The position numbers and the translations under genes are program-made. DNA of 58,778 nucleotides from positions 1 to 58,778 of IMG/VR virus record IMGVR_UViG_3300028025_003040. One strand, written 5' to 3'. Numbering within the stretch: position 1 is the stretch's first letter; each line of letters opens with the position of its first letter. The DNA is from a virus. Taxonomy: Duplodnaviria > Caudoviricetes. The notes beneath the pieces are model-generated. The model did not search any database. It had not been told where the DNA came from and was given only the letters and a program-made list of their open reading frames with translations. Shown one piece after another: positions 1 through 58,778 of the stretch.

Positions 1-90
1 TAAGCCCGAAGAAATCTTAGCGGTAATCGCTGAACTAAATAAACTCGGTAAGGGTTTCACTTATAACATTAGAGAAGTAGAGGTAAAGTA

Positions 91-258
91 ATGATGACTA
101 AATGGGATACTATCCAAGCAGATGTATCAGATGCCTATGTGTATCTAGATGAAGAAGAGATGTATAACAAGGCTCTAGAAGAGGGCTTAGATTTTGGCTC
201 TGATGAATACGATGAAGATGAACTATCTAAATCACTTACACTAGATTGGGATAACTAA
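91..258 (+). CDS. small acidic hypothetical protein (55 aa)
   Basis: Read by hand; ATG after GAGG, abuts the stop of a truncated upstream ORF; below ORF-track cutoff. Confidence 0.6.
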   Translation: MMTKWDTIQADVSDAYVYLDEEEMYNKALEEGLDFGSDEYDEDELSKSLTLDWDN

Positions 259-260
259 TA

Positions 261-416
261 ATGATTAGCGACGGATTAGAATTACTACTAAGCGAATATG
301 GATTAGAGTTAGATAGTTTCTTAGGGGCTATCTATCTACCATGGCACACTATCGCTATCACCGCCCTACTAATAACCGCTTATAAGATTTATAAGAGAAA
401 GAAGATAACTAAATGA
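261..416 (+). CDS. small putative membrane protein (51 aa)
   Basis: Read by hand; hydrophobic C-terminal half followed by basic tail; tight gene packing. Confidence 0.55.
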   Translation: MISDGLELLLSEYGLELDSFLGAIYLPWHTIAITALLITAYKIYKRKKITK

Positions 417-523
417 ATAGACTACTAACTACTATCGTGCAACTAGCCTTAGCAGTACCCGCCTACTATTGTGTGCGCTACATGATCGCAGACATGAAAG
501 AGATGTGGCGAGAAACACACTAG
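413..523 (+). CDS. small putative membrane protein (36 aa)
   Basis: ATGA overlap with previous ORF; hydrophobic N-terminus. Confidence 0.5.
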   Translation: MNRLLTTIVQLALAVPAYYCVRYMIADMKEMWRETH

Positions 524-570
524 GATAACGGCGTGTCGCCTTGACAAAGGCGGTGGCTGCCCCTAATCTT

Positions 571-619
571 TTGCGGGGTCGGGCGTGTCGTTACGTGATT
601 GTTATAAATTACCCTGGAT
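571..619 (+). repeat. tripartite element copy 1 (TTGNGGG-N13-TTACG-N15/16-CCCTGRAA)
   Basis: TTGCGGG 571, TTACG 591, CCCTGGAT 612; 571-595 is identical to 1902-1926. Confidence 0.85.
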
Positions 620-660
620 TTTACGGCGTGTCGATTTGACAGACAAATCGGACATTTTGG

Positions 661-676
661 TGTGATGTGATTCACA
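661..676. promoter_or_regulatory. CRP-family binding site
   Basis: TGTGA-TGTGAT-TCACA, exact TGTGA-N6-TCACA. Confidence 0.65.
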
Positions 677-724
677 TGACTTGAGCGTCTCATATCGTGG
701 AATTACTGGCTAGTAGGTAGAAAA

Positions 725-747
725 TTGTCGGTGGCTTAGGCTATAAT
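725..747 (+). promoter_or_regulatory. RecA-NDp/PafBC-type promoter
   Basis: TTGTCGGTG-N8-TATAAT upstream of ORF 777. Confidence 0.8.
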
Positions 748-776
748 AGCGGTATAACGAAAGGAAGTGGCTAACA

Positions 777-977
777 ATGGCTAACTTATACACAATAGAA
801 AACTTGCTAATCGGCAAGACTTACAACTCAAAAACTTTGCGTGGAGAAATTATCTCAGCAGAAAAACACCCGAAGGCAATTTGGTATGGAGAAAATACCG
901 AAGCCTATTTGGTAGAAATCAACGCTGGAACTTTCCGCAATAAATTCCGCACAATAGCGGTGAAGGTTGGTGAGTAA
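777..977 (+). CDS. hypothetical protein
   Basis: ORF track; SD AACGAAAGGAA at 756. Confidence 0.8.
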   Translation: MANLYTIENLLIGKTYNSKTLRGEIISAEKHPKAIWYGENTEAYLVEINAGTFRNKFRTIAVKVGE

Positions 978-979
978 TA

Positions 980-1102
980 ATGGGATACATTGAAATTTTT
1001 AGAGTAAATGAAGAAGGTGCTGGCTGGGTAGATTTATCCGAAGCCACACCCGAAGAAATCTTAGATTTAGAAATCGGACTATTTCAGGAAGGTGCTATCT
1101 AA
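980..1102 (+). CDS. small hypothetical protein (40 aa)
   Basis: Read by hand; packed between neighbours. Confidence 0.55.
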   Translation: MGYIEIFRVNEEGAGWVDLSEATPEEILDLEIGLFQEGAI

Positions 1103-1164
1103 TGAATTTAGAAGAATTTAAAAAAAGCGTTATCGCTCAGCGTGAAGCAAGCAAGGCGCAGGCC

Positions 1165-1187
1165 TTGTCGGTGCTATCTGCTACAAT
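1165..1187 (+). promoter_or_regulatory. RecA-NDp/PafBC-type promoter
   Basis: TTGTCGGTG-N8-TACAAT. Confidence 0.75.
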
Positions 1188-1219
1188 TACAACTCAAACA
1201 AACGAAGGGGAAAACCTAA

Positions 1220-1384
1220 ATGGCTAAAGTAAAAGAATACATAGAAATTATCGCAGCGAATTGCGATGAATGCGGTGGCGCAGGATTTTTATTCTGGGGC
1301 AACGAAAAAAACTTTGATGTAGAGCCTTGCGCTTGCGTAGATGAAATTGCAGATGAACTAACAGTAGATTGGGTAAATGACTAA
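1220..1384 (+). CDS. small Zn-finger-like protein (54 aa)
   Basis: Read by hand: CDECGGAG...CAC; SD AACGAAGGGG. Confidence 0.65.
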   Translation: MAKVKEYIEIIAANCDECGGAGFLFWGNEKNFDVEPCACVDEIADELTVDWVND

Positions 1385-1587
1385 TGTATAAACTAACTAT
1401 TGCTTATGACGGAAATGCGCCACTAATAACTGAAACTTATTCAGACGCATTAACCGCCGTTCATTCTTTTGATAAATGCTCAGACTTTGGCGACGCTAAA
1501 GAATACGCAACTTATAATTTGTCAGAGCCTAATGGTAAAATGCACACTAAGAACTTCTACCGAAATGGAAAGGTATCACAAAAATGA
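1384..1587 (+). CDS. hypothetical protein
   Basis: ORF track; TAATG coupling. Confidence 0.75.
   Translation: MYKLTIAYDGNAPLITETYSDALTAVHSFDKCSDFGDAKEYATYNLSEPNGKMHTKNFYRNGKVSQK
1519..1541 (+). promoter_or_regulatory. RecA-NDp/PafBC-type promoter (intragenic)
   Basis: TTGTCAGAG-N8-TAAAAT. Confidence 0.6.
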
Positions 1588-1775
1588 TGACACGAAAAGA
1601 TTATATCGCAACCGCAGAAATTCTAAACTATGTTAGCAATAAAACGCACCCCGCTGTTTTTTCTAAAATGGTAAATGATTTTGCGGAAATGTTTGCAAAA
1701 GATAATGAGCGATTTGATGTAAAAAGATTTCACGAAGCGAGTGGGTACAATGTTCCTAACTTCTCTTCAAGATAA
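1584..1775 (+). CDS. hypothetical protein
   Basis: ORF track; ATGA coupling. Confidence 0.75.
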   Translation: MMTRKDYIATAEILNYVSNKTHPAVFSKMVNDFAEMFAKDNERFDVKRFHEASGYNVPNFSSR

Positions 1776-1881
1776 AGTAAAACGCATTCAGGAATTGCGT
1801 CGCAGTAATGCGGCGCAACCTGTTCGCAATAAAAAAAAATACACACGCAAGATCAAACATAAAAATAAACTTGACAATTAG
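1750..1881 (+). CDS. small basic protein (43 aa)
   Basis: Read by hand: MFLTSLQDKVKRIQELRRSNAAQPVRNKKKYTRKIKHKNKLDN. Confidence 0.5.
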   Translation: MFLTSLQDKVKRIQELRRSNAAQPVRNKKKYTRKIKHKNKLDN

Positions 1882-1901
1882 CGCAGCTGGCCCGCAATAC
1901 G

Positions 1902-1950
1902 TTGCGGGGTCGGGCGTGTCGTTACGGGTGTGATCAAAAACACCCTGGAA
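1902..1950 (+). repeat. tripartite element copy 2
   Basis: TTGCGGG 1902, TTACG 1922, CCCTGGAA 1943. Confidence 0.85.
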
Positions 1951-1971
1951 ATTTTGGGCGTGTTGCAAAAA

Positions 1972-1994
1972 ATGTCAGTGGCCTGTGGTATTAT
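1972..1994 (+). promoter_or_regulatory. RecA-NDp/PafBC-type promoter
   Basis: ATGTCAGTG-N8-TATTAT. Confidence 0.75.
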
Positions 1995-2023
1995 TCCATT
2001 ATCAACAAACGAAAGGTCAACTC

Positions 2024-2179
2024 ATGAACGATATCAACTCATGCTACTGTACTAACTACTCTATCTGCACAATTTGTGCACGAGGCTATTCTAGCGAAGG
2101 AATGGCCGTGTATGATCGTGATCTAGCGCAAGACTGGGCCATGTCAAGAATGGCCGATGCAGAAATGGGGGATTTATAA
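2024..2179 (+). CDS. small Cys-rich hypothetical protein
   Basis: Track ORF 1985 re-started at the ATG after SD AACGAAAGG (2008). Confidence 0.65.
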   Translation: MNDINSCYCTNYSICTICARGYSSEGMAVYDRDLAQDWAMSRMADAEMGDL

Positions 2180-2201
2180 TGTCAGACCGTCCTGTTATAA
2201 T
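2179..2201 (+). promoter_or_regulatory. RecA-NDp/PafBC-type promoter
   Basis: ATGTCAGAC-N8-TATAAT; overlaps a 34-aa CxxC..CxxC ORF at 2179-2283. Confidence 0.7.
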
Positions 2202-2282
2202 AAACTGTTCCATATGCGATACGCCTACCGAGGGCCTATGGTTTAGTATTGGCGATGTGATAACCTGTGAGGAGTGTTGGTA

Positions 2283-3002
2283 ATGAAATTAAAACGTTCT
2301 AACGATAGAAAGGTGGCTAACCTTGTCACAAAAAATGGAAAGCAAGCAGCAATTGCAAACACGTTCGGATTACCCGCAGGAAAAGACTTTTCATGTCCTG
2401 GTGCTACGTCTATCTGTGAGACTGTTTGCTACGCTGGGAAACTTGAAAAACTATTCAAGGGAGTAAAGACTAATCTCCTGCACAATTGGGAATTACTACG
2501 CAATGCAGATATGGATAGCATGCTGCTATTGCTTGATGAAATGATTGTTGAATTCGTCAATGATTGCAATAAGAAAGACGCTCCTAAGTTATTCCGTATC
2601 CACTGGGACGGAGATTTCTTCAATGATACTTATACATATGCCTGGAAGACTGTTATCTCTAATCATCCCGATGTTCAATTTTGGGTTTATACACGTGTAA
2701 AGTCTGCAGCGCTTATTCTTAAGGATGTTACTAATCTTTCACTGTACTATTCCACCGACGATGAGAATAAGGAAATTGGCCACGAGTTAAAGAAGAATTC
2801 TGGTATCCGCCTTGCTTATCTAGGAAAGACATTCGCCTTAACCGAAAGCACAATGAAAGAGTTAACGGGGAGGCCTGGCGCTAAGTGTCCTGAAAATATG
2901 AAATCTATTCCACTAATTAGCAATGCAGGCTCCGCATGCGTATCATGCGGCTTATGTGTCTACGGTAAAGCAGACATTCGATTTAGCGCAACTAAAAAAT
3001 AA
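2283..3002 (+). CDS. phage gp88-like protein (radical-SAM-related fold)
   Basis: CPGATSICETVCYA Cys cluster, RIHWDGDF and WVYTR motifs, C-terminal CxxCxxC. Confidence 0.7.
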   Translation: MKLKRSNDRKVANLVTKNGKQAAIANTFGLPAGKDFSCPGATSICETVCYAGKLEKLFKGVKTNLLHNWELLRNADMDSMLLLLDEMIVEFVNDCNKKDAPKLFRIHWDGDFFNDTYTYAWKTVISNHPDVQFWVYTRVKSAALILKDVTNLSLYYSTDDENKEIGHELKKNSGIRLAYLGKTFALTESTMKELTGRPGAKCPENMKSIPLISNAGSACVSCGLCVYGKADIRFSATKK

Positions 3003-3011
3003 GGAGACAAA

Positions 3012-3146
3012 ATGCAAAATCCATTCTATACAATGCCCCTTGGTTACATGAATGCATTAATAGCTAGCGTGACTGGCGATGAAGAATCTTCTAAGCTGGC
3101 TAAAGAATATTTAGCAGATGTTGATCCCGACACTTGGTCCGATTAG
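3012..3146 (+). CDS. small hypothetical protein (44 aa)
   Basis: Read by hand; AAGGAG SD. Confidence 0.55.
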   Translation: MQNPFYTMPLGYMNALIASVTGDEESSKLAKEYLADVDPDTWSD

Positions 3147-3175
3147 CTTGACAAACTAGATCAAAGCCCGCAACG

Positions 3176-3223
3176 TTGCGGGGTTATCCACAGTTTTACG
3201 AGAGTTATCCACAACCCCTGAAA
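3176..3223 (+). repeat. tripartite element copy 3, both spacers filled by DnaA boxes
   Basis: TTGCGGG 3176, TTACG 3196, CCCTGAAA 3216; TTATCCACA at 3184 and 3205. Confidence 0.85.
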
Positions 3224-3224
3224 A

Positions 3225-3240
3225 TGTGAGGTTAATCACA
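3225..3240. promoter_or_regulatory. CRP-family binding site
   Basis: TGTGA-GGTTAA-TCACA. Confidence 0.65.
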
Positions 3241-3272
3241 AAAGCTGCGACACGCCGAGAATGGATTAGGTA

Positions 3273-3295
3273 ATGTCGGTGGCTTAGTGTAAAAT
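3273..3295 (+). promoter_or_regulatory. RecA-NDp/PafBC-type promoter
   Basis: ATGTCGGTG-N8-TAAAAT. Confidence 0.75.
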
Positions 3296-3324
3296 ACCAT
3301 TATCAACCAAACGAAAGGCAACAA

Positions 3325-3531
3325 ATGAAAATCATCAGCCACTCTCTAAACTTCGTTACTGAAATTGACGAAACAAATCCAACTGCACAACGCTTACTTG
3401 CGTTACCTGAAAAGGAACAAATCCTTATGCTAGAAGGAATGTTAAAGTCTATCTTGCTTCCTAAGATTACTCCAGTTATCGACGAAGTAAATGAAGGTGG
3501 CTCTTGGGCTATTCTAAAGGTGGTGAAGTAA
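3325..3531 (+). CDS. hypothetical protein
   Basis: ORF track; SD AACGAAAGG at 3310. Confidence 0.8.
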   Translation: MKIISHSLNFVTEIDETNPTAQRLLALPEKEQILMLEGMLKSILLPKITPVIDEVNEGGSWAILKVVK

Positions 3532-3806
3532 TGTTATCAACTGCAACTGCGTTGCTAGACGCAACTAAAGACTCTATGTTCGATGAGGATATCATGGGGC
3601 TTGCGGGTGAACTACACACTCGCAGAAATGAACTTAGCGATGAAATTTTTGCTAAGTACCTATTTATGTATTCATCTGCCCTATCTGCTAAAGTAGCCGA
3701 TAGCATAACTAAGGTATTGCTAACTGAGCAAGAAATGTCAGACCTATGCGCTACAATAGACGAAATGGAAAACCTATCCGAAACTATCCTAGAGGAGAAC
3801 GAGTAA
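3531..3806 (+). CDS. hypothetical protein
   Basis: Track ORF 3504 re-started at TAATG overlap; contains ATGTCAGAC-N8-TACAAT promoter at 3735-3757. Confidence 0.75.
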   Translation: MLSTATALLDATKDSMFDEDIMGLAGELHTRRNELSDEIFAKYLFMYSSALSAKVADSITKVLLTEQEMSDLCATIDEMENLSETILEENE

Positions 3807-4072
3807 TGGGATTAAACACAGCAATAGACTTGGCAGAGAGTTTTGACCTAGACCAATCTATTTTAATTCATCTACAAAGTAATCACTATCCACCCGTACC
3901 CGCATCAATGGTACAACCATGTATCGATGCTATCGATGCCTACTACGATGAGGACTATGATAAATTGATCAAACTGCCTGAGCCAGTATTGTGGAAAGGT
4001 AGAGACGAAGCACCCGCTTCCGCTATCATAGAGGCTCATCACCTAGACGCTTGGCTTCCTGAGTCTTACTGA
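3806..4072 (+). CDS. hypothetical protein
   Basis: Track ORF 3746 re-started at TAATG overlap with GAGGAG SD. Confidence 0.75.
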   Translation: MGLNTAIDLAESFDLDQSILIHLQSNHYPPVPASMVQPCIDAIDAYYDEDYDKLIKLPEPVLWKGRDEAPASAIIEAHHLDAWLPESY

Positions 4073-4118
4073 CGGGTAAGGGGGGTGTGGTACAAATCAC
4101 ACCCCCATAAACTACTAA

Positions 4119-4141
4119 TTGTCGGTGGTATCCGCTATAAT
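4119..4141 (+). promoter_or_regulatory. RecA-NDp/PafBC-type promoter
   Basis: TTGTCGGTG-N8-TATAAT; preceded by inverted repeat 4081-4106 enclosing TGTGG-N6-TCACA. Confidence 0.8.
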
Positions 4142-4169
4142 ACTACCAACACCAAACGAAAGGAAACAA

Positions 4170-4316
4170 ATGCTAGAAATCGGACAGACCTTCACAACAA
4201 CACAGACAGGTATCACAGGTATTATCAAAGCCGTTGATAATCACCCAAGCGGTGTAAATCGTGTGCTACTAGATGTCAATGGCACAGAACGCTGGACAAG
4301 CGTATCTGCTGAATAA
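4170..4316 (+). CDS. small hypothetical protein
   Basis: SD AACGAAAGGAAA at 4155. Confidence 0.7.
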   Translation: MLEIGQTFTTTQTGITGIIKAVDNHPSGVNRVLLDVNGTERWTSVSAE

Positions 4317-4331
4317 TTCCTAATCGGGAAA

Positions 4332-4361
4332 TGTCCTGAGCATGACAACTAAAACTGCTCA
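4332..4361 (+). ncRNA. H-type pseudoknot motif, copy 1
   Basis: TGTC-CTGAGCAT-GACA-actaaaac-TGCTCA. Confidence 0.6.
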
Positions 4362-4388
4362 ACCCACAAACCCAACGAAAGGAATACC

Positions 4389-4805
4389 ATGTCAAGACAA
4401 ATCACAGTAAAGGTAGCAACAGCAAAAGTAATCAAGGCACTAGAGGCTCGTCTAGCAACGCTAGAAAAAGATTACTCATCACAAGAAGCAAACGAAGCCA
4501 AGTATCAAAAAGCCCGTGAAAAGTGGCAGAAAGAAATTGGTAAATGGGCTATTGAGAACTTCTCAAAGGCTGAAAATATCAGAACAAATTATCGTCAATG
4601 GAACAACACTCTTAATGTTGATTTTGACATCATCACAAAGGAAAGCAATTTCCCTACTGAACCTGAAAAAGACTACGAGCAAATCCATCAGCACACTTAT
4701 CGTGAGATGAAAGAGGACATCACAAATGCCCTAACAATTCTCAAAATGACAGATGAGGAAACAGTAAATGCTTCCACAATGAAGCAGATTGCTAAGTATC
4801 TCTAA
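4389..4805 (+). CDS. hypothetical coiled-coil protein
   Basis: ORF track; SD CAACGAAAGGAA at 4373. Confidence 0.85.
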   Translation: MSRQITVKVATAKVIKALEARLATLEKDYSSQEANEAKYQKAREKWQKEIGKWAIENFSKAENIRTNYRQWNNTLNVDFDIITKESNFPTEPEKDYEQIHQHTYREMKEDITNALTILKMTDEETVNASTMKQIAKYL

Positions 4806-4878
4806 CTGATGGCAGGGGGCTAGACAAAATCTAGCCCCCAATGCTACAATAGTTATCCCTACTAACAAAGGAAACAAA

Positions 4879-5103
4879 ATGCGTAATCGCTTTAGAATTG
4901 AAATCTATGACGCAAACAAAGCAAATGATTTAACAATGTACTCAGAGCAAGGCGTAGACAAAGAGTATCTAACTGAATTAGTATTCTCTAACCTCCGCCG
5001 TTTTAATGGTAAAGTTCGTGCCTATGTTTATGATAGCGTAAAGAAAAAGAAAATCACCGCAATGTTTCTTAATGAAGAAACAGTTGCTTCCTTAAATAAA
5101 TAA
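4879..5103 (+). CDS. hypothetical protein
   Basis: ORF track; SD AAAGGAAA; upstream hairpin 4816-4839. Confidence 0.75.
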   Translation: MRNRFRIEIYDANKANDLTMYSEQGVDKEYLTELVFSNLRRFNGKVRAYVYDSVKKKKITAMFLNEETVASLNK

Positions 5104-5108
5104 GAGCT

Positions 5109-5135
5109 TGGGGCGGGATCAAACTCGCCCCATTT
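5109..5135 (+). terminator. putative intrinsic terminator
   Basis: TGGGGCGGG-atcaaa-CTCGCCCCA-TTT right after the stop codon. Confidence 0.55.
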
Positions 5136-5166
5136 CCCAAATGTCCGTTTTGTCTGCCCCCATTCG

Positions 5167-5214
5167 TTGAGGGGTTTTCCACATGTTTACGACAAGCTGT
5201 GGATAACCCTGAAA
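5167..5214 (+). repeat. tripartite element copy 4 with DnaA boxes in both spacers
   Basis: TTGAGGG 5167, TTACG 5187, CCCTGAAA 5207; TTTTCCACA 5175 and TGTGGATAA 5198. Confidence 0.85.
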
Positions 5215-5217
5215 ATT

Positions 5218-5233
5218 TGTGAGATTGATCACA
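5218..5233. promoter_or_regulatory. CRP-family binding site
   Basis: TGTGA-GATTGA-TCACA. Confidence 0.65.
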
Positions 5234-5270
5234 TGACGCAATTCGGACAAATGACTCCTTAGACTAGTAA

Positions 5271-5293
5271 ATGTCAGACCCCTATGTTATACT
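5271..5293 (+). promoter_or_regulatory. RecA-NDp/PafBC-type promoter
   Basis: ATGTCAGAC-N8-TATACT. Confidence 0.75.
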
Positions 5294-5320
5294 AATCAAA
5301 CAATCAACCGAAAGGAAATC

Positions 5321-6325
5321 ATGGCTCACAATCTCGAAACCGAAAACGGCGAAGTTGCATTTGCTCTTCGTGGCGCACCTGCTTGGCATAACCTTGCCAA
5401 TCGTATCTTCAATCAAGATGAAGAAGTTACAACACAAACAATGCTTGATGAAGCAAAACTATCCAACTGGAATGTTCGCTTATCTCCATTGACCGACCAC
5501 ATTTCAGAATCTTGGAATGATGTATCAAATGCATCTCTTGTCATTCGTGACAACCCATTCAATAAGGGAATCGATGTTCTTGCAACTGTTGGCAAACGTT
5601 ACAAGCCTGTGCAGAATGAAGAACTATTTGCATTCGCTGATGCAATTCACGATGCCAATGCTGATTGCCGTTGGGAATCTGCGGGTTCTCTTAAGAAAGG
5701 CAAAGTTGTATTTGGTACTGTAGATATTCCTCGCACAATGGTTCTTGACCCACAAGGCGCCAATGACCAAACAAAGTTATATCTAATCGTATGGACATCA
5801 CACGATGGTTCTGTTGCCGTTCAAGCAGCGGTTACACCTGTTCGTGTTGTATGTCAAAACACGCTAAACCTTGCAATGAAGAATGCTAAGCAATCTTTCA
5901 AGATTCGCCACACGCAATCTGTTGAAGGTCGCATTCAAGTTGCTCGTGAAACTCTTGGGCTTGCTCTTGGTTATTTCGATGAATTCGAAGTTCAAGCAAA
6001 GGCTCTTTATTCACAAGCAATTACCGATGCTGAATTCTCTAAGTTAATTCAGACAATCTATCCTAAGCCTGAAAAAGATGCTAAGGGTGCATTGAAGAAG
6101 TGGGAAAATAAAGTTGTTCTAATTGACGACCTTTATCATAACTCACCAACCAATGCGACAATCAAGGGAACAAAGTGGGGTGCATTCAATGCACTAACTG
6201 AGCGCCTTGATTACTACCGCTCTGGTCGTGGTAATTCAGAATCCCTAATGGCGGGTGCAAGTGGTTTTGACCCAATCTTAACCGCAGAAAAAAATAAGTT
6301 GTATCGAATGGTTGCAACTTTCTAA
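5321..6325 (+). CDS. DUF932-family (TIGR03299-like) phage/plasmid protein
   Basis: MAHNLE..PAWH, YKPVQN, ESAGSL, SHDGS, TPVRVVCQNTL, GTKWGAFNALTE motifs. Confidence 0.85.
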   Translation: MAHNLETENGEVAFALRGAPAWHNLANRIFNQDEEVTTQTMLDEAKLSNWNVRLSPLTDHISESWNDVSNASLVIRDNPFNKGIDVLATVGKRYKPVQNEELFAFADAIHDANADCRWESAGSLKKGKVVFGTVDIPRTMVLDPQGANDQTKLYLIVWTSHDGSVAVQAAVTPVRVVCQNTLNLAMKNAKQSFKIRHTQSVEGRIQVARETLGLALGYFDEFEVQAKALYSQAITDAEFSKLIQTIYPKPEKDAKGALKKWENKVVLIDDLYHNSPTNATIKGTKWGAFNALTERLDYYRSGRGNSESLMAGASGFDPILTAEKNKLYRMVATF

Positions 6326-6331
6326 ATAATA

Positions 6332-6360
6332 AAATCCTGAGCAAGATTTAAAACTGCTCA
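6332..6360 (+). ncRNA. H-type pseudoknot motif, copy 2
   Basis: AAATC-CTGAGCAA-GATTT-aaaac-TGCTCA, 6 nt before tRNA-Asp. Confidence 0.6.
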
Positions 6361-6366
6361 CCATTT

Positions 6367-6443
6367 GGTCCATTAGCTCAGTTGGTTAGAGCGCTACCCT
6401 GTCACGGTAGAGGTCGACGGTTCAAGTCCGTTATGGATCGCCA
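6367..6443 (+). tRNA. tRNA-Asp(GTC)
   Basis: Cloverleaf; anticodon arm CTACC-CTGTCAC-GGTAG; TTCAAGT T-loop; encoded CCA. Confidence 0.93.
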
Positions 6444-6473
6444 GGTGTATCAAAATGTGAGACGCCCCCAAGA

Positions 6474-6522
6474 TTGAAGGCAGGATTTTTGTGTTACGAA
6501 TCACAAAAAAATTACCCTGGAA
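6474..6522 (+). repeat. tripartite element copy 5 with overlapping CRP-like site
   Basis: TTGAAGG 6474, TTACG 6494, CCCTGGAA 6515; TGTGT-TACGAA-TCACA 6490-6505. Confidence 0.8.
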
Positions 6523-6533
6523 AGCTATTGTAA

Positions 6534-6556
6534 ATGTCAGTGGCACCCACTATAAT
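6534..6556 (+). promoter_or_regulatory. RecA-NDp/PafBC-type promoter
   Basis: ATGTCAGTG-N8-TATAAT; second copy GTGTCAGAC-N8-TAGAAT at 6679-6701. Confidence 0.75.
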
Positions 6557-6562
6557 AGCGAC

Positions 6563-7207
6563 ATGTTCAAATCATATTGGTATGTGTGTACATCTTGTGA
6601 TGCATCTATTGAGATCGTATCTAAGGGAATACATTTTCAGGACCCGTCCTGTAATTGTTCAGACCCAGCAGTTGTATGGTGTCAGACCAGTGTGGTAGAA
6701 TCATCCACTAACCAAACGAAAGAGGAACAAATGGAAGAAACAACATATGGAGCAACAGTAACACCTGCAGTAACCGTGCCTGACACATACAATCCTAATC
6801 TATTGGTAACCTATAAAGTTATCCACGGATATTCAGATGCAGAATACGCAACTGATAAGGTCACATCAATTGAATGGGACTTGCACAATGCACGTCAAGC
6901 ACAGAAGCGTAATGCAGTTTTTCAAGATAAGATTGATGCAGTCAAGCAAATTATCTGCGAAGCATATGCAGATTCACAAGACCAAGACACATTGCGTGAA
7001 ATTGCTGAAGCGCTTGATATTGAACTTGTCAAGGAAGTTGAGTGGACTGCATCTATCGAAGTTAGCGGAACATATTCATACAACATTCTTGAGAATGATT
7101 ACGAGTTAGACCTCGAGTCAGATATTACAGATGCAATCTTTGCTGATTCACATCACGGAAACATTGAAATTAATGACCAAGAAGTATGTAATGTTAGGGA
7201 AGCCTAA
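6563..7207 (+). CDS. hypothetical protein with N-terminal Zn-ribbon; alternative start at 6731
   Basis: Track ORF 6491; ATG 6563 lies 6 nt after a -10 box; ATG 6731 has its own SD and promoter. Confidence 0.7.
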   Translation: MFKSYWYVCTSCDASIEIVSKGIHFQDPSCNCSDPAVVWCQTSVVESSTNQTKEEQMEETTYGATVTPAVTVPDTYNPNLLVTYKVIHGYSDAEYATDKVTSIEWDLHNARQAQKRNAVFQDKIDAVKQIICEAYADSQDQDTLREIAEALDIELVKEVEWTASIEVSGTYSYNILENDYELDLESDITDAIFADSHHGNIEINDQEVCNVREA

Positions 7208-7422
7208 TGTATTTTGAACTAAAGGCACCAAACCAGTTGGCCCTGCAAGGGGCCTTCTGGGAAGCCGAAGTAGTTGGTCTTGACCCTGAATTAAATTCAC
7301 AACCATTGACATTCAATATCGGAACTGGTAGCATAGAGAAGGTGAGTCGCATTCGTGATAAGTATAACTTAGTAGAGTCATACACTAGCGATTACGAGCC
7401 AACAGGATATACAAGGAGATAA
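7207..7422 (+). CDS. hypothetical protein
   Basis: ORF track; TAATG coupling. Confidence 0.75.
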   Translation: MYFELKAPNQLALQGAFWEAEVVGLDPELNSQPLTFNIGTGSIEKVSRIRDKYNLVESYTSDYEPTGYTRR

Positions 7423-7423
7423 A

Positions 7424-7570
7424 ATGTCAGACTATAAAGATGGTTTCACAGATGGCGTTAAGTGGGCTAAGGAAGACTTAGCAGAGCGCCTACGTGAAAT
7501 TGATATTATGGATATCGATTCGTGGATGTTAGATAGACTAGCAGATATGATAGAGGGCGGAGATCTCTAA
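7424..7570 (+). CDS. small hypothetical protein (48 aa)
   Basis: Read by hand; AAGGAG SD. Confidence 0.65.
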   Translation: MSDYKDGFTDGVKWAKEDLAERLREIDIMDIDSWMLDRLADMIEGGDL

Positions 7571-7773
7571 TGGAAGATTTAACTAGATGGATCGGCTGCG
7601 ATCAATGCGGGACAGCTCAAGCAATGTATCTAATTAAACTAGTAGATGGTGAGCTGTACTTTTGTCACCACCACTATAATAAAAACAAAGAGGCCCTTGA
7701 CAAGGTTTCATTTGAAATGATAGAATTGAATAAAACAGAAGAAGTACCTCAACTAGAAACGGCGGAAATATAA
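7570..7773 (+). CDS. small Zn-binding protein
   Basis: CDQC...FCHHH motif. Confidence 0.7.
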   Translation: MEDLTRWIGCDQCGTAQAMYLIKLVDGELYFCHHHYNKNKEALDKVSFEMIELNKTEEVPQLETAEI

Positions 7774-8180
7774 TGGGAGATAGAGCAAACTTTGGATTCG
7801 TCCAACCTAATGGAAATACAATTGTGCTATACGGTCACTGGGCTGGATACAACATGCTTGGTAAGTTAGCGGATGCTGTAATCGCTGCTCGTCCAAGGTG
7901 GACCGATACATCATATGCAACACGTATTGCTATCAGTCAATTAATTGGAGACCAATGGAATATGGAAACAGGTTGGGGCCTGCAGGTAAATGAGCGCTCT
8001 GACAATGAACATAAGATTGCAATCGTAGACTTTGAACAGCAAACGTTTTCTCTTCACGAGGAAGACGACTTTAGAAATCAAGACAACAAAGTTCGTGGAA
8101 TGAAGAATGAAGCAATCTTTACCATGGACCTGTCAGCATTCTGCGAGAAGTATGCATTGGAAAATATCTTAGTCAACTAA
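7773..8180 (+). CDS. hypothetical phage protein
   Basis: ORF track; MGDRAN..LYGHW N-terminus. Confidence 0.8.
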   Translation: MGDRANFGFVQPNGNTIVLYGHWAGYNMLGKLADAVIAARPRWTDTSYATRIAISQLIGDQWNMETGWGLQVNERSDNEHKIAIVDFEQQTFSLHEEDDFRNQDNKVRGMKNEAIFTMDLSAFCEKYALENILVN

Positions 8181-8196
8181 TATGATATAATATTGA

Positions 8197-8330
8197 TAGG
8201 CCTGGTGCCTATTCATATGAGTGGTGCATCTACTCAAGATGCTAAGTAAGGCAGGTTTTTCCTTTCGTTGAGGTCCTAGCAGCCGCTCCTTTAAACCCCC
8301 GTGTATTACAGTCCACGGGGGTTTATTCTT
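8197..8330 (+). ncRNA. candidate sRNA with anti-Shine-Dalgarno loop
   Basis: TGaTATAAT at 8183-8191; internal stems; TTTCCTTTCGTTG at 8258-8270; terminator AAACCCCCGTG..CACGGGGGTTT at 8293-8324; no credible ORF. Confidence 0.6.
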
Positions 8331-8342
8331 GCCCGCAAAAGC

Positions 8343-8391
8343 TTGAGGGTAAAATATTCTTCTTACGGAAGTCAAATAAATTTCCCAGGAA
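8343..8391 (+). repeat. tripartite element copy 6
   Basis: TTGAGGG 8343, TTACG 8363, CCCAGGAA 8384. Confidence 0.8.
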
Positions 8392-8442
8392 TTTCAGCAT
8401 ATGAGATCATGTGGTGTAGAACACACCCATATAGTATATACA

Positions 8443-8465
8443 ATGTCAGTGGTCTAATATATAAT
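8443..8465 (+). promoter_or_regulatory. RecA-NDp/PafBC-type promoter
   Basis: ATGTCAGTG-N8-TATAAT. Confidence 0.75.
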
Positions 8466-8492
8466 AAGAACATATCAGCGAAAGGATATAAT

Positions 8493-9269
8493 ATGCCAAA
8501 CTGGGTGTATAACACATTAACTATACAAGGACCAAAAGAACAAGTAGATTCAATTAAAGATAGATTAAATGCTCCATTTACATTAGCACAGGAGACATTT
8601 GGTATGGGTGATATTTCTTCTATGGGATTTCCTACTAAGATTATTCAGGTATCTTATTCTAATCCCGTTTTTTCTTTCAACAATATCCATTCATATAAGG
8701 ATGACGGAATTACTGATGAGGAATATGCCTGCCAACCTAATCGTGGTGATATAGATATTCAGAATGACCCTGATTGGTTCCGCAAATCTGTTGAGTTTGC
8801 TAAGACTCAGAAGGATTGGTACTCTTGGAATAATTCTAACTGGGGAACTAAATGGGATGTAGCCGTCCGTGACGGAGATGAATATCCAAATACAGAACTA
8901 ATTGAATATAAGTCAGAAGGTGAAGACAACTGGGTTATATATAAATATGAGACTGCATGGTCACCTGCTGTAACTATCTTAACTAAACTAAGTAATCTTG
9001 TTCCTAACTGTGTTCTTACTTTAGAATTTGAGGAAGAGACAGGTTGGGGTGGTGAATATGAAATTATCAAGGGTGAAGTAAGAGAACTAATGGAATGGGA
9101 GAATCGTTGTTATGCTTGCCAATCTTTTGATACATTGAGTTACTGTGAAGATGAATGTGGAGAGTTCTGCTCAGAATGTAATCAAGGCTCTTGGCAGGAT
9201 GAAGAGGCAATGGCAAAATGTCAGACCCACATGGTACTATTGGAATCTACAGAAAAGGCGGAAGTATGA
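8493..9269 (+). CDS. DUF1281/YubB-like ferredoxin-fold protein with Cys-rich tail
   Basis: MPNWVYNTL start, WYSWN..NWGTKWD, ETAWSP motifs; internal promoter at 9218-9240. Confidence 0.75.
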   Translation: MPNWVYNTLTIQGPKEQVDSIKDRLNAPFTLAQETFGMGDISSMGFPTKIIQVSYSNPVFSFNNIHSYKDDGITDEEYACQPNRGDIDIQNDPDWFRKSVEFAKTQKDWYSWNNSNWGTKWDVAVRDGDEYPNTELIEYKSEGEDNWVIYKYETAWSPAVTILTKLSNLVPNCVLTLEFEEETGWGGEYEIIKGEVRELMEWENRCYACQSFDTLSYCEDECGEFCSECNQGSWQDEEAMAKCQTHMVLLESTEKAEV

Positions 9270-9496
9270 GTTTCTTAGAAAACGAAAACCAAATGGTGAT
9301 TGACGCTGAACTGCAAGAAATTGCAGAACAGTTATTAGATGACTGGATGAATTCTAATTTAGATGAAGGTCAGTTATATGCAGATTGGAGAATTGCAGAC
9401 ATGTCATCTAGCAATTATCTCAAAGGTAGGTTTAATCAACATTATGATTTAACACCTGATAACCAATACTATCTAGAATTTGATGAGGAGAAATAA
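9266..9496 (+). CDS. hypothetical acidic protein
   Basis: ATGA coupling. Confidence 0.7.
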   Translation: MSFLENENQMVIDAELQEIAEQLLDDWMNSNLDEGQLYADWRIADMSSSNYLKGRFNQHYDLTPDNQYYLEFDEEK

Positions 9497-9660
9497 TGTT
9501 AGGGTATACGCAGAAAGATTTGGCAGATATGACCTATGGGGTCTACCAAGCTGACCTGTTGGTCAATGCTGATGAAAATCCTGCAATTCATAATTATTTA
9601 GTTATGGCTCATGATTTCTTACAGGGCTTGTGGGCAGAAGGGTATTTCGATCATGTCTAA
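9496..9660 (+). CDS. small hypothetical protein (54 aa)
   Basis: Read by hand; GAGGAG SD, TAATG coupling. Confidence 0.65.
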   Translation: MLGYTQKDLADMTYGVYQADLLVNADENPAIHNYLVMAHDFLQGLWAEGYFDHV

Positions 9661-9838
9661 ATCATCTTACTTCCTAGAATATATGAAAGTTCATTTAATT
9701 AGTCTTATACAAGATTTAGATAAAGATTTGAATGTTGAATCTAAGATTAATATCCAAGGACAAATTATGGCAACAGAACATTTGTTGTCAGTGGCTACTG
9801 ATATAATGAATTCTTCTAACGAAAGGGTATATGAATGA
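9653..9838 (+). CDS. hypothetical protein
   Basis: Track ORF 9611 re-started; contains TTGTCAGTG-N8-TATAAT at 9785-9807. Confidence 0.65.
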   Translation: MSKSSYFLEYMKVHLISLIQDLDKDLNVESKINIQGQIMATEHLLSVATDIMNSSNERVYE

Positions 9839-10098
9839 GACATACTGAACTTCCCGTCCATTTACAACGAATGGTAGACGCAGAGGTAACGGGGCTCGAC
9901 ATCATGCATGGAGAACTAAAAAACCTCATGCTTCTTGGAGAAAAGGAATTAGAGCGGACCTTGATAGCGGAACAAGAATCAGGAGAAGCAATGGATTCTA
10001 TGGAACGTACTTATGCAGAAGGATATCTAGACGCATTAGTATCTTTATATAAACTAACATATGATTTATCATTTGCCATTGGGGGAAAAAATGAGTAG
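9835..10098 (+). CDS. hypothetical protein
   Basis: ORF track; SD AACGAAAGGG. Confidence 0.75.
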   Translation: MRHTELPVHLQRMVDAEVTGLDIMHGELKNLMLLGEKELERTLIAEQESGEAMDSMERTYAEGYLDALVSLYKLTYDLSFAIGGKNE

Positions 10099-10321
10099 TT
10101 ATGAGCCAAGCTTGGAAATCCTGGAAGTTAATTACGGCTGTTCTCCAGGAGGTGTAGATACATTTGAGGTCTATGATAGATCTGAGATTGAGCCTGTACA
10201 AATACCAATATATGAGACAGAGTCCTTGACCGAAGCGGTCCTATTCTGTTACAATTTGGGAAAGGACTTTATTGTTCGAACATTAGCGGAATGGGAAGAA
10301 CGGGAGTTAATGAATGCCTAA
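10091..10321 (+). CDS. hypothetical protein
   Basis: Track ORF 10061 re-started at overlap. Confidence 0.7.
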   Translation: MSSYEPSLEILEVNYGCSPGGVDTFEVYDRSEIEPVQIPIYETESLTEAVLFCYNLGKDFIVRTLAEWEERELMNA

Positions 10322-10493
10322 ATACAGAGTCTTTGGAGTTCAAGAAAAGAATTACTATGCAATCGTTGAGGCAACTGACGAATATGAAGCATGGGACATA
10401 ATCAACGGGGACAAAGTCTTCCAATGGTTTGCAATACCTACAGATAAAACAATCGAACCTACTGAAGTATATGGGGAGTATGATGAAGCCTGA
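10314..10493 (+). CDS. small hypothetical protein (59 aa)
   Basis: Read by hand: MPKYRVFGVQEKNYYAIVEATDEYEAW... Confidence 0.65.
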   Translation: MPKYRVFGVQEKNYYAIVEATDEYEAWDIINGDKVFQWFAIPTDKTIEPTEVYGEYDEA

Positions 10494-10812
10494 TGACAAA
10501 GATAAACTAAATGAATGCTTAAAGATTCTAGATTCCACCGACCTTGGCTTGTCCCTGGTTTGGCTATGGACCTGGTCTACAATTAATAACATCTTTGAGG
10601 ATGAGACCTACAAGCAGAACTGCACCATAGATGAGATGTGGGACCACCTCTGTGAGGCTGTGGAGGCAGGCCAGGGCTTCTCTCTAGAGTACGGGGCAGA
10701 ACAACATCAAGACGACGTACTTGAATGGATGATGAATCGTGAATACATTGTAGACACAATGTTTGAGGAAGACGAGGAGGACGAAGATGAGGATGAAGAT
10801 AAAGATGAGTGA
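10480..10812 (+). CDS. hypothetical protein with acidic tail
   Basis: Track ORF 10429 re-started at GGGGAG SD. Confidence 0.75.
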   Translation: MMKPDDKDKLNECLKILDSTDLGLSLVWLWTWSTINNIFEDETYKQNCTIDEMWDHLCEAVEAGQGFSLEYGAEQHQDDVLEWMMNREYIVDTMFEEDEEDEDEDEDKDE

Positions 10813-10945
10813 TCAATATGTCGACTCTGTCCTTGCAGAGGCCCAACGGCTTCTGTGGGGCGGATCTGAGACAGAGAACATTGCTGCACACAACCTGATA
10901 GCAAAGCTTATTAAAGACAGATTACCTGATGAAGAAGTGGAGTAG
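10805..10945 (+). CDS. small hypothetical protein
   Basis: Track ORF 10763 re-started at overlap. Confidence 0.6.
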   Translation: MSDQYVDSVLAEAQRLLWGGSETENIAAHNLIAKLIKDRLPDEEVE

Positions 10946-11153
10946 ATTCTACAAAACTATAGATAAGCAGATCTATGTTTATTTAAAGAATGAGGATCCT
11001 GACACATATAAGGTACATGCATATGGGATGTCTAGATACTATAAAGGCGAGGACGCAATTCAGCAGCTTATTAAATTAGTTAGAGATTTAGGCGATTGTG
11101 ATCTAAATGAATCTTTAATTAAAGAAGCAAAGAAAGAATTCGTGGGGGCGTAA
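10929..11153 (+). CDS. hypothetical protein
   Basis: ORF track. Confidence 0.6.
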   Translation: MKKWSRFYKTIDKQIYVYLKNEDPDTYKVHAYGMSRYYKGEDAIQQLIKLVRDLGDCDLNESLIKEAKKEFVGA

Positions 11154-11189
11154 AAAGCTTGTTACGAAACAATTAAATATCGGCTGGAA
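11142..11189 (+). repeat. tripartite element copy 7 (degenerate)
   Basis: GTGGGGG 11142, TTACG 11162, GGCTGGAA 11182. Confidence 0.6.
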
Positions 11190-11192
11190 CTA

Positions 11193-11221
11193 TTGACCAA
11201 ATCGGCAATAGTTGATATACT
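11193..11221 (+). promoter_or_regulatory. housekeeping sigma promoter
   Basis: TTGACC-N17-TATACT. Confidence 0.65.
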
Positions 11222-11255
11222 AATATAAAACAATATCTCGAAAGGATATACTACT

Positions 11256-11402
11256 ATGACAACAAAGCGTGAATATCTAAAGTCACAAGGAATTACAGTT
11301 GGTGCCCGTGGTCGTTTCTCAGGAGCTGCAAAGGTAGCTATTGATGAGGCCCTGAAGAAGGGTGTTAGCTTCACAGCTGAGAAGCCTGCAGCAAAGAAGT
11401 AA
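11256..11402 (+). CDS. Lsr2-like stand-alone DNA-binding domain (48 aa)
   Basis: Read by hand: MTTKREYLKSQGITVGARGRFSGAAKVAIDEAL..., like the Lsr2 C-terminal RxW..G..V..RGR AT-hook; SD CGAAAGGA. Confidence 0.65.
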   Translation: MTTKREYLKSQGITVGARGRFSGAAKVAIDEALKKGVSFTAEKPAAKK

Positions 11403-11484
11403 CACATATAGATCGGAGGGGCTGGTTGACGAGAGTTGCCAGCCCTTCCCCAATTTGGTACAATACTATAACGAAAGGCGGACT

Positions 11485-11853
11485 ATGAGTAAAACACCAG
11501 AAACAAAAGTAGCAGAACAACTAATCAATCTAACAGAAAGCCATTGGTTCAATCCAGCAACGCTGGGTAGTTATATGGCAGACCAACCGCTATATACTAT
11601 TGACCGAGTTATGGAAATGCTTGCTCAAACAGTTCATTATCTAAATAAGAGATATGGACAAGAGCAAATCAATGGTCGCACATCAGAAGGTCTATTGCTT
11701 GCTAATAAATTAGACATGTTAATTAAATCTATTAAACATACTGACAATCTTCAACTGCCGAAGGCACCTTCTAAGATAATTGGCGGGATAAAGAAAATGG
11801 ATCCCTCCCTCAGATACTCTCATATCAGAGAGACCAATAGCCAAGTACAATAG
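11485..11853 (+). CDS. hypothetical protein
   Basis: SD AACGAAAGG at 11470; last gene of the + arm. Confidence 0.75.
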   Translation: MSKTPETKVAEQLINLTESHWFNPATLGSYMADQPLYTIDRVMEMLAQTVHYLNKRYGQEQINGRTSEGLLLANKLDMLIKSIKHTDNLQLPKAPSKIIGGIKKMDPSLRYSHIRETNSQVQ

Positions 11854-12384
11854 AATAAACATATAGCCCAAATTATCCACAGTCTTATCCACAGGCTGTG
11901 GATTTTTTGTGGACAAAATTGGGGGCAGCTTTTTCCTTTTACGAGAGATCTAAAAATATCCTGGAATATCTGAGAGAAATGTATATATATCTTATTAAAC
12001 ATTATATATATGTCGACAAATCTATATAGAATTTAATAGAATTGTGGGCAAATTTTCCCGTTTACGGGGGCATATTAAATACCCCTGAAGCCTACAAATG
12101 TCGACAAAATGCTTGACAAATTTGCACGGATGTGCATCTATTGACATAAATGGAGCAAAATGGTATTAAGTGGGTAATTGTGGAGGGTGTTCAAATACAC
12201 ATATGTATATATGTCGATATATTGATAGTGTGCTGGAGGGAATTAATAGTATTTACTTTGGTAGATATCCTGTAGATATGGCTCTAAAAAGGCTTATAAG
12301 AGGATTTGAGGGGGGTCTGAGGGGAAGGGGATATAGGAGTTAGATGCTATTTTGGATGCTATCTCAGCAATTTATAGAGGCATG
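11854..12384. other. non-coding arm junction with DnaA-box cluster (origin-like or terminal-repeat end)
   Basis: TTATCCACA 11873 and 11885, TGTGGATTT 11897, TGTGGACAA 11908; tripartite copies 8 (11919-11966) and 9 (12042-12090); AT-rich tract about 11980-12040. Confidence 0.55.
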
Positions 12385-12585
12385 TTAATCATGCATTATG
12401 GCTGAGTTCATCCAGATATCTCCATCATTGTTGATCGAGTACTTTAGAATCATTGTCTTATTACACTTTAAGCATTTAGGTAAGAAGTCTAACTCTCTAC
12501 TTAGCTCTATATTCATCTCTGATCTATCTGACATACATAGGAAGTTATAGGTGAATATGGGATCTATCTCGCCTTCCCGCCCCAT
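12385..12585 (-). CDS. small Zn-ribbon protein
   Basis: YNFLC...PKCLKC..M pattern; true start may be internal. Confidence 0.5.
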   Translation of the reverse strand: MGREGEIDPIFTYNFLCMSDRSEMNIELSRELDFLPKCLKCNKTMILKYSINNDGDIWMNSAIMHD

Positions 12586-12866
12586 TATCGTAATGGACTG
12601 ATGAATGGCGTTATTGGCCCATAGTCATCATCATCAGACCATTTGCCTGTAGCAAAGCCTGATACTTTATCTAGTGTATTAAATAATGTATAACAGTCTG
12701 AACATACATATGCTGATGTATCTAATCTAGTAATTAATCTTAGTTGACTAGAATTAATATCTATCTTACAGTGAGCACATATTGAATCTTTAGCTAATCT
12801 TTTATGTGAACCATCACATCTAGGGAATATGCTTGATTGATCACATTTACATAATACCATGGTCAT
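12585..12866 (-). CDS. CDGSH iron-sulfur domain protein fused to a Zn finger
   Basis: CKCDQSSIFPRCDGSH matches the CDGSH consensus; then CAHC..CSDC. Confidence 0.75.
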   Translation of the reverse strand: MTMVLCKCDQSSIFPRCDGSHKRLAKDSICAHCKIDINSSQLRLITRLDTSAYVCSDCYTLFNTLDKVSGFATGKWSDDDDYGPITPFISPLR

Positions 12867-13128
12867 CTGCTTCCTTAAGCCATTGATCTTCCCATAGACC
12901 CATTAATGATTCATTGCCAATATCATCGAAATAGTATCTCTTCTTATCTGGGTTATAGGTCCATCCATACCATTTGTCGCCTTCCGACCAAGTTAGGTTA
13001 GTTGGACCCTGTTCTTTATATTCTGATAGTCTACGTAGCAATTCGTCATTCTCTCTGACTACCGCCTGAATCGCCTCTCTGAGGCGCTTGGGCCGCATGA
13101 GATATTTCTCCACAAAATTAAATAACAT
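12847..13128 (-). CDS. hypothetical protein
   Basis: Track ORF re-started at MLFNF. Confidence 0.65.
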   Translation of the reverse strand: MLFNFVEKYLMRPKRLREAIQAVVRENDELLRRLSEYKEQGPTNLTWSEGDKWYGWTYNPDKKRYYFDDIGNESLMGLWEDQWLKEADDHGIM

Positions 13129-13409
13129 GTTCTCTCTTTTCGCCGCACTTTTCGTTCGCACTAATTGTGTCAATATTCTCCCATATAAGAGTAGGTATAT
13201 TATCTATTACTTGGTACCTTGCTTGGTATCCTAAAGCTTTCCAGTCCATCTGCATAATACTTCTAGGCATTACCATCCCCCTAAACAGCTATTAGAATGA
13301 GTATGAAGGCTACGCTGTACTAAGTAGGATCCTTTGGTGGGTGCAAAAAGCTCTGTACCACATGCCCCACATCCGCCAAACCATTCTTGTGCAAAGAAAT
13401 CATATGTCA

Positions 13410-13709
13410 TTAGTTACCCTTAACTGCTAATACATTCTTTGAGTTAACAATTAAATATTTAGTTCCGTCTTCATCTTCGATCTCATCTCCGCCGTGTCTA
13501 GGGTAGTAGACTATATCTCCAATATCAAGGCCGTTTACAGGAATAAGGTCTCCCTTATAGTTGTATTCCCCGTCTCCAATATCAATGATCTCACCCCTTT
13601 TTAAGGATGTATCAGCAAAAGCTGCTGATATAACCAAACCAGACGCAGTTTTTTTATCTGTTGCTTCTTCTTCTTTGATCAGGATCATTCCACCATATGG
13701 CTTTATCAT
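13410..13709 (-). CDS. groES: co-chaperonin GroES-like
   Basis: IKPYGG.ILI, TASGLVI mobile loop, G.IIDIGDG, GDIVYY, LIV..KNVLA. Confidence 0.88.
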   Translation of the reverse strand: MIKPYGGMILIKEEEATDKKTASGLVISAAFADTSLKRGEIIDIGDGEYNYKGDLIPVNGLDIGDIVYYPRHGGDEIEDEDGTKYLIVNSKNVLAVKGN

Positions 13710-13972
13710 TTTTTCCCCTTTGTTTTTGGCATTCTATCTTCAATTAGATTAATAACCATATCAATACCATCCGCATATGCTTGAGCATCATCCTTAGCCC
13801 ACATTAAATTACCCTCAGCATCAAATGAGGATCCACGATAGATTAAGTACTCAGCTTTCTTAATTAATAAAATCTCTATAAGTTGTTTACGCTCTGCCGA
13901 AATTGACTTGGTGCACCCACTACAGGGACATAACCAGTCTCCCCTACTTGGTGTTTGTGTTGGATCTGCCAT
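13706..13972 (-). CDS. hypothetical protein
   Basis: ORF track; ATGA coupling to groES. Confidence 0.7.
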   Translation of the reverse strand: MADPTQTPSRGDWLCPCSGCTKSISAERKQLIEILLIKKAEYLIYRGSSFDAEGNLMWAKDDAQAYADGIDMVINLIEDRMPKTKGKK

Positions 13973-14093
13973 TATCGATCTTCCTAGTAATTACTGGACC
14001 GTTCTTTAAGTTCCAGTCTTCCTGCTCTTTAAGCTTTTTACGCTTTTTTGCAGCCCCGCTCTCAACCTTATATATGGCTGTGTTTAATGTCAT
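13944..14093 (-). CDS. small basic protein (probably leaderless)
   Basis: ATG 6 nt after TTGACA-N17-TATTAT promoter (14128-14100). Confidence 0.55.
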   Translation of the reverse strand: MTLNTAIYKVESGAAKKRKKLKEQEDWNLKNGPVITRKIDNGRSNTNTK

Positions 14094-14130
14094 ATACCTA
14101 TAATACAATTTATGTGAAAGAATGTCAATG

Positions 14131-14201
14131 CTCCCAGACATAGATTCGAACTATGATTCACGGCTTCAAAGGCCGTTGTCCTGCCGTTGGACGATCTGGG
14201 A
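14131..14201 (-). tRNA. tRNA-Gln(TTG)
   Basis: Cloverleaf; ACGGC-CTTTGAA-GCCGT; TTCGAAT. Confidence 0.9.
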
Positions 14202-14202
14202 G

Positions 14203-14275
14203 TACCTCTGGTTGGATTCGAACCAACGCTTGCACGATTTTAAGTCGTGTGCCTCTACCACTGGGCTACAAAGGC
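14203..14275 (-). tRNA. tRNA-Leu(TAA), short variable region
   Basis: CACGA-CTTAAAA-TCGTG; 3-bp D stem; A discriminator; promoter TTGACT-N17-TATACT at 14317-14289. Confidence 0.85.
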
Positions 14276-14443
14276 TTGTGTTATTTTTAGTATAGAATAT
14301 TTAAATAGGTGAGTCAAGTATTTCGTCTACCGCATCATCAATTGTGCGGGGATGTTCTTTGGTACAATTACCACAATCTTTACACATTATTTATCCTTAA
14401 ATAAATATAGCCCCATATTGCATGGGGCCATATTTTTATTCAG

Positions 14444-14644
14444 TTATACTTTTTTAGGTCTTGTTTTCTTTGGAGGCTTTGGTCCCAAGCTAGTTTCTCT
14501 ACGGATGCCATGTCGATTTTTATCAACCTTTAATCCCGATCTAAATCCTTGTTTTGGGTTTTTTCTTGTTGCCTCTTCACTTGTTACAGCTCCTGCTGGT
14601 GTTGGGTTTACTGGCGAAGCCATCCCTGTTCCATTATCGCTCAT
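14444..14644 (-). CDS. small basic hypothetical protein
   Basis: ORF track; followed by hairpin near 14408-14430. Confidence 0.65.
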   Translation of the reverse strand: MSDNGTGMASPVNPTPAGAVTSEEATRKNPKQGFRSGLKVDKNRHGIRRETSLGPKPPKKTRPKKV

Positions 14645-14792
14645 TAATAAATTGTCTTGTCTGCTCTGGAGTTGAAGTCATGTTTAAAGTTAAACCTGAA
14701 TCTCCATCTCTTGAAACATCAAGGATTCCGCCAGGAATATTTACAATCCCAGCCTCACTTCCTAATGCTTCGCAACCACATTCAATACACAT
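14634..14792 (-). CDS. small hypothetical protein (MCIECGC..., 52 aa)
   Basis: Read by hand. Confidence 0.55.
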   Translation of the reverse strand: MCIECGCEALGSEAGIVNIPGGILDVSRDGDSGLTLNMTSTPEQTRQFINER

Positions 14793-14794
14793 GA

Positions 14795-14941
14795 TTACTT
14801 AGGGCCTTGTGCTGTAGATTGGTTTGATACGTCTTTTGCTGGAAACGCTGGCTTTGGATCTGCAGCGTACTGCTCTCCAAGGTTATGTGTTCCTGCTGGC
14901 TTTGTCTCGTTAAATCCTGTTAAGTTTAATCCGTCTGACAT
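14795..14941 (-). CDS. small hypothetical protein (48 aa)
   Basis: Read by hand; AGGAG SD. Confidence 0.6.
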   Translation of the reverse strand: MSDGLNLTGFNETKPAGTHNLGEQYAADPKPAFPAKDVSNQSTAQGPK

Positions 14942-15298
14942 TTTATTTCTCCTATAGGTTTTTAATTTAGATGGTTCTAGAAAGCCACCTATACGACCAT
15001 TATAGCATTTTCTGTATTAGGACCTGTAGACCTTATCCCAGCATTTATTGCACATCTCTATAATTGTTCCTACGCTATTGATGCCTAATTTAGCCGCCTC
15101 ATTTGAACATCCATCAACTTTACAGTTATCGTTAAATTCCATTATTTTGCAGTATTAGACTTCACGCCTCTATAGCCAGTCTTTTTCTTATTCATTGATC
15201 CTGGTACTTTGCCGCCTGGACCCTTGTGATTGGCTTTTCTAATTTCTAAAGCTTTCGCAATCTTATTGTGATGTTTTCCCATAACTACCTTTCAAATA

Positions 15299-15330
15299 TA
15301 AATGGGGCAGGATTATTCCTGCCCCATTTA
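15299..15330. terminator. intrinsic terminator
   Basis: TAAATGGGGCAGGA-ttat-TCCTGCCCCATTTA inverted repeat downstream of the 16328 gene. Confidence 0.7.
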
Positions 15331-15335
15331 ATTAA

Positions 15336-16328
15336 TTACTTCTTGTAAGCAACCTTTAGCTTAGGGAACTTGCTGTTCCATTTCTTAGCAAGAGCATTAT
15401 ATTCTTTAATATAAGTTGCCTTTGCAAGATCTGCTGTCGCCTTGTTTTGTGCAACTGTTACTGTTGCGGTATCCAAAGCTAACTTAGTTGCTGCATGTGC
15501 AGCCTTTTCTGCTGCTAATTGTGCATTTAATGCTGCAATTTGAGCATTTGCGCTAGCAAGAGAATCTGCAATATTTGTTACTGCAATGAACTTTGTTGCA
15601 GTTTTTGCTGCAGCAGCGAGTCCAGCAACGTCTGTTGCTGTAATTGCTGTTGATAGTCCAACTGTACCGACTGCTGATGGTGCTGTTAGATCAAAAACAA
15701 ATGTTCCTGTTGAAGTATCAGATACTGAAACTGATCCTAGTGTTGCATTAACTGCTGTAACAGAAGGAGTAGATGTAACAACTGGGTTGCCAAATACGTC
15801 TGTTGTCTTTACATAAACCTTGTTAACGCTTGAGATATTTGTTGTATCTGGTGCTGTAAGAGCAAGGTTATACGCTGCTCCTGCTGAACCCTTGACATGG
15901 TATGTAATTGAGCTTCCAGCAAATGAAACTACTACAGTACCTGCATTTGTAGTTTTAGTATATACATAAAACTCTGCTGTTGTTCCTGTACCAGTATTGA
16001 TGCTTGCTGTTGCTGAACCAGTTGATGAGTTAACTGGTGCTGCGTCTGTATGTAACGCTGTTACGATAGTTGCATTTGTTGCAACTGCTGAGACTACTGT
16101 ACCTGTATCAAGTCCAGTAACTGCAATTTTAAGAGCATCTGCTGAATCTACCTTATTGTCAGATGGTACTGGCAATACTGATGGGTTAGCAGCAGTTGTT
16201 CCAGTTGAAACGGATGATCCGCCAACTGTTAGTGTTGTTGTTGCTGCATTTGCAGATGTAGCGACAATTGTTGTCACTGTCATGGCTGCAACCACGGCAA
16301 TGGCTAGTTTATTCTTGAATGATTTCAT
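15336..16328 (-). CDS. exported surface protein (Ig-like/S-layer-like) with C-terminal coiled coil
   Basis: Signal peptide MKSFKNKLAIAVVAAMTVTTIVATSANA; T/S/A/V-rich; AAGGAG SD; strong terminator. Confidence 0.7.
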   Translation of the reverse strand: MKSFKNKLAIAVVAAMTVTTIVATSANAATTTLTVGGSSVSTGTTAANPSVLPVPSDNKVDSADALKIAVTGLDTGTVVSAVATNATIVTALHTDAAPVNSSTGSATASINTGTGTTAEFYVYTKTTNAGTVVVSFAGSSITYHVKGSAGAAYNLALTAPDTTNISSVNKVYVKTTDVFGNPVVTSTPSVTAVNATLGSVSVSDTSTGTFVFDLTAPSAVGTVGLSTAITATDVAGLAAAAKTATKFIAVTNIADSLASANAQIAALNAQLAAEKAAHAATKLALDTATVTVAQNKATADLAKATYIKEYNALAKKWNSKFPKLKVAYKK

Positions 16329-16369
16329 TCTTCTCCTTATTTTATCTGCCTCTTTTGAGCACAGGGTTT

Positions 16370-16672
16370 TTATATCCAATCGGATAATTCTTTTATCATT
16401 AGGTGTTTTGGCATGGCGCCCACAATTGTTTTAATTGGAACCCCATCTTCAAATAATACCATAGTTGGTATTGAAGATACACCATATTCTTTGGGTTTGA
16501 CCTGATTCTCATCAATATTTAACTTACCAACTGGTAGGCTATACTCTGAAGAGATCTCGTCTAGGATTGGTGAAACCTTCTTGCATGGTCCACACCAGTC
16601 CGCCCAAAAATCTATTAGTATTAACTTATTGTTCTTGATTAATTCATTAAATGTTTCATCTGTGACTATCAT
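16370..16672 (-). CDS. trxA: thioredoxin
   Basis: DFWADWCGPCK, SIPT. Confidence 0.93.
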   Translation of the reverse strand: MIVTDETFNELIKNNKLILIDFWADWCGPCKKVSPILDEISSEYSLPVGKLNIDENQVKPKEYGVSSIPTMVLFEDGVPIKTIVGAMPKHLMIKELSDWI

Positions 16673-17139
16673 TTTGCCTCCGCATGTGTTGGCCAGTAAT
16701 AACTACATGCTTCGCAACATGTGTATCCAAGTTCACGGTAGTCTGAGTACTCATTATAGAAATAATAGGACTCTGGATCTTTCTCAAACAACCGCCCCTT
16801 GTGTGTATAATGAAGCTTATCGTCACCTAGCCACCAAGGCTTTTCTGACTCTAGCATCATAAAGTGTTCTTGATAGATATCATCAAAGGTTTGTCGTGTG
16901 CTGTTTTTATAGCCACGCATAATTATTTCTTTAATGATTGCTTCGTTGTATGTAAATAGCCAATCTTCGTGGCCGTTCCACATTTTTACTGCTGGATGAT
17001 TTCCCCATGCTCCTGAACTATAAAGTCCAGCTAATGACTTTAAAACTTGTAGGTTCTCAACGCTTTGTTTAATTAAACGCTTACGGTCTAAATGCTTTGC
17101 TGTTTCAGCAAAGTCCGCCTCTGGTAAGAATGTTTGCAT
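16669..17139 (-). CDS. pyrimidine-dimer DNA glycosylase / DenV-related family protein
   Basis: MQTFLP..F...A..LD.KRL.KQ.VE, HPAVKMW, PWWLG; promoter TTGACT-N17-TAGAAT. Confidence 0.75.
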   Translation of the reverse strand: MQTFLPEADFAETAKHLDRKRLIKQSVENLQVLKSLAGLYSSGAWGNHPAVKMWNGHEDWLFTYNEAIIKEIIMRGYKNSTRQTFDDIYQEHFMMLESEKPWWLGDDKLHYTHKGRLFEKDPESYYFYNEYSDYRELGYTCCEACSYYWPTHAEAK

Positions 17140-17180
17140 GATACCTATTCTACTAAATTAATTTAAGAGAGTCAATAGGA

Positions 17181-17402
17181 TTATTGCTCGTCTGGTTGAT
17201 CTTTTAATTCTTCTGCTGCTGCATTAAATTTATCCATAAATTTTTGGATAACAAATAATGTAGTTTCTTTAGAGTTTAATCCAATAGCTTTAGATGACTC
17301 TTCAGTTTGTTCTTCTGCTGGAATAGCGTTCCAAAGTTTTTGATATAGTTCTGCTGCAACTTCCTCAACTATACCTTCTAGAACTGTCATTTTTTGACTC
17401 AA
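17181..17402 (-). CDS. hypothetical protein
   Basis: ORF track. Confidence 0.7.
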   Translation of the reverse strand: MSQKMTVLEGIVEEVAAELYQKLWNAIPAEEQTEESSKAIGLNSKETTLFVIQKFMDKFNAAAEELKDQPDEQ

Positions 17403-18318
17403 TTAGTGCCTCCTTTAGGTTAATAAATTTACCACTACCTTGTCTACCTTTAATAGTTTTTGATGTTTTATCAATTAAACTAATTATTTCTTGATAAGAT
17501 AATTCTGGGTTTGTTTGTGTAATTGCAACCCAAGATGCACCAGCAACCTGTGTAGCAATAGATGTTCCTGTAACGCTTTGAATTATTTCTCCTGGTGTCG
17601 ATACATTCAGGGTTCCTTCTGCAATATAGTCTATGCGAAGCGGATCATGATTTGAGTAAGTTTTAATTCCGTCTCTAGAGCCAGCCCCTACTGAAATTGA
17701 CTCAGGTATACAAGATGGCCAATCTATTCTTCTATAGTCTCTGTTATTTCCAGCAGCCATAAATGTTGGAATTCCAGCCAAACCAAGAACTTCAATCATT
17801 CCTTGTGTTTCTGGGGTATTTGGGCAATAATTTTCTATGGACCTAAAGCTGTGACTTCCTTGTGACATCGAAATAGCTTTAATATTATATTTATCTTTAT
17901 TAAGATATACCCACACAAGAGAGTTGAGTATGGTTGCTTCAGTAGCATTTTGTCTATTATAATTAAAATCTTGACCAGCCATTCTAATAAATACAATTTT
18001 CATATTTGGATTAGTTGTTAGTGCTGCTGATACCATTTTTGTTCCATGATCAAATCCATTTTTTGTCATAGCATAAGGCGAAATTGTTGCTGCGCCCTTG
18101 CCTTCCATAAAATAATCTCCATTTGGACATGTTTTCCATTCCAAAATGCATACTTCCTGTGCAATCTTTCCTTTAAATTGCTGTACTGTTGTATCAATCG
18201 CTGTGTCCATTATAACAAGGGTAGGTTTTTCTATTTCATTTGGCTCAAGTGCGTTTGATCCAGTATTGGGAATTGATAACACCATAACGGATAAAATTAT
18301 TGTTATTTTTTTATTCAT
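17365..18318 (-). CDS. secreted S8 (subtilisin-like) serine protease
   Basis: Signal peptide; IMDTAI, HGTKM, AAGNN, GTSIA catalytic motifs. Confidence 0.85.
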   Translation of the reverse strand: MNKKITIILSVMVLSIPNTGSNALEPNEIEKPTLVIMDTAIDTTVQQFKGKIAQEVCILEWKTCPNGDYFMEGKGAATISPYAMTKNGFDHGTKMVSAALTTNPNMKIVFIRMAGQDFNYNRQNATEATILNSLVWVYLNKDKYNIKAISMSQGSHSFRSIENYCPNTPETQGMIEVLGLAGIPTFMAAGNNRDYRRIDWPSCIPESISVGAGSRDGIKTYSNHDPLRIDYIAEGTLNVSTPGEIIQSVTGTSIATQVAGASWVAITQTNPELSYQEIISLIDKTSKTIKGRQGSGKFINLKEALIESKNDSSRRYS

Positions 18319-18356
18319 GTTTATATAATACTAAAACAGATCAAGTCTGTCAATAG

Positions 18357-18527
18357 TTATTTTAGGCCGTCAAGCTTCTTTTGATACCATTTGCCAGCGT
18401 CAAGGCTAGGTTTTTCCATACCTTGTGACTCTAATAGATTATTTAATGTTACTGAATATAAATCTACAAGCATTTCTAGCCTTACTACCTGCATTTCAAG
18501 CAGTCTAAGTCTTTCTGATTTTCTCAA
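18357..18527 (-). CDS. small hypothetical protein
   Basis: Track ORF re-started at TTG overlap. Confidence 0.55.
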   Translation of the reverse strand: MRKSERLRLLEMQVVRLEMLVDLYSVTLNNLLESQGMEKPSLDAGKWYQKKLDGLK

Positions 18528-18838
18528 GGTTCCATTCCTTCTCTGTCTAAGGGGGTTGGTGCAGTTGCAATGTTTCCACATTCAACACAAACCATGTCTA
18601 AAAAATAAGTAGCAATTTCATAGTCATCAAAAACTGTTTTTACATACCAAACTTTAGATCCGCATGTACAAGCATGTGTGGGTGTGCCACGTAAATCTAA
18701 ACCAGTGTGCTCTTTATCTGATTCTGCCAAATCCTCTTTATTAAAAACAAGTACTTCATACTTAGTTAAAAAATTCTTAAATATACCTATTGATAAAAGT
18801 CCTAATAGGAGTGCTGATAACCTGTTTAACCACTTCAT
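18524..18838 (-). CDS. membrane-anchored Zn-ribbon protein
   Basis: N-terminal TM; DLRG.PTHACTCG...CVECG. Confidence 0.7.
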   Translation of the reverse strand: MKWLNRLSALLLGLLSIGIFKNFLTKYEVLVFNKEDLAESDKEHTGLDLRGTPTHACTCGSKVWYVKTVFDDYEIATYFLDMVCVECGNIATAPTPLDREGMEP

Positions 18839-18852
18839 AATACTATTATACT

Positions 18853-19413
18853 CTAAACTTGAATGTAAGTAAAGGGGGGTGCAACACTCATTGAAAATTC
18901 TGAAGCGGCTTCTAAAGCTGCCTTTAAACGCATTTTGGGGTTCTTTTGATTTTTTGTAGAATGCAATGATCCAAGTGCAAACATGCATCCGCTACCTTCA
19001 GCCATATAGTTTAACACATGCTCTCCCACATGAAAATCTTCATCTATAGTATATATCTTGCCCTCAACCCCAATTATAAAAATTCCTCCGACATCCTCAC
19101 CCTCAGAACTTGATCCAAAGCTTCCATATCCATTATCTTTAAATGCTACTTTAACCGAATCAATAAATTTAGTTCTCATAAATTTGTCTAAACCAGAGTT
19201 AGTTTTTGTAGGAGTATATTTTGGTGGACTCCAATTATATTGAAGAATTTGACCCATTCTAAAAGAGTCTGTGAATGCTACACCATATTGTCCAACTTTA
19301 AATACTTTTGGCTCTTTGCGTGAAAATATTAAACCGCTTTTTTCGTCTGAGGCGGCATGGTCTGATGCCATAAAAACGGTACCGTTTTGGGCTATGGCTA
19401 CTATACAGGTCAT
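18853..19413 (-). CDS. Ntn-hydrolase (HslV/proteasome-beta-like) peptidase
   Basis: N-terminal M-T-CIVA, ASD, KVF, AEGSG motifs. Confidence 0.75.
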   Translation of the reverse strand: MTCIVAIAQNGTVFMASDHAASDEKSGLIFSRKEPKVFKVGQYGVAFTDSFRMGQILQYNWSPPKYTPTKTNSGLDKFMRTKFIDSVKVAFKDNGYGSFGSSSEGEDVGGIFIIGVEGKIYTIDEDFHVGEHVLNYMAEGSGCMFALGSLHSTKNQKNPKMRLKAALEAASEFSMSVAPPFTYIQV

Positions 19414-19445
19414 ACTCCCAGTATACTATTTTTAAATTCGAAGGT

Positions 19446-19757
19446 CTAGGCCCCTTCTGGGTAATCTAAATGAATTAATGATAGCTTAATCAGAGTGTCT
19501 TCAAGCTCAGCCTTAACCTGAATTAACTGCTCTACTGCAGAATAATACTTTTCTTTCCAAGCATCTAATTCTTTTTCAATTTCATATAAATGGATTTTTA
19601 AATCCTTTAACTCTAATTTAAGGTTATCTTGATATCGCTCTATTCGTCTTGCCTGCTCCTTTTTAGATTCCATTCTGGCAGCGATAAGGGCTGTACCCAT
19701 ACCGCTTAAAATAGAAGCAGATAAGGCAATAACAATGGCGGTAGAGTCAATGTTCAT
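19446..19757 (-). CDS. membrane-anchored coiled-coil protein
   Basis: N-terminal hydrophobic helix plus heptads. Confidence 0.7.
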   Translation of the reverse strand: MNIDSTAIVIALSASILSGMGTALIAARMESKKEQARRIERYQDNLKLELKDLKIHLYEIEKELDAWKEKYYSAVEQLIQVKAELEDTLIKLSLIHLDYPEGA

Positions 19758-19787
19758 TATATATACAATTATACAGTATATATATAA

Positions 19788-20024
19788 TTAAACTAATAAT
19801 TCAGAAGCTGAAATCTCATTTCCGATATAACGCTTTTTTAGCACAAATTCTCTTACAGCGTCTGGTCCACCTTGGCGACCAGCTAAAATAATAACCCATC
19901 TAGGCTCTACTTTAGAAGTAATACAGGTCTCGCACATTAATAAGTTAATTGGTAACAAAACAGACTTTCTTACATTTAATTTATTTTTTGTCTTGTTACA
20001 GGAGTAACATAAAATCTTTTCCAT
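19788..20024 (-). CDS. Zn-finger hypothetical protein
   Basis: CYSC..CETC. Confidence 0.7.
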   Translation of the reverse strand: MEKILCYSCNKTKNKLNVRKSVLLPINLLMCETCITSKVEPRWVIILAGRQGGPDAVREFVLKKRYIGNEISASELLV

Positions 20025-20227
20025 TAATCGCCTTCTTCTTGTTCTTGATGTTCAAAGACTATTTCGTCTATGATAGCAAAATCTTCATTTTCCAGTAGCT
20101 CTTCGTATTCTATTCCATCTTTAGTATATTTTACAACTGACGCAAAGGCACCAAGTTTTTCTACGGTACCATAAGTGTTTTCAGCATGTAGGTAAACTAT
20201 ATTAATTATTTCGTAGCTTTCTTTCAC
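20024..20227 (-). CDS. hypothetical protein
   Basis: ORF track. Confidence 0.7.
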   Translation of the reverse strand: MKESYEIINIVYLHAENTYGTVEKLGAFASVVKYTKDGIEYEELLENEDFAIIDEIVFEHQEQEEGD

Positions 20228-20516
20228 CTGGTTTTCCTTCCAACTCGCATCTTACTCCGTATGATTCTATAATCTTTTTAATCATTTCAACATAATCAAT
20301 AACTCTTAATTTTAAAGATCCATCATACTGCGAAAAGTTATCTTCATATAGTCTTATGGCTAAAAACTCTGGGTACTCTACTATATCCATTTGTAAATCA
20401 TGTGCTGGCCTTTTTATTTCTCTTAACTTTCTAGCCATCTCTTTTGTGTAAAATACGGGTTTGTCGGGCTCTCCTGTCCATAAATTAATACCGTGCTGAA
20501 AATGATTATTTGCCAT
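20202..20516 (-). CDS. hypothetical protein
   Basis: ORF track. Confidence 0.7.
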   Translation of the reverse strand: MANNHFQHGINLWTGEPDKPVFYTKEMARKLREIKRPAHDLQMDIVEYPEFLAIRLYEDNFSQYDGSLKLRVIDYVEMIKKIIESYGVRCELEGKPGERKLRNN

Positions 20517-20817
20517 GTTTTTTCTTTAACCTCTTCCAGACATCTTGTGTTTTATGGATGTTTCTTGCTTTATCAATTGAACCAGAATTTAAATAAACTC
20601 CACCCCAAATTCCATGTTCATCATTTTCTATACCAGACTCATAACACATTTTTATAACTGGACAAGATAGACACGCTTCGTCTATACTTTTTGCTATATT
20701 TGAATCTGCTTCATATTTTTCATAAAATAAATTGGTATCCATTCCTCTACATACTGCAAGGTGCCACCAATCAAAATCATCTTTATCTATGCCGAGATCA
20801 TTTAAAATACTTGACAT
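20506..20817 (-). CDS. whiB: WhiB-family Fe-S transcription factor
   Basis: W...AVCRG.DTNLF, CLSCPVIKMC, GIWGG. Confidence 0.92.
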   Translation of the reverse strand: MSSILNDLGIDKDDFDWWHLAVCRGMDTNLFYEKYEADSNIAKSIDEACLSCPVIKMCYESGIENDEHGIWGGVYLNSGSIDKARNIHKTQDVWKRLKKKHGK

Positions 20818-21031
20818 ATTTTTTAGGCAACTTCCATATTCCTTCAGAGTTTACGGATACGTTCTCTGCTATTCCCCAAGCATCTTTTCTAAATCTGCCA
20901 CTTAAGCTTGTAAATCCTTCTGGGTTTTTATTCCAGATAACTAGTTTATAGTTCTCCCAAAATGATTCTTGGGTATTCTTTTTATATCTATCTATAAATA
21001 TTTCTACACCACGGTGGGTTAAATTTAACAT
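20798..21031 (-). CDS. hypothetical protein
   Basis: ORF track; promoter TTGACA-N18-TATAAT at 21097-21068. Confidence 0.7.
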   Translation of the reverse strand: MLNLTHRGVEIFIDRYKKNTQESFWENYKLVIWNKNPEGFTSLSGRFRKDAWGIAENVSVNSEGIWKLPKKYVKYFK

Positions 21032-21100
21032 ATTTTCCTAACACTAAACCGTAGCATCCCAAGTACTATTATACAGGAAAAGCTACGGCTGTGTCAATGA

Positions 21101-21883
21101 TTACTTTAAGAAAGTTCCGCCCCATACGGACTTTTTAATTGGCTCTTCTTTATCTTCTTTATCGTATGATTTTTCAATAGGTACACAATTTGGAACCATT
21201 CTGCCATTCTTTTCTTTCATGCCTCTTTGTGTATACCCTGACCAGCAAGCCTTTTGCATATTATCCCACTTATCTTCTTCTTCATTATCTGACTCATAAT
21301 CTTCTGATTTAGACATATCTTCAATTTCGGCAGAATCTTCTGACTCTACCTCTGGGACCTCGATCATGCCTTCAATTGCTTCCATTAAATGCTCTATAAC
21401 CATGCTTAATTGCTCTTTTGTAATTTCAGAACGTACAGCCTTGTTTATATTTTCATCCTCTGGTATCTCAATAACTGTTTCAATTGGATTAACTACGTCC
21501 TCTAGCATACCTTTAATCTCTTCTATAATTTCTTCTTCGTGCCCGTGCCAATCTTTTTTCATTGTTTTCTCCCTATTAACTATTTTACGTGACCAAGAAA
21601 ATCCTGCGTCTCCGCCCCATGCTAACCACATTATTTTTCCATTAGAAGGACTTTCTGCGTTATCCCAGTCTTTGCCTTTTTTATCTACTTCATGACGTGA
21701 AAAATAAGAATACATGCGTTTAACTGTAGAGAGACTTAAAGTTTCTCCTCTAGCAAGCTGTCCTGCACGAGTCCAGCCCACCGCTGTTCCAGCGCCTTTA
21801 GCTTTACCCTGCTCTTTTAATTTAATAGCACGACGTGCTGCTGATTGCATACCAGAGGTTGGTTTGTATCCTTCTTTAGCCAT
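21101..21883 (-). CDS. hypothetical protein, possibly head-associated
   Basis: Basic N-terminal domain (GTAVGWTRA..RHE..WGGDAG), acidic linker, CWSGY..GMK..VPNCVP module. Confidence 0.7.
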   Translation of the reverse strand: MAKEGYKPTSGMQSAARRAIKLKEQGKAKGAGTAVGWTRAGQLARGETLSLSTVKRMYSYFSRHEVDKKGKDWDNAESPSNGKIMWLAWGGDAGFSWSRKIVNREKTMKKDWHGHEEEIIEEIKGMLEDVVNPIETVIEIPEDENINKAVRSEITKEQLSMVIEHLMEAIEGMIEVPEVESEDSAEIEDMSKSEDYESDNEEEDKWDNMQKACWSGYTQRGMKEKNGRMVPNCVPIEKSYDKEDKEEPIKKSVWGGTFLK

Positions 21884-22026
21884 TATTTCTCCTTGACACT
21901 AATTACTTTAACGTTTTTAATTTCATCATCTACACCAAATATATCATTAGCATAGTCTAGAGCGTCATTTTGATCAAAGGCTTCTACTTCTGCCTCGACC
22001 TCTAGCTTAACTCTATATGTGTTCAT
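21883..22026 (-). CDS. small hypothetical protein (47 aa)
   Basis: Read by hand; coupled on both sides. Confidence 0.6.
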   Translation of the reverse strand: MNTYRVKLEVEAEVEAFDQNDALDYANDIFGVDDEIKNVKVISVKEK

Positions 22027-22029
22027 TTA

Positions 22030-22599
22030 TTACTTGCCGCAAGTTGGGCAAACTTTTGTCTTAGCTTTAGTAGTTTTTTGTTCTGCTGACTTGGGTGCTG
22101 CGCCAAACTTTGGACGACCAAAACCTACGATTGAAATTAATACCCCAGCCTTATTTTTTTTGTAAGCACGAAGTTGTTTGCAAACTTCTCCACCATTTCT
22201 TTGGCTTCCAGACTTCTTTGAAGACGTGTTTCCTTCTATACACCAAACGGTTCCATCTTCGTTATCCTTTACAACAATTCCTACGTGAGACACCCTATCT
22301 ACGCCATCTGATGGGAAATCAAAATAGGCTATATCTCCTGGCTCTGGGTCTGCAATGTCTCCATCAATCCATGAGTTAGCTTTCTTAAATGCCGTTACTC
22401 CTGCTGGGGTATAGACTGTATTAGGTATTTTTACTCCAGCCTCGTTACCACACCAGTTAACAAAACTTCCACACCATGGTTGGAAATTAGCCTTAGTGTA
22501 AGCGCCATATTTTGTTTCGTTATCTTTTGGACCTTCAATGGTCCCAATCTCTGCTGTAGCAACTTCAATTAAACGTGCTGCTGTACCTTGATCTGCCAT
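22030..22599 (-). CDS. endolysin, CHAP amidase/peptidase
   Basis: QPWCGSFV, PGDI, SHVGIV, IEGN. Confidence 0.85.
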   Translation of the reverse strand: MADQGTAARLIEVATAEIGTIEGPKDNETKYGAYTKANFQPWCGSFVNWCGNEAGVKIPNTVYTPAGVTAFKKANSWIDGDIADPEPGDIAYFDFPSDGVDRVSHVGIVVKDNEDGTVWCIEGNTSSKKSGSQRNGGEVCKQLRAYKKNKAGVLISIVGFGRPKFGAAPKSAEQKTTKAKTKVCPTCGK

Positions 22600-23009
22600 T
22601 AGTCCTTGTCCCAATCTGTATCAACTGGTTGTTCTGCTGGCATTTCTCCGTCTGGTTTTGCCGCTAAACGTGCTGCAGTAGCATCAATTTCTGCTTCTAA
22701 TTTTTTATCTGCCTGTGTGTTCTTGGCATCTACTTCTTTGTTTTGTATTTGAGCCGCCATAATGTCTTTAGCTCCTGAGTTTCCGATAAGAATTCCTGCA
22801 AGAGTACCTGTAATGAATGTTGCAATGCTACCCAGCACATTAAAAAACATTTTATCGTTCTCTGACTGTGCTCCAATAGGTTGTGTTACAAACAATAATC
22901 CATAAATAATTCCGAGTGCTGTCAGGAAAAGAATGCTTCCAAGAGTTATTCCTAGAATAAACTTTAAACGTGCATCTAAATCTGCAGCTGTTAATCTTTC
23001 TTTAGCCAT
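22599..23009 (-). CDS. two-TM membrane protein (holin candidate)
   Basis: Two hydrophobic helices; coupled to endolysin. Confidence 0.55.
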   Translation of the reverse strand: MAKERLTAADLDARLKFILGITLGSILFLTALGIIYGLLFVTQPIGAQSENDKMFFNVLGSIATFITGTLAGILIGNSGAKDIMAAQIQNKEVDAKNTQADKKLEAEIDATAARLAAKPDGEMPAEQPVDTDWDKD

Positions 23010-23217
23010 TTGTTATTTCCTGTTCTGGTGTAATAGGTGTAATTGTTATTACATCTTTGGTGCAAGTCTGAGAGGCTTCACATTCTGGGGGATTGCATTC
23101 TGAAATCTCCCAGTTTTTAGGATCTTGACATGGATAGCGATACCTGTTTAAAGAGTCACACCCAGTCAATGATAGCATTAATAGCCCAGATAGGGCAATA
23201 GTAATTAATTTCCTCAT
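23002..23217 (-). CDS. small lipoprotein
   Basis: Signal peptide with lipobox LTG-C; Cys/Pro-rich. Confidence 0.7.
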   Translation of the reverse strand: MRKLITIALSGLLMLSLTGCDSLNRYRYPCQDPKNWEISECNPPECEASQTCTKDVITITPITPEQEITNG

Positions 23218-23231
23218 GCTACTATTATACC

Positions 23232-23414
23232 TTACTCTGATTCTTTATTTCTAGCAGGGCTTGTAATTATCCAAAGGGCCGTTGTTGCTATAATTCCATA
23301 GCCTACTATAGTTTTTGCGCTTCCGTCCAAAACGACCCAAGCAATAAACATGCCAAGAAGGGTCCAGGCCTGATCAATTAGATCCTTGATTATATTTTTA
23401 AGTATTCTTACCAT
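23232..23414 (-). CDS. small two-TM membrane protein
   Basis: Two hydrophobic segments. Confidence 0.65.
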   Translation of the reverse strand: MVRILKNIIKDLIDQAWTLLGMFIAWVVLDGSAKTIVGYGIIATTALWIITSPARNKESE

Positions 23415-25807
23415 TTTCTACCTCCTCGTGAACCTGGTGAATTGGCTCCTGAGCCTCCACCAGAACTTCCTCCTCCGCCTGTGCCACTTCCTGTGGCTCC
23501 TCCTGCGGCAACTGCTGCTGCGTTAATTGCAGCGCCTCCTGCAATTACTGTAGCAACAACCATATCTGTTGCTTCTTCTCTTTCTGCATCTGACATATCT
23601 GCACCTATGCTTCCAAATGCAGCCAATGCTGCTGCTGGATCATTAAATAATTCTTCTACAAGTGCTGATGGGTTCTGTAATAATTCTACCTGTGCCGCAA
23701 CTTCAGCAGTAATTACAACTGCATTTCCATTTTCATCCGTTCTAACATCTACTGGTGTTGATGCTGGTAGATCTTTATATTCAATCCCAGATGCTTTTAT
23801 ATCTGCAGAACTTAATGCTTCTCCTGGCTTTAAATCTTCAATAAGACTTTCAACTACCGCATCTTTTTGTTCTTCAGTTAATTCTTTACCATCTTCTATT
23901 GCTTTTTCAAGGGCCTCTGCTTCTGCTTCTTTTGCTTCTGCCTCCGCCTTTAGTTTATCTGCCTCTGCTTGTTTAGCTTTTGCTTCTGCTTTAGCGTTTT
24001 CTTCTTCTTGTGCTTTATCTTCCGCTTCTGCCCTTGCTTGCTCTTCTGCTTGTCTTGCAGCTTCTGCTTCTGCTTCTAATCTTTCTGCTTCCGCTTCTAA
24101 TCTTTCTGTTTCCGCTTTTGCTGCAGCCTCTTCTGCTGCGACACGATCTGCTTCTGCTTTAGCTGCTGCTTCCTCAGCAGCAACTCTATCTGCTTCTGCT
24201 TTTGCTGCAGCCTCTGCAGCTGCTTTAGCTTCTGCTTCCGCTTTTGCCGCTGCTTCAGCGGCTGCCTTTGCCTGTGCTTCTGCTTGAGCCGCTGCAGCTT
24301 CCGCTGCCGCAGCTTCTTGTGCTGCTTGTTGTGCCGCTGCTTCCGCAGCTGCTTGAGCCGATGCCTGTACTGCTGCTCTCTGCTCTGCATAATAATTTGT
24401 AGTAACCTGTGCAGCATTTGTCATTGCTGTTACTGCTTCATTTACTTTTGTAGTTGCTGTATTTGCAAGGGAGTCTGCTGTTTGAACTGCAACTGTTAGG
24501 TTTTCATTAGCAGTTGTGAGGTTTTGTTGCTGAGTTGTTAGGTTTGTCTGAGCGGTTGTTAGGTTTGTTTCTGCAACTGTTTTTTCTGCCACAAGTGTTG
24601 TTAACACGGCAACTTCTGCCACCTTAATTTCTGTTTTATCAGCGACTACTGCTGTTTGACTTTCTATTTGAGCAGTTAATTCTGTATTAGTTACATTTGT
24701 CATTGCTTGCACTGGCTGCCCAGAAGTTTCACGTACACCAATACGAGGTCCGTTATATAAGTTAGTTGTATTTCCAGCAACTGTACCAACGCCTGTCCAT
24801 TCTCCAGTTGTAGGGTTTACGGTCATAGTCCAGTTAACATTTGTAATTGAACTGCCTGGATTACCAAATAAGTGTAAATCCCAATCAACAGCAAGAGTTG
24901 TTTCTGTGGTTGTTACTGTAATTCCAGCGTTAGGTCCTGCACTTTGGAAGTCAGAACCAAAGACTGAGATACTTGGTCCGTTAGGGAAATCCCACCAATT
25001 ATAGTCTCCAATACCAAAAGTAATAGTTGCTTTAGAGGTTACATAAATTTGACTATTATTTCCTTGTCCTTCATAAACCGTGTCTCCCATTTTAATATCA
25101 AATGGTGTGCTGATCTTTGTTGCAGCATCATACATAGGAGGCAAAACTGTAGTAGTAACGGTTGGCGTGTCTACTGGTTCTGGTGCTACATATCCCTCAG
25201 TAGTGTATGTCTTGCTGTCTGATGGTGTGTTCTGAAGCTCTGTTAATGTGGTCTGAGCATTAGTAAGATTAGTAGTGGCAGTTGCTACTACGGCAGTTTG
25301 GCTTTCTACTGCTGCGGTTGCGGTAGTAACAGTAGCGGTGGCTGATTCAACGACTGTTGTTGCTGTTGCTACTATTGCTGTTTGAGATTCAACTGCTACC
25401 TGAGCTGTTTGTGCAACTGTTACTGCTGTCTCAGCAGATTGAATTGCTGTTGTGGCTTCTTGTACCTTTACTGTAGCCTCTGCTACCGCAGTAGCAATTG
25501 GTTCTTGTGTGGTAGCAATTGTAGCTGCTTGCGTTGTTGTTGTGTTAGGAACATTAGTTTGAATTGTAGTAGTTATAGCAGTTGCTTGTTCTTCTGCTGC
25601 CGCCTGCAATGTCTCCGCTGCCGCTTCAACCTTATCTGCAACTGTCTCAACTGTAATAGGAGTGGTTGCTGTGGCAGTGTCTGAAGAAGGATTAACTGGA
25701 GTTACTTGAACTGTTGGCTCATCAGCATTTGCTATGCTAGGCCCAAAAAGGAAAAGCCAGCCGATTATAAAAAGGCTGGTTAAAAAGTATTGAAACTTTC
25801 TAGTCAA
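23408..25807 (-). CDS. large exported Ala/Thr-rich fibrous protein
   Basis: Signal peptide (..SIANA); coiled-coil stalk interrupted by a beta-rich domain; EAAAKAEA repeats; hydrophobic then Gly-rich C-terminus. Confidence 0.75.
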   Translation of the reverse strand: MTRKFQYFLTSLFIIGWLFLFGPSIANADEPTVQVTPVNPSSDTATATTPITVETVADKVEAAAETLQAAAEEQATAITTTIQTNVPNTTTTQAATIATTQEPIATAVAEATVKVQEATTAIQSAETAVTVAQTAQVAVESQTAIVATATTVVESATATVTTATAAVESQTAVVATATTNLTNAQTTLTELQNTPSDSKTYTTEGYVAPEPVDTPTVTTTVLPPMYDAATKISTPFDIKMGDTVYEGQGNNSQIYVTSKATITFGIGDYNWWDFPNGPSISVFGSDFQSAGPNAGITVTTTETTLAVDWDLHLFGNPGSSITNVNWTMTVNPTTGEWTGVGTVAGNTTNLYNGPRIGVRETSGQPVQAMTNVTNTELTAQIESQTAVVADKTEIKVAEVAVLTTLVAEKTVAETNLTTAQTNLTTQQQNLTTANENLTVAVQTADSLANTATTKVNEAVTAMTNAAQVTTNYYAEQRAAVQASAQAAAEAAAQQAAQEAAAAEAAAAQAEAQAKAAAEAAAKAEAEAKAAAEAAAKAEADRVAAEEAAAKAEADRVAAEEAAAKAETERLEAEAERLEAEAEAARQAEEQARAEAEDKAQEEENAKAEAKAKQAEADKLKAEAEAKEAEAEALEKAIEDGKELTEEQKDAVVESLIEDLKPGEALSSADIKASGIEYKDLPASTPVDVRTDENGNAVVITAEVAAQVELLQNPSALVEELFNDPAAALAAFGSIGADMSDAEREEATDMVVATVIAGGAAINAAAVAAGGATGSGTGGGGSSGGGSGANSPGSRGGRKW

Positions 25808-25873
25808 TTAGGATCTCCTAAGTAATGCAATATTTTTGCTTACTTAGTAATTATAGCAGAATGTTAGTTTAAA

Positions 25874-26059
25874 CTACTTGGGATTATCTGTTTTATAAAA
25901 GCCACTACCATTGAACTGAATTCCAAATGATCCATAGTGTCTTACAAGATTAGCGTTACATTTTTGACAACCATATGTTGGCTCATCATCTGTGATGCTT
26001 CTTTCAAATTGTACGACATCCTCTGGAGAGCATTCACACTTGTACTCGTATATTGGCAT
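25874..26059 (-). CDS. FmdB-family Zn-ribbon protein
   Basis: MPIYEYKC...CQKC...FNGSGFYKTD. Confidence 0.85.
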   Translation of the reverse strand: MPIYEYKCECSPEDVVQFERSITDDEPTYGCQKCNANLVRHYGSFGIQFNGSGFYKTDNPK

Positions 26060-26466
26060 TACTTACCGCTCTTTTTTCTCTTTTCAGCTAAGGCAACGAA
26101 GTCTTTGACCTTAGTTTCTCCCATGTATCCCCACGCATAACCATCTTCAATCATTTGTTCATTAACAGACTTATTGTTTCCGTCAATATAAACCCAACCT
26201 AAAATACGACCATACTTTTCAGAACTATCTGGTTTTTCTGTTTTTACAACAATTTCTTTAGCATCTTTAAATTTAGATTTTAGATACTCTTTTGACTCTA
26301 AGCCTAATGTCTTTTCAAGTTTGTCTGTTGTTCTTGACTCTGGTGTGTCAATTCCTGCCAACCTAAGTCTTTGAGAATATGAAATGCTGAATCCAAGATC
26401 AATGTCAACATCAATAGTATCTCCGTCCACTATCTTTGTTACTTGCTTAACTCTGTATTCAAACAT
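26059..26466 (-). CDS. thermonuclease (SNase-like)
   Basis: IVDGDT, RLAGIDTPE, KYGRILG; start moved to ATG after AAGGAG. Confidence 0.88.
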   Translation of the reverse strand: MFEYRVKQVTKIVDGDTIDVDIDLGFSISYSQRLRLAGIDTPESRTTDKLEKTLGLESKEYLKSKFKDAKEIVVKTEKPDSSEKYGRILGWVYIDGNNKSVNEQMIEDGYAWGYMGETKVKDFVALAEKRKKSGK

Positions 26467-26485
26467 AATTCTCCTTAAATTTAAA

Positions 26486-26566
26486 GAGCAGTTTTGGGAC
26501 GTGCTCAGGTCCATCCTTCGGGTAGCGACCCGAATAGTCTGCGACTCCCCAGTGACGGGGTGCAGA
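26486..26566 (-). ncRNA. structured leader ending in pseudoknot copy 3
   Basis: On the - strand: TCTGC..GCAGA stem, TTCGGGT..ACCCGAA hairpin, GGAC-CTGAGCAC-GTCC-caaaac-TGCTC; TATAAT at 26577-26572. Confidence 0.6.
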
Positions 26567-26581
26567 TTTCTATTATACTAT

Positions 26582-26998
26582 TTATTTGATCTTGATGGGC
26601 TTGGGCTTTTTTTCTTCAGGCACTATACGATCTACATTGATATGCAGCATGCCATCCTTTAACTCAGCACCAGTAACTTCCATGTATTCTCCAAGGGCAA
26701 AAGATCTTGTAAATTTTCTGCTTGCGATACCTTTGTGAACAACTTCTGCATCTGTTACCTCAACAATTTCTCCTTTAATTATAAGACTGCCATTGTCTAC
26801 AGACAACTCAATATCATTTTTTGAGAATCCAGCGACAGCAATCGATAACCTAAATGTGTCTTCATCTAATTTGAGAAGATCATAAGGTGGATATGATTGT
26901 GAGTTTAGTTTGTGTGCATGATTTAAACGACTTAGCTCCCTATTGAAGCCAATGAAAAAAGGATCATTAAAAAGATCCATAGCAAATTGTGTTACCAT
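26582..26998 (-). CDS. small heat-shock protein Hsp20 (IbpA-like)
   Basis: YPPYD, AVAGF, HKGIASRKFTRSFAL, LKDGML. Confidence 0.92.
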   Translation of the reverse strand: MVTQFAMDLFNDPFFIGFNRELSRLNHAHKLNSQSYPPYDLLKLDEDTFRLSIAVAGFSKNDIELSVDNGSLIIKGEIVEVTDAEVVHKGIASRKFTRSFALGEYMEVTGAELKDGMLHINVDRIVPEEKKPKPIKIK

Positions 26999-27079
26999 TT
27001 TATTCCTCCTTTAAGCGAATAAGTTAATATACGGGCCTCCTATTGGACGACCCGTATACTATTATATCAAATATTTTAT

Positions 27080-27277
27080 TTACTCGCCAGAAGAAACTTC
27101 TCCTCTGAGAATTGATTTCTTTGGTTTATTTGAATCTGACTCTGAAGCATATAGAGCTCTTAAATGAGCCTCTGCTCTTGATCTGCTTGGGTGGCAACTA
27201 ACAAGCTCACCACTGTCTTTTACAACTGCATATCCGCCTCTACATTCGGCAGAATTTTCTTTTATATTCCAAGGCAT
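27080..27277 (-). CDS. hypothetical protein
   Basis: MPW..C...AVVK..CH...A...RALYASE; AGGAG SD. Confidence 0.7.
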   Translation of the reverse strand: MPWNIKENSAECRGGYAVVKDSGELVSCHPSRSRAEAHLRALYASESDSNKPKKSILRGEVSSGE

Positions 27278-27332
27278 AACTGTCTCCTAATCTATTATAG
27301 TATTTACAATTATATCATTTGTAAATTTTGAG

Positions 27333-27403
27333 AGCGGGTGACCAGAATCGAACTGGCACTATCTGCTTGGAAGGCAGAGGCACTACCATTATGCAACACC
27401 CGC
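27333..27403 (-). tRNA. tRNA-Gly(TCC)
   Basis: GCGGGTG/CACCCGC acceptor; TCTGC-CTTCCAA-GCAGA; U discriminator. Confidence 0.92.
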
Positions 27404-27407
27404 AAAG

Positions 27408-27479
27408 CACCCCTGGCAGGAATCGAACCTGCGACCAACAGATTAGAAGTCTGTTGCTCTTCCTCTGAGCTACAGAGGT
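27408..27479 (-). tRNA. tRNA-Arg(TCT)
   Basis: ACAGA-CTTCTAA-TCTGT; GTTCGATT. Confidence 0.92.
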
Positions 27480-27485
27480 ATATAT

Positions 27486-27815
27486 TTAATCGTTTGGCAT
27501 ATTCCATTCATCTATGTCCATCTGAATAATGCCCATTTGCTTTGCTATCTCTTTTCCTTCTTCTGTTAATTCTAAAGTTGCTTCAAGGTTTTCGTCATAT
27601 GAAACATTCACTAAACCCTTTTCATATAGATCCATTAAAGATTTGTCTACATACTCTTCGTGGGCATCCCATAGTTCTGGGGCAACTTCTGAGGCTGCCT
27701 CGGTTATTTTATATATAAATTCCCCAGTATTATCAACGCCAGCCAATTCAATTGCCCCTATAGAAATATAATATTCTAACTTATCATCACTATTAAACTC
27801 AAAATCTTCTTCCAT
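27486..27815 (-). CDS. acidic hypothetical protein
   Basis: ORF track; AGAAAGG SD. Confidence 0.75.
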   Translation of the reverse strand: MEEDFEFNSDDKLEYYISIGAIELAGVDNTGEFIYKITEAASEVAPELWDAHEEYVDKSLMDLYEKGLVNVSYDENLEATLELTEEGKEIAKQMGIIQMDIDEWNMPND

Positions 27816-27829
27816 TTGCAGCCTTTCTG

Positions 27830-27903
27830 TGCAACAGGTAGGACTTGAACCTACGATTACCGAATTATGAGTTCGGGGCTTTAACCAACTAAGCTACTGT
27901 TGC
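27830..27903 (-). tRNA. tRNA with CAT anticodon (Ile2 or elongator Met)
   Basis: GCAACAG/CTGTTGC acceptor; CCGAA-CTCATAA-TTCGG; not initiator-like. Confidence 0.88.
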
Positions 27904-27911
27904 TTAGTGTA

Positions 27912-28163
27912 CTATTGTATCGTTCCGTCTTCATTCTTGTCAATAGTTTCTTCAACCAATTGCTGAACATAATCAGAAAAATGTTTCCTAATGCTTCCAG
28001 CTGGTCGCTTGCCTAGTGTTTTCCAAATTCTTTTATATTCAACTACATTAGAAAATGTTGTTGGACATAGCATAACTTCGTTGTATTCTTTTAATGTAGT
28101 TGGTAAAGGAACATGTTTACCACAACACTTACATTGTTTAGCCATTTCTTGATAAGCACTCAT
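27912..28163 (-). CDS. hypothetical Zn-binding protein
   Basis: CKCC..CPT; coupled to terL. Confidence 0.7.
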   Translation of the reverse strand: MSAYQEMAKQCKCCGKHVPLPTTLKEYNEVMLCPTTFSNVVEYKRIWKTLGKRPAGSIRKHFSDYVQQLVEETIDKNEDGTIQ

Positions 28164-29959
28164 AGTACTGTCATCCCGTCTATCGCATCCGCCAAATCTG
28201 TTGGCATCCTAGGTGGCCTAATAAGATTAAGAATTGTTTCGTCTTCTCTTTTTATGCCAAAATCATTATCATAACTCATAGATTCATATGTATGAATATT
28301 AACTTCTTGATTATTTTGAAATCTACTTCTGCTAATTGCATTATATATTGATCCGCAAACTGCATCTGCTAGATCTTTTGATCCTTTTCTAGGGTGGTCT
28401 ACTCTATCTCTCATTATTCTTAGCTGCAAGAGCTCGTCTATAAGCAAAGGTATATGAGGACCTATCACTCTTTCTTCAGATACAATCATTGCCATGTCAT
28501 CATAATGCTTTTTGGCGACAGACAGAATCTCTGTATTGATGCCATATTGTTTGAGTTGTTGCATCATGTCATGAGAGTTCCATCTGTCAAAGGTACACAC
28601 ACGAATTTTAAATCCTCGTGTTTTTAATGAAAGTATGTAGTCTTTTACCTCAGTAAAATCTACAGATTTATCTTTTGTTGGAGTCCAATATCTAACTGCG
28701 TCAATTTCTACTATAGGGGCTGGCTGTGAGTAGGTGTCTGTTACTTTAACATTTACCCATTTATTAACATGTGACATTGAGACTGCACAATGGTCGTGCT
28801 TTTGAGCTAAGTCAACATGTATAAAATATTCTTTATCTGGGTCTGGTATGAACCATTCTTCTAATCTTCCAAAATTATCTACAGCAAGATGCCCTTTATT
28901 AAATGCCTTTTCAATTTTTTCTTTAGACTTAAAAAATGCATCTACCGCATCTGGTGGCATGCATGCAAAACGTGAAAGAGCATCTAACGGATTAGTAAAG
29001 AATGCAACTTTAAAATCATTAATAGTTCTAACTGGATTTACTTCCCACGTAGGCCTCTTTAATGCATATGCTTTTGGAATCTTGTATGAAAGAATATGGT
29101 CTTCTTCCCATTGAATCTCAAACTCATTTCCCTCAGTTCCGTCTGGTAAATCCTCGTCCATTTTAAATTTATGATCACGAACAATAGTTTCTTTTTCGGC
29201 TACCACTGCATCATATCTTTGCTGAATATAGTCGTTTTTATAACGTGGGAATGAGAGCAATATAACCTTGCCAAAATCTGGAAAACGTGAATCAACCGAT
29301 GCTCTATACATGTCGTATATGGCACTACCAGTTTTAGCCTGATCATGCCCAGTAGTATTCTCAATAGCAAATCCAGAGATTTCGTCAAGAATAATTACAA
29401 TAACGTTATATCCTTCCCATGCTTCACGCTCAGAGTGTCCAGAGTGAACAGTAATAGCTTTATCAAATTTAATTTCAGAAGCCTTGTCGGTGTACTTTCC
29501 AGCAAACCATGGTGACTTTTCAATTCTTGTTTTAAATCCTTTAAAGAATACATTATTAGCTTGTTGTGCGTTAATAGCAATGTTGATAATATCAATTGAG
29601 TCGCCAGGAGGTTTTCCATAATACGTCGCTGGATCCTTTAGGCATAATAGCAAGTAAACTATATATGAAACGGCAATAGTAGAACAATAATCTTTGCCAG
29701 AACCCTTGCCAAGTTGTGCAACTACTTCATTAGCAGTTTGTTTAAATCTAATCTTTCCTTCTTCTTCGCCAAAAAGCTTAATCAATGTAGATTCTTTATA
29801 AATTTGTGAACTTTTTTCAATAAGTGTATATTGATAATCAGATAATTCTGGTAGGCCAAGGTACTGTGGGCTTCTGACAAAAGTTTTTAAATCAACGGGC
29901 TTCTCTTCAAATTCTTCGCCGTCAAGTAAGTCAATTAAATCATCAAAATTAAATTCCAC
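28160..29959 (-). CDS. terL: terminase large subunit
   Basis: Walker A GKGSGKD, Walker B IILDE, nuclease HVDLA, FDRW, KDLADA. Confidence 0.88.
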   Translation of the reverse strand: MEFNFDDLIDLLDGEEFEEKPVDLKTFVRSPQYLGLPELSDYQYTLIEKSSQIYKESTLIKLFGEEEGKIRFKQTANEVVAQLGKGSGKDYCSTIAVSYIVYLLLCLKDPATYYGKPPGDSIDIINIAINAQQANNVFFKGFKTRIEKSPWFAGKYTDKASEIKFDKAITVHSGHSEREAWEGYNVIVIILDEISGFAIENTTGHDQAKTGSAIYDMYRASVDSRFPDFGKVILLSFPRYKNDYIQQRYDAVVAEKETIVRDHKFKMDEDLPDGTEGNEFEIQWEEDHILSYKIPKAYALKRPTWEVNPVRTINDFKVAFFTNPLDALSRFACMPPDAVDAFFKSKEKIEKAFNKGHLAVDNFGRLEEWFIPDPDKEYFIHVDLAQKHDHCAVSMSHVNKWVNVKVTDTYSQPAPIVEIDAVRYWTPTKDKSVDFTEVKDYILSLKTRGFKIRVCTFDRWNSHDMMQQLKQYGINTEILSVAKKHYDDMAMIVSEERVIGPHIPLLIDELLQLRIMRDRVDHPRKGSKDLADAVCGSIYNAISRSRFQNNQEVNIHTYESMSYDNDFGIKREDETILNLIRPPRMPTDLADAIDGMTVL

Positions 29960-30488
29960 TTACTTCCTCAATAATTTCTATTGGCTCAACAACCCCACTT
30001 ATTTGGGATAATCTTTTTGCTACATCCATTTTACATTTTGGACAAGAGGCAGTTACTTCTTTTAATATCTTAACCAAGATTTCTTGCTTTCTTTCAGTCT
30101 CAGATATTTGAGTTGCAAGCTCTGCGTTATCAAGTAGACCAATTTCCTGAAGCATGCCTATTCTTTTTCCTTCAATATCTGCAATCAATTTTAATGCCGT
30201 TGACTTAACATTTAGCTGACCCTGTTGATCTGCGTCTTCTACGGTCTTCCAGGCTTCTTTAATAAGCATTGCATAGTGCTTGTCTGCACCCGAGATTGCT
30301 TCTTTTGCTCTCTCTTTTGCCGTGCTATCGTTGTGTACCACAGACTTCCACTCATCAATTAACTCAATAACCTCAGCCCTCTTTAACCCAGTAAGGGTTG
30401 AAATTTGAGTTGGGCTATTACCCTTAAGCAGTTCTGAGACAACTTTATTCATTCGATCAATATGATCTACTAATTCAATTTCGGACAT
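29949..30488 (-). CDS. putative terminase small subunit
   Basis: N-terminal HTH-like segment, helical body, directly upstream of terL. Confidence 0.5.
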   Translation of the reverse strand: MSEIELVDHIDRMNKVVSELLKGNSPTQISTLTGLKRAEVIELIDEWKSVVHNDSTAKERAKEAISGADKHYAMLIKEAWKTVEDADQQGQLNVKSTALKLIADIEGKRIGMLQEIGLLDNAELATQISETERKQEILVKILKEVTASCPKCKMDVAKRLSQISGVVEPIEIIEEVSGI

Positions 30489-30520
30489 GTATAACAGTAT
30501 ACTCTTAGTCGACTAAAAAA

Positions 30521-30847
30521 TCAACTAGATTTGGCTATTTTATATAGGACTAAATACCCAATTAGATCATCTATGTCGTTATCTCCAGCAAATCCTTGAT
30601 TATTTTTTACTCTATTTAATTTATCATCAATACGAACCTTTAATTGTTCCGTGGAGTCCGCCGTTGAAAATATTCTTGCAGGCTCAAGAGCTGAGTTACC
30701 ATATGAAATATTTTTTTCAATTAACATGTGAGCAATTTCATGACAAGTAGACCATATGCTACGTCCTGCTGGTGCTCCTACTGACCTTAAATATAAATCA
30801 TTACAGTTAAACATTGTTGCATCTTCAAATACTGGTTTTAACATCAT
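30521..30847 (-). CDS. nucleotide-modification-associated domain protein (DUF1599-like)
   Basis: EKNISYGNS, RIDDKLNR, DDLIGY. Confidence 0.7.
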   Translation of the reverse strand: MMLKPVFEDATMFNCNDLYLRSVGAPAGRSIWSTCHEIAHMLIEKNISYGNSALEPARIFSTADSTEQLKVRIDDKLNRVKNNQGFAGDNDIDDLIGYLVLYKIAKSS

Positions 30848-31512
30848 ACGTCCATTTCTTTATATAATTGCTTAAGTCCACGTAGTGTACCTATGTCCAT
30901 ATATCTGCCGCCTGGTTGAACAGATTGAATATCTAATCCTTGATCTATCCACTCTTGAATTTGTTTTCCTGGGTGGTCTAAATTTGGATCTATGTATCTT
31001 ATCATATTTTTACGGAATAGCATAGTGCCCCACATATCTTTATAATCACAATCCGAAACTTTATCTTTTGAAGAAAGGACTTTTCCTTCGCTAGATAAAA
31101 GAATTTGTCCAACCCTGCCTTTTAATTCTCCAAGACACTCCCAAGTTCCAAGAACTAAATCTGCGGTGTTCTTTTTCATCATTTCTTTATATATATTTAA
31201 AGGAGCATTTAAAATATAAGTGTCTGGCATGCCCACAAGAACAGTGTCATTGTATTCGCCTATCATAAATTTAATAGCGTCAGACATTGTTGATGGTTCT
31301 TTTACAATTAATTTAATATTCATATCCATATTTTGAATAATTGGTATCCACTCTGGTCTTGTAGAAACACGAACTTCGTCGCATACCTCTAGCATCTGCT
31401 CTACATGCCATTGCAGTAATGATCTTTCATCAGATATAGGTAGGCAAAACTTGGGAATGCCTCCAATTCTAGATGCCTTACCTGACGCTGGCAAAACTCC
31501 TATCGTAGCCAT
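30844..31512 (-). CDS. sugar-phosphate nucleotidyltransferase
   Basis: GVLPASGKASRIGGIPK, GMPD, DIGT. Confidence 0.8.
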   Translation of the reverse strand: MATIGVLPASGKASRIGGIPKFCLPISDERSLLQWHVEQMLEVCDEVRVSTRPEWIPIIQNMDMNIKLIVKEPSTMSDAIKFMIGEYNDTVLVGMPDTYILNAPLNIYKEMMKKNTADLVLGTWECLGELKGRVGQILLSSEGKVLSSKDKVSDCDYKDMWGTMLFRKNMIRYIDPNLDHPGKQIQEWIDQGLDIQSVQPGGRYMDIGTLRGLKQLYKEMDV

Positions 31513-32144
31513 TCATGATCCCTTCTTCTAGACAATGACCAAGGCTTAGATATTTCAAAGTTGTTGGTCAGTTTGTATTTATAGTACTCTTGATTTTTAA
31601 TAAATGTCTCGTTATTTATGTTTTTTAATTTATCATCACTATTAATTGTTTGACTACCTGTTTCAGGAGCTGTGTCAATGGAGGTTGATACTATAGTATT
31701 TTCTGGGCAAAATCTTGCAGCTCTTTCATGAAAGTCATTGTCTTCAAAATATATTGGATAAAAATATTCATCAAATAGACCAATCTTGTCTATTACATTT
31801 TCTCCAACAGAAAAACATCCGTATGAATCATTTGTAAGTATAAGTTTGTCTGGGCCGCTTAATCTATCTATTTCTTGTAGCGCTGTTTCTGCCCACCTAG
31901 TGTCAGCAGAGGCAAAAAGCCAGTACTTAGAATGTGGATAACATTTAATACCAAGATTCCATGCAGCAGATAGACCTAAATTTGCTGGCATATTTAGAAC
32001 TTTAACATTTTCTTTTTGTGTTTTAAATTCTCCGCCATTATCTATAATTAAAATGTTATCTATTGGATAACTAATTGACTCCAGCATTGATTCTAACAGA
32101 TCATATCTATTTAATACTGGAACTATAAGTACAGGGATGCTCAT
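31500..32144 (-). CDS. glycosyltransferase family 2
   Basis: IVPVLNR, IIDNG, NLG..AAWNLG, GLFDE.F...YFEDND. Confidence 0.85.
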   Translation of the reverse strand: MSIPVLIVPVLNRYDLLESMLESISYPIDNILIIDNGGEFKTQKENVKVLNMPANLGLSAAWNLGIKCYPHSKYWLFASADTRWAETALQEIDRLSGPDKLILTNDSYGCFSVGENVIDKIGLFDEYFYPIYFEDNDFHERAARFCPENTIVSTSIDTAPETGSQTINSDDKLKNINNETFIKNQEYYKYKLTNNFEISKPWSLSRRRDHEWLR

Positions 32145-32287
32145 CTTTTTTTAATTAATCCAAACTGATCTAAGTATCTCTGTATGGTCATAGCAGAGAC
32201 ATTACATTCTTTACCTATTTCTGTAACGGTTTTCTTTTGTATAACATATCTTCTATATAGCCAATCTTTGCTTTGATAAAGCTTCAA
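32141..32287 (-). CDS. small HTH DNA-binding protein (48 aa)
   Basis: Read by hand: LYQSKDWLYRRY..KKTVTEIGKECNVSAMTIQRYL. Confidence 0.65.
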   Translation of the reverse strand: MKLYQSKDWLYRRYVIQKKTVTEIGKECNVSAMTIQRYLDQFGLIKKR

Positions 32288-32436
32288 ATAGACCACCAGC
32301 CTTGTAATATTGTTTTGCCACTTGCTATCCAGTCTTTATGCAATTCCCATTGATACTGCCAATTTATCTCGTGTGTGTCTTTACCACAATAAGGACATAT
32401 ATTTTGATTTACATATTCATATACGTGCCTACACAT
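32284..32436 (-). CDS. small hypothetical protein (50 aa)
   Basis: Read by hand; CRH..CPYCG. Confidence 0.55.
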   Translation of the reverse strand: MCRHVYEYVNQNICPYCGKDTHEINWQYQWELHKDWIASGKTILQGWWSI

Positions 32437-33002
32437 TATCTCTCCGTAAGTATTGTATTGGTATAATGTGCAATTCCAAATGAATCTGCAACGTCAAAAT
32501 CTGATAGGTTAAGGTCGTACTTCTTATTGAAGTAGTCTACTGTTCTTTGCTTACGCATATTTCTTAATTGGTTTTGATACCATGAGTCTGCATAACCTGG
32601 GTGCTTTGCTCTTATTGCTGCCTTCTCATCTTTAGTAGGGTTACTATTCTTAATGTATGCTTGCCATGATGAGGGCGATATAGTAATTACTTCCGCCCCA
32701 GTAGACATAAGCTCGGCGATAACAACCCCATAAACGTATGATAATTTAATTACAGCATCCGCTGATTTTACAAATACAGCGCCTTCTACAACTATATAAT
32801 CAGACTTTAGTTCATCTAACATTAAAGACATTTTTTTCTTAGCGTCATATATTTTATCATATATATTGGTGCCAACTAAATCAATCTTACCCCATTTAAT
32901 TGGATAATCGTTCTCCATTAAACAAAAAGCTATTGAATTTGTTGAGGCATCTATACCAAGAACACGGCTTGCCTTAGTCTTTACTAGGTTAGCTAATGTC
33001 AT
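32436..33002 (-). CDS. RuvC-like Holliday junction resolvase
   Basis: VLGIDAS, VVEG, PSSW, DVADS.GIA. Confidence 0.8.
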   Translation of the reverse strand: MTLANLVKTKASRVLGIDASTNSIAFCLMENDYPIKWGKIDLVGTNIYDKIYDAKKKMSLMLDELKSDYIVVEGAVFVKSADAVIKLSYVYGVVIAELMSTGAEVITISPSSWQAYIKNSNPTKDEKAAIRAKHPGYADSWYQNQLRNMRKQRTVDYFNKKYDLNLSDFDVADSFGIAHYTNTILTER

Positions 33003-33267
33003 CTATCATTCCCATTAAAATGCTTTTATTACTTAAGGTTATTTTCTTTTCACATATCGTACAATAATCACCCTGGTTATACCTACTTAGCTTTACATTA
33101 CATTTTTTACACTCACGATAGGCGCCATTTCTAATAGCCTTTTTTTCATAATATTTTTCCATAATTCTTTTATTTGTTGCCACTCTACAACAAGTATCTG
33201 AGCAATACTTTTGATTGTGTGTCTTTGCATCAAAATCTTTTGCACACTCCTTGTTGCCGCATATCAT
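32989..33267 (-). CDS. Zn-finger hypothetical protein
   Basis: Multiple CxxC motifs; QKYCS..C. Confidence 0.7.
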   Translation of the reverse strand: MICGNKECAKDFDAKTHNQKYCSDTCCRVATNKRIMEKYYEKKAIRNGAYRECKKCNVKLSRYNQGDYCTICEKKITLSNKSILMGMIDDIS

Positions 33268-34040
33268 ATTTTTGGAACCTCAAATTTTTCTATTTGAATA
33301 GTTCCAGTTGGCATGGACCAACATGCTTCTTTTGCTGGACAATACTTACAGGCTGAAGTAGACTTAGTAAATGATCTCATTGGCAGGTCTCCGTCTTTAA
33401 AGTTATCCCAGACTTCACACATCCAAATAAATGTATCATCAATAATTTTTTTATTTCTTTCATTCATAACAACTGGTATAACTACTATTTCTTGTGTATT
33501 TTTATTTTCGTATAGAAAAAATCCTTCTTTGGCATCAGTTAACTTCATGTAGGTAAGCAGTTGTAGCATGTGATTTGCTGATGATTTCATCTCTGCTTGA
33601 CGGGTATCCCAAACTTCTTGTTTAGCAGTTTTAATTTCACCAATTACTTTCTCTCCCTCCCACTCCATAACAAGGTCAATAAAACCTCTAATAGGTGGGT
33701 AATCATTTTTAATCTCTTGCTCTTCAGAAACAAAGTTAGGCATTGTCTTTATTAGATTTTGTAATCTTTCGTGGGCTTGTGTGCCTTGAGCCATATTTGC
33801 AATAGCAATGGAATCATTATCGTTGATAAACATAACTCCACTAAATGCTAGATACCAGTATCTTGGGCAATTGCCATGGCCATAGCCTAGAGAACTTGGG
33901 CTGAATGAGGTCTTTGTTGTAATTGCATCTTCTCTTTTTGTAGACAGGTATGCATCGTCTAGCATTTTAGCAAAAACCTCTGGGTCGAATTTACCAGATG
34001 ACTTTTTAAATTTTAGGTTCTTGACTATATCTCTACCCAT
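33264..34040 (-). CDS. Cas4-like PD-(D/E)XK exonuclease
   Basis: CPR..Y, GT..H, GFIDL, EIKT, QL..Y, CKYCP...C Fe-S motif. Confidence 0.82.
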   Translation of the reverse strand: MGRDIVKNLKFKKSSGKFDPEVFAKMLDDAYLSTKREDAITTKTSFSPSSLGYGHGNCPRYWYLAFSGVMFINDNDSIAIANMAQGTQAHERLQNLIKTMPNFVSEEQEIKNDYPPIRGFIDLVMEWEGEKVIGEIKTAKQEVWDTRQAEMKSSANHMLQLLTYMKLTDAKEGFFLYENKNTQEIVVIPVVMNERNKKIIDDTFIWMCEVWDNFKDGDLPMRSFTKSTSACKYCPAKEACWSMPTGTIQIEKFEVPKI

Positions 34041-34379
34041 TTATGAATTGTACCTAACGACATACTTAAGTGCATCTACAAGTTTGTCTATGGACTCCTT
34101 TACTGAATAATATACGTTCTTCTTATTGTTATTTTCTGTTCCAGCTTTATCTTTTGCAATTGTAGAATAAACTGAAGCAAGCACTGCAAACTTAGTTGAC
34201 ATTGCCTGTAGCTCCATGATTAGGTGCGGAGCTTTGGCAGATGGAACATCTGGGTTCATTAACAATTTTACCACAATTGCCAAAGCCCTATCTAAATGCT
34301 CGTCCTTCATAAACTCATGAAGATCATTAAATTCTGTAATATCACTAATTAATTCAAGAGTGTTTTTATCTTGCGTCAT
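34041..34379 (-). CDS. hypothetical protein
   Basis: ORF track. Confidence 0.75.
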   Translation of the reverse strand: MTQDKNTLELISDITEFNDLHEFMKDEHLDRALAIVVKLLMNPDVPSAKAPHLIMELQAMSTKFAVLASVYSTIAKDKAGTENNNKKNVYYSVKESIDKLVDALKYVVRYNS

Positions 34380-34466
34380 GCTTCATATCCTTATCAATCT
34401 TATTAATGAATAGCCCAATTGGGTATCCTGCAACAAATCCTATTAACATGCCCAACAAAAATGATG

Positions 34467-34625
34467 TCATGACATTACATTCTGAACTAATGCATAGCCT
34501 ATCCAAAGTCCGACAATACCCATCAATCCAGCAAATACTGGCGGTGCAGGGATAGGTAGCTTAAATATACTAAAGATTCCACCTACTCCAATACCAGTTA
34601 AAGTAGTTAAAAAAAGTTCTTTCAT
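34467..34625 (-). CDS. XapX/DUF1427-like small membrane protein (52 aa)
   Basis: Read by hand: GGIFSIFKLPIPAPPVFAGLMGIVGLWIGY. Confidence 0.7.
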   Translation of the reverse strand: MKELFLTTLTGIGVGGIFSIFKLPIPAPPVFAGLMGIVGLWIGYALVQNVMS

Positions 34626-34927
34626 TTATTATTCTCTTCCCAAAATTTGATCAGTTCCTCGAGAACAGACCATTCAATAATACCAAGACGAACCTTAGAG
34701 TCTTCACCAATTATAATTTTAAGGGCAGGGTGCATATCACGACTTACCTTAAATGTATCAGTGCATATCTTAGCCCATACATCTTTATTTAAATTAAAAG
34801 ATCTTGAAGCCTCTTTATAGTCTACAAGGAATTGTTTCCATTTGGCATCACCCTTTTGGTAATCTCCCCGTCCACTATTTTTTTGAGCCTTAGCCCCGTC
34901 TCTTTTTACTTCAGATCTTTCTGACAT
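34622..34927 (-). CDS. Hjc-like PD-(D/E)XK resolvase
   Basis: NSGRG..KGDA...LVDYK. Confidence 0.6.
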   Translation of the reverse strand: MSERSEVKRDGAKAQKNSGRGDYQKGDAKWKQFLVDYKEASRSFNLNKDVWAKICTDTFKVSRDMHPALKIIIGEDSKVRLGIIEWSVLEELIKFWEENNK

Positions 34928-35121
34928 TACTGAACCCTAAATGTTGTTGTATGGTCTTTTGAGCACTTCCAAGACATAACAAGTTCTATTGGATCCCACA
35001 ACGCACCTCTAACATCTTCATCGCATTTTGAACAAGCACGTACTCCAGATAGCTGTTCTAGTTCATATCCCTTTGATTCTTCTTTAATTTTTGTATTAAG
35101 AAACTCATTAAGATTTGGCAT
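34927..35121 (-). CDS. small Zn-binding protein
   Basis: CSKC...C..DH. Confidence 0.65.
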   Translation of the reverse strand: MPNLNEFLNTKIKEESKGYELEQLSGVRACSKCDEDVRGALWDPIELVMSWKCSKDHTTTFRVQ

Positions 35122-36112
35122 TTATGTCTCCGACTAAACTGTCTACAACATCTGGATTTTCTCTTAAATACGCTACAGCCTTTGCACGTCCTTGAAAACG
35201 TTCTCCATTTACTGTATACCATGCTCCACCTTTTTCTACTATGCCACACATTTCTGCAACATCAAGAGTTTCTCCGACCCTATCTACGCCAAGAGCTTCT
35301 CCTTGGTAATAAAAATCGTATTGTCCTGATAGGTTTGGTGGGCCGAGTTTGTTGTAATCAATAATCCAATTAACTGGTCTTCCAACTCTTTGTTCAATAA
35401 TTTTGTCGCCAACCTTAATGCCAGCTTTAATAGCATTAGCTTCGGCTTCAGACGACCATAACTTAATGACCGTGGAAGAAAAAAACTTAACTGCCATTCC
35501 ACCTGTTGGTATGTGGCTAGCATGCATGGAGCCAAACTGATTTCTTTGTTGTGAGATTAAAACAAGCAATGTGTTTTTATTTGCATAATTCAACATTTTT
35601 ACTGCGTGTGTCATATCTTTTGCTTCGGCGCCGATCTGCTTTGTGTCTTGTAGATCTTTCATTTCATTTCCGTCTTTTTCAAAATAAATTCCTGGAAGAA
35701 GTGCTGATATAGAATCTACGACAATAAGATCCACTCCAGCCTCCATCAGCTTTACGCCAACATCAACCATATCATTAACTGTTTTTGCTGGAGAGTAGAT
35801 TAGCTTTGAAGAATCTACACCTAAAGTTTCTGCCCACTTTTGATCGTAAGATGCCTCTGCATCAATCCATGCACAGGTCTTTCCTTCTTTTTGTGCAATT
35901 GCAATCATCTGTAAACAAAAAGATGACTTGCCAGCAGATTTATTTCCCCATACCAACACTTGTCTTCCGTATCCTAGCCCACCCTTTAAGGCCATGTTTA
36001 GACCAATACTTGGGGTTAATTGCTTTTCTACCTTTATGTCCTGTGCTGACTGGACTCTTGCTCTTGTTTTTGGATCTAGTTTTGATAATATATTATCTAT
36101 TGTGATAGTCAT
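35108..36112 (-). CDS. recA: RecA-like recombinase
   Basis: GNKSAGKS, WIDAE, VVDSI, ISQ.R, TGG.A.KF, GAWY. Confidence 0.9.
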   Translation of the reverse strand: MTITIDNILSKLDPKTRARVQSAQDIKVEKQLTPSIGLNMALKGGLGYGRQVLVWGNKSAGKSSFCLQMIAIAQKEGKTCAWIDAEASYDQKWAETLGVDSSKLIYSPAKTVNDMVDVGVKLMEAGVDLIVVDSISALLPGIYFEKDGNEMKDLQDTKQIGAEAKDMTHAVKMLNYANKNTLLVLISQQRNQFGSMHASHIPTGGMAVKFFSSTVIKLWSSEAEANAIKAGIKVGDKIIEQRVGRPVNWIIDYNKLGPPNLSGQYDFYYQGEALGVDRVGETLDVAEMCGIVEKGGAWYTVNGERFQGRAKAVAYLRENPDVVDSLVGDINAKS

Positions 36113-36144
36113 TTAAACTCTTTTCTTAAGTATATAGTATAGCA

Positions 36145-36492
36145 TTAAAACAAATTCCCGTGAAGCTTTGGCCTTTCCTTATTTATATTTACTTTATTTT
36201 CTAGGGCTACGTCTAGGGAGTGTGAAATCATTTCTGTGTTCATCATTGCCGCATACAAGTCCAGAAGCCTAATTACCACATCTGCCATTTCTTCAACAAT
36301 ATTTTCACTACCCTTATTTTTTCTTACTGCTTCTAAAACTTCCGTAACCTCTGAGTGGATAAGCGCTAGCTTGTTTCCAATTACATTATATGTAACTTCA
36401 TCTTCCCAAAACCCTTTTTCAATTGCTGTTTCGTGAAGAATTGCTGAAAGTGCATCTAAACCAAACTCTGTAATAATTTTATTGCTGTTCAA
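36145..36492 (-). CDS. MazG-like nucleotide pyrophosphohydrolase
   Basis: LALIHSEVTEVLEA.RK, EEMAD..IR. Confidence 0.8.
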   Translation of the reverse strand: MNSNKIITEFGLDALSAILHETAIEKGFWEDEVTYNVIGNKLALIHSEVTEVLEAVRKNKGSENIVEEMADVVIRLLDLYAAMMNTEMISHSLDVALENKVNINKERPKLHGNLF

Positions 36493-36679
36493 CTTTGTCT
36501 CCTAATTTAAAAATAAATGAAGGTCCTTCTTCATCATATTCAACTACTAACCCCTTGTCGGAATTACCAGATTCAACAAATGTCAATGTAGACACTTTTA
36601 CTTCACCAACAGTTTCTAGTATTGAAAGTAAAACTTTATTAATACTAAATTCAGATATAATATCTTCATGATTTTCCAT
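36479..36679 (-). CDS. hypothetical protein
   Basis: ORF track. Confidence 0.7.
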   Translation of the reverse strand: MENHEDIISEFSINKVLLSILETVGEVKVSTLTFVESGNSDKGLVVEYDEEGPSFIFKLGDKVEQQ

Positions 36680-36907
36680 TTAATCTCCTACGTATATATC
36701 AACTTTACCATTTGATTTAAGCCAATCAAATGTAGCCATCAGGTGTTCACGAGTCTCACAGGTTTCGCATCCATCATAAAGATCATATGGCTCCCAATCT
36801 TCTGGCACCGCATCATCGTATAGATAATTCATGCACATTGCTCTGTGGTCACCTATAAAAACCTCAAGCTGCTTTGCCTCTTCTGTTGTCAGAATTATAT
36901 CTATCAT
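36680..36907 (-). CDS. hypothetical protein
   Basis: ORF track; coupled to dnaE. Confidence 0.7.
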   Translation of the reverse strand: MIDIILTTEEAKQLEVFIGDHRAMCMNYLYDDAVPEDWEPYDLYDGCETCETREHLMATFDWLKSNGKVDIYVGD

Positions 36908-39900
36908 TTTATTTCCTTTATCATAAGAGTTCCATCATCAAGTTTTGACAAGGTTACCTTACATTTCATTCCTTCTCTCATTTTAGCCAAAGCCATTTTA
37001 TAGAGTGTTGGGAATGCAATTGCTCTTGTTAAGTTTTTATCTCTATCTGAAAATACAAGGTGCGCCATCATTTTGCCAGCCTTAGTTTTATAAGGAGTAA
37101 AACTTACAACTATGTATTCATCTTCTTCTAAATCGTATTCTTTCCTATAAAGGTAGTCTACAAATAAGTCTGATCCGCTTGGATCTATATCAGACACCTT
37201 AACATATCTTGCTATTCGGTTATCTCCAACAAGTATAAAATACATTTGACTTGTTTCTATTTGTGTCTGTTCGTTATGGAATAAACCAATTGAACCAGTT
37301 TCATCTACCAACTCAATTCTTGCCCATCCAGTTCCTCGTTTAATTCCCTTTACCATTCCAAACATAACAAATGATCCAAGGTCATCAAATTCTTCAATCG
37401 GTCTAGCCTGAGCTTTAATGCGTGGAGGAATTCCTTCTAAGTTAAAGGTTGGGATCCCTAAGTATTCGTAATAGTTATCTTTTTCGTTTCCAGACCTAAC
37501 ATTATCCTCAAAGGCAGCGCCACCAATTGAATTAAGTGCAGCAATAGCTCTACTATTAATACCACTACCTTTCTTAGAAGCCTTTTCAATAAAGTCATTG
37601 TAATTTGTATAAGGTCTTTTTTCTATAATCTTGTTTGCGATACTGTCTGATATAAACTTAACTTCTGCAAGTCCAAATCTGATAGATTCTCCTTGCAAAG
37701 AAAAATAAACATTAGATTCGTTTATATGAGGAAGTTTAATGCTTAGCCCTAGTCTTTTGGCTTCAATTAAATATTCCGTTCTGGCATCTTTATCATTTTC
37801 GTTTTTAAGAATTGAAAACATAAATTCAAGAGGGTAATAAGTCTTGAGCCAAGCAGTATAATAACTAAGCATGGAATAAGCAACAGCATGAGAACGGTTG
37901 AAAGAATAACCCGCATGAGCTTCAAAATCATGCCAAAGGGTTTCTGCTTTTTTCTCTGAGATATGCTTAGAAGCGCCGCTAATAAATTGATCCTTGAATT
38001 GGTCGAACTCTTTTGCATCTTTCTTCTTTCCAATGATCTTTCTTACCTTATCGGCTTCTGACCATGACATTCCACCCAAGTGTACACAAGCTTGCATAAC
38101 TTGTTCTTGATATATAATAACTCCGTATGTATTCTCTGTAAACGGCTTAAGAATTGTGTGAGTAAACTCAACTGCTTCTCTTCCATGTTTACGATTAATA
38201 TAAGCAGCACCTACAGTATTCATTGCGCCTGGTCTAACCAATGCGTTAGATGCGGCAAGATCTTCAAACTTATCCACACCCATCTTAATAAGAAGGTTTG
38301 TGTATGGTGTTGCTTCGGCCTGGAATACTCCCTTTGTATATCCATCGCTTAACATTTTATAAACTTTAGGGTCATCAAGAGAAAGCTCAGACAAATTAAT
38401 ATCCTTGCCAGTTCTTTTCTTAACTGAGTCTAGGGTATCTGATATCACAGATAAAGTTTTTAGTCCAAGAGCATCTAATTTAATAAGACCAATATCTGCA
38501 ACTGTATCCATGTCATACGCAACAACTGGTATACGTCCAGAAACAGAATCGCTTGCATCTGCACGAGACTCAACTGGTGCAAACTTTCTAATATCATCTT
38601 TTGCTACCACAACTCCAGCAGCATGTACTCCTACTGAGCGGATACGTCCACGAAGCCTTTCTGCAAGCCATACAACCTCTGGGTATCTTGTTCTAAATTC
38701 TTTTGTATTTGGAGAATCAATAAAGTCTTCAAATGTATCAACTGACTTTAGTGCACGGTTAACTTCTTGAAGAGGAATCATAAATACACGAGCAGCATCA
38801 CGAACTACTCCCTTGTCTTTAAAATAAGTAAATGTAGAAATTGATGCTACGTGCTTAAATTTTTTCTTTAAATAATCCTTAACCTCTTTACGACGGCGGT
38901 CCTCAAAGTCTGTATCAATATCTGGGAAATCATTACGTTCAGGGTTAATAAATCGGAAAAACAATAGGTCGTATTTAATTGGATCGACATCCGTAATTCC
39001 CAATGAATAACAAACTAAAGATCCAGCTGCAGAACCACGTCCTGGACCAACCTTGATGTTATTTTCTTTAGCCCAATTAATCATATCTGCTACTACTAAA
39101 AAGTATGAGGCAAAATTTTTCGAAGCAATAACCCCCAATTCCTCCTCTAGGCGTTCCCTATAAATTGGTTCTGAAGCCTTCTGAAGCCTCTCTAAGCCCC
39201 TTTCAGTCAGTTCCCGTAGTCTTTCATCGGCATCTGTCTTTGGGACTGGCAGGAGGTCAAGGCCCTGATGAAAATCATACTCTGATACCTTAGAGGCAAT
39301 CTCCATGGTATTTTCATAAATATCAGTACGGCTAATTCCAACCTTATTAAAATCAGCCTCTATTTCAGACCGTGTTTGAATAAATAAATTATAGTCTTGA
39401 AATGATATTCTTCTATCAGGATAAAGATAGTTAAATCTATCATTCATATTCTTCATCTGACGAGACATGTCAAAGTCTGCATCTTTGTCTGCTTTTGGGG
39501 ATGTTGATAGGATCAGCATGGCTTCTTCTAATACTCTATCTTCTTCTTTAGCAAAATGGGCATCTCCTGTAGCCACCGCTTTAATTTTTAATTCATCTGC
39601 AAGCTCAAGAAGCTTGCTGTTTATTTCTTTCGGATTGTGAGATTGAACCTCAATATAAAAATCATCTGAAAAAGTTCTTTGAAAATCTTTGAGAACCATC
39701 TTAGCTTCAGAGAACTCGCCCTTTTCGATAGCCTTAGAAATAAGACCATTGAGGCATCCAGATAGTACAATAATACCTTCCGCATATTCCTTAAGCACCT
39801 CCCTATCAATACGTGGCTTATGATAAAACCCTTCGTTCCAAGCCAGTTCCTGCAAAATGTTTATATTTTCTAGACCCTTTTTATTTTTTGCTAGCAAGAT

Positions 39901-40173
39901 TATGTGATTATACGCCTGAATACTTTTGTCTGTTTTAGAGGAGCGATCAAACCTATCTGTTGGTGATATGTACGCTTCTACTCCAAGGATTGGCTTAATG
40001 CCTAATTCTTTTGCAGCAATTTGCATTTCACGATGTGAAGAAAGTGTTCCGTGGTCTGTAATTGCTATAGCGGTTTGACCAGCATCTAATGCGGCTTGGC
40101 ATAGTTCTCTTGGTGAATTAAGTCCATCCATTAATGAATAATAAGAGTGAACGTGTAGGTGTGTAAAATTCAT
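36904..40173 (-). CDS. dnaE: DNA polymerase III alpha subunit
   Basis: PHP HLHVHSYYSLMDG, GRGSAAGSL, PDIDTD, HAAG, YQEQ, FNRSHA. Confidence 0.96.
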   Translation of the reverse strand: MNFTHLHVHSYYSLMDGLNSPRELCQAALDAGQTAIAITDHGTLSSHREMQIAAKELGIKPILGVEAYISPTDRFDRSSKTDKSIQAYNHIILLAKNKKGLENINILQELAWNEGFYHKPRIDREVLKEYAEGIIVLSGCLNGLISKAIEKGEFSEAKMVLKDFQRTFSDDFYIEVQSHNPKEINSKLLELADELKIKAVATGDAHFAKEEDRVLEEAMLILSTSPKADKDADFDMSRQMKNMNDRFNYLYPDRRISFQDYNLFIQTRSEIEADFNKVGISRTDIYENTMEIASKVSEYDFHQGLDLLPVPKTDADERLRELTERGLERLQKASEPIYRERLEEELGVIASKNFASYFLVVADMINWAKENNIKVGPGRGSAAGSLVCYSLGITDVDPIKYDLLFFRFINPERNDFPDIDTDFEDRRRKEVKDYLKKKFKHVASISTFTYFKDKGVVRDAARVFMIPLQEVNRALKSVDTFEDFIDSPNTKEFRTRYPEVVWLAERLRGRIRSVGVHAAGVVVAKDDIRKFAPVESRADASDSVSGRIPVVAYDMDTVADIGLIKLDALGLKTLSVISDTLDSVKKRTGKDINLSELSLDDPKVYKMLSDGYTKGVFQAEATPYTNLLIKMGVDKFEDLAASNALVRPGAMNTVGAAYINRKHGREAVEFTHTILKPFTENTYGVIIYQEQVMQACVHLGGMSWSEADKVRKIIGKKKDAKEFDQFKDQFISGASKHISEKKAETLWHDFEAHAGYSFNRSHAVAYSMLSYYTAWLKTYYPLEFMFSILKNENDKDARTEYLIEAKRLGLSIKLPHINESNVYFSLQGESIRFGLAEVKFISDSIANKIIEKRPYTNYNDFIEKASKKGSGINSRAIAALNSIGGAAFEDNVRSGNEKDNYYEYLGIPTFNLEGIPPRIKAQARPIEEFDDLGSFVMFGMVKGIKRGTGWARIELVDETGSIGLFHNEQTQIETSQMYFILVGDNRIARYVKVSDIDPSGSDLFVDYLYRKEYDLEEDEYIVVSFTPYKTKAGKMMAHLVFSDRDKNLTRAIAFPTLYKMALAKMREGMKCKVTLSKLDDGTLMIKEIK

Positions 40174-40191
40174 TTGTCTCCGCCGTTAATG

Positions 40192-40220
40192 AGAGGCGGG
40201 GGATTTACCCCCGCCCCCGT
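40192..40220 (-). terminator. GC hairpin between ssb and dnaE
   Basis: GGCGGGG-gattta-CCCCGCC. Confidence 0.5.
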
Positions 40221-40224
40221 TTAA

Positions 40225-40896
40225 TTACCAGTCCATGCTGCTACTAGTAGCAGATGTCTCCTCGTTGTTACCGCCATTTTCTCCTGCGAAAAAGGCTTCT
40301 TGCTCTACGTAAGGTAGGTCACGTACAGCAGTTGTTTCTAGGTCATACAACTCTAGAACAGATGAATCAAACAATGTTTCATCTTTTGCTAATGGGATTA
40401 TTGTATAACTTGTGTCTGTTTTTGTGCCAGAACGCTTGATACGCCACATCAAATTTGTGATGCTTCCCATTTCGCCAGCGTATTCAATTAGTGTAGGTGT
40501 TACTGTCTTACCGCTTGAACCTTGTGAAAGGATTGCGACATATGGATCCTCTTTACCATCTTCAACAAGTACATTTGTGTAAAGTCTTGAACGGCCTTTC
40601 CAACCAGCCTTATAATCCTTACGGTGTTGTTCACAACCATAACACTTACCTTGGTCTTCCATGGAACATAGCGCCTTGCGGCGATAGTCTTTTGGATTTG
40701 TGTGCTCAACGGCAATAAAGCCTAAGCCATTCTTTTCATTGTAAGAAGGTGAGTCTGGATCTAATTCCTGAAGGAAGCGAATCTTAATGCTTTCCCCATC
40801 TTCCAGCTTAACCCAACGAGCCTTTGATCCGTCTCCAGAACTTTGTGGCTTGTCCATAACTTGATTTAGGCCTTTAAGCCCTTTAACTATACCCAA
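40225..40896 (-). CDS. single-stranded DNA-binding protein (gp32-like)
   Basis: IRFL, Zn-type Cys/His, R.G...DTSY, acidic tail ending in W; position between primase and polymerase. Confidence 0.7.
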   Translation of the reverse strand: MGIVKGLKGLNQVMDKPQSSGDGSKARWVKLEDGESIKIRFLQELDPDSPSYNEKNGLGFIAVEHTNPKDYRRKALCSMEDQGKCYGCEQHRKDYKAGWKGRSRLYTNVLVEDGKEDPYVAILSQGSSGKTVTPTLIEYAGEMGSITNLMWRIKRSGTKTDTSYTIIPLAKDETLFDSSVLELYDLETTAVRDLPYVEQEAFFAGENGGNNEETSATSSSMDW

Positions 40897-40952
40897 TTTG
40901 TTTCCTCTTTTCATGTAGTTGATGGTATAAATCCATCTGTATTTCTATTATA

Positions 40953-41951
40953 TCATGGGCTCCAAGATCGATATTCGATATCAGATACTGCGTTTTTAAT
41001 ACAAGTTTTAATTTCCTCATCGGTCATATCGCCTGCATCTTTTGCTTCGTGTGGGTATATCTTACCATATTCATAAGAAGCCCACAAGAGGTCTTTGTTC
41101 CTTAGTTTATTAGACAACACATAGCCAAGCTCACGCCCAGCCTTATCTGCATCTGTCATTATAATAATCTTATTAAAATATCTATTCAGTAATTTAATAT
41201 TATCTTGAGATACGTGTCCGCCCAGCGTTGCAACAACATTTGGAAATCCAGCTTGATGCACACGGATTGCGTCAAAGCTGGACTCCACTACTATGACGTG
41301 GTCCCCAATTTTTTTTGCACGATGTATATTAAACATCGTTTTATTTCTTGGAAGATTGGTGCTATTCTTAAATTTTTTATCCGATATAGATCTTCCAACA
41401 AGACCTACTGGAATACCGTCTGGGCTATGCACTGGAACAATAACCATTCCTTGTTTTGCAGAATACCCTAATGAGAAATAGTTTATAGATTCAAGGTTAA
41501 TGCCTCTTGAACTAAAGTAGGCTTTCCCATCTTCTGACTCTAGTATCTCTGTGTGTAGATTAGAAAGAACATCTTGTGGAAACTCTACAAAGTCTGGCTT
41601 TTCTTCAAACATATCATTCATTACTTCTTCAAAATTATCAAGAACTTCTGCTTCGCTTTTTGATATAAACCTAATAGCCTCAAAGTCATTCTTGTGCATT
41701 ATTCTTTTAACTAGATCTACTAAGGTTCCAGATTCACCGCATGCTGGGTTAAAGCATAGCCAGGCACCAGAAGACTTGCTTATGCTACAGCTTGCGCTGT
41801 GTCGATTGGAATGAAATGGGCAGTAAAAAGAAACCTCCACGTTTGTCTCACCAGCAATATGAATACCAAGTTCTTTAACTATAGACTTGATATGCGCTGA
41901 CGAGTATTTCGTGGAATCATCTTTCCTTGCGTAATTCCCTCTGATAGCCAT
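40953..41951 (-). CDS. dnaG: DNA primase
   Basis: CPFH..C....C Zn finger, VGRS, TOPRIM VVESSFD, DADKAG. Confidence 0.9.
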   Translation of the reverse strand: MAIRGNYARKDDSTKYSSAHIKSIVKELGIHIAGETNVEVSFYCPFHSNRHSASCSISKSSGAWLCFNPACGESGTLVDLVKRIMHKNDFEAIRFISKSEAEVLDNFEEVMNDMFEEKPDFVEFPQDVLSNLHTEILESEDGKAYFSSRGINLESINYFSLGYSAKQGMVIVPVHSPDGIPVGLVGRSISDKKFKNSTNLPRNKTMFNIHRAKKIGDHVIVVESSFDAIRVHQAGFPNVVATLGGHVSQDNIKLLNRYFNKIIIMTDADKAGRELGYVLSNKLRNKDLLWASYEYGKIYPHEAKDAGDMTDEEIKTCIKNAVSDIEYRSWSP

Positions 41952-42178
41952 GCCTTCTTCTTTCCCACATAAACTCCATGTAAAGTCATTAAGAACTTCC
42001 ATGTTTCACCTGTAAATTCTACCGAAAAGGCAGTATCTATGTCAAGTACTCTTATATATCCTTGATCCCTCATTTGATGAATAAGTAAGCTTTCATACTG
42101 ATGCTTAACCCTAATCATATCTGAGTCATCTAGGAACTCTACATCTATTTGAAATCTTTTAATTCGTTTGTGCGTCAT
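41879..42178 (-). CDS. hypothetical protein
   Basis: ORF between helicase and primase. Confidence 0.7.
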   Translation of the reverse strand: MTHKRIKRFQIDVEFLDDSDMIRVKHQYESLLIHQMRDQGYIRVLDIDTAFSVEFTGETWKFLMTLHGVYVGKKKAWLSEGITQGKMIPRNTRQRISSL

Positions 42179-43403
42179 TCTGGAATGGGTTTTCATAAAT
42201 CTCTTTTACGATACCACGATTGATATCCCAGTCTAGATAGAAGTTGAAGTCTGTTCCGTGTCTATTCTTTCTAGAAACCACCTCAATCATATTTGTTTGA
42301 GGATACTTGTGAATAGCCATAGCCATATCAGCATCATATTCAATTGCCTTTGACCAAGCCACTTGGCTCATCATAGGTGGATTATCTTGATCCGATACGT
42401 CGTCTGCTGTGGCTGCGGTAATATCTATAATTGGAATATTGTTAGATACGGCAAGCATCTTAAATTCACGAGATACATTTCGGTTACGCTCTACTTCAGA
42501 ATTTGAACGCTTATTATCGTTAAACAATTGGTGGTAATCAAGGATAACTAAGTCTGGCTTATGCTGATCTATCTTGCCTTGTATCGTAGCAGGGGTAACC
42601 TCAGAGTTACCTTCATTTGAAATAAGCACAAAAGAATTTTTTCCTTCAAACCTTTTTGTACCCCAAGATCTAAAATCATCAATGTTAATATCTCCTTTTG
42701 ACAAATCGCTTGCTTTAAATAGTCCAGAGCCAAGCATTGTATAGATACGATCTCTCATGTTCTCTGGTGCCATTTCAAGAGAAACAATCATAGGCTTAAA
42801 TCCTTGTTCCCAAGCTTTACACGCAAGATAAGAAGTAAACCAAGTCTTACCACGTCCTGGCCAACCAATAGCAACAATTAAATGCCCTGGAGCCATGCCA
42901 GTAGGATAAGCTGTATCGATTGCATTAAATCCAGTTCTAATTCCTGGGGATCCTCCCATTGCTTCTGACCTGTTACGAACAGCCTCAAAATGTCTTGCTG
43001 CATTTTCAACATCCGTGATGTCTAAGTCTCTTACGTTATTTGTAAATCTGCTTAGTCCAGCAAGTTCGCTTTGTAGTTGTGATAAAACTCTTGATGCCGC
43101 TTCATCTTTAAGGGCAGATCCACCACGAAGAATAATTCCTTTTAGTTTGCTTGATATATATTCATTCTTAAGAATGTCTAGATAGTAGCCAGTCTCAGCT
43201 TTTGGAAGCACTGGCTCAAAATCTTTAAATCTTTCTTGCAGCACAGCAACTTCTGGTACTGCTTTAAACTTATAATAATAACTCTTAAGACCTTCCCACA
43301 CGTCTCTATGAGAAGTAAATAAATCATCTACGTTGTCTGCAAGAAGGGTGCTGATATCCTTGTTCTTACAAACTGAGGATATTAATGTTGCTTCTGTATT
43401 CAC
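42159..43403 (-). CDS. dnaB: replicative DnaB-like helicase
   Basis: GWPGRGKT, SLEM, ILDY, IEYDAD, KNRHG. Confidence 0.92.
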   Translation of the reverse strand: MNTEATLISSVCKNKDISTLLADNVDDLFTSHRDVWEGLKSYYYKFKAVPEVAVLQERFKDFEPVLPKAETGYYLDILKNEYISSKLKGIILRGGSALKDEAASRVLSQLQSELAGLSRFTNNVRDLDITDVENAARHFEAVRNRSEAMGGSPGIRTGFNAIDTAYPTGMAPGHLIVAIGWPGRGKTWFTSYLACKAWEQGFKPMIVSLEMAPENMRDRIYTMLGSGLFKASDLSKGDINIDDFRSWGTKRFEGKNSFVLISNEGNSEVTPATIQGKIDQHKPDLVILDYHQLFNDNKRSNSEVERNRNVSREFKMLAVSNNIPIIDITAATADDVSDQDNPPMMSQVAWSKAIEYDADMAMAIHKYPQTNMIEVVSRKNRHGTDFNFYLDWDINRGIVKEIYENPFQNDAQTN

Positions 43404-43759
43404 GCTATTCCGCCTTCTTCAACCATATGCTTTGTCGCCTCCAATAGGTGTTGGCGATTTAACTTGTCTTTGTCAATCTCAGTTTTCATTCTGTCCATCT
43501 TGTCAAAGTTATAAAAGAAAAATGTAAGAGAGTGGTCTGGCCTATCTATTACGAAGTAATACTCTATTAGCTGGATAGCACGAGTATATCCAACACTATC
43601 TATTACATCTTGCATTGCCCATTTTTCTCTATACTTGTTTACTCTTGCTTCTTTCTTATACTTTTCTTTATATAACTTTTGATAGATCCCAATAAGAATA
43701 AAGGGCTCAGACTTTTTGTTGCTTTCTACAATAGCCTGAAGGTCCTCTTTACTTGCCAC
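43400..43759 (-). CDS. hypothetical protein, coupled to helicase
   Basis: ORF track; GTGA overlap. Confidence 0.75.
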   Translation of the reverse strand: MASKEDLQAIVESNKKSEPFILIGIYQKLYKEKYKKEARVNKYREKWAMQDVIDSVGYTRAIQLIEYYFVIDRPDHSLTFFFYNFDKMDRMKTEIDKDKLNRQHLLEATKHMVEEGGIA

Positions 43760-43961
43760 GGTTAGATAACTCCTCTTCTACCTCACGAGTTTTTTCAATA
43801 AGCTTTTCTTCAACAAACTTATATACTCTTTCTGTAGCAGTATCTACATTTTCTCCCTGGCGAACATTATCTTCTATGCCAATACCAATTTTAATGCTTT
43901 CGTAATTACCAAGGTTTCTAGTAAACGATAGGTCGATCTTTACCCTTGTATCGTTACTCAT
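43749..43961 (-). CDS. hypothetical protein
   Basis: TRNLGNYESIK motif. Confidence 0.75.
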   Translation of the reverse strand: MSNDTRVKIDLSFTRNLGNYESIKIGIGIEDNVRQGENVDTATERVYKFVEEKLIEKTREVEEELSNRGK

Positions 43962-44072
43962 TTTTATGCTCCACTTTCTTATGTCTTGATAGAGTATCGT
44001 TGGCAAATATACCCCAGCGAACTTCTATTGATTTGCTACAAATGTCACAAACCACAACTCTTGTTTTTTCCA

Positions 44073-44558
44073 CTACTCCGCCTTCCAGACTGGCACAAAT
44101 TTTCCCTCTTCTGTCTTAGTATACAATATCATGTTGTGTTTGAGAATAGCCAGCAATTCAGATTTAGAAGGGGTATTGTTTGAATAGCCATCTTCTAATA
44201 TAAATTCATGTATCTGCAAAATGTCTGACTGTTTTAACATATACTTTGACCATGTGCTGTCATCTGGATTAGCTATTGGATATACCTTAGTTGGCTGTTT
44301 AATTTTGCCTTCTAATATATAATCTTCAATTGTAACCTTATGCTTATTAAGCATATCGGCAACCTGCTTTAATGTATATGCAGTCTCCATGTACTTAACC
44401 ACTAAAGAATAGTTATACATAACCCTTCTTTTTTCTGGATAGCACCAAGCGACAATCTCGTCTTTAGCCCTAGAAACCCGTAAGGTTTTATGGATTTTAC
44501 CCTCTAAGAAGAAATAGAGAAATTTTTTGCGTGTTCCTGATCTCTTTTTTCTAGCCAT
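44073..44558 (-). CDS. DNA-binding protein with excisionase/MerR-like HTH
   Basis: YTLKQVADMLNKHKVTIEDYILEGKI. Confidence 0.6.
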   Translation of the reverse strand: MARKKRSGTRKKFLYFFLEGKIHKTLRVSRAKDEIVAWCYPEKRRVMYNYSLVVKYMETAYTLKQVADMLNKHKVTIEDYILEGKIKQPTKVYPIANPDDSTWSKYMLKQSDILQIHEFILEDGYSNNTPSKSELLAILKHNMILYTKTEEGKFVPVWKAE

Positions 44559-44692
44559 TTTGCCAACGCATTCGTCTCCTTGTTGAGCATCCATCGGCGC
44601 CCACACATAATACAGAACAATTCCATATGTAATTTTTGAGAAAATACTCTATCAATAAATACTCTACCAGTACATCTCTGACATTTCATCAT
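44504..44692 (-). CDS. Zn-ribbon protein
   Basis: CQRCTG...CIMCG. Confidence 0.7.
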   Translation of the reverse strand: MMKCQRCTGRVFIDRVFSQKLHMELFCIMCGRRWMLNKETNALAKWLEKRDQEHAKNFSISS

Positions 44693-45492
44693 AACGAAAA
44701 TAGCTTCCCGTCAACAACACATGTATAGTTTGGAGAAATATGAATCATTTGAATATGAGGGTATTCTCCATTTTCAATATGTGCAATAGCAAAACCCTTT
44801 TGCCAATCATGATGTTGAGAGTATTTCATTCCATCGCTCTTTTCATCACACATGTGACCAATTTCATAGCCACGAATAGTTTCGCCTTCACCGTTATTTC
44901 TTAATTCATATGTTTGCAAATGTGATGCAATTCTATGAGAGTGCCCACGGATCAGAGAAATTTGAAGGTCTTCCATATCTTTTCGAACTGCACCAGTGGC
45001 TGATACAGATAGACCATGGTGTACGTGAATATCTCCAAAGCGTCGCTTTGGCAATTCATTGTAATAAATATATTCATATCCAAGAGAATCTAATGACCAC
45101 ATGGATTCTGGTGTCACGTCTTTTATATAATCTGGAAGCTTTGCATCTACGTAATTAAAAATTCTAATATCATGATTACCTAGGGCTGAGAATAACTGTG
45201 CGTTGGGTAGCATTTCTCTTGTCTTAGCATAGAAATCTCTTGCTTCTTTGGCTTCATGCCTCATCATAGGAACAATTAAGTCTTTGCTATCTGTCTTATG
45301 AAGATTAAGAAACTCTGCCGACCTGCCTTCAGTATATTTACTATAGCATGCCTGATCATCTGTGTCTCCCAAATAGTCAACAACATCTGGCTTGAACCAC
45401 TTCATTACCTTAAACCAAAGGGCTATAGCTTTATCATCTTGATACGGGAACTGCTGGTCCGAGGATAGCATCCACTTTAAATCATTGCTCAT
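44689..45492 (-). CDS. calcineurin-like metallophosphoesterase
   Basis: SDQQ, LGD..D, GNHD, HHG, GHSH. Confidence 0.85.
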   Translation of the reverse strand: MSNDLKWMLSSDQQFPYQDDKAIALWFKVMKWFKPDVVDYLGDTDDQACYSKYTEGRSAEFLNLHKTDSKDLIVPMMRHEAKEARDFYAKTREMLPNAQLFSALGNHDIRIFNYVDAKLPDYIKDVTPESMWSLDSLGYEYIYYNELPKRRFGDIHVHHGLSVSATGAVRKDMEDLQISLIRGHSHRIASHLQTYELRNNGEGETIRGYEIGHMCDEKSDGMKYSQHHDWQKGFAIAHIENGEYPHIQMIHISPNYTCVVDGKLFSL

Positions 45493-45575
45493 TGTTTGCC
45501 TTAATACGAAAAAAGTCACGGGAACGTGACTTTGATGTTACACCCTTAGTGTAACATATTTTACCTGTGTGTCAA

Positions 45576-45983
45576 CTACTTATTTGCTATTGCAATCCAG
45601 TTTACTAAAGTGGTTCCAGTTCTTGCTAGGTTGGAACCAACAACAATTTTTGGAGTTAAAGTATCTCCATTTACAATCTGGATGCTTACTTGTTCTTTTG
45701 CTCTTAATGTACTTGCTAGTGTAGCAACTACTGTTGGAACAACGGTTCCAAAGCTGGTGTTATATGTAATAGGGACTGCTGCTGAAATTGCACCTGCAGC
45801 AATTGCTGATACGGAAACTTGTCCATAGTCTACAATTGGCTGTAGCTTTTGTCCATCTAATGTTTGATTAAATAAGATTTGAGAAGAAAGGTTAGTAATA
45901 TTAGCCTGAAGCTTCTGAAGATCTGTTGGGTCTAGAGGGGCTCCCTCATTAAATACAACTGGTTCAATCTTAAAGTCTGCCAT
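45576..45983 (-). CDS. tail-associated protein
   Basis: C-terminal F...PTVV...VNWIAI fibre-like domain. Confidence 0.6.
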   Translation of the reverse strand: MADFKIEPVVFNEGAPLDPTDLQKLQANITNLSSQILFNQTLDGQKLQPIVDYGQVSVSAIAAGAISAAVPITYNTSFGTVVPTVVATLASTLRAKEQVSIQIVNGDTLTPKIVVGSNLARTGTTLVNWIAIANK

Positions 45984-46375
45984 TATAAGTTTTCTCCTAA
46001 ATCGTGCATATTTGTTTCTACTTCACTTACCTCAATAGTCTTAGACCTATCTAGTCCATATCTATCAAAGGTATCTGGGTCAACTACATGCCGACGCTTG
46101 TTCTGTGATATTAAATATATTTTACCATCTGCTATGTTCTTTATCAAGGTCCCGTCTCTAAAGCCTAGTTTACCTACAACTTTAGATCCAGACAAAGCTG
46201 TCTCTGTAGCATGAACCATTGTAAATGCCCATGACTCAACAGCTCTCTCAGATATAAGACGAAATCTCTTTCCATCTTTAATCCAATAAACATTTTTCTC
46301 AGTCCTTACCGCTATCCCTGATGGGAAATTTGTTGGACTACTTACTGTCTTGTGTTGCTGCTTCTTCTTTAGCAT
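45983..46375 (-). CDS. hypothetical protein with internal repeat
   Basis: VYWIKDGKRF / IYLISQNKRR duplicated motif. Confidence 0.7.
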   Translation of the reverse strand: MLKKKQQHKTVSSPTNFPSGIAVRTEKNVYWIKDGKRFRLISERAVESWAFTMVHATETALSGSKVVGKLGFRDGTLIKNIADGKIYLISQNKRRHVVDPDTFDRYGLDRSKTIEVSEVETNMHDLGENL

Positions 46376-46496
46376 CTTTGTCCATAAGTTGAGTAATCTC
46401 TGCACGAAGAATTGCAATCTGAGTTTCATAGGTAGAAACAATTTCCCCAATACGCTGTTGTAGCGCTGTAATTACTAGTTCTGCTTTTTCAGCCAT
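46338..46496 (-). CDS. small coiled-coil protein (52 aa)
   Basis: Read by hand: MAEKAELVITALQQRIGE... Confidence 0.6.
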   Translation of the reverse strand: MAEKAELVITALQQRIGEIVSTYETQIAILRAEITQLMDKDAKEEAATQDSK

Positions 46497-46529
46497 AGTT
46501 AATCCGATCTGTTAGATTCTAGGATACCA

Positions 46530-49088
46530 TTATCCTTCGAGGGCGTCAAGTCTATTTTCTATAGATTCTATCTTGGCTTTTATTTCTTTTAATGCCATTA
46601 TAGCTAAAACTCCTACAAGTTCATAATGAACCGCTCCTGGATTTCCTTCCGCATCACGAGGAACTAGGCCATCCTTAAGTTCTGGTATCTCTGCCACCTC
46701 TTCTGCAATTAATCCAAAAGCCTTTGGAGCACTATCTTCTTCATTTCTATCTATATAAGAAACTGGAGATAGTCTTGTAAGAAGATCCATGTAACTACCC
46801 TCTATTAATGGAGAAATATTTTTCTTAAATTTTCTGGAAGATGTGTTTACTCTCAAGAATCCCGTTGCATTTGTTCCAGTTCCTCCTGCATAAACCTGTC
46901 TAACAGCATATGCTGATGTTCCAGTATATACTCCAAGAGTATTTGCATAAATTCTACCATCACCATAAAGTGTTGTTGTGCCAACACCTAGGTCAATAGT
47001 TCCTGTACCAAGTACCATGCTTCCGCTTACTGAAACAAAGTCTCCGCTAGTAGTGTAATAGTCTCCACCTGAAGTTGTAAGAAACCCGCCGCTTCCAGCG
47101 TAAACAGATTTAAAATATGCTCCTCTTAATGCGTCAAATATTGCAACATCTTCTGTCAAACCAGGATCGTCATATGAACCATAAAGATATGTTGAACCAC
47201 TTGATAAGTAGCCATTAGCGTTGATTGACCATCCACCAATATATCCACTGTCAGCTTGAATTTTTCCAGTTACAGTCAATGTGCTGGTTGATGATACATA
47301 TCTTAAAAAACTTGTTGCATCGCCCGCTCTAAATCCAGTGCTATTCCAGTAATTGTTTGAATCTCTAGATATCTGTCCAGTTACAGTTAATACACCAGTT
47401 GAAGAAACGTATTCTAATTTATTTGTACCATTTCCAACTAAAAATCCAGTAGAGTTCCAATAATTATTTGTATCAATGCTAAATTGTGATGCTGTTATAT
47501 TTGCAACAGTAACTGCTCCCGTAGATGTGTTTATAGTTACAGTATTTCCAGAAGATCCAATTGTAAGGTTACCAGATCCGCTATATTTAATACCAGAACT
47601 TCCACCAAATTGAAATGCCCCTCCGCTTGACCAACTATCTCCACCTGACCCGCTTAGGCTAAATGTAGATGCAGTAATTGATCCATTTACTGTTAGGCTT
47701 GGAGAGGCTCCTGTAGTTAATGTAAATTTACCGCTTGCCGTTCCATTTGAATTTCTATGAGTTATGCCATCTGCTGCAATATCAATATAAGAAGATGAAG
47801 TTGCTCCAACAATAATACCACTTGTATTAAGCCTAATTGTTGGGCTGCTTGAAGCATTTTGTAAAGTTGAGCTTCCAAGATACCAGCCACCAATTGTTCC
47901 GCTTGTTGCTCTTATTACACCGTTATTAGAAACGCTAAATGGCGCACTAGACTCTGTTGCATTTCCTAACCACATACCAGTTGCTGGCTCTGCTTTAAAT
48001 ATACTGTTTCCAGATCCTACAGAAAGATTTCCTGAAAATGTAGAACTTCCTGTAATTGCTAGCGTTCCAGTTGACCCACCAATAAATTCTAATAACTTTG
48101 TAGAACCATCTGTTCCATAAATAATAAATGGACTTGAGGCGCCAGACATAACAACTCTAGCTCCACCAGAAGCCCCTGCAGTAATTGAAGCATCTGCTGC
48201 CAAGATTCCTGTTTTAATTTCGCTTGCTGGCAACTTGTCCACAGTTATATTTGTAGGGCTAGATGCCACTGCTGTAGAAGTTTCAGTTCCGTCTGCATTT
48301 ATAGTTCTTAATTTTATATAATATGGAGTACCATAGGTTAATGTCGAACCACTTGTTTTATTTATTACTGTACCTACTCCGATAGATACTTGGTTTGTTC
48401 CATTAGCAAAATTTAAAGAATGAACCCAGTTATCTGCACTTGGCGTAAAAGTAGAAGTTGTTCCAATATAAACTTTTGCCCCAGCAAAAGCTCCTGCTGT
48501 AAAATTGTTTCCGTCTGACTTCTTACCATTCCAAGAAACAACTATAGATGCAAGTCCTGTTGTAATTGTTGGAGCAGAGGGATCTTCTGGAGTTGTAACT
48601 GGTGTACCTACTGTAGTCACTGTTTTTGTAATTGCTGTGCTTGTTGGTGATAGGGTTCCTAGTTTTGATACCGCAACTAAAACTACTGTATACGTACCAG
48701 CTGGTGCTGTAAATGTTTTAGTTCCAGCAGTCTTAAAATTATCAGTTGGTTTGGTTCCATCAAATGGTAATCCATCAATATAAATATCAACACGATCAAT
48801 ATTAGTTAAATCTGCACCAGATGAATTTTTGCCATCCCATGTTACTGAAAGGTATCCAGCTGCCCCAATAACATTTGCAGACTGCAATCTTGGTGTTGCT
48901 GGATCTGACTCTCCTGGTGTTGATAATGTTTTTGCTGCACCCCACTTGCTAAAACTTCCGTCTTTATTTTTCCATCTAAATTGAACTGGGTAGGGTTGAT
49001 TTACATCCAAATCAGTAATTGTTAATATGAAATAATTTCCATTTTCAAATGACTGCGAGGTATCTTTAATTAGATCTTCGTATGCCAT
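46530..49088 (-). CDS. tail fibre/spike with C-terminal S74 intramolecular chaperone
   Basis: FN3-like N-terminus, G/S/T-rich shaft with NNYWNSTGF repeat, SSRKFKKNI..FGLIAEEV..coiled coil. Confidence 0.82.
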   Translation of the reverse strand: MAYEDLIKDTSQSFENGNYFILTITDLDVNQPYPVQFRWKNKDGSFSKWGAAKTLSTPGESDPATPRLQSANVIGAAGYLSVTWDGKNSSGADLTNIDRVDIYIDGLPFDGTKPTDNFKTAGTKTFTAPAGTYTVVLVAVSKLGTLSPTSTAITKTVTTVGTPVTTPEDPSAPTITTGLASIVVSWNGKKSDGNNFTAGAFAGAKVYIGTTSTFTPSADNWVHSLNFANGTNQVSIGVGTVINKTSGSTLTYGTPYYIKLRTINADGTETSTAVASSPTNITVDKLPASEIKTGILAADASITAGASGGARVVMSGASSPFIIYGTDGSTKLLEFIGGSTGTLAITGSSTFSGNLSVGSGNSIFKAEPATGMWLGNATESSAPFSVSNNGVIRATSGTIGGWYLGSSTLQNASSSPTIRLNTSGIIVGATSSSYIDIAADGITHRNSNGTASGKFTLTTGASPSLTVNGSITASTFSLSGSGGDSWSSGGAFQFGGSSGIKYSGSGNLTIGSSGNTVTINTSTGAVTVANITASQFSIDTNNYWNSTGFLVGNGTNKLEYVSSTGVLTVTGQISRDSNNYWNSTGFRAGDATSFLRYVSSTSTLTVTGKIQADSGYIGGWSINANGYLSSGSTYLYGSYDDPGLTEDVAIFDALRGAYFKSVYAGSGGFLTTSGGDYYTTSGDFVSVSGSMVLGTGTIDLGVGTTTLYGDGRIYANTLGVYTGTSAYAVRQVYAGGTGTNATGFLRVNTSSRKFKKNISPLIEGSYMDLLTRLSPVSYIDRNEEDSAPKAFGLIAEEVAEIPELKDGLVPRDAEGNPGAVHYELVGVLAIMALKEIKAKIESIENRLDALEG

Positions 49089-49089
49089 T

Positions 49090-50022
49090 TTAGAAATCCA
49101 AATCTAATTTATATTCTACGTCCACTGCTCTTCCAGTTGACTTTGATAATGCTGTTGCTAATATTGATCTGCTGATTAAACCAAATGCTGGGTCGAATGT
49201 ATCTTCATCATTTATTCTAAGCCCGTCCATACCTACAGAAGTTGATTGTCCACTTATTGGTGTTACAATAATTCCAATTTTATTAATTGCTGTTTTATCT
49301 GGGCTATTTACTGCGCCAGCAAATACGGTGCTCATTAAAACATCTGGAGATAGGTAGTAGCCGACGCTTGCAGATGGACTAAATGTTATTTCATAATATC
49401 CATTATTTGAACTATAGAATCTTACTTTAACTGAAGATAGATTTACGTTGTTTCTATAGAATGCTATCTTAACTGAATCATATATGCTATATCCAGAAAA
49501 ATCAATTGTAGCAATACTTTGAGTATATTCTCTAGCTGCGGTAGAATTAGATGTCATTGTTAAAACATTATCTCCTACCCTAACTCCAGTTGTAGAATAT
49601 TGTGGATTATTGTTGCTCTCATCTTTCCAGTCAAGAGAATCGTAAAAGTCTGCAAGGAATTTGCTATCAAAATTATTAATTGATGAACGTGTGGATGGAT
49701 ATATTCCTACCTCTTTAATTGATCCTGCTACATCTTGTGGGATTGTTGTTTTATAAATAACTGAGTACGTTGTTGTTCCCGCTGTTGTCTGTATATCAGT
49801 GGCGCCTAGAGTTACTGGTGTTCTGTAGAATTCAAATTCAAGTCTTGTATCGTTTTCGCTTGCCGCCGTTGTTCCTATGCCAAAAGCCATATCTTTTTCA
49901 AGATCTGATACGTTACCAGCAATGAAATTAGTAAAGAATCTTTTACCAAATTTAGTAATTATGTTTTCTGAACGGCAAATCTCTTTGCCATCTTGGCTAA
50001 ATATATAGGTACCTTTAAGCAT
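49090..50022 (-). CDS. minor tail protein
   Basis: Tail operon; ENIITKFG..GIGTTAA..DTRL pattern. Confidence 0.6.
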   Translation of the reverse strand: MLKGTYIFSQDGKEICRSENIITKFGKRFFTNFIAGNVSDLEKDMAFGIGTTAASENDTRLEFEFYRTPVTLGATDIQTTAGTTTYSVIYKTTIPQDVAGSIKEVGIYPSTRSSINNFDSKFLADFYDSLDWKDESNNNPQYSTTGVRVGDNVLTMTSNSTAAREYTQSIATIDFSGYSIYDSVKIAFYRNNVNLSSVKVRFYSSNNGYYEITFSPSASVGYYLSPDVLMSTVFAGAVNSPDKTAINKIGIIVTPISGQSTSVGMDGLRINDEDTFDPAFGLISRSILATALSKSTGRAVDVEYKLDLDF

Positions 50023-50453
50023 TATTCTGACGCAGGATTATATAACCTTGCATCTACCCCCTCAACATTTTCTGGACTTGTGCTAGTATTTCTAATTTTA
50101 ATAACAGCTCTATATTTTGTAATTTTAGTTGAAGCATCTTGATACTCTTCATATGTTACAGACTCAATATCGGTTGGGTCTGGTATATCTACAAGTACGG
50201 CTTTTGGCTCTAGATATGTTGTCTTACCAGGATTAGTATATGTTGTATCTCCGCCAGTAAATCCAGATGCATTTCCCATTCCAGCTAGCTGTGCAGCAAC
50301 TGGTGGCCCAGCTTGATATGAAGAGTATACAGTTTTTGATCCAGCTTTAATTGCAACCTCATATGGTGCAAACAAAGCGACATCAGGGTTATCTTCTGAC
50401 ACTTGAATAATAGGGGGCTTTACAACTTGTTGGCTGGGGACTCTTTTTACCAT
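50022..50453 (-). CDS. tail-region hypothetical protein
   Basis: Synteny. Confidence 0.55.
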   Translation of the reverse strand: MVKRVPSQQVVKPPIIQVSEDNPDVALFAPYEVAIKAGSKTVYSSYQAGPPVAAQLAGMGNASGFTGGDTTYTNPGKTTYLEPKAVLVDIPDPTDIESVTYEEYQDASTKITKYRAVIKIRNTSTSPENVEGVDARLYNPASE

Positions 50454-50477
50454 TTTATTATTATACCATTTGGTCGA

Positions 50478-52184
50478 CTATAAAGTTCGACATGTAACGG
50501 TAGTCTCCAATCCTTCGCTAAATGAGTTTGTTATATTTGTTACAATTAAAAGCTGGGTTCCATTAAATCCTTGATAAGCATAATTAATTGAAACAATATC
50601 TCCAATACAAATTAATGGATTTCCAAAAGTTGTTAACTCTACTATCTTACCACGATTTACAACCTTTTCTTTAATCCAGTTTGCTAATTTTTTAACATCA
50701 TTTTCGTTTTGAAGCCATGTTGATTCAAATCCAATTGGCTCAACTATTCCATAGTAATAATCATTATCTTTATCATCATCTGTAGAGTACTCAAGGGTTC
50801 CAGATTCTCCTATAGTATTACCGATTAAATAGAATGACGCTTCAGACCCATCTGATAAAGGTATGGTTGAAGACGAATTATTTAGAACGTATGCTTCCCC
50901 TCCAAAGCTAGAGGCTTTTGATGCAATAATTTTTGCAGCGCTATTGTTGCCAGTTGACCATTTAACTGGATAGGCTGGTCCGCTTCCATATCTAGTTTTG
51001 ACATATGCTATTTCTCTAACAACAGTTCCAAATTCATCCAGGATTGTTGCTTTTCTTGCCGACTCGCTTGAATACTGATCCTGATCTGCGTTAGCATCAT
51101 ATAAAAGATTTCCAAAGGTTGTAGACAAAACATCATTTGAAAATTGACCGTCATAAAAGTTAGGCATATAGTCTTGTTTATTATAATCTTCTTCTGTTAT
51201 GCTTGTTCCAAATACATAGTCATATGCAATTTGTCCTTTTACAGAAACCAGGCCTATGTTATTTGTTGGCGTTGGAATATTATTTGAAGCAGTATAACTT
51301 ATTGTATCGGTAGTAGTTATTTTAAATCCATTAATGTATGCATTAATTGTAACAGTTTGTTGATAAATTTTTACTTTTACGTCTATTGTATAAGTTACAC
51401 CAGCATAAATTCCATCTAATGTGCTGGTTGCGCTTACCTGCGAAGTCTTTAATTCTTTTAAATTTGTACCATCAGACTTACATATTCTTACAGATTTTCT
51501 ATCTTTTGCTGCTGCAGATGCTGTAGTTTCTACAAATATAAAATACCCAGATGTTCCTTCTGCTCCTACAAAAAATCCTAGTCCTCCGCCTGGATTAGGA
51601 TACTCTTGCGTAGGCATCATAAACATTTTAGTTCCAAAAGCATAATGCATTTTTGAATAAGTGGTTGCCTTATATGTTTTGCCAGGTACGGTAGCCTGTG
51701 TTGAAGTTGGTAAAGATATGCCGAAGGATTTTAAGGACACCGCATACTCGTTTTTGTTTTTGCTTGCATTTGTTATCTTTAAATATGATTTAGATGCCTT
51801 TACAACTTGAGGGCTAGAATTTGATTTAACTACCTGACCATTAAATGTGCTGGCTGCTAAATCAACGATCATGCTTATGCTTTGTCCACGAGCAGTTCCT
51901 TTGTAGGCCTGCATTTTAAAATAATATTTTGAACCAGCTGTTAGATCATCAATAATTACTGAGTCGTCTTCAAAGGTACCAGTGTCGCTAGTACCATCTG
52001 GCTGGTATGTGGATAAAAGTCTTTGCCATGTCCACCTATAATAATCTGGGGTATCCGTCATTCCTTCTGGATTTGGTATTAGTTTAATAGAAGTGGGGCT
52101 TAGCTGTTCTGCAAAAAATTGTTTTTGAAAATCAATAGAAGATAAAGTTCCGTCCGATCCTCCGTACATTGGTTCTGCTGCCAT
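50478..52184 (-). CDS. minor tail protein
   Basis: FN3-like segment; C-terminal GNPLI.IGDIV hub motif. Confidence 0.65.
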   Translation of the reverse strand: MAAEPMYGGSDGTLSSIDFQKQFFAEQLSPTSIKLIPNPEGMTDTPDYYRWTWQRLLSTYQPDGTSDTGTFEDDSVIIDDLTAGSKYYFKMQAYKGTARGQSISMIVDLAASTFNGQVVKSNSSPQVVKASKSYLKITNASKNKNEYAVSLKSFGISLPTSTQATVPGKTYKATTYSKMHYAFGTKMFMMPTQEYPNPGGGLGFFVGAEGTSGYFIFVETTASAAAKDRKSVRICKSDGTNLKELKTSQVSATSTLDGIYAGVTYTIDVKVKIYQQTVTINAYINGFKITTTDTISYTASNNIPTPTNNIGLVSVKGQIAYDYVFGTSITEEDYNKQDYMPNFYDGQFSNDVLSTTFGNLLYDANADQDQYSSESARKATILDEFGTVVREIAYVKTRYGSGPAYPVKWSTGNNSAAKIIASKASSFGGEAYVLNNSSSTIPLSDGSEASFYLIGNTIGESGTLEYSTDDDKDNDYYYGIVEPIGFESTWLQNENDVKKLANWIKEKVVNRGKIVELTTFGNPLICIGDIVSINYAYQGFNGTQLLIVTNITNSFSEGLETTVTCRTL

Positions 52185-54220
52185 TATCGCCACACCACCG
52201 TTCTACCAAACCAGCTTCCAGCTGTTTCAACTGCTGTTGCTGTATGCGCTGCTGCTGTAGTTCCTAGTGCTGCTCTAGATTTAATTCTATATCTTCCAGT
52301 AGGTCTGAAGTATGAAGTTTCTACTGGATTGTTTTGATCTGCATATCCTGGTTCTGATAAGTAGCGATATTTATTAATATCTAAATCAGATTCAATCCAA
52401 ACCAAAACCTGTGCTCCTCCACCTTTAGGAGTATATTGATATTGTATTGCATCAAATTCAAAAATCTCAGAATCTACTAATAGGTATCCAGAAAAATTAT
52501 ATAAAGACTTATCTTGTGTATATGCATCTATTTTTTCAGTCTCTATAATAAATGCATTTGGGTTGGGGTTGGTGGTAGTGTCATTCATTTGAGATAATGT
52601 CGTGGTTGAACTAATTGTATTTTTTAATCCCCCAGCACTTAAATAAAGATCTGGGGACTGCCATAGGGCGGTTGAGTTTCCAATATATTGTGAACTTACT
52701 GGTGTACGCCATCTAATCTTTACCTGATTTGCAGAAACAACTTCTTTTTGAGAAAAGCTTACAATGTTTGGCAAAATAGATCCACTTGGTTCGCTATAGA
52801 AAGTCCATGATGCACTACTTTGTCCGTAAATGTATTCTCTACTTGAAAACTGTAATACCCCGAAGTCATCAAATACTGCGTTCATCTGAATGTCTCTACA
52901 TAGTTCTTGAATGCACTCCCACACCGTTTTGCTATTATCTGACCACCAATAATTAATTTGAGGTATAGATGTATCAACAACCTTGCCTGCAGATTCAACT
53001 AAATTAAAATTATAATCTGTAAATCCTACTGAGTCTAGTAACCTTCTAAATATTGCTGTTACTGGATAGTTCTCACAAAAAATATCTGGTACAAAAGTAT
53101 CCATTAAATACTTTGCTCCGTCTAAAGCGGTTATAGACCAGTCTCCATATTCTGAAATACTCCAGTCATTAATATAATAAGTTCCTTGAGGAACTTTGTC
53201 ATACGATCCAGTTACGGTTACAGCGTTTGAATGATAAATTTTAAAGTAAGGTTTTAGTTCAGCATTTTTTACGGCATAAATAAGTGATGAGTCAAGGCTT
53301 GATGAATACCTATTGTACGGCTGAATTTGCAGAGCTGTCTTATCGTACTTAGAAACACTTAGGTTAATGCTATTTGCAGTGACATACCCAATTGGAATTA
53401 TGTCTGAGCTGCTAGATGATGACTCCTTAGATATAGTTATTACTTCAATATCAGAAGAAAGGTCTTTTACCCATCTTGCAGATACTTCAATTACTCCTAT
53501 AACTTTTCCTCCGCCAGGATTTGTTGCTTCAAGCCTAATTGATTTAATTGATTGAGGTGTTGAATATGTTACTGGCTCTGACAACGTGGTTGTGCTCCAG
53601 TTTGTACCATTCCAATAATGATTAACTAATCCAGTTGATGGTGGCGCAGTATATGTTGTTGTTATCGCAGATCCAGTTTCTGGGGTAACGGTTATTCGGT
53701 ATTGAGTTGGAAGGGCATGATATTTATCAAACTTAACTACAATTTTATTTGCAAGTGCATGCTTGTTTCCAGTAACTGGGCTGCTTGTTTGTTTATATGT
53801 GACTGTAACGTCAGCATTTACGTCTTTTGGCGTAACCCAATATTTATAAAAGGTAGAAACTCCAGGATAATAAACTCTAGGTTTTGTGTTAGAGTACTTT
53901 ACAGATCGATATGATTCAAAACTATTTAATGTTGTGTCTGCATCCAAGGTAATAAAATATTTAACTCCGCCAGAAGTGGGCCTAAATGGTCTAATTATTG
54001 AATCTACAGGAAAAAGTTTTTTAAAAGGATTTAATCTTAATGTTTCGCCAGTTGGACCTACTGTGACACCAGCAATATACTGTGCGTCAGTTGAAGTTGT
54101 GGTTGCAGCAATTCCCTCAATCATTGAGTTCATATTATATTCTATAGTGCAACCTACGTCTGCTTTAATTACTGAACTATTTTTAAATAGGTCTGTAAGA
54201 TTGTTTGATATGTTTATCAT
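52184..54220 (-). CDS. minor tail (hub) protein
   Basis: G.YYI..W, ALDG, WECIQEL...FD.FG.L.F motifs; synteny. Confidence 0.65.
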   Translation of the reverse strand: MINISNNLTDLFKNSSVIKADVGCTIEYNMNSMIEGIAATTTSTDAQYIAGVTVGPTGETLRLNPFKKLFPVDSIIRPFRPTSGGVKYFITLDADTTLNSFESYRSVKYSNTKPRVYYPGVSTFYKYWVTPKDVNADVTVTYKQTSSPVTGNKHALANKIVVKFDKYHALPTQYRITVTPETGSAITTTYTAPPSTGLVNHYWNGTNWSTTTLSEPVTYSTPQSIKSIRLEATNPGGGKVIGVIEVSARWVKDLSSDIEVITISKESSSSSSDIIPIGYVTANSINLSVSKYDKTALQIQPYNRYSSSLDSSLIYAVKNAELKPYFKIYHSNAVTVTGSYDKVPQGTYYINDWSISEYGDWSITALDGAKYLMDTFVPDIFCENYPVTAIFRRLLDSVGFTDYNFNLVESAGKVVDTSIPQINYWWSDNSKTVWECIQELCRDIQMNAVFDDFGVLQFSSREYIYGQSSASWTFYSEPSGSILPNIVSFSQKEVVSANQVKIRWRTPVSSQYIGNSTALWQSPDLYLSAGGLKNTISSTTTLSQMNDTTTNPNPNAFIIETEKIDAYTQDKSLYNFSGYLLVDSEIFEFDAIQYQYTPKGGGAQVLVWIESDLDINKYRYLSEPGYADQNNPVETSYFRPTGRYRIKSRAALGTTAAAHTATAVETAGSWFGRTVVWR

Positions 54221-54690
54221 TATACCTCTTCCATTGAAAGAGATACATTCCATAATTCCTGTGGGGTATCTGAAGTTGCTAGTTTTGCATTACGTTTAAC
54301 CATTTCAAATGAGCAGGATGTAAATATCATTGTATAAGTTTCTGTGGTAGCCCCGCTACCATACTTTACAGTTACATCAAATGTATTTTGACCAGACAAT
54401 GCGCCAGATGTTTTTGCTGCAGCCCCCTCATAAAAAGATTTTAAATCTAATGCTCCGTATCCGCCATCAACTGTAAAAGTTGAATAAGATGGAAGCATGT
54501 TCCACGACATATTTATTGTCATTTTGTCGTCTATATAAAATTTACGCAATGTTCCATTGGTCATTCTAGTAGACTTTTCAATTCTGTTTGGCGTAATAGA
54601 GACAGGCTGCCTATTATGCTCACTTAGTTTTAGTGTAGTATTAAGGTATATTAATGAGCCTATTGGTAGTGCTCCTGGTGTGTATCCCAT
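54220..54690 (-). CDS. distal-tail-like protein
   Basis: Directly after tape measure; R..NGTLR, W..SL..EEV. Confidence 0.6.
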   Translation of the reverse strand: MGYTPGALPIGSLIYLNTTLKLSEHNRQPVSITPNRIEKSTRMTNGTLRKFYIDDKMTINMSWNMLPSYSTFTVDGGYGALDLKSFYEGAAAKTSGALSGQNTFDVTVKYGSGATTETYTMIFTSCSFEMVKRNAKLATSDTPQELWNVSLSMEEV

Positions 54691-57600
54691 TATATTACCA
54701 TCTTTCCTGGTCCAATTTTCTTAGCATCTAATGCAGTTTGTGCATTCATCATTCCAACTGCAAGTCTTGCAATTTCCATTTCGCTTTGTCCTGGTTGAGT
54801 ATTAATCACAAGTCCACCTACTTCATAGTGATGAACTGATCCACCTTTATTATATCCCATCATTGGGCTTACGCCAAGTGACTTTGTAGGAATATTATAT
54901 GTTGTAGCAAGTCCGCCCATTGCCATTTTATTTATACTATCAAGCATTGGTGTTCCTATTGCCTGAACTGATGACGCTCTAATTACATATTCGCCATTAG
55001 AAAGCATTGCTGGGATAGAGTCTGATGTTCCAGTTCCTGGGCCTGAAACTTTTCCACCTGGCTCATAATGTTTAACCTGTCCACCCATTGCATATTTAAC
55101 TTCCTTTACAGTTGGAATTCCAGATGTATTTTCAACAGTGTATTCTTTACCCTTATAAGTAAACGACTCTCCTTTTTTAAGACCTTCTCCCTTAATAAGT
55201 TTTGCTAGGTTGTCGGTATTTGCCCAGGTTCTAGGATCGAATCTATTAAAATTAATATTACCGTAATCTTTGCTAACATTTTTTGAAAATGCAGGAATGT
55301 CTTTTAGTTTAGCTACCCATGTTCCAAATGTTGCTACGTCTCCACCAAATTGCTTAAAGTATTTTTCTGCATTTTTATTATTTTCTTCTGTTAACTTCGC
55401 TAGTTGTCCAGCCCAATCTTGCTTAGGGCCAGCCCCTGGAGCAATTCCGCTTTGTGCTGAATATGCTGGTGTCATTGACTTTGCTGCTTTTGCTCCTTCT
55501 GGACCTATCTGAGCAAGTGCTGCTACATCTGACTTAAAAGCTTGTGACAAAGCTTCAAATTCTTTTGAGCCCTTTTCATATCTTCCAGCTTGTGTAATAG
55601 TATTAGAAATACTTGTTTGAAGCATTTGAATTTTTGCGTATTTTTCTGCTGAGGCTGCGGCTTTTTCTGCTGCGGCTGCGGCTCTTTTTTGTGCAGCAGC
55701 AATGCTTTCTTGAATCTTAAGTTTCTTTTCTTCAAGTGCATTAACTTCTTGCTTTTCTTTAGCATCAATTGCAGCCATTGCTCGTTTCTTTTGGTCTTCA
55801 ATTGTAAGTTGTCTAATATTAAGCTGTGCTTGTGCAGCATCTGACATGTTACCAGAAGCAAGAGCATCTGCATATTTAATTTTTTCTTTTTGAATCTGAA
55901 CAAGGAAGCTTTCTTGGTCTGCTTCATCTTCAAGAGCTTTTCTTCTTGCATCAGCAGCTTCTTGAATCTTTTTGATTTTTTTATCAATGGCTTTAATTTC
56001 TTCATCGCCATTTCTTTGTGCAGCTTTTGCGGCTTTTTCTGCTGCGGCTTTGTCTGAGTCAGCCTGTGCTTTTAACGCAGCTCCAGAAACTGCCAATTGT
56101 TTCAACGAATTATCAGCAAGATTAACATTTGTAGCCATATCTTTTGCTGAAGACTCTAGAGCTGTCATAACATTTAATAAATTCTTTGCTGCTTCTCCGC
56201 TTAGTTTGCGTAAATCTCCAGTAATGCCTTTTGTGTAAAGCTGAATCTTTGCCCAAGAATCTCCTAGCGTGTCTGTAGAACTAATTATGGCTCTTAAGGC
56301 TGGATTTTCTTTAATTAAAGTGTTATAGGTTTCTTCTGATATCTGCTTTCTATCTCCGCCAAGCTCTTTTATTTTATCCATGGTTAATTCTAATGCTTTT
56401 GTTTCTGTAATCAGCTTTCCAGTTTCGTCATTTGTGCCAACTAATGACTTGTAGTATGAAGTTATGCTATCCATGCTAGATTCAAATGCTGCCGCTAATT
56501 CTTTTTTATCCGCCCCCGATAAAACAGCTTGATCAAAATTTGCAATTGCTTGTTTTGCTGCTGTTGTTTTATCTACAATATCCATAAAAGATTTAGATGA
56601 AATTGCTGCAACCGCTTGGCTTGCTTTATTAGATACGCTAATTATTCCAAATATTTCTTTTGCGGCATCTGATGCTGACTTGCCAGCTGCTACCAGCTGA
56701 ACCTTTAATGCCGTTGCTGCTGCAATTACATCTTCAGAGTTCATGTTATTAAACATTTCAACAACAGATCCTTGTGTTTCCTTTGCTTTCTTTTGAAGAG
56801 CATCAAGTTCTTTTACAGTCATAAATAGACCGCCGCCTACTTGATTTGCAGTTGCTGATTTTGCTAGCAAGAGTTCTCTTTCTTTTCTAGCTTTTGTTAA
56901 TGCATTGGTTAGTGTGTCTCCAAGATTTGTATAAGATATTCCAAGCTCTTTGGCTTCTTTTGAATTTACCTTTAATGCTTCTTGTGATGCAAGACGTGCT
57001 TTTCTTGCGTTATCCCACATCTTAAACAGGGCTACTCCAGCACCCGCTACTGCAACAGCTAACGCTGTGTACGGGTTACCTACGGCAACCTTTGCAAGAC
57101 CTTGAAGAACAACTCTTGCTCCACCACCAGCCTTAGCAACTGCTCCAAATCCTTTAACAACGGCCATAATTCTATTAAGTATTGCTGGTCCAGCAATCAT
57201 TCCTACCAATGATCCCATGTCTCCAGCATATTTTTGTCCGACCATTGATCCAGCAATTGAGCCACCTACGCCAGTAACCATACCAGACCCAGCCACACGA
57301 GATAGCCCAGATCTAACTCTATTTGGCTTTTCTTCTCCTACTGCAACAACGCCTTCTTGGAATCCTTCAATTTTTCCGCCAGCATTTATAAATGCAATTG
57401 CGCCTTCATTTCCAGCTGTTGCTGTTTTTGTTACAACAGATTCTCCTGGTTCAAGAAGTGCTGGGATAATGTCTCCTCCGCCGTATCCTGGTACTTTTGT
57501 AACTCCCTTTTCAAATGGTGTTGGCTCAAGATTACCACGTCCCCAAAACGGATCATTAGAGTTAGCAGATGCAGATTTTTGTCTCATCATTGGGTGAAAT

Positions 57601-58778
57601 GCTGATCTTAGTCCTCTTACTGATGCTTGATTAAGCATATCCCCAAAAACATTTTCTGTAATTGGTCCTTTATGAGATGCAATTTTTGCATTTAAAACTT
57701 CAGCTGCATTATTAGCAATGCGGTTGGCTGAATGTACATCTACACCTTGTTCTTTTAAGAAATATTTAAGGCTTACCATGTCATCGCCAGTAACTGGTGC
57801 CCAATCGGCAGAAGTAGCCTTACCCTTATTTAAATTTTTATTAAATCCTTCTCTATTTTTAACAAACTGTGTTGGGAGAACTTGTACATAAGGCTTGTCT
57901 GTTTTGCCAGTAAGACTCATAGATGACAATTGATTTCCTGGAATCATTGGAGCAGATTGACCTGGGAGAGTCTCTAGATTCTTTGTTCTTTCTCTAAATG
58001 CTTTTCCAGCTCCATGAATAAGAACTTGGTTGTCATCTTTTACTCCAGCTTTTGTTGGAGTAATTCCATATTTAATTATGTCTGGGTCTTTGTATAGATC
58101 ACCTTCTCTTTTAGAGAATTCCCTAAATGTCTTACCAGCTCCTTCTTCAACATGTGCCGCAGTGCTCATTCCTCTGCTCTTTGATGTTAAACGCTCACCT
58201 CTTTGTGCAGCTAAATACCTATCAGCCTGCCCCTTTGAAGGTACTCTTGATCCGCCTATCCTGCCTGATTGTTTTGAAAATTCTCTTAGTAGTTTTGCTG
58301 CTGCTTTTGCTCTAGATAAATTTGCAAATTTTGGAAGTTTTGCACCTACTCCAACAACCCCACCAGCAAATCTTTTTGGTCTAGTTGTTTCTGTGCTGTA
58401 CGGGGCACCAAATGTTTTTACTCCGAGACCTTGTGCAATTCTTGTAAACAGCCCTCTATTTCTTGGTCTAAACAATTCTTTCATGTTTGACTTACCTGTG
58501 CCTGGGTCTACGATTGGTTGTCCCGTTAAAGGAATCATTGAAAGATTCGCTGTGCGGCCCTGTGTTTGTGCAACGGAAGAAACTGTTTGTGCAATCATAG
58601 ATTCAATCTGTGCGTTGAGTGCTACAATTTTAGCTCTTGCCTGATCAAGGTTAATCTTTCCTGCTTGCAACTGACTTACGATAGCAGCTGATTGTTGGGC
58701 TGCTCCGCCAGTAATTTTGCTTATTTCTGGTAATAGGGCCTGGTATGATCCAGATAATTCATTTGTAATATAGCCTGT
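54690..58778 (-). CDS. tape measure protein (5' end beyond window)
   Basis: More than 1300 aa, Ala/Gly-rich helical; GPGTGTSDSIPAMLSNGEYV and GGGDIIPALLEPGE motifs. Confidence 0.85.
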   Translation of the reverse strand, partial: TGYITNELSGSYQALLPEISKITGGAAQQSAAIVSQLQAGKINLDQARAKIVALNAQIESMIAQTVSSVAQTQGRTANLSMIPLTGQPIVDPGTGKSNMKELFRPRNRGLFTRIAQGLGVKTFGAPYSTETTRPKRFAGGVVGVGAKLPKFANLSRAKAAAKLLREFSKQSGRIGGSRVPSKGQADRYLAAQRGERLTSKSRGMSTAAHVEEGAGKTFREFSKREGDLYKDPDIIKYGITPTKAGVKDDNQVLIHGAGKAFRERTKNLETLPGQSAPMIPGNQLSSMSLTGKTDKPYVQVLPTQFVKNREGFNKNLNKGKATSADWAPVTGDDMVSLKYFLKEQGVDVHSANRIANNAAEVLNAKIASHKGPITENVFGDMLNQASVRGLRSAFHPMMRQKSASANSNDPFWGRGNLEPTPFEKGVTKVPGYGGGDIIPALLEPGESVVTKTATAGNEGAIAFINAGGKIEGFQEGVVAVGEEKPNRVRSGLSRVAGSGMVTGVGGSIAGSMVGQKYAGDMGSLVGMIAGPAILNRIMAVVKGFGAVAKAGGGARVVLQGLAKVAVGNPYTALAVAVAGAGVALFKMWDNARKARLASQEALKVNSKEAKELGISYTNLGDTLTNALTKARKERELLLAKSATANQVGGGLFMTVKELDALQKKAKETQGSVVEMFNNMNSEDVIAAATALKVQLVAAGKSASDAAKEIFGIISVSNKASQAVAAISSKSFMDIVDKTTAAKQAIANFDQAVLSGADKKELAAAFESSMDSITSYYKSLVGTNDETGKLITETKALELTMDKIKELGGDRKQISEETYNTLIKENPALRAIISSTDTLGDSWAKIQLYTKGITGDLRKLSGEAAKNLLNVMTALESSAKDMATNVNLADNSLKQLAVSGAALKAQADSDKAAAEKAAKAAQRNGDEEIKAIDKKIKKIQEAADARRKALEDEADQESFLVQIQKEKIKYADALASGNMSDAAQAQLNIRQLTIEDQKKRAMAAIDAKEKQEVNALEEKKLKIQESIAAAQKRAAAAAEKAAASAEKYAKIQMLQTSISNTITQAGRYEKGSKEFEALSQAFKSDVAALAQIGPEGAKAAKSMTPAYSAQSGIAPGAGPKQDWAGQLAKLTEENNKNAEKYFKQFGGDVATFGTWVAKLKDIPAFSKNVSKDYGNINFNRFDPRTWANTDNLAKLIKGEGLKKGESFTYKGKEYTVENTSGIPTVKEVKYAMGGQVKHYEPGGKVSGPGTGTSDSIPAMLSNGEYVIRASSVQAIGTPMLDSINKMAMGGLATTYNIPTKSLGVSPMMGYNKGGSVHHYEVGGLVINTQPGQSEMEIARLAVGMMNAQTALDAKKIGPGKMVI

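Follow-up and report, generated by a model that had tools for sequence, protein, structure and literature searches.

Repeated promoter cassettes in the small-gene block of a lake actinophage and their possible inputs from host proteins

The window (the whole stretch of 58,778 nucleotides analysed, a fragment of a phage genome) begins with a 12.4-kb one-directional block, or arm, of ~35 small genes, mostly unknown, which composite regulatory cassettes would divide into operons. All six gaps singled out in a sequence-only reading carry, in the same order and on the same strand, a short GC hairpin, TTACG, CCCTGRA, TGTCRGTG-N8-TAnnnT and, in most gaps, the ribosome site CGAAAGG. This confirms the shared order proposed in that reading; every motif is far above chance and is present in 80 related viral contigs. 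We propose that upstream of the promoter lies a scaffold of ~55 bp with a single orientation (GC hairpin block, TTACG, CCCTGRA), whose spacers, and the stretch directly after it, hold interchangeable boxes. These would be DnaA-type 9-mers, a Crp-family palindrome separated from the -10 by whole helical turns, and GGCGTGTCG, TCGGACA and TGTCGACA. The combination of boxes would give each operon its own set of inputs, at least some of which are probably host proteins. As a whole, this reading (composite promoter cassettes with probable host-protein inputs and a PafBC-type promoter) seems to us evenly poised between right and wrong; what binds the boxes, whether it activates or represses, and when the genes are expressed are what we infer. 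The source of the window is an uncultured ~115-kb freshwater (lake) actinophage with Stanwilliamsviridae Streptomyces phages as distant relatives, and WhiB marks the host as actinobacterial. The features of the arm and of the junction behind it are as follows.

522–776, + strand: cassette 1, sequence motifs before the ATG at 777; GGCGTGTCG 530–538; CTTGACA 540–546; GC hairpin block 559–578; GGCGTGTCG 582–590; TTACG 591–595; CCCTGGA 612–618; GGCGTGTCG 625–633; TCGGACA 648–654; perfect TGTGA-N6-TCACA 661–676; promoter TGTCGGTG-N8-TATAAT 726–747; CGAAAGG 758–764
1870–2023, + strand: cassette 2; CTTGACA 1870–1876; hairpin block 1890–1909; GGCGTGTCG 1913–1921; TTACG 1922–1926; CCCTGGA 1943–1949; GGCGTGTTG 1957–1965; promoter 1973–1994; CGAAAGG 2010–2016; ATG 2024
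3146–3324, + strand: cassette 3; CTTGACA 3147–3153; hairpin block 3166–3183; DnaA box 3184–3192; TTACG 3196–3200; DnaA box 3205–3213; CCCTGAA 3216–3222; perfect CRP-like palindrome 3225–3240; GGCGTGTCG (reverse) 3248–3256; promoter 3274–3295; CGAAAGG 3312–3318; ATG 3325
4073–4169, + strand: promoter-only cassette without scaffold; GC hairpin containing a one-mismatch CRP-like palindrome 4086–4101; promoter 4120–4141; CGAAAGG 4157–4163; ATG 4170
5104–5320, + strand: cassette 4, 5' of the DUF932 gene; terminator-like hairpin about 5110–5132; hairpin block 5156–5174; DnaA box TTTTCCACA 5175–5183; TTACG 5187–5191; inverted DnaA box 5198–5206; CCCTGAA 5207–5213; perfect CRP-like palindrome 5218–5233; TCGGACA 5243–5249; promoter TGTCAGAC-N8-TATACT 5272–5293; CGAAAGG 5309–5315; ATG 5321
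6367–6443, + strand: tRNA-Asp (GTC), directly 5' of cassette 5
6444–6730, + strand: cassette 5; first block 6464–6481; one-mismatch CRP-like palindrome 6490–6505, overlapping TTACG 6494–6498; CCCTGGA 6515–6521; promoter 6535–6556; possible leaderless start at the in-frame ATG 6563, 6 nt past this first promoter; second promoter 6680–6701; CGAAAGA 6717–6723; ATG 6731
8183–8332, + strand: candidate small RNA; TGATATAAT 8183–8191; CCTTTCG 8261–8267; strong terminator hairpin about 8292–8325
8326–8492, + strand: cassette 6; first block 8331–8349; TTACG 8363–8367; CCCAGGA 8384–8390; imperfect palindrome 8410–8425; promoter 8444–8465; CGAAAGG 8479–8485; ATG 8493
1166–1187, 1520–1541, 2180–2201, 3736–3757 and 9219–9240, + strand: scaffold-less promoter copies inside or between genes
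9786–9807, + strand: scaffold-less promoter copy with CGAAAGG 9820 and ATG 9835
11193–11221, + strand: sigma-70-type promoter TTGACC-17-TATACT, with CGAAAGG 11239, 5' of the 48-aa Lsr2-like gene 11256–11402
11436–11464, + strand: sigma-70-type promoter TTGCCA-17-TACAAT, with CGAAAGG 11472, 5' of the gene 11485–11853
11854–12384, no strand: untranslated convergent junction with DnaA boxes at 11873, 11885 and 11908 (reverse; TTGTCCACA variant), scaffold-like copies, AT-rich palindromes, and TGTCGACA-type boxes (12011, 12099; variant TGTCGATA 12212)

First blocks of the form GCCC[CG][CGT]-N6-14-RGG[GC] begin at 559, 1890, 3166, 5156, 6464 and 8331, one per named gap. Each is followed by TTACG (591, 1922, 3196, 5187, 6494, 8363), and each TTACG by CC[CT][AT]G[AG]A (612, 1943, 3216, 5207, 6515, 8384). 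The pattern TTACG-N15-19-CCYWGRA was found seven times in the window, always on the + strand (the seventh copy is at 12062), against 0.10 expected, and none of 100 shuffles reached seven. TGTCRGTG-N8-TANNNT occurs eight times, all on the + strand and spanning 726–9807, against 0.05 expected (0/100 shuffles), and a looser promoter pattern gives 14 copies on the + strand and 0 on the - strand. For CGAAAGG the count is 11 against 3.61 expected, with 10 on the + strand (758–11478), and 11 was reached in 0/100 shuffles. The DnaA- and CRP-type consensus sequences called earlier are genuine and enriched: TTWTCCACA (DnaA-type) occurs 9 times against 1.60 expected, 6 of the 9 in the arm, and TGTGA-N6-TCACA with at most one mismatch 7 times against 2.19, five of them in arm gaps and three perfect. 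A CRP site had been assigned to gap 5 only; a one-mismatch palindrome does lie there, as at 4086, but perfect copies are present in gaps 1, 3 and 4. GACAC by itself, the WhiA-type box, shows no enrichment (14 in 12.4 kb vs 46 in 46.4 kb), and WhiA is not supported as a reader; the real motif is the longer GGCGTGTCG, which with at most one mismatch occurs 8 times against 1.85 expected, 7 of the 8 within 530–3256. The region 11854–12384 was rejected as a further operon gap, being a convergent junction. The box set differs between gaps, as had been claimed, but most cassettes combine several box types, which does not agree with one host state per operon.

The survey of relatives covered 80 related viral loci and the window (81 sequences). 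It gave 1059 forward and 1 reverse promoter matches, 361 forward and 0 reverse scaffold matches, 454 CRP-like palindromes, and 338 forward and 126 reverse DnaA-type 9-mers. Four near-complete relatives carry 14–17 promoter copies each on one strand, nearly all within one ~9–12-kb block (control counts 0–3), and 24 of their 26 scaffold matches lie within the promoter block, on one strand throughout; Streptomyces phage BillNye has 0 promoter copies. When orthologous gaps were compared, the box sets proved gap-specific and kept, with one DnaA box reversed in some relatives. Together with the anatomy of the window, this supports a scaffold of constant order and orientation whose spacers hold variable boxes. 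Among 60 distinct sequences of the DUF932 gap, at least two DnaA boxes are found in 57, a perfect palindrome in 56 and GGCGTGTCG in none. Orthologues of gap 3 have two DnaA boxes in 20/25 cases and GGCGTGTCG in 22/25, those of gap 1 have DnaA boxes in 14/56, and those of the promoter-only gap (4073–4169) have the scaffold in 0/58 and the promoter in 57/58. The second DnaA box is reversed between relatives, so a protein site fits it better than an RNA stem. The relative L082, with a DUF932 identity of only 72%, has kept 12 promoters, 4 palindromes and 3 GGCGTGTCG boxes; since it lacks DnaA boxes and its scaffold is degenerate, these two elements are not universal.

The promoter logo from 758 distinct contexts is aaaTGTCAGtgcc...tg.TAtAaT, and the -35 region carries no information. 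PMC8635444 gives the PafBC motif as tGTCgg(N10)tA(N3)T: its GTC is strictly conserved, a -26 element and a canonical -10 are present, and a -35 is absent. In its GTC triplet, its 10-nt distance from TGTCRG to the TAnnnT -10 and its missing -35, the phage promoter agrees with this consensus of actinobacterial PafBC (RecA-NDp) promoters, which supports the earlier RecA-NDp call. Most phage copies have TGTCAG vs TGTCgg in the consensus, which is mycobacterial and whose two final g's are weakly conserved (PMC8635444). The window promoters further differ in being phage-borne, in their 14 copies per 12 kb and in a near-consensus, often extended -10, and the likeness is one of sequence. TGTCRG-N10-TAtAAT is most likely the working promoter of each cassette, with a -26 box holding the GTC triplet, no -35, an often extended -10 and a GAAAGG ribosome site about 10–25 nt on. 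Host sigma-A RNA polymerase with a PafBC-type adaptor ('sigma adaptation') would read it. The last two genes of the block (region 11154–11484, + strand) have canonical-looking sigma-70-type promoters in place of the TGTCRG type.

The distance from the palindrome centre to the -10 lies within 1 bp of 42.5, 52.5, 62.5 or 72.5 in 258 of 319 cases, counts that come from related sequences and perhaps 6–8 independent gap classes. The 46 cases at 57.5 form a class that breaks this phasing; in L082 the distances are 72.5, 51.5, 72.5 and 82.5. Class I CRP-dependent promoters and actinobacterial Crp-GlxR sites likewise have TGTGA-N6-TCACA 5' of the promoter in 10-bp steps. With the -10 taken to start at -12, the phage palindromes are centred near -54.5, -64.5, -74.5 and -84.5; class I centres in E. 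coli are -61.5, -71.5 and so on. In contrast to Crp-GlxR sites, which they appear to resemble in sequence, the phage palindromes also keep a distance from the scaffold: boxes after it lie 15.5–19.5 bp past CCCTG in 127/186 cases.

Candidate readers of the boxes were sought in the phages. Sigma70_r2, WYL and DnaA_C domains are absent from 4/4 near-complete relatives, where the Crp HTH search gave one sub-threshold hit only, with a stop codon inside, and the 108 window ORFs gave no sigma, WYL, DnaA or Crp reader. This favours the idea of host-type readers. Small phage proteins of unknown fold could read any box. If all boxes (TGTCAG, palindrome, 9-mers) are operators of such early regulators, their host likeness is coincidence or convergence, and the promoters, of the extended -10 type, are constitutive until the phage shuts them off. 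This is unlikely in our view. The promoter might indeed need no activator, the TGTCAG box then serving a phage protein as its operator, because the -10 is near consensus and has an upstream TG in most copies. In addition, PHROG matches are missing for 29 of 37 arm proteins, there are few Pfam hits, GGCGTGTCG, TCGGACA and TGTCGACA correspond to no host consensus that we are aware of, and the 'stoperators' of cluster A actinophages are asymmetric repeated operators. But three motifs match three well-known host consensuses (the GTC box with exact spacing, TTATCCACA and TGTGA-N6-TCACA), Pfam/PHROG-type searches of the arm proteins gave no recognisable HTH regulator, and promoters that start an infection cannot need proteins not yet made, unless these are injected. 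We regard as somewhat doubtful that the scaffold acts as a second promoter, in which TTTACG would stand for the -35 and an element 15–17 bp on for the -10, and which an alternative sigma of the host or a factor of the phage would read, so that tandem promoters would serve two phases and the boxes (spacer, +1) would be repressor sites. The TTACG-to-CCCTGRA spacer is 15–16 nt in 372/471 loosely matched contexts, the scaffold has a single orientation and lies always 5' of genes on the coding strand, the box positions in the spacer and past CCCTG are classic for repressors, and an A/T-rich stretch adjoins TTTACG in the junction copies. Against this, no sigma gene was found in 4/4 relatives, CCCTGRA fits no actinobacterial -10 consensus that we know of and decays in some orthologues where the boxes remain, and the junction copies have no downstream gene.

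A third possibility, to which we give some tentative credence, is that the cassettes are mainly recombination modules in which repeated terminator and promoter units swap small genes, the boxes being secondary. Contigs assembled from RNA libraries (four assemblies) join cassettes at like positions, e.g., 747 to 3310, 5297 to 4172 and 3200 to 5197. The genes behind the cassettes vary among the 81 sequences (2 have the gap-2 gene and 33 the gap-3 gene), although loci cut short may account for part of the absences; the 4170, 4389, 4879 and DUF932 genes are in 80–81. A host-takeover module of Bacillus phage SPO1 is a similar ~12-kb block of many small genes in which strong early promoters recur densely and the ribosome sites are strong; its promoters are canonical sigma-A ones, it is located in the terminal redundancy, and we know of no scaffold with host-regulator boxes described there. 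PeSLs (promoter-early stem-loops) of T4-type phages are, according to PMC2839356, strong early promoters with stem-loops among small non-essential genes in hyperplastic, variable regions, and the phage cassettes resemble them in their signs of recombination between units. However, PeSLs have plain sigma-70 promoters and true terminators, whereas the phage cassettes have a -35-less promoter, an extra oriented scaffold and interchangeable boxes. Recombination alone leaves gap-specific box sets, single-box flips and helical phasing unexplained. It is compatible with our preferred reading rather than opposed to it.

In the junction, the first and third DnaA boxes form a hairpin with a T-run behind it. 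Two scaffold-like copies (TTACG 11939 and 12062; CCCTGAA 12083) have no promoter or gene behind them, and a purely promoter-linked role of the scaffold therefore fits poorly. The junction resembles the iss (injection stop) region of phage T5 in being untranslated, in its DnaA boxes, repeats and palindromes and in its place at the end of a block of small early-type genes. It has three DnaA boxes, not the eight given for T5 in bioRxiv 10.1101/866236, and DnaA boxes also lie inside the promoter cassettes. That the junction is a DNA-entry stop or replication origin, roles suggested for the T5 region, or that the arm is a decoy array titrating host DnaA, Crp and other regulators, is highly improbable in our estimate. 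The earlier decoy proposal found no support: the arm has only 6 DnaA-type boxes, and the boxes keep to fixed places with respect to the promoters, something that titration would not need. The window is moreover a fragment, and the sole end repeat or overlap seen in a relative is 120 bp; the earlier proposal that the arm is expressed first is not supported by this.

Two accessory elements had been proposed as off-switch and counter-silencer. The anti-SD RNA is plausible from its CCTTTCG, which is complementary to the shared CGAAAGG, but the candidate was found in only 16/81 sequences. The 48-aa Lsr2-like mini-protein matches PHROG 6269 with an E value of 2.3e-7, a modest support. Returning to the composite cassettes, their repetition makes them look like recombination points that would shuffle small genes, as PeSLs do. 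If host regulators bind the boxes, the phage may tie its small-gene operons to the state of the host.

The order that the sequence-only reading had proposed for the intergenic gaps of the arm, the first ~12.4 kb of the window, was found in all six gaps that it named, on the + strand. Each gap carries a GC hairpin block, TTACG and CC[CT][AT]G[AG]A (together called the scaffold), followed by the promoter TGTCRGTG-N8-TAnnnT and then usually by the ribosome site CGAAAGG. TTACG and CC[CT][AT]G[AG]A are 15–17 nt apart in six gaps, and CGAAAGG stands 5–12 nt before ATG in 5/6 gaps. The hairpin block, GCCC[CG][CGT]...RGG[GC], occurs once per gap:

559, + strand: hairpin block of gap 1
1890, + strand: hairpin block of gap 2
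3166, + strand: hairpin block of gap 3
5156, + strand: hairpin block of gap 4
6464, + strand: hairpin block of gap 5
8331, + strand: hairpin block of gap 6

Expected motif counts were taken from 100 dinucleotide shuffles of the window. For each of the six tested motifs, the observed count was reached by 0/100 shuffles.

Table. Motif counts in the window, found and expected from shuffles
Scaffold core TTACG-N15-19-CCYWGRA: 7 found, 0.10 expected; all on +
Promoter TGTCRGTG-N8-TANNNT: 8 found, 0.05 expected; all on +
CGAAAGG: 11 found, 3.61 expected; 10 on +
TTWTCCACA: 9 found, 1.60 expected; 6 in the arm
TGTGA-N6-TCACA, at most 1 mismatch: 7 found, 2.19 expected; 5 in arm gaps
GGCGTGTCG, at most 1 mismatch: 8 found, 1.85 expected; 7 within 530–3256

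With an estimated completeness of 54%, the window is a linear contig of viral DNA (58,778 bases; GC content 35–42%). Bases 1–11853 hold about 35 small genes, every one on the + strand, and the genes from 12385 on are on the − strand and point at the arm; thus, 11854–12384 is a convergent untranslated junction. Among the − strand genes are those for DnaE, DnaB, primase, RecA, WhiB, Cpn10, thioredoxin and tail-type proteins. WhiB is a marker of an actinobacterial host, and by DnaE, Streptomyces phages such as BillNye (Stanwilliamsviridae; 58.7% identity) come closest among cultured phages. The arm had no nucleotide match among cultured phages by megablast. When 24 arm proteins were searched against NCBIfam, the DUF932 protein (TIGR03299) was the only one named above the cut-off. 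Six tRNA genes are present in the window, and tRNA was the sole match in an Rfam search of 1–12500. The phage genes for Cpn10, thioredoxin and an Hsp20-family chaperone lie at 13410–13709, 16370–16672 and 26582–26998 (all −).

The published PafBC motif, tGTCgg(N10)tA(N3)T, has a −26 element, a canonical −10 and no −35, and its GTC is strictly conserved across actinobacteria (PMC8635444). Such PafBC-dependent promoters, called RecA-NDp, are reported in Streptomyces too (PMC5087735). In the 8 strict and 14 looser promoter copies of the window TGTC is invariant, and it is visible in the logo of 758 contexts (aaaTGTCAGtgcc...tg.TAtAaT), which gives a −26 element with the conserved GTC triplet. The N10 between TGTCRG and the −10 TAnnnT is exact in all copies, at a count that 0/100 shuffles reach. 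The −35 carries no information in the logo: upstream of the aaaTGTC box the values are near zero in the 758 contexts, as for a promoter with no −35 consensus. Two-hexamer sites of the sigma-70 type were not enriched in the arm (46 vs. 35.9 ± 5.8). The idea that TGTCAG is the inverted −35 of a leftward promoter was ruled out, since that side has no conserved −10. The promoter also occurs without a scaffold:

1166, 1520, 2180, 3736, 4120, 6680, 9219 and 9786: scaffold-less copies of the same promoter type

Several small genes (2179, 7424, 9218) start with ATGTCAGAC, where the start codon overlaps the TGTCAGAC promoter box serving the next gene. At the 6535–6556 promoter, an ATG (6563) stands 6 nt past the −10, in frame with the 6731–7207 gene. 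ATG 6563 may be a leaderless start, with which the N-terminus of the 6731–7207 product would be longer and Cys-rich; the added stretch also holds a second promoter and a ribosome site. PafBC is named after the proteasome accessory-factor (Paf) genes. It is curious, given phage promoters that resemble those of PafBC, that the proteasome subunit family is matched, weakly and below threshold (E 0.007), by the 186-aa protein of 18853–19413 (−).

The slots of the cassette hold further boxes. The 9-mer TTWTCCACA is clustered and stands in either orientation, as DnaA boxes do. The Crp/GlxR-type palindrome TGTGA-N6-TCACA is present in the arm gaps as 3 perfect and 2 one-mismatch copies. A CRP site had been placed in gap 5, but the palindrome is in fact perfect in gaps 1, 3 and 4, and the copies in gap 5 and at 4086 each have one mismatch. 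The assignment of GACAC boxes to WhiA fails: bare GACAC is not enriched, with 14 in the 12.4-kb arm vs. 46 in 46.4 kb elsewhere, and the conserved unit behind these boxes is the longer GGCGTGTCG.

A search with the arm DUF932 protein gave 282 related viral contigs, and 80 loci were kept at 90–97% protein identity, four of which sit in near-complete genomes of 115–120 kb. In these 80 loci and the window, the promoter was found 1059 times forward and once in reverse, and the scaffold 361 times forward and 0 in reverse. The palindrome was counted 454 times, the DnaA-type 9-mer 338 times forward and 126 in reverse, and GGCGTGTCG 339 times forward and 103 in reverse. Each of the four near-complete genomes has 14–17 promoter matches that share a strand, almost all of them in a single block of ~9–12 kb; control counts were 0–3, and the count in BillNye was 0. 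The same block holds 24/26 of their scaffold matches, all on that strand. Thus, the grammar is a property of this one block in the phage clade. L082, a more distant relative (72% DUF932 identity), is a 12,990-base stretch of a 110-kb contig that was binned in a metagenome. Promoters (12, all +), perfect palindromes (4) and GGCGTGTCG boxes (3) are retained in it; its scaffold is degenerate (TTACG-N15-CTCTGGA), and the locus lacks DnaA boxes.

We compared the region upstream of the DUF932 gene (gap 4) in 81 sequences, 60 of them distinct. The kept order is hairpin block, GGGG, DnaA box, TTACG, second DnaA box, CCCTGRA, palindrome, a conserved ATTCGGACA...CTAGACAA, promoter and ribosome site. Most relatives have the second DnaA box inverted and some have it direct, and in several relatives CCCTGRA has decayed (e.g., cgcccaaaa) with the boxes retained. 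Boxes were also counted per gap in distinct 300-nt upstream sequences for four gaps; two gaps for which there were 2 and 9 orthologues were left out, as were three gene anchors (6732, 8494, 11486) placed in the wrong frame.

Table. Boxes in orthologous gaps of the relatives
DUF932 gap (gap 4): at least 2 DnaA boxes 57/60; perfect palindrome 56/60; GGCGTGTCG 0/60; scaffold 48/60; promoter 60/60
Gap 3: 2 DnaA boxes 20/25; perfect palindrome 24/25; GGCGTGTCG 22/25; scaffold 24/25; promoter 25/25
Gap 1: at least 1 DnaA box 14/56; perfect palindrome 52/56; GGCGTGTCG 51/56; scaffold 37/56; promoter 56/56
Gap before 4170: DnaA boxes 0/58; perfect palindrome 32/58; GGCGTGTCG 0/58; scaffold 0/58; promoter 57/58

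It turned out that orthologous gaps have conserved, gap-specific box sets with some swapping, which bears out the predicted shuffling of sites around a fixed scaffold. The palindrome centre lies 15.5–19.5 bp past the start of CCCTG in 127/186 distinct contexts, and the next −10 begins at a distance from this centre that is within 1 bp of 42.5, 52.5, 62.5 or 72.5 in 258/319; these contexts are related sequences, perhaps 6–8 gap classes, so the counts are suggestive of palindromes phased by helical turns with the promoter and are not a probability. An off-phase class at 57.5 has 46 cases, and the distances in L082 are 72.5, 51.5, 72.5 and 82.5.

Sigma70_r2, WYL and DnaA_C domains were found in none of the four near-complete relatives, where Crp HTH gave only one sub-threshold match, with an internal stop codon. 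Reader domains (sigma, WYL, DnaA, Crp) were also not found among the 108 ORFs of the window. With no recognisable readers in the phages, recognisable readers, if any, would be the host's; since DnaA_C is absent from 4/4 relatives, a DnaA-box reader would likewise come from the host. Three points count against host-protein readers. The −10 is strong enough that it may work without an activator; 29/37 arm proteins have no PHROG match, and most are of unknown fold; and we know of no host consensus that matches GGCGTGTCG, TCGGACA or TGTCGACA.

Searches for the host gave the following. A Cpn10 query against cellular genomes returned 329 pattern matches with no relative among them, and a WhiB search returned phage-clade proteins only, at identities of at least 73%. 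Alignment of DUF932 gave two loci, the L082 contig and an unrelated contig of 1.7 kb. The bin that holds the 110-kb contig of L082 has a cyanobacterial label; the contig is probably phage DNA sorted into one bin with a cell genome, and we used it as a distant phage relative only, not as host evidence. Isolated Nanopelagicales phages have 39-kb genomes, unrelated in size, and do not assign a host to the present clade (PMC10202952).

By its layout the scaffold itself looks like a promoter, with a −35-like TTTACG, a fixed spacer, a single orientation and boxes where repressors sit, but no sigma gene was found in the phage relatives searched, and to our knowledge CCCTGRA fits no −10. The first scaffold block is not a true terminator: its stems are weak and imperfect, 3–7 bp long and without a T-run. 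Its mean fold energy is −7.7 vs. −5.4 kcal/mol in shuffles (202 contexts). The real terminators look like separate, stronger predicted hairpins upstream, e.g., at 5110–5132. An RNA switch, with the GGGG of the scaffold pairing with either flanking CCC, was dropped because the slot contents are direct or inverted repeats that differ by relative. Among papers with open-access full text, we found none describing the scaffold or phage promoters of the PafBC type; subscription journals may differ.

The Lsr2 mini-protein of the sequence-only reading finds modest support. The 48-aa product of 11256–11402 matches PHROG 6269 'Lsr2-like DNA bridging protein' (E 2.3e-7), with a weak match to Pfam Lsr2_DNA-bd (E 0.023). 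Its gene has its own canonical-looking promoter, TTGACC-17-TATACT (11193–11221), which is not of the TGTCRG type, and the next gene (11485–11853) has a canonical-type promoter as well. The candidate anti-SD RNA (8183–8332) has an extended −10 of its own; its parts are TGATATAAT, then CCUUUCGUU, which is complementary to the CGAAAGG that the genes share as ribosome site, and then a strong terminator. Its fold z is −3.2, and its motif is present in only 16/81 sequences (80 relatives' loci and the window, whose own copy is among the 16).

Four freshwater metatranscriptome libraries from four studies contain contigs 88–100% like the arm, in 28–29/30 bins; as assembled contigs, such sequences show neither transcription, strand nor starts. 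Contigs of four RNA-library assemblies join cassette to cassette at like positions (e.g., 747 to 3310, 5297 to 4172, 5233 to 698 and 3200 to 5197), and gene content behind the cassettes varies among relatives. The PeSL cassettes of T4-type phages combine a stem-loop with an early promoter and recur among the small genes of a variable region (PMC2839356). Here too, stem-loop and early-type promoter come back as a unit from one small gene to the next in a region that varies, and the cassette-to-cassette joints and variable gene content recall PeSL shuffling.

The junction 11854–12384 holds AT-rich palindromes and the following features:

11873, 11885 and 11908 (reverse; TTGTCCACA variant): DnaA boxes, of which 11873 and 11908 form a hairpin with a T-run
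11939 and 12062 (TTACG): two gene-less scaffold-like copies, with neither promoter nor gene behind
12011 and 12099: TGTCGACA-type boxes, with a variant TGTCGATA at 12212

The junction is conserved in the scaffold contexts of relatives. Its features appear origin-like or stop-like, and it could be an origin or terminator zone or, by analogy, a T5-like stop region. The iss of T5 has 8 DnaA boxes (10.1101/866236). The first-step-transfer region of T5 is recognised by its place in a long terminal repeat, at the end that enters first. The relative G002 shows an end overlap of only 120 bp. The block lies at ~94.6–105.4 kb of 116.2 kb in this genome.

The existence of the cassette and of the host-type boxes in it is confirmed, and they are conserved and gap-specific. 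This part of the docking-cassette interpretation stands, and its WhiA assignment does not; the 'first-expressed' and decoy readings are unsupported. We give about an even chance to modular early-type promoter cassettes, in which a PafBC-type core promoter would be combined with combinatorial operator boxes, some of which host DnaA and a Crp-family protein would probably read. It is rather unlikely, though conceivable, that this is an undescribed phage regulatory grammar, in which the fixed, oriented scaffold would serve as a socket and host-regulator sites would be swapped in by recombination. DnaA would then report the replication state, the Crp-family protein carbon/cAMP and the PafBC box single-stranded DNA, and every early operon would be under a combination of host signals particular to it. 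Should host PafBC, DnaA and a Crp-family protein indeed be the readers, a very abundant group of freshwater phages would wire its take-over genes to three sensors of the host state through a modular, swappable promoter architecture. This would give a new instance of 'sigma adaptation' in the service of a phage, as well as promoter parts ready for use in low-GC actinobacteria, a group in which genetics is poorly developed.

Follow-up and report, generated by a model that had tools for sequence, protein, structure and literature searches.

The stoperators of cluster A mycobacteriophages are single 13-bp sites that occur genome-wide, in the transcription path, in temperate phages. Upstream activator and UP-type promoter elements include phased activator sites such as the p4 sites of phi29. 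As far as the available text of a preprint goes (Davison, 10.1101/866236), the left terminal repeat of phage T5 has repeat regions and, in its injection-stop region, paired DnaA boxes proposed to stop DNA entry. Promoter-early stem-loop (PeSL) cassettes are described, in the available portions of the reports, from T4-type phages (PMC2839356, PMC4122927), and intergenic repeats carrying promoters from halovirus HF2 (PMC8707807, likewise in part).

The stretch of DNA analysed here (the window, 58.8 kb) is about half of the ~115 kb genome of an uncultured freshwater phage that encodes whiB, shows no integrase, and has Streptomyces phages with long terminal repeats as its closest isolates. Its early arm of ~12 kb, which is probably the counterpart of the long terminal repeat of these related phages, carries a DNA signal of ~50 bases, here called E, built of three blocks at fixed distances. 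Literature searches found no published description of E, a motif that the original prediction had likewise not recognised. The end repeats of the IMG/VR record indicate circular assembly only.

Like the stoperators, E is a set of many asymmetric actinobacteriophage sites in one orientation relative to transcription; unlike them, it is ~49 bp long, has three blocks, and is confined to the early arm, upstream of promoters, in a phage without a visible integrase. With activator and UP-type elements it shares a position at about -40 to -90 in a short layout, in which the -35 hexamer of the promoter begins 3-5 nt after block 3, as well as an A-tract beside the -35 and a helical-phase preference relative to the -10. 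It differs from them in its far greater length and its higher specificity (three blocks and GCCC), in lying also at about -110 in a long layout, in which operator-like boxes are inserted and the promoter begins 40-60 nt further on, and in having a putative binder. The likeness to T5, as that phage is portrayed in the available text, lies in an early, first-expressed arm with conserved non-coding repeats, in DnaA boxes paired 3 nt apart at the inner arm end (window 11873-11893), and in an element order kept among relatives; by analogy, the zone with these paired boxes resembles the T5 injection-stop region. However, T5 is of another phage family with a host of another phylum, that text does not present the T5 repeats as a three-block element ahead of each promoter, E additionally stands upstream of transcription units seven times, and two-step entry and a terminal repeat, which are T5 features, are only putative in the present phage. 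Judged by the accessible parts of the PeSL reports, both systems repeat a composite of terminator-like stem-loop and early promoter that flanks small variable early genes, but E stands apart from the promoter, upstream of it, as a motif with fixed spacing and variable spacers, and the cassette swap examined does not break at E. The HF2 repeats, as partly available, are also promoter-tied intergenic elements of a lytic virus, but HF2 is archaeal and its repeats contain the promoter itself. The copies of E and the features around them are as follows.

530-538, + strand: GGCGTGTCG motif; further copies at 582-590 (first spacer of E1), 625-633, 1913-1921 (first spacer of E2) and 3248-3256 (- strand)
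571-619, + strand: E1, TTGCGGG-N13-TTACG-N16-CCCTGGAT, GCCC at 559; downstream, GGCGTGTCG, then a CRP-like palindrome, the promoter-like site 718-747 and an ORF at 777
1902-1950, + strand: E2, full consensus, GCCC at 1890
1966-1994, + strand: promoter after E2, -35 position 1966-1971, ATGTCAG at 1972, -10 TATTAT at 1989-1994
2173-2201 (without an element of its own), 3267-3295, 5265-5293, 6528-6556 and 8437-8465: promoters of the same class, with a hexamer at the -35 position, ATGTCAG and, exactly 17 nt downstream of that hexamer, a -10
3176-3223, + strand: E3, full consensus, GCCC at 3166; direct DnaA box TTATCCACA in both spacers (3184-3192 and 3205-3213)
5167-5214, + strand: E4, full consensus, GCCC at 5156, upstream of the DUF932 gene at 5321-6325; spacers with TTTTCCACA (5175-5183) and inverted TTATCCACA (5198-5206, - strand)
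5218-5233, strand-neutral: CRP-like palindrome (TGTGA-N6-TCACA) immediately 3' of E4; E1 and E3 are each followed by one as well (661-676 and 3225-3240)
6474-6522, + strand: E5, block 1 TTGAAGG, GCCC at 6464, just 3' of tRNA-Asp (6367-6443); short layout, 5 nt from the end of block 3 to the -35 of promoter TTGTAA-17-TATAAT (6528-6556)
8343-8391, + strand: E6, block 3 CCCAGGAA, GCCC at 8331, immediately 3' of an intrinsic-terminator-like hairpin and T-run; promoter after it at 8437-8465
11142-11189, + strand: E7, block 1 GTGGGGG overlapping the final codons of the ORF at 10929-11153, block 3 GGCTGGAA; 3 nt from the end of block 3 to TTGACC-17-TATACT (11193-11221), then an ORF at 11256
11854-12384: conserved non-coding zone at the junction of + arm and - arm, with two direct DnaA boxes 3 nt apart (11873-11881 and 11885-11893), two inverted weaker boxes (11897-11905 and 11908-11916), E8, an AT-rich stretch with the ATGTCGAC motif, E9 and promoter-like sites
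11919-11966, + strand: E8, block 3 TCCTGGAA, adjoining the DnaA-box cluster and followed by the AT-rich stretch
12042-12090, + strand: E9, block 3 CCCTGAAG, without a supported gene after it; TTGACA-17-TATTAA follows at ~12141-12169, as read from the sequence

The window contains nine copies in all, confined to the + strand from 571 to 12090. The strict pattern (TTGNGGG-N13-TTACG) has seven matches, all on the + strand (571, 1902, 3176, 5167, 8343, 11919 and 12042), and none in 100 dinucleotide-preserving shuffles. A looser scan anchored at every TTACG site (41 on +, 24 on -) recovered the nine copies, those at 6474 and 11142 included, and none at the 24 - strand sites; its sole further candidate, at 51377, has four of six block-1 bases and no third block. 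With a profile HMM trained on the nine copies, a search of both strands of the window at E<=0.1 returned exactly those nine. The nine same-strand copies of the original prediction are thus borne out by the looser scan and the HMM, and its restriction of E to the + arm held in the scan named beforehand as the refuting test, with no copies in the - arm or in shuffled sequence.

The predicted geometry also stood: from the first base of block 1 to that of TTACG it is exactly 20 nt in 9/9 copies, the second spacer measures 15 nt in four and 16 nt in five, and GCCC lies 30-32 nt upstream of TTACG in copies 1-6 and is missing from copies 7-9. The proposed three-block consensus applies to all nine copies in its spacing, but letter for letter only to copies 2, 3 and 4; block 1 deviates in copies 5 and 7 and block 3 in copies 1, 6, 7, 8 and 9. 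The blocks, about two helical turns apart, read TGnGGG, TTACGR, and an A-tract followed by CCCTGAAA; E is a pseudo-palindrome of 48-49 bp, as block 1 resembles the reverse complement of block 3. Although E is no simple repeat, as had been argued from its unrelated spacers, these spacers are non-random, and several contain recognisable boxes, among them DnaA boxes and further motifs that recur. A shared, identical 25-mer marks copies 1 and 2 as recent duplicates.

Among related genomes, the HMM gave 444 matches in 80 contigs (1.34 Mb), 444/444 on the gene strand and 0 on the opposite strand, and a loose regular expression gave 228 forward and 0 reverse. The 21 strict matches in five complete relatives are confined, in each genome, to one strand and one early arm of 5-10 kb, and a reversed-pattern control in the same five genomes gave 0. 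Across 156 distinct cores in 40 sequence clusters, the blocks are conserved and the spacers variable, and the expected conservation of spacing is kept; the invariance claimed for TTACG is limited to the window, as TTATG (32), TTAAG (29) and ATACG (12) also occur in relatives. The site orthologous to E4 is conserved across 60 distinct aligned upstream sequences. The complete three-block element is found even in a distant relative, L154, the DUF932 segments of which are ~50-60% identical (tblastx), and some relatives carry head-to-tail tandem arrays of E with a period of 48-49 bp. The strict pattern occurs in at least 119 stretches of viral contigs; one RNA run yielded contigs of relatives only. 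In 596 Gb of prokaryote genomes it is essentially absent, with 21 stretches only, of which one is a mis-binned relative of the phage and 20 are single matches without similarity to the window; this absence is weak evidence, because the strict pattern catches part of the copies and the host species is possibly outside the representative genomes.

A sigma-A-type promoter of the ATGTCAG type lies within 112 nt downstream of 103 of the 156 cores and upstream of 2 of them, against a background of 8.75% in random windows for promoters called by regular expression. Of the 51 cores for which no promoter was detected, none directly precedes a gene lacking its own, and the promoter-less copies form the arrays in the conserved non-coding zone at the arm end. 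Copies 1-7 do precede transcription units, as had been stated, with promoters downstream in the window and in relatives; that copies 8-9 precede no gene fits E9, but promoter-like sites follow both. Distances from TTACG to the -10 cluster at 46, 55-58, 67-68, 77, 88-89, 99-102, 108-111, 118 and 131 nt, and among the periods tried, 6 to 16 bp, 10.5 bp fits them best. With one value per cluster (n=24, the clusters not being mutually independent) the phasing has R=0.66, reached by 0 of 5000 random sets, and in the most conservative test, with 10 distinct architectures, R=0.71 with a Monte Carlo p of 0.08. An off-phase group at 94-97 nt consists of 17 cores at 94-96, mostly of one cluster, and 2 at 97.

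E is real, polar, conserved, non-folding, promoter-associated and limited to the early arm. We put at roughly one half the probability that it is a phage-specific, double-stranded, polar and putatively protein-bound regulatory site upstream of early promoters, for which we infer the binding of a protein, the phage specificity of the binder and the sign of its effect. One protein or complex would contact the three blocks along a single DNA face and act on RNA polymerase at the following sigma-A-type promoter, to activate it or, later in infection, to silence it. Of the original proposal of polar, one-face protein binding, the polarity and the conserved spacing stand, and the binder stays putative; E behaves as a double-stranded binding site, not as a fold, and a Pfam scan of 30 + arm ORFs gave no DNA-binding domain above cut-off. 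Among the three roles offered with it, a transcription-linked one is favoured because of the promoter association and the helical phasing, while the arrays beside paired DnaA boxes at the arm end suggest that an entry, terminal-repeat or replication role may yet apply to copies 8-9. Direct contact would have to span a long distance in the long layout, where TTACG precedes the predicted start by ~100-110 nt, and the gene-less arrays at the arm end go beyond promoter regulation alone.

The alternative that fares best, although we regard it as doubtful, is that E is itself a promoter, with TTACGR as a -35-like and CTGAAA/GAAATT as a -10-like sequence 16-19 nt downstream, used by a polymerase that a putative phage-encoded sigma factor or appropriator, or else a minor sigma of the host, redirects. 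The same early genes would then have transcripts of a second temporal class. The two best-conserved blocks do have sigma-70-family geometry (TTACGR, 15-16 nt, CCCTGAAA), and this two-block core is the part kept in L154, tandem pair included, and is present at two tandem sites in Streptomyces phage Jay2Jay. E also lies upstream of genes and points the same way, and some non-coding-zone copies have a TTGACA hexamer within the second spacer. A small conserved open frame with a sigma-70 region-4-like helix-turn-helix occurs in 4/4 genomes searched, but the region-4 matches are all under the Pfam cut-off, and sigma region 2 was not found in the window and three complete relatives. A search for T7-type RNA polymerase in the same four sequences gave 0 matches and is uninformative, because the control genomes gave 0 as well. 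Neither block resembles a sigma-A -10 (TANNNT), a distinct and better promoter lies downstream of every gene-proximal copy, and no gene relies on E alone. Moreover, polymerase could not occupy all tandem copies, 29-49 bp apart, simultaneously, and helical phasing with the downstream -10 would be unexpected of independent tandem promoters.

It is improbable that E is a non-transcriptional, structural DNA signal of the terminal-repeat arm, such as an entry stop or anchor, a repeat-boundary mark for packaging, or a replication start acting with host DnaA. The arm end, a conserved 0.5 kb non-coding zone with DnaA boxes, E copies and an AT-rich stretch, in identical order in relatives G003 and G005, speaks for such a role, as do the DnaA boxes within E3 and E4 and the head-to-tail arrays of relatives. 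Jay2Jay has five same-strand YTTTACGA sites in 465 bp at the outer end of its ~11.4 kb terminal repeat (seven in the rest of the genome), with the topology of E8/E9, downstream of the last arm gene; its strict two-block pattern, however, is no commoner than the reversed control, with 4 matches (two sites counted in both repeats) against 3. A boundary or origin signal would not be expected just upstream of promoters over 11 kb, where 7/9 window copies and 103/156 cores lie. Transcription of both arms converges on the zone, an unusual layout for an origin, the record's end repeats do not speak for the arm as a terminal repeat, and the DnaA model for T5 is itself a proposal.

Very unlikely, even taken jointly, are two accounts in which E has no regulatory factor of its own: a conserved piece of a duplicated terminator-promoter cassette that provides homology for shuffling, as in PeSL, or the site of a site-specific recombinase. 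E does lie between terminator-like hairpins and promoters, is pseudo-palindromic and includes the recently duplicated copies 1 and 2, and arm gene content differs among relatives while their regulatory regions align. But fixed blocks with fully diverged spacers over 40 clusters are not expected of homology tracts, and the single cassette swap examined (3327-4372 against G003) runs from the gene start to before the next ribosome-binding site, with breakpoints not at E. Searches for serine and tyrosine recombinases, with positive controls, came up empty in the window and three complete relatives.

That E acts as RNA or single-stranded DNA (an N4-type hairpin promoter, a Frpo-like single-strand promoter, an antiterminator or a processing site) is hardly credible in spite of its one-strand polarity, the DUF932 genes, which are typical of plasmid leading regions, a possible short GCCCsC...GnGGGG stem upstream of copies 1-6 and the 12-bp stem of copies with inverted DnaA boxes, since a fold is disfavoured by chimeric halves (MFE -8.17 native against -7.91, p=0.87, with no excess complementarity), by a stem forced around TTACG (-1.85 against -1.21, p=0.61), by single-strand z-scores of +0.13 to -1.93 in nine 145-nt regions, and by Rfam, which matched tRNA only and not E; in some orthologous copies, moreover, the second DnaA box is direct, not inverted, which destroys the stem.

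In the favoured reading of E as a putatively protein-bound site upstream of early promoters, its spacers are free to accommodate further sites, DnaA boxes or GGCGTGTCG for instance, through which other factors may modulate the occupancy of E. CRP-like palindromes number 3 in the window against 0.07 expected, and GGCGTGTCG occurs 5 times against 0.01 expected, all within the arm.

The three-block element E (TTGNGGG, TTACG and CCCTGRAA within about 49 bp) had been noted nine times in the window, always on one strand and always in the early arm, the first ~12 kb with its genes on the + strand (copies E1 to E9, starting at 571, 1902, 3176, 5167, 6474, 8343, 11142, 11919 and 12042). A strict two-block pattern gave seven matches, all on the + strand, and none in 100 shuffles. 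A loose scan anchored on every TTACG recovered all nine copies and none on the - strand, and a profile HMM built from the nine returned the same copies and no others in 58.8 kb on both strands. The geometry of the original prediction was likewise borne out: TTACG begins 20 nt downstream of the first base of block 1 in 9/9 copies, the length of the second spacer is 15 or 16 nt, and GCCC lies 30-32 nt 5' of TTACG in copies 1-6 only. An exact match to all three consensus blocks is seen in only three of the nine, and copies 1 and 2 arose by recent duplication.

The element is strongly conserved and strictly polar. Relatives of the DUF932 protein of the arm are encoded by 281 IMG/VR stretches, and in the best 80 of these (90-97% identity, 1.34 Mb) a loose pattern gave 228 forward and 0 reverse matches, and the profile 444 forward and 0 reverse, with at least one in 80/80 loci (mean 5.55). 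Five complete relatives contain 21 strict matches, every one of them on a single strand inside 5-10 kb, with 0 in the reversed-pattern control. Related contigs yielded 156 distinct 60-nt cores in 40 clusters, with the consensus gCCCsc-N5-TGnGGG-N13-TTACGR-N10-aAAAa-CCCTGAAaTTT; mutual information between alignment columns is dominated by the relatedness of orthologous copies and was not used as evidence of covariation. Among viral contigs, at least 119 stretches contain the strict pattern; of the 79 loci analysed (L112-L190), 74 align to the family of the window, two more come from distant relatives and the remaining three are isolated, unrelated matches. A more distant relative, L154, retains the full three-block form, and there the two-block core TTACGA-N14-CCCTGAAA also occurs twice in tandem immediately 5' of a promoter. 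Relatives often carry E head to tail with a period of 48-49 bp; in L158, L167, L171, L189 and L190, as well as in the related genome G005 (11124-11197), block 3 of each such copy runs directly into block 1 of the following one.

We consider it about an even chance that E is a polar upstream regulatory site of the early promoters, presumably bound by a protein. This reading is consistent with the position of E relative to a distinct class of promoters.

Predicted ATGTCAG-class promoters of the window
1966-1994, + strand
2173-2201, + strand
3267-3295, + strand
5265-5293, + strand
6528-6556, + strand
8437-8465, + strand

In all six, ATGTCAG(T/A)(G/C)(G/C)C directly follows the -35 hexamer and the distance from hexamer to -10 is exactly 17 nt; E lies upstream of 5/6. 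The sequence AATGTCAG is invariant across 60 distinct aligned upstream sequences of the DUF932 gene, and such a conserved box within the promoter spacer hints at an additional factor or an atypical contact with the polymerase. Among the 156 cores, a promoter of this class, called by regex, lies at most 112 nt downstream in 103 and upstream in 2, against a rate of 8.75% in random windows. Of the 51 cores in which no promoter was detected, almost all belong to the non-coding zone that closes the arm, and for the few others the promoter was missed by the regex or lies beyond the 111 nt examined. A generic promoter and terminator scan (48 promoter-like sites versus 38.9 expected, a weak test that served only to locate sites) placed promoters downstream of E and none inside it.

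Two layouts relate E to its promoter. In the short layout (E5, E7), block 3 ends 3-5 nt 5' of the -35, with predicted block centres near -44, -66 and -86; in the long layout, a module of 40-60 nt with CRP-like and CGGACA/GACACGCC boxes is inserted. The distances from TTACG to the -10 fall at 46, 55-58, 67-68, 77, 88-89, 99-102, 108-111, 118 and 131, and a further group at 94-97 is off phase; a scan of periods from 6 to 16 bp was best at 10.5 bp. R was 0.66 when each of the 24 clusters contributed one value, a level reached by 0/5000 random sets, and 0.71 for 10 distinct architectures (p=0.08). Helical phasing of E to the -10 at 10.5 bp is thus suggestive and not proven, because the clusters share downstream modules and the promoters were called by regex.

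If E is an upstream site of this kind, its spacers would be free to host the sites of other factors. The alignment of the 60 DUF932 upstream sequences revealed a conserved chain of boxes, beginning with a terminator-like hairpin, GCCCsC, TGnGGGG, the DnaA box TTATCCACA and TTACGR. Next come another DnaA box, whose orientation is inverted in most sequences and direct in some, then CCCTGAAA, the CRP-like palindrome TGTGA-N6-TCACA and AATTCGGACAAAT, and the chain closes with the promoter TAGACA-ATGTCAG...-TGTTATAMT and the ribosome-binding site CGAAAGG. The DnaA boxes (9 in the window versus 1.6 expected, 6/9 of them in the arm), the palindrome (3 versus 0.07) and GGCGTGTCG (5 versus 0.01) are all concentrated in the arm.

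Additional boxes in early upstream regions
661-676, 3225-3240 and 5218-5233: CRP/GlxR-like palindromes TGTGA-N6-TCACA, directly 3' of E1, E3 and E4, kept in relatives
530-538, 582-590, 625-633, 1913-1921 and 3248-3256(-): GGCGTGTCG

The palindromes could be sites for a host regulator of the cAMP-receptor type or phage operators. A CGGACA box is also recurrent in the early upstream regions, and the pair GTGTCG...CGGACA recurs in intergenic regions of the terminal repeat of Streptomyces phage Jay2Jay (L088). This pair contains GACAC, a putative WhiA motif.

That E is itself a promoter of another class appears unlikely to us. Its two-block geometry would fit such a role, but there is no supporting sigma factor, another promoter is present at every gene, and the tandem copies are too close to each other. 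As a sigma-70/sigma-A promoter with the blocks TTACGR and CCCTGAAA, E does not have TANNNT at 16-18 nt from the -35; GAAATT, in which A and T are rightly placed, would lie 18-19 nt from TTACGR, at or beyond the spacing limit. No sigma-70 region 2 was found in four genomes (the window and three complete relatives), and all region-4 matches were below the Pfam cut-off. A search for T7-type RNA polymerases gave no match in any control genome either and is hence uninformative.

With regard to the protein that would bind E as an upstream site, the strict pattern is found in only 21 stretches of the prokaryote genomes searched (596 Gb), one being a phage relative (contig L110) and 20 being unrelated single matches, where a rough estimate of the chance expectation is a few tens. 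Because E is near-absent from prokaryote genomes and present in at least 119 viral stretches, the comparison points, weakly, to a phage-specific factor. The only small DNA-binding candidates noticed were two open reading frames, with nothing linking either to E.

Small DNA-binding candidates
32141-32296, - strand: 51-aa helix-turn-helix ORF with a sub-threshold sigma-70 region-4-like match, conserved in 4/4 genomes searched
11256-11402, + strand: 48-aa ORF after E7, resembling an Lsr2 DNA-binding domain (domain alone) with an RGR motif; Pfam E=0.023, below the cut-off

The first may be a small transcription regulator. A full Lsr2-like gene is present in the terminal repeat of Jay2Jay.

Less likely than a promoter is a role of E as a boundary, entry or replication signal. 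This reading fits E8, E9 and the head-to-tail arrays, but it misfits the seven copies that are proximal to genes. The relevant features lie at the end of the arm.

End-of-arm features
11854-12384: non-coding zone in which a pair of DnaA boxes separated by 3 nt is followed by two inverted boxes, then by E8, an AT-rich stretch, E9 and lastly promoter-like sites
11873-11881 and 11885-11893: paired DnaA boxes TTATCCACA, followed by the two inverted boxes, a layout shared with G005

The order of elements in this zone is identical in the related genomes G003 and G005. In phage T5, paired DnaA boxes 3 nt apart are described among many repeats at the inner end of the left terminal repeat, with a proposed role in stopping DNA entry (10.1101/866236). 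The zone of the window resembles this injection-stop region in that its DnaA boxes are also paired 3 nt apart within conserved non-coding repeats. As a candidate origin, the zone combines a cluster of DnaA boxes with an AT-rich stretch, but E itself is present nine times in the window, and the zone is a point of convergent transcription.

The arm as a whole is related to known terminal repeats. In a complete relative it forms a 12-kb island whose orientation is opposite to that of the remaining genome. Streptomyces phages carry a DUF932 homologue in the long terminal repeat (two places per record), GP88 and DUF932 are common to the early arm and these repeats, and the arm is homologous in gene content and topology to the terminal repeat of Jay2Jay, which spans ~11.4 kb and consists of small genes, each with its own intergenic region. 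At the outer end of that repeat, downstream of its last gene, five same-strand YTTTACGA sites are found in 465 bp, a topology like that of E8/E9; seven more lie elsewhere in the genome. Two sites of the cluster take the form TTACGA-N14/15-CCCRGA and are arranged in tandem. The strict two-block pattern is not above its reversed control in Jay2Jay, where only the local YTTTACGA cluster is clearly non-random, and the E profile gave only weak partial matches (best E=0.017). Near the inner end of the same repeat (10429-10807), about eight GGTACATA-like repeats lie 5' of the first repeat-gene promoter, and a GTACGA-N15-CCCGGAAC unit lies 9 nt 5' of the -35 of that promoter.

The upstream-site and boundary readings could both be true if one protein marked the whole arm. 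In this case, which we regard as doubtful, E would be the recognition site of a putative phage protein, virion-borne or first-made, that organises the first-entering terminal-repeat arm in a large group of actinobacteriophages. Such a protein would bring host RNA polymerase to each of the early promoters or keep it there, and the arrays beside paired DnaA boxes would mark an entry pause or the end of the repeat. If true, the core TTTACGA, 14-16 nt and CCCWG would be shared from freshwater low-GC actinophages to the Streptomyces Stanwilliamsviridae, and would provide a sequence-defined handle on two-step DNA entry outside T5.

There is little to recommend E as a pure recombination cassette. The serine and tyrosine recombinase families PF00239 and PF00589 were found in 0/4 genomes, with matches in 12/14 and 14/14 controls, respectively. 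In a breakpoint comparison of the PeSL type, made for one genome pair (the window and G003), the clear swap at 3327-4372 has a gene start and the next ribosome-binding site as its limits and does not break at E. Stoperator-like repressor sites were also considered and rejected; E has their single orientation, but its copies are confined to the early arm, upstream of promoters and after terminators.

An RNA or single-strand element is the most improbable reading, and E is not a fold. Native copies gave -8.17 kcal/mol and chimeras, assembled from the left and right halves of two different copies, -7.91 kcal/mol (p=0.87). A stem forced around TTACG was no better than in chimeras (p=0.61) and is absent from most copies. 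The strong hairpin of some copies is the inverted pair of DnaA boxes, which is lost where the second box is direct. The single-stranded DNA z-scores of nine 145-nt regions ranged from +0.13 to -1.93, and together with the chimera tests they show no conserved stem-loop of the kind found in N4-type hairpin or Frpo-type single-strand promoters. An Rfam search of window positions 1-13000 (E<=1) returned tRNA-Asp only and no structured RNA at E.

Repeated regulatory elements in phage early regions are already known, for example PeSLs, T5 repeats and stoperators. The three-block form with fixed spacing and free spacers appears to be a new variant; no published description of E was found in the literature covered. 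Should E prove to be only a site for an upstream activator, it would belong to an ordinary class of elements and differ in its sequence form alone. A highly specific and strictly oriented signal of ~49 bp labels each early transcription unit as well as the end of this arm, in a phage group that is abundant (the 281 IMG/VR stretches with a DUF932 relative) and whose probable hosts, low-GC freshwater Actinobacteria, are almost unstudied with respect to regulation. E therefore offers an entry point to the timing of host takeover and to a comparison of the long arm with the first-step-transfer DNA of T5. It is also useful for annotation, as it reveals where the early arm lies and which way it points when only fragmentary contigs are at hand.

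The window is a whole IMG/VR virus record with an estimated completeness of 54%, and complete relatives are 110-120 kb long. It encodes a DnaE-type polymerase, a DnaB-like helicase, a primase, RecA and tail proteins.

Genes of the arm and host-related genes
2274-3002: GP88
5321-6325: DUF932
7570-7773: DUF7455
8301-9269: DUF1281_C (Api92-like) domain protein
6367-6443, 14130-14275, 27332-27479 and 27829-27903: six tRNA genes (Asp, Gln, Leu, Gly, Arg, Met)
20596-20769, - strand: WhiB-family gene, present in 4/4 genomes searched

The tRNA-Asp gene (6367-6443) lies within the early arm, directly 5' of E5. The other arm ORFs tested matched no family in Pfam or PHROGs, with no regulator among the matches, and searching PDB sequences with DUF932 and GP88 yielded no usable match. 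A near-identity search among isolated phages gave no match to the window; the nearest isolates are Streptomyces phages of the Stanwilliamsviridae type, with identities of 58% (polymerase) and ~51% (DUF932 protein). The WhiB gene points to an actinobacterial host; among 14 control genomes, this family was matched only in Corynebacterium. Because the GC content is 35-43% and the relatives are freshwater-looking, the host is probably a low-GC freshwater actinobacterium. Contigs of phage relatives are also present in a freshwater metatranscriptome. In X1, the sole RNA run found (share 0.06; contigs of relatives only), depth was low in bins with E-rich intergenic stretches and contigs span promoter regions, patterns that are not interpretable because DNA carry-over or read-through could explain them. 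The phage relative L110 is a 23-kb contig in a 'Bacteroidia bacterium' MAG with collinear tblastx matches to the arm; its placement in that genome is probably a binning artefact and not host evidence. In L154, at ~12380-12600 (- strand), an ATG lies 6-7 nt past a -10-like hexamer, which suggests a leaderless mRNA, unlike the CGAAAGG-led genes of the window.

Follow-up and report, generated by a model that had tools for sequence, protein, structure and literature searches.

The window analysed here, a 58,778-nt stretch of DNA, belongs to an uncultured actinophage of ~115 kb that encodes WhiB, is related to Streptomyces Stanwilliamsviridae and appears to be lytic. The phage DnaE has 58.7% identity to that of Streptomyces phage BillNye, and in BE-type phages of Streptomyces a homologue of the DUF932 gene lies in the terminal repeat, at two places per record. 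The + strand opens with a cassette of small ORFs that is probably of the early class. In a motif scan, 14 copies of TGTCRG-N10-TAnnnT were found on the + strand of this block, between 726 and 9807. They are listed below with the genes behind them, a tRNA gene of the same block and the WhiB gene of the - arm.

726..747, + strand: P726, TGTCGG-N10-TATAAT, upstream of the 66-aa ORF 777-977
1166..1187, + strand: P1166, inside ORF 1102-1227 and upstream of ORF 1220-1384
1520..1541, + strand: P1520, upstream of ORF 1584-1775
1973..1994, + strand: P1973, upstream of ORF 2024-2179
2180..2201, + strand: P2180, upstream of the GP88-family gene 2274-3002, leader 72-81 nt
3274..3295, + strand: P3274, upstream of ORF 3325-3531
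3736..3757, + strand: P3736, upstream of ORF 3806-4072
4120..4141, + strand: P4120, upstream of ORF 4170-4316
5272..5293, + strand: P5272, upstream of the DUF932 gene 5321-6325
6367..6443, + strand: tRNA-Asp(GTC), inside the early block
6535..6556, + strand: P6535, with the ATG of ORF 6563-7207 at 6563, 6 nt past the -10
6680..6701, + strand: P6680, inside ORF 6563-7207, placed to feed the in-frame internal start at 6731
8444..8465, + strand: P8444, upstream of gene 8493-9269 (DUF1281_C / Api92-like domain)
9219..9240, + strand: P9219, upstream of ORF 9266-9496
9786..9807, + strand: P9786, upstream of ORF 9835-10098
20506..20817, - strand: WhiB-family gene (GIWGG, four-Cys pattern), which points to an actinobacterial host

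Every site of the first-pass annotation was recovered and each of the 14 carries the 22-nt bipartite motif tGTCgg-N10-tA-N3-T; the starts given there lay 1 nt too far left, because the base preceding TGTC had been counted. Its remark that several boxes lie within coding sequence also holds, with those at 1166, 1520, 3736, 6680, 9219 and 9786 inside the preceding ORF. The whole window contains 15 matches, compared to 0.95 by chance (sd 0.87, largest 3), and none of 100 dinucleotide shuffles reached 15. The fifteenth match lies on the - strand at 29858; its -10 is poor (TACCTT), and a single such match is within the chance level. The class has sharp limits: over the full window the + strand has 14 one-mismatch variants and the - strand 12; just three of them fell in the + block, and none of these three was promoter-like. 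At 12 of the 14 promoters, a ribosome site rich in purines (aACGAAAGG in most cases) and an ATG come 25-48 nt after the -10. The box-promoter observation is confirmed, and it is much stronger than first described.

The arrangement is shared by relatives of the phage. Across 80 related loci (1.34 Mb), 1185 motif matches were present on the gene strand versus 6 on the opposite strand, with 21 control matches. Five relatives that are 92-100% complete have 14-18 matches each, all in one block, with 1-3 matches on the other strand and 0-3 per strand in the controls. In the 81 blocks, a spacing of 10 was found at 1199 sites, compared to 2, 16, 6, 1, 87 and 14 sites for spacings of 7, 8, 9, 11, 12 and 13, respectively. 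When box positions were freed singly, the consensus base accounted for 1199/1201 matches at T1, 1199/1242 at G2, 1199/1211 at T3 and 1199/1210 at C4, and with positions 5-6 freed AG or GG was present in 1199/1248; the GTC triplet of the phage boxes is strictly conserved, a feature also of PafBC promoters. Among 852 unique instances, the -35 region held ≤0.17 bits and no -35 signal, whereas an extended -10 was apparent, position -15 being T in 66% and position -14 being G in 80%. The extended -10 TGn is usual in the class, but TG is missing at some sites, including P726 and P6535, which have a perfect box. Around P5272, AATGTCAG, TGTTATA and CGAAAGG are unchanged in 57 unique orthologous upstream regions.

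Leaderless genes give an indication of where transcription would begin. Of 805 unique promoters, 75 have the start codon (ATG) of a long ORF (200-240 aa) 6-7 nt after the -10, and among the same 805 promoters no such ATG was found at 3-5 or 8-12 nt. This signature would fix the transcription start and place the box at -28 to -23. An mRNA of ORF 6563-7207 starting at P6535 is predicted to be leaderless, and P6680 probably yields a shorter isoform of the same product. The GP88-family gene behind P2180 has a long leader in the window and is leaderless in relatives.

A palindrome overlooked in the first reading, TGTGA-N6-TCACA, lies in helical phase upstream of many boxes. The window block has three exact and two one-mismatch copies:

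661..676: exact TGTGA-N6-TCACA, starting 65 nt before the P726 box
3225..3240: exact TGTGA-N6-TCACA, starting 49 nt before the P3274 box
4086..4101: one-mismatch palindrome within a G5/C5 hairpin, 34 nt from its start to the P4120 box
5218..5233: exact TGTGA-N6-TCACA, 54 nt from its start to the P5272 box, with conservation across orthologous regions
6490..6505: one-mismatch palindrome, starting 45 nt before the P6535 box

In the 80 loci, 306 of 316 unique palindromes were found <150 nt ahead of a box, at distances of 44, 49, 54, 64 or 86 nt. TGTGA-N6-TCACA is the CRP-family consensus palindrome in the available text of PMC10187061. Both the 16-bp palindrome and the phased promoter distances expected of CRP-family sites are present in the sequence, and as at class I sites of that family the centres of the phage copies are stepped by ~10 bp upstream of the promoters. 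Their probable positions (-64.5, -74.5 and -84.5, plus a -69.5 class) differ from the class I positions of E. coli CRP. The palindrome reader may be a phage protein.

The + block also carries four to five conserved ordinary -35/-10 promoters, likewise overlooked in the first reading, and ends at a hairpin:

7306..7334, + strand: TTGACA-N17-(TGg)TAGCAT, ordinary promoter-like, conserved in relatives
7697..7726, + strand: TTGACA-N18-(TGa)TAGAAT, promoter-like, upstream of the 135-aa core gene 7773-8180, kept by most relatives
10226..10255, + strand: TTGACC-N18-TACAAT, ordinary promoter-like
11193..11221, + strand: TTGACC-N17-TATACT, ordinary promoter-like, upstream of the 48-aa ORF 11256-11402
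11436..11464, + strand: TTGCCA-N17-TACAAT, ordinary promoter-like, ahead of the 122-aa ORF 11485-11853 and kept in relatives
11875..11903, + strand: terminator-like hairpin (11 pairs and a T run), closing the + block at the junction with the - arm

The core genes behind these promoters are present in 20-21 of 21 full-length loci. For the - arm, whose promoters had been described as ordinary, plausible TTGACA-N17/18-TAnnnT sites do exist at 42045, 27943 and 21097 (- strand), but the TTGAC-N17-19-TAnnnT class as a whole is only about twofold enriched (22 versus 10.7 in mononucleotide shuffles); its subset with TGn reaches 7 versus 1.1.

The motif agrees with the PafBC (RecA-NDp) promoter named in the first reading in its core, its spacing and its lack of a -35. 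As given in the available text of the source, the published PafBC motif is tGTCgg(N10)tA(N3)T; its box lies at -23 to -28, its GTC is strictly conserved and a -35 is lacking (PMC8635444). The bases after the box, a weakly conserved T/A and then G/C, are also in agreement with the PafBC element and with natural recA promoters. In a PafBC-rich actinobacterial class, all 11 recA loci that were read had (T/G)GTC(A/G)(G/T)-N10-TAnnnT downstream of a LexA-box promoter, with TGTCAG in 6 and TGTCAGACC, the second box flavour of the phage, in 2. The phage sites and the PafBC recA promoters thus have in common an actinobacterial setting, the 22-nt bipartite motif, the box at -28 to -23, GTC, a canonical -10 and the absence of a -35. 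They differ in that the phage has 14-18 copies within ~10 kb, usually an extended -10 TG and, at many sites, a phased TGTGA-N6-TCACA upstream; whole low-GC genomes of 1.3-1.5 Mb contain only 10-23 motif matches, close to the control level. Moreover, T1, A5 and G6 are invariant in the phage but show weak conservation in the published motif, so the reader could be another protein of narrower specificity.

An actinobacterial host is indicated by WhiB in the - arm, an Lsr2-like match in the + block, Streptomyces phages as nearest cultured relatives and leaderless starts, as had been supposed. Proxy hosts were drawn from 201 Actinomycetota genomes, 102 of which match the WhiB of the phage and 99 of which do not. 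HTH_PafC matches were found in 99/102 of the WhiB-matching genomes versus 42/99 of the others; the presence of a PafC-type gene in nearly all of the WhiB-matching genomes agrees with the first interpretation. In one actinobacterial class, WYL matches occurred in 282 of 294 genomes, mostly two apiece. Two results count against a PafBC reader: GTC-N12-TAnnnT was present ≤400 nt upstream of recA in only 3 of 20 small-genome Actinomycetota, and a WYL match was absent from 8 of 10 low-GC small genomes. WhiB was absent from all of those 10, and from 12 of 12 low-GC small genomes tested, which makes such genomes poor host candidates.

A PafBC-like activator encoded by the phage outside the window, the alternative offered in the first-pass annotation, was not borne out by the five relatives of 92-100% completeness, in which there were no WYL genes (0/5), no HTH_PafC or HTH_11 above cut-off (0/5) and no sigma region 2 (0/5). 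The 36 ORF products of the + block gave 4 families with Pfam (E≤0.01) and 10 with PHROG, of which only Lsr2-like is a named family; the match is probably the 48-aa ORF 11256-11402, which has a GARGRF motif. None of the 36 products matched a DNA-binding or sigma-binding family. The predicted structure of the 135-aa product behind the 7697 promoter is a high-confidence alpha/beta fold (pLDDT 88.8) that lacks a helix-turn-helix, and comparison with the PDB gave no match for it at E≤0.001; the 122-aa product gave a weak all-helical model (pLDDT 68.9) in which no helix-turn-helix was seen.

We consider, with somewhat better than even confidence, that the housekeeping-sigma RNA polymerase of the actinobacterial host uses the 14 sites as genuine promoters and that host PafBC is the most likely reader of the box. 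The TGTCAG/TGTCGG box, 10 nt upstream of TAnnnT, would stand in for the -35, and the box promoters would drive a small-ORF, host-takeover-like cassette gene by gene. PafBC is a constitutively present factor that single-stranded DNA activates and that, in sigma adaptation, inserts between the -26 element and sigma region 4; single-stranded DNA generated by infection would then switch it on and fire the cassette. The sequence data establish the motif with its rigidity and conservation, the deduced start site, the actinobacterial setting and the lack of a recognisable PafBC or sigma in the relatives examined; PafBC as the reader, its trigger and the early timing of the cassette are inferences. 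Two further considerations count against PafBC: for a phage, dependence at time zero on a damage-activated factor carries a risk, and most box sites have an extended -10, with which a -35 or an activator can be unnecessary.

We assign a smaller, still appreciable chance to a phage protein as the reader, in which case the boxes would define a middle or delayed-early class like the MotA-box promoters of T4. The activator, with or without a binder of sigma region 4, would be injected with the DNA or made first from the ordinary promoters of the block, and the presence of those promoters (7306, 7697, 10226, 11193 and 11436; TTGAC-N17/18-(TGn)TAnnnT), conserved and preceding core genes, does leave room for an activator that is possibly expressed first. 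T4 middle promoters likewise form a pre-replicative class of phage promoters, in which a box near the -10 (the MotA box is at -30) takes the place of the -35 and the housekeeping sigma is redirected, so that many copies of a box at about -26/-30 with a -10 and no -35 in a pre-replicative cassette match their architecture; the box sequence and position are different, and both factors are T4 products, whereas the present phage gave no recognisable candidate. PafBC itself is likened to AsiA/MotA in the available text of PMC8635444. A box more invariant than the published host consensus also fits a phage reader, as do the two cultured relatives examined, which grow on PafBC-bearing Streptomyces and lack the box. 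Jay2Jay has 2 motif matches versus 5 in the control, and BillNye, with a broader pattern, 6 versus 11; where hosts with PafBC are known, the motif is hence no trait of the family, which also counts against PafBC as the reader. Against a phage reader stand the lack of a DNA- or sigma-binding family in the 36 block products, folded candidates without a helix-turn-helix, and the coincidence by which such a protein would have had to hit both the PafBC core and its exact spacing.

It is improbable that the host housekeeping holoenzyme uses the sites simply as extended -10 promoters, with the box dispensable for initiation and acting as an operator, e.g. for later shut-off by the phage or for a host repressor. 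The frequency of T at -15 and G at -14 in the 852 instances, the fact that actinobacterial promoters often lack a -35, and the need of an array of early promoters for a common shut-off would suit this explanation, but the box is non-palindromic, P726 and P6535 keep it in perfect form without TG, and 1199 of 1325 forward matches over spacings 7-13 have the 10-nt spacing, a rigidity expected of a polymerase-contacting factor and not of an operator. Least probable of all is another host factor, either an alternative sigma or a different sigma-adapting activator that shares the TGTC core. AfsR is a second sigma-adapting activator, and the principle is suggested to be widespread in actinobacteria in the available text of PMC11804915; WYL proteins average 5.2 per actinobacterial genome (PMC6789036). 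Yet the -10 is of the housekeeping type (TAnnnT with TGn), and core, spacing and following bases all fit the PafBC element and natural recA promoters.

The cassette resembles the terminal-repeat takeover modules of SPO1 and Jay2Jay, which are likewise on one strand, with many small ORFs that each have their own promoter. Bacillus phage SPO1 has its host-takeover module, with an array of strong early promoters, in the terminal repeat. Jay2Jay (BE-type) differs in using ordinary promoters of the TTGTAT-N17-TAGACT type, seen by eye in ~9 of 23 upstream stretches, without the box motif. The first interpretation, a host damage sensor as the takeover switch, is partly supported. Prophage switches controlled by LexA place phage genes under a host damage regulator and so also tie phage transcription to the DNA-damage state of the host; those switches act by repressor release in temperate phages, whereas here an activator-type damage promoter would serve the early genes of an apparently lytic phage. 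Since the phage boxes copy the signature and the spacing of PafBC promoters, the damage alarm of the host may serve the phage as its start switch.

The motif TGTCRG-N10-TAnnnT, in which a TGTCAG or TGTCGG hexamer (the box) stands 10 nt before a TAnnnT -10 element, had 15 matches in the window by pattern scan, 14 of them on the + strand at 726-9807 and the 15th a weak copy on the - strand at 29858. The chance expectation was 0.95, the shuffle maximum was 3, and none of 100 shuffles reached 15; the 14 + strand copies of a damage-type promoter claimed in the first-pass annotation are thus present. Only three one-mismatch variants were found inside the + strand block of early genes, none of them promoter-like. 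Every box site lies directly upstream of some gene start, and at 12 of the 14 an ATG with a purine-rich ribosome site (mostly aACGAAAGG) follows 25-48 nt past the -10. At site 6535 the ATG is 6 nt past the -10, and at site 2180 the leader is longer than at the other sites. That the box sites are promoters is, in our judgment, beyond reasonable doubt. The features of the window referred to below are as follows.

1 to about 11.9 kb, + strand: early block of about 36 ORFs, mostly small
661-676, 3225-3240, 4086-4101, 5218-5233 and 6490-6505: copies of the palindrome TGTGA-N6-TCACA in the early block
5321-6325: DUF932 gene
6367-6443, + strand: tRNA-Asp in the early block, flanked by the DUF932 gene and the box promoter P6535 (named by its box start)
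7306-7334 and 7697-7726: ordinary promoter-like TTGAC-N17/18-(TGn)TAnnnT, conserved in relatives
10226-10255, 11193-11221 and 11436-11464: the same ordinary type, conserved in relatives
7773-8180: 135-aa core early protein (phrog_31860)
11485-11853: 122-aa product
11875-11903: strong hairpin that ends the + block, at the junction with the long - arm
14130-14275, 27332-27479 and 27829-27903, - strand: tRNA genes, making six in the window with the tRNA-Asp
20506-20817, - strand: WhiB-family protein
32177-32266, - strand: tiny sigma-region-4-like HTH (18.2 bits, under the cut-off)

The array is sharply defined and conserved throughout a large group of uncultured phages. Over 80 related loci (1.34 Mb), the gene strand holds 1185 copies of the motif and the opposite strand 6, compared with 21 matches to a reversed control pattern. 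Each of five relatives (IMG/VR phages of 115-120 kb, 92-100% complete) carries 14-18 copies in one block of about 11 kb and 1-3 elsewhere; in one of the five viewed over its whole genome, this block is the sole + strand module, between - strand modules. Over 81 blocks, forward sites numbered 1199 at a spacing of 10 nt, with 2, 16 and 6 at 7, 8 and 9 nt and 1, 87 and 14 at 11, 12 and 13 nt, respectively; most of the 87 sites at 12 nt are probably re-readings of TATAAT-like -10s. When box positions were freed singly in the same blocks, the consensus base was retained at T in 1199/1201, G in 1199/1242, T in 1199/1211 and C in 1199/1210, and positions 5-6 were AG in 1112/1248 and GG in 87/1248. 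The logo of 852 unique instances reads aaaTGTCAG(T/A)(G/C)(C/G)....(T)GnTA(t/c)AAT and holds no information at the would-be -35 positions. Upstream of the DUF932 gene, AATGTCAG, TGTTATA and CGAAAGG are invariant in 57 unique orthologous regions, while the intervening bases drift. When IMG/VR was scanned with TGTCAG-N7-TGnTATAAT, 40 of the 80 loci retrieved had at least 4 same-strand motifs; these 40 range from 36 to 43% G+C and are all kin to the window phage, some only distantly. The pattern with one extra N gave 0/80.

The transcription start was estimated from the distances between -10 and ATG. Among 805 unique promoters, 75 were followed by the ATG of a 200-240-aa ORF, 35 of them at 6 nt and 40 at 7 nt past the -10; none lay at 3-5 nt or at 8-12 nt, and the other ATGs began from 13 nt, mostly at 25-40 nt. 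Judged by this spacing, the 6-7-nt class has the mark of leaderless mRNAs, a common type in actinobacteria. Position +1 would therefore lie 7-8 nt past the -10, and the box would thus occupy -28 to -23. Metatranscriptome contigs from two runs, X19 and X20, covered 29/30 and 30/30 bins of window 1-12500 at a likeness of at least 85%, a coverage that speaks neither for nor against transcription starts, as it comes from contigs and from libraries that may contain DNA. One reading frame, at 6535-7207, is served by two box promoters: P6535 leads to a predicted leaderless start at 6563, and P6680, within the ORF, to an in-frame start at 6731. The arrangement points to two isoforms of one ORF, a long one and a short one, and most relatives have a similar promoter pair spaced by about 170-180 nt.

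For PafBC, the host WYL-domain activator of DNA-damage promoters, Müller et al. 2021 (PMC8635444) describe an in vivo consensus, tGTCgg(N10)tA(N3)T, in which the box spans -28 to -23, the GTC is strictly conserved across actinobacteria and a -35 is lacking; in their model PafBC is inserted between sigma region 4 and DNA. The RecA-NDp identity proposed in the first-pass annotation held for all of these sequence-level features (motif, box position, GTC and lack of a -35). At the level of sequence, the phage sites are exactly identical to the PafBC -26/-10 hybrid promoter. As a control, we used recA upstream regions from a PafBC-rich actinobacterial class, in which 282/294 genomes had WYL matches, mostly two each; this tally includes 23 genomes flagged unpublished, of which the 20 named ones contribute none of the recA promoters given here. 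In 11/11 recA loci of this class, (T/G)GTC(A/G)(G/T)-N10-TAnnnT lay downstream of a TTGAC/LexA-box promoter; six of the boxes were TGTCAG and two were TGTCAGACC, the flavour of 5/14 window box sites. In these tandem promoters (L204-L214, from genomes G448, G447, G449, G343, G459, G458, G294, G445, G235, G212 and G279), repeated GTGTAAT-like words precede the TGTC(A/G)-type PafBC promoter. A PafBC-type motif also preceded recA in 3/4 genomes of a low-GC (37-42%) small-genome order; one of these genomes, G027, has tandem WYL genes. Besides the 11 genomes above, recA promoters were taken from G027, G208, G209 and G211. The loci L187 and L201-L203 (G027, G208 and G209) belong to Actinomycetota of 1.3-1.5 Mb with no WhiB match and with a PafBC-type recA promoter. 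In four other low-GC small Actinomycetota (G012, G156, G114 and G182; L180, L185, L188 and L189), the recA promoter is TTGACA with a LexA-box (TCGAAC-N4-GTTCG) and no box, and a WYL match is absent in 3/4.

The window record is a virus rated 54% complete with 38% G+C, and its - arm encodes DnaE, DnaB, primase, RecA-like, WhiB, GroES, thioredoxin, tail and lysis genes. Its DnaE is 56-59% identical to those of Stanwilliamsviridae (Streptomyces phages, e.g. BillNye and Jay2Jay). For the DUF932 gene, IMG/VR lists 281 relatives; the gene shares about 50% identity with a BE-type phage gene that is present twice per record, at both ends, and therefore lies in the terminal repeat. An Lsr2-like match within the + block is provisionally assigned to the 48-aa ORF at 11256-11402, with a GARGRF motif. 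Together, WhiB, the Lsr2-like match and the kinship to Streptomyces phages are marks that point to an actinobacterial host. Cultured phages gave no megablast match to the block. Between 26 and 52% of the block's sampled words were present in freshwater, plankton and subsurface metagenome runs (18 runs, 13 studies); the habitat labels rest on these word shares, and the best-matching run may be the source sample. This group of uncultured actinophages is widespread and abundant.

In 201 sampled Actinomycetota genomes, a phage-like WhiB was found in 102 and HTH_PafC in 141 (133 above the cut-off); these tallies include genomes flagged unpublished (G008, G025, G055, G089, G095, G127, G155 and G181). 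The two occurred together in 99/102 WhiB-matching genomes, an association for which the Fisher p-value is no probability of independence, because the sampled genomes are akin. A host with WhiB therefore very likely has PafBC. Twelve low-GC small Actinomycetota considered as host types were set aside, as a WhiB match was absent in 12/12. Among the ten of these twelve that were searched for WYL, 2/10 had a match, and their strict-motif counts were near control. A DnaE search of genome contigs for the host returned cellular DnaE alone, at 32-39% identity and spread over many phyla, with not one mis-binned phage contig.

Neither the window nor any of the five near-complete relatives encodes a match to WYL, sigma region 2, or, above cut-off in the relatives, HTH_PafC or HTH_11; WYL genes, which the first-pass annotation had considered for the rest of the phage, had no match in 5/5 relatives. 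Single-subunit RNA polymerase (PF00940) had no match in the five relatives in a search whose control also had none. Given the motif identity, the lack of a recognised phage reader in the five relatives and the co-occurrence of WhiB and HTH_PafC, we infer as the best reading, and lean modestly towards, host PafBC driving the box promoters. Alternatively, though we consider this rather unlikely, the box could be read by an activator that the phage itself makes first, on the model of T4 MotA/AsiA. The five ordinary promoters in the block (7306, 7697, 10226, 11193 and 11436) are conserved and stand upstream of core genes, which leaves room for such an early activator and means that the cassette mixes two promoter classes. 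The same reading draws on the published PafBC consensus, which is looser than the phage box, and on two cultured relatives, Jay2Jay and BillNye, which do not have the box motif; the homologous region of Jay2Jay instead has ordinary TTGTAT-N17-TAGACT-type promoters in about 9/23 upstream stretches (by eye). As candidate activators, the 135-aa product gave a confident alpha/beta model (pLDDT 88.8) with no helix-turn-helix and no Foldseek match in PDB at E<=0.001, and the 122-aa product a weak helical model, but neither supports nor kills the idea. A TG at -15/-14 at most sites, read as an extended -10, may also lessen the need for any activator. In Jay2Jay (L009, 1-16000), a CCGGACA(C/A)TTT word was seen before the ordinary promoters of many terminal-repeat genes.

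A second element, the palindrome TGTGA-N6-TCACA, corresponds to the CRP-family consensus (PMC10187061). The block holds three exact and two one-mismatch copies, 34-65 nt ahead of boxes, and the whole window has 7 at no more than one mismatch vs 2.19 expected. One complete relative has 7 exact palindromes, every one within the block, and 306/316 unique palindromes of the 80 related loci stood ahead of some box by less than 150 nt. The distances to the box were concentrated at 44 nt (48 copies), 49 nt (50), 54 nt (93), 64 nt (40) and 86 nt (9), which places the palindrome centres near -64.5, -69.5, -74.5, -84.5 and -106.5 from the inferred start. As the steps approximate one helical turn, this phasing suggests a factor touching polymerase from one face, which could be a host CRP/GlxR-type or a phage protein. 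Two distant relatives, L407 and L417 (49-62% identity, best tblastx segment), have 14-16 box promoters and no palindrome; hence, the two elements are separable.

PafBC is already present before stress (PMC6789036) and is activated by ssDNA of as little as 6 nt (PMC11804915), so that it could serve the phage at the moment of entry. Under the host-PafBC reading, ssDNA generated by infection would activate PafBC, and 14-18 near-optimal PafBC promoters would then fire on every phage genome copy. The array is about as large as the number of such sites in one whole small host genome. In a joint reading that we hold to be improbable, the ssDNA alarm would serve as both ignition and PafBC decoy: the replicating array would sequester PafBC and deprive the damage and defence regulon of the host of its activator, and the phased palindromes would add a second, CRP-family, cAMP-type signal, so that the cassette would read damage and energy state.

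To our knowledge, PafBC promoters have been described solely within the damage regulon of the host itself, and the literature, represented mostly by titles and abstract openings, yielded no report of phage promoters with the PafBC/RecA-NDp motif. From its promoter sequences, this actinophage group appears to have rebuilt its whole early cassette on the PafBC promoter type. If true, it would be the first lytic phage case of an activator-type damage sensor plus sigma adaptation used as a start switch, a counterpart of T4's MotA/AsiA but from host parts. Phylum-wide conservation of the box makes the PafBC idea directly testable in tractable, non-pathogenic actinobacteria, and the array would supply compact, strong, natural PafBC-responsive promoters. 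PafBC has reportedly been connected with mycobacteriophage resistance by Rafique et al. 2025. The finding would bear on how phages exploit those WYL regulators that sense ssDNA and have a further role in controlling phage defence.
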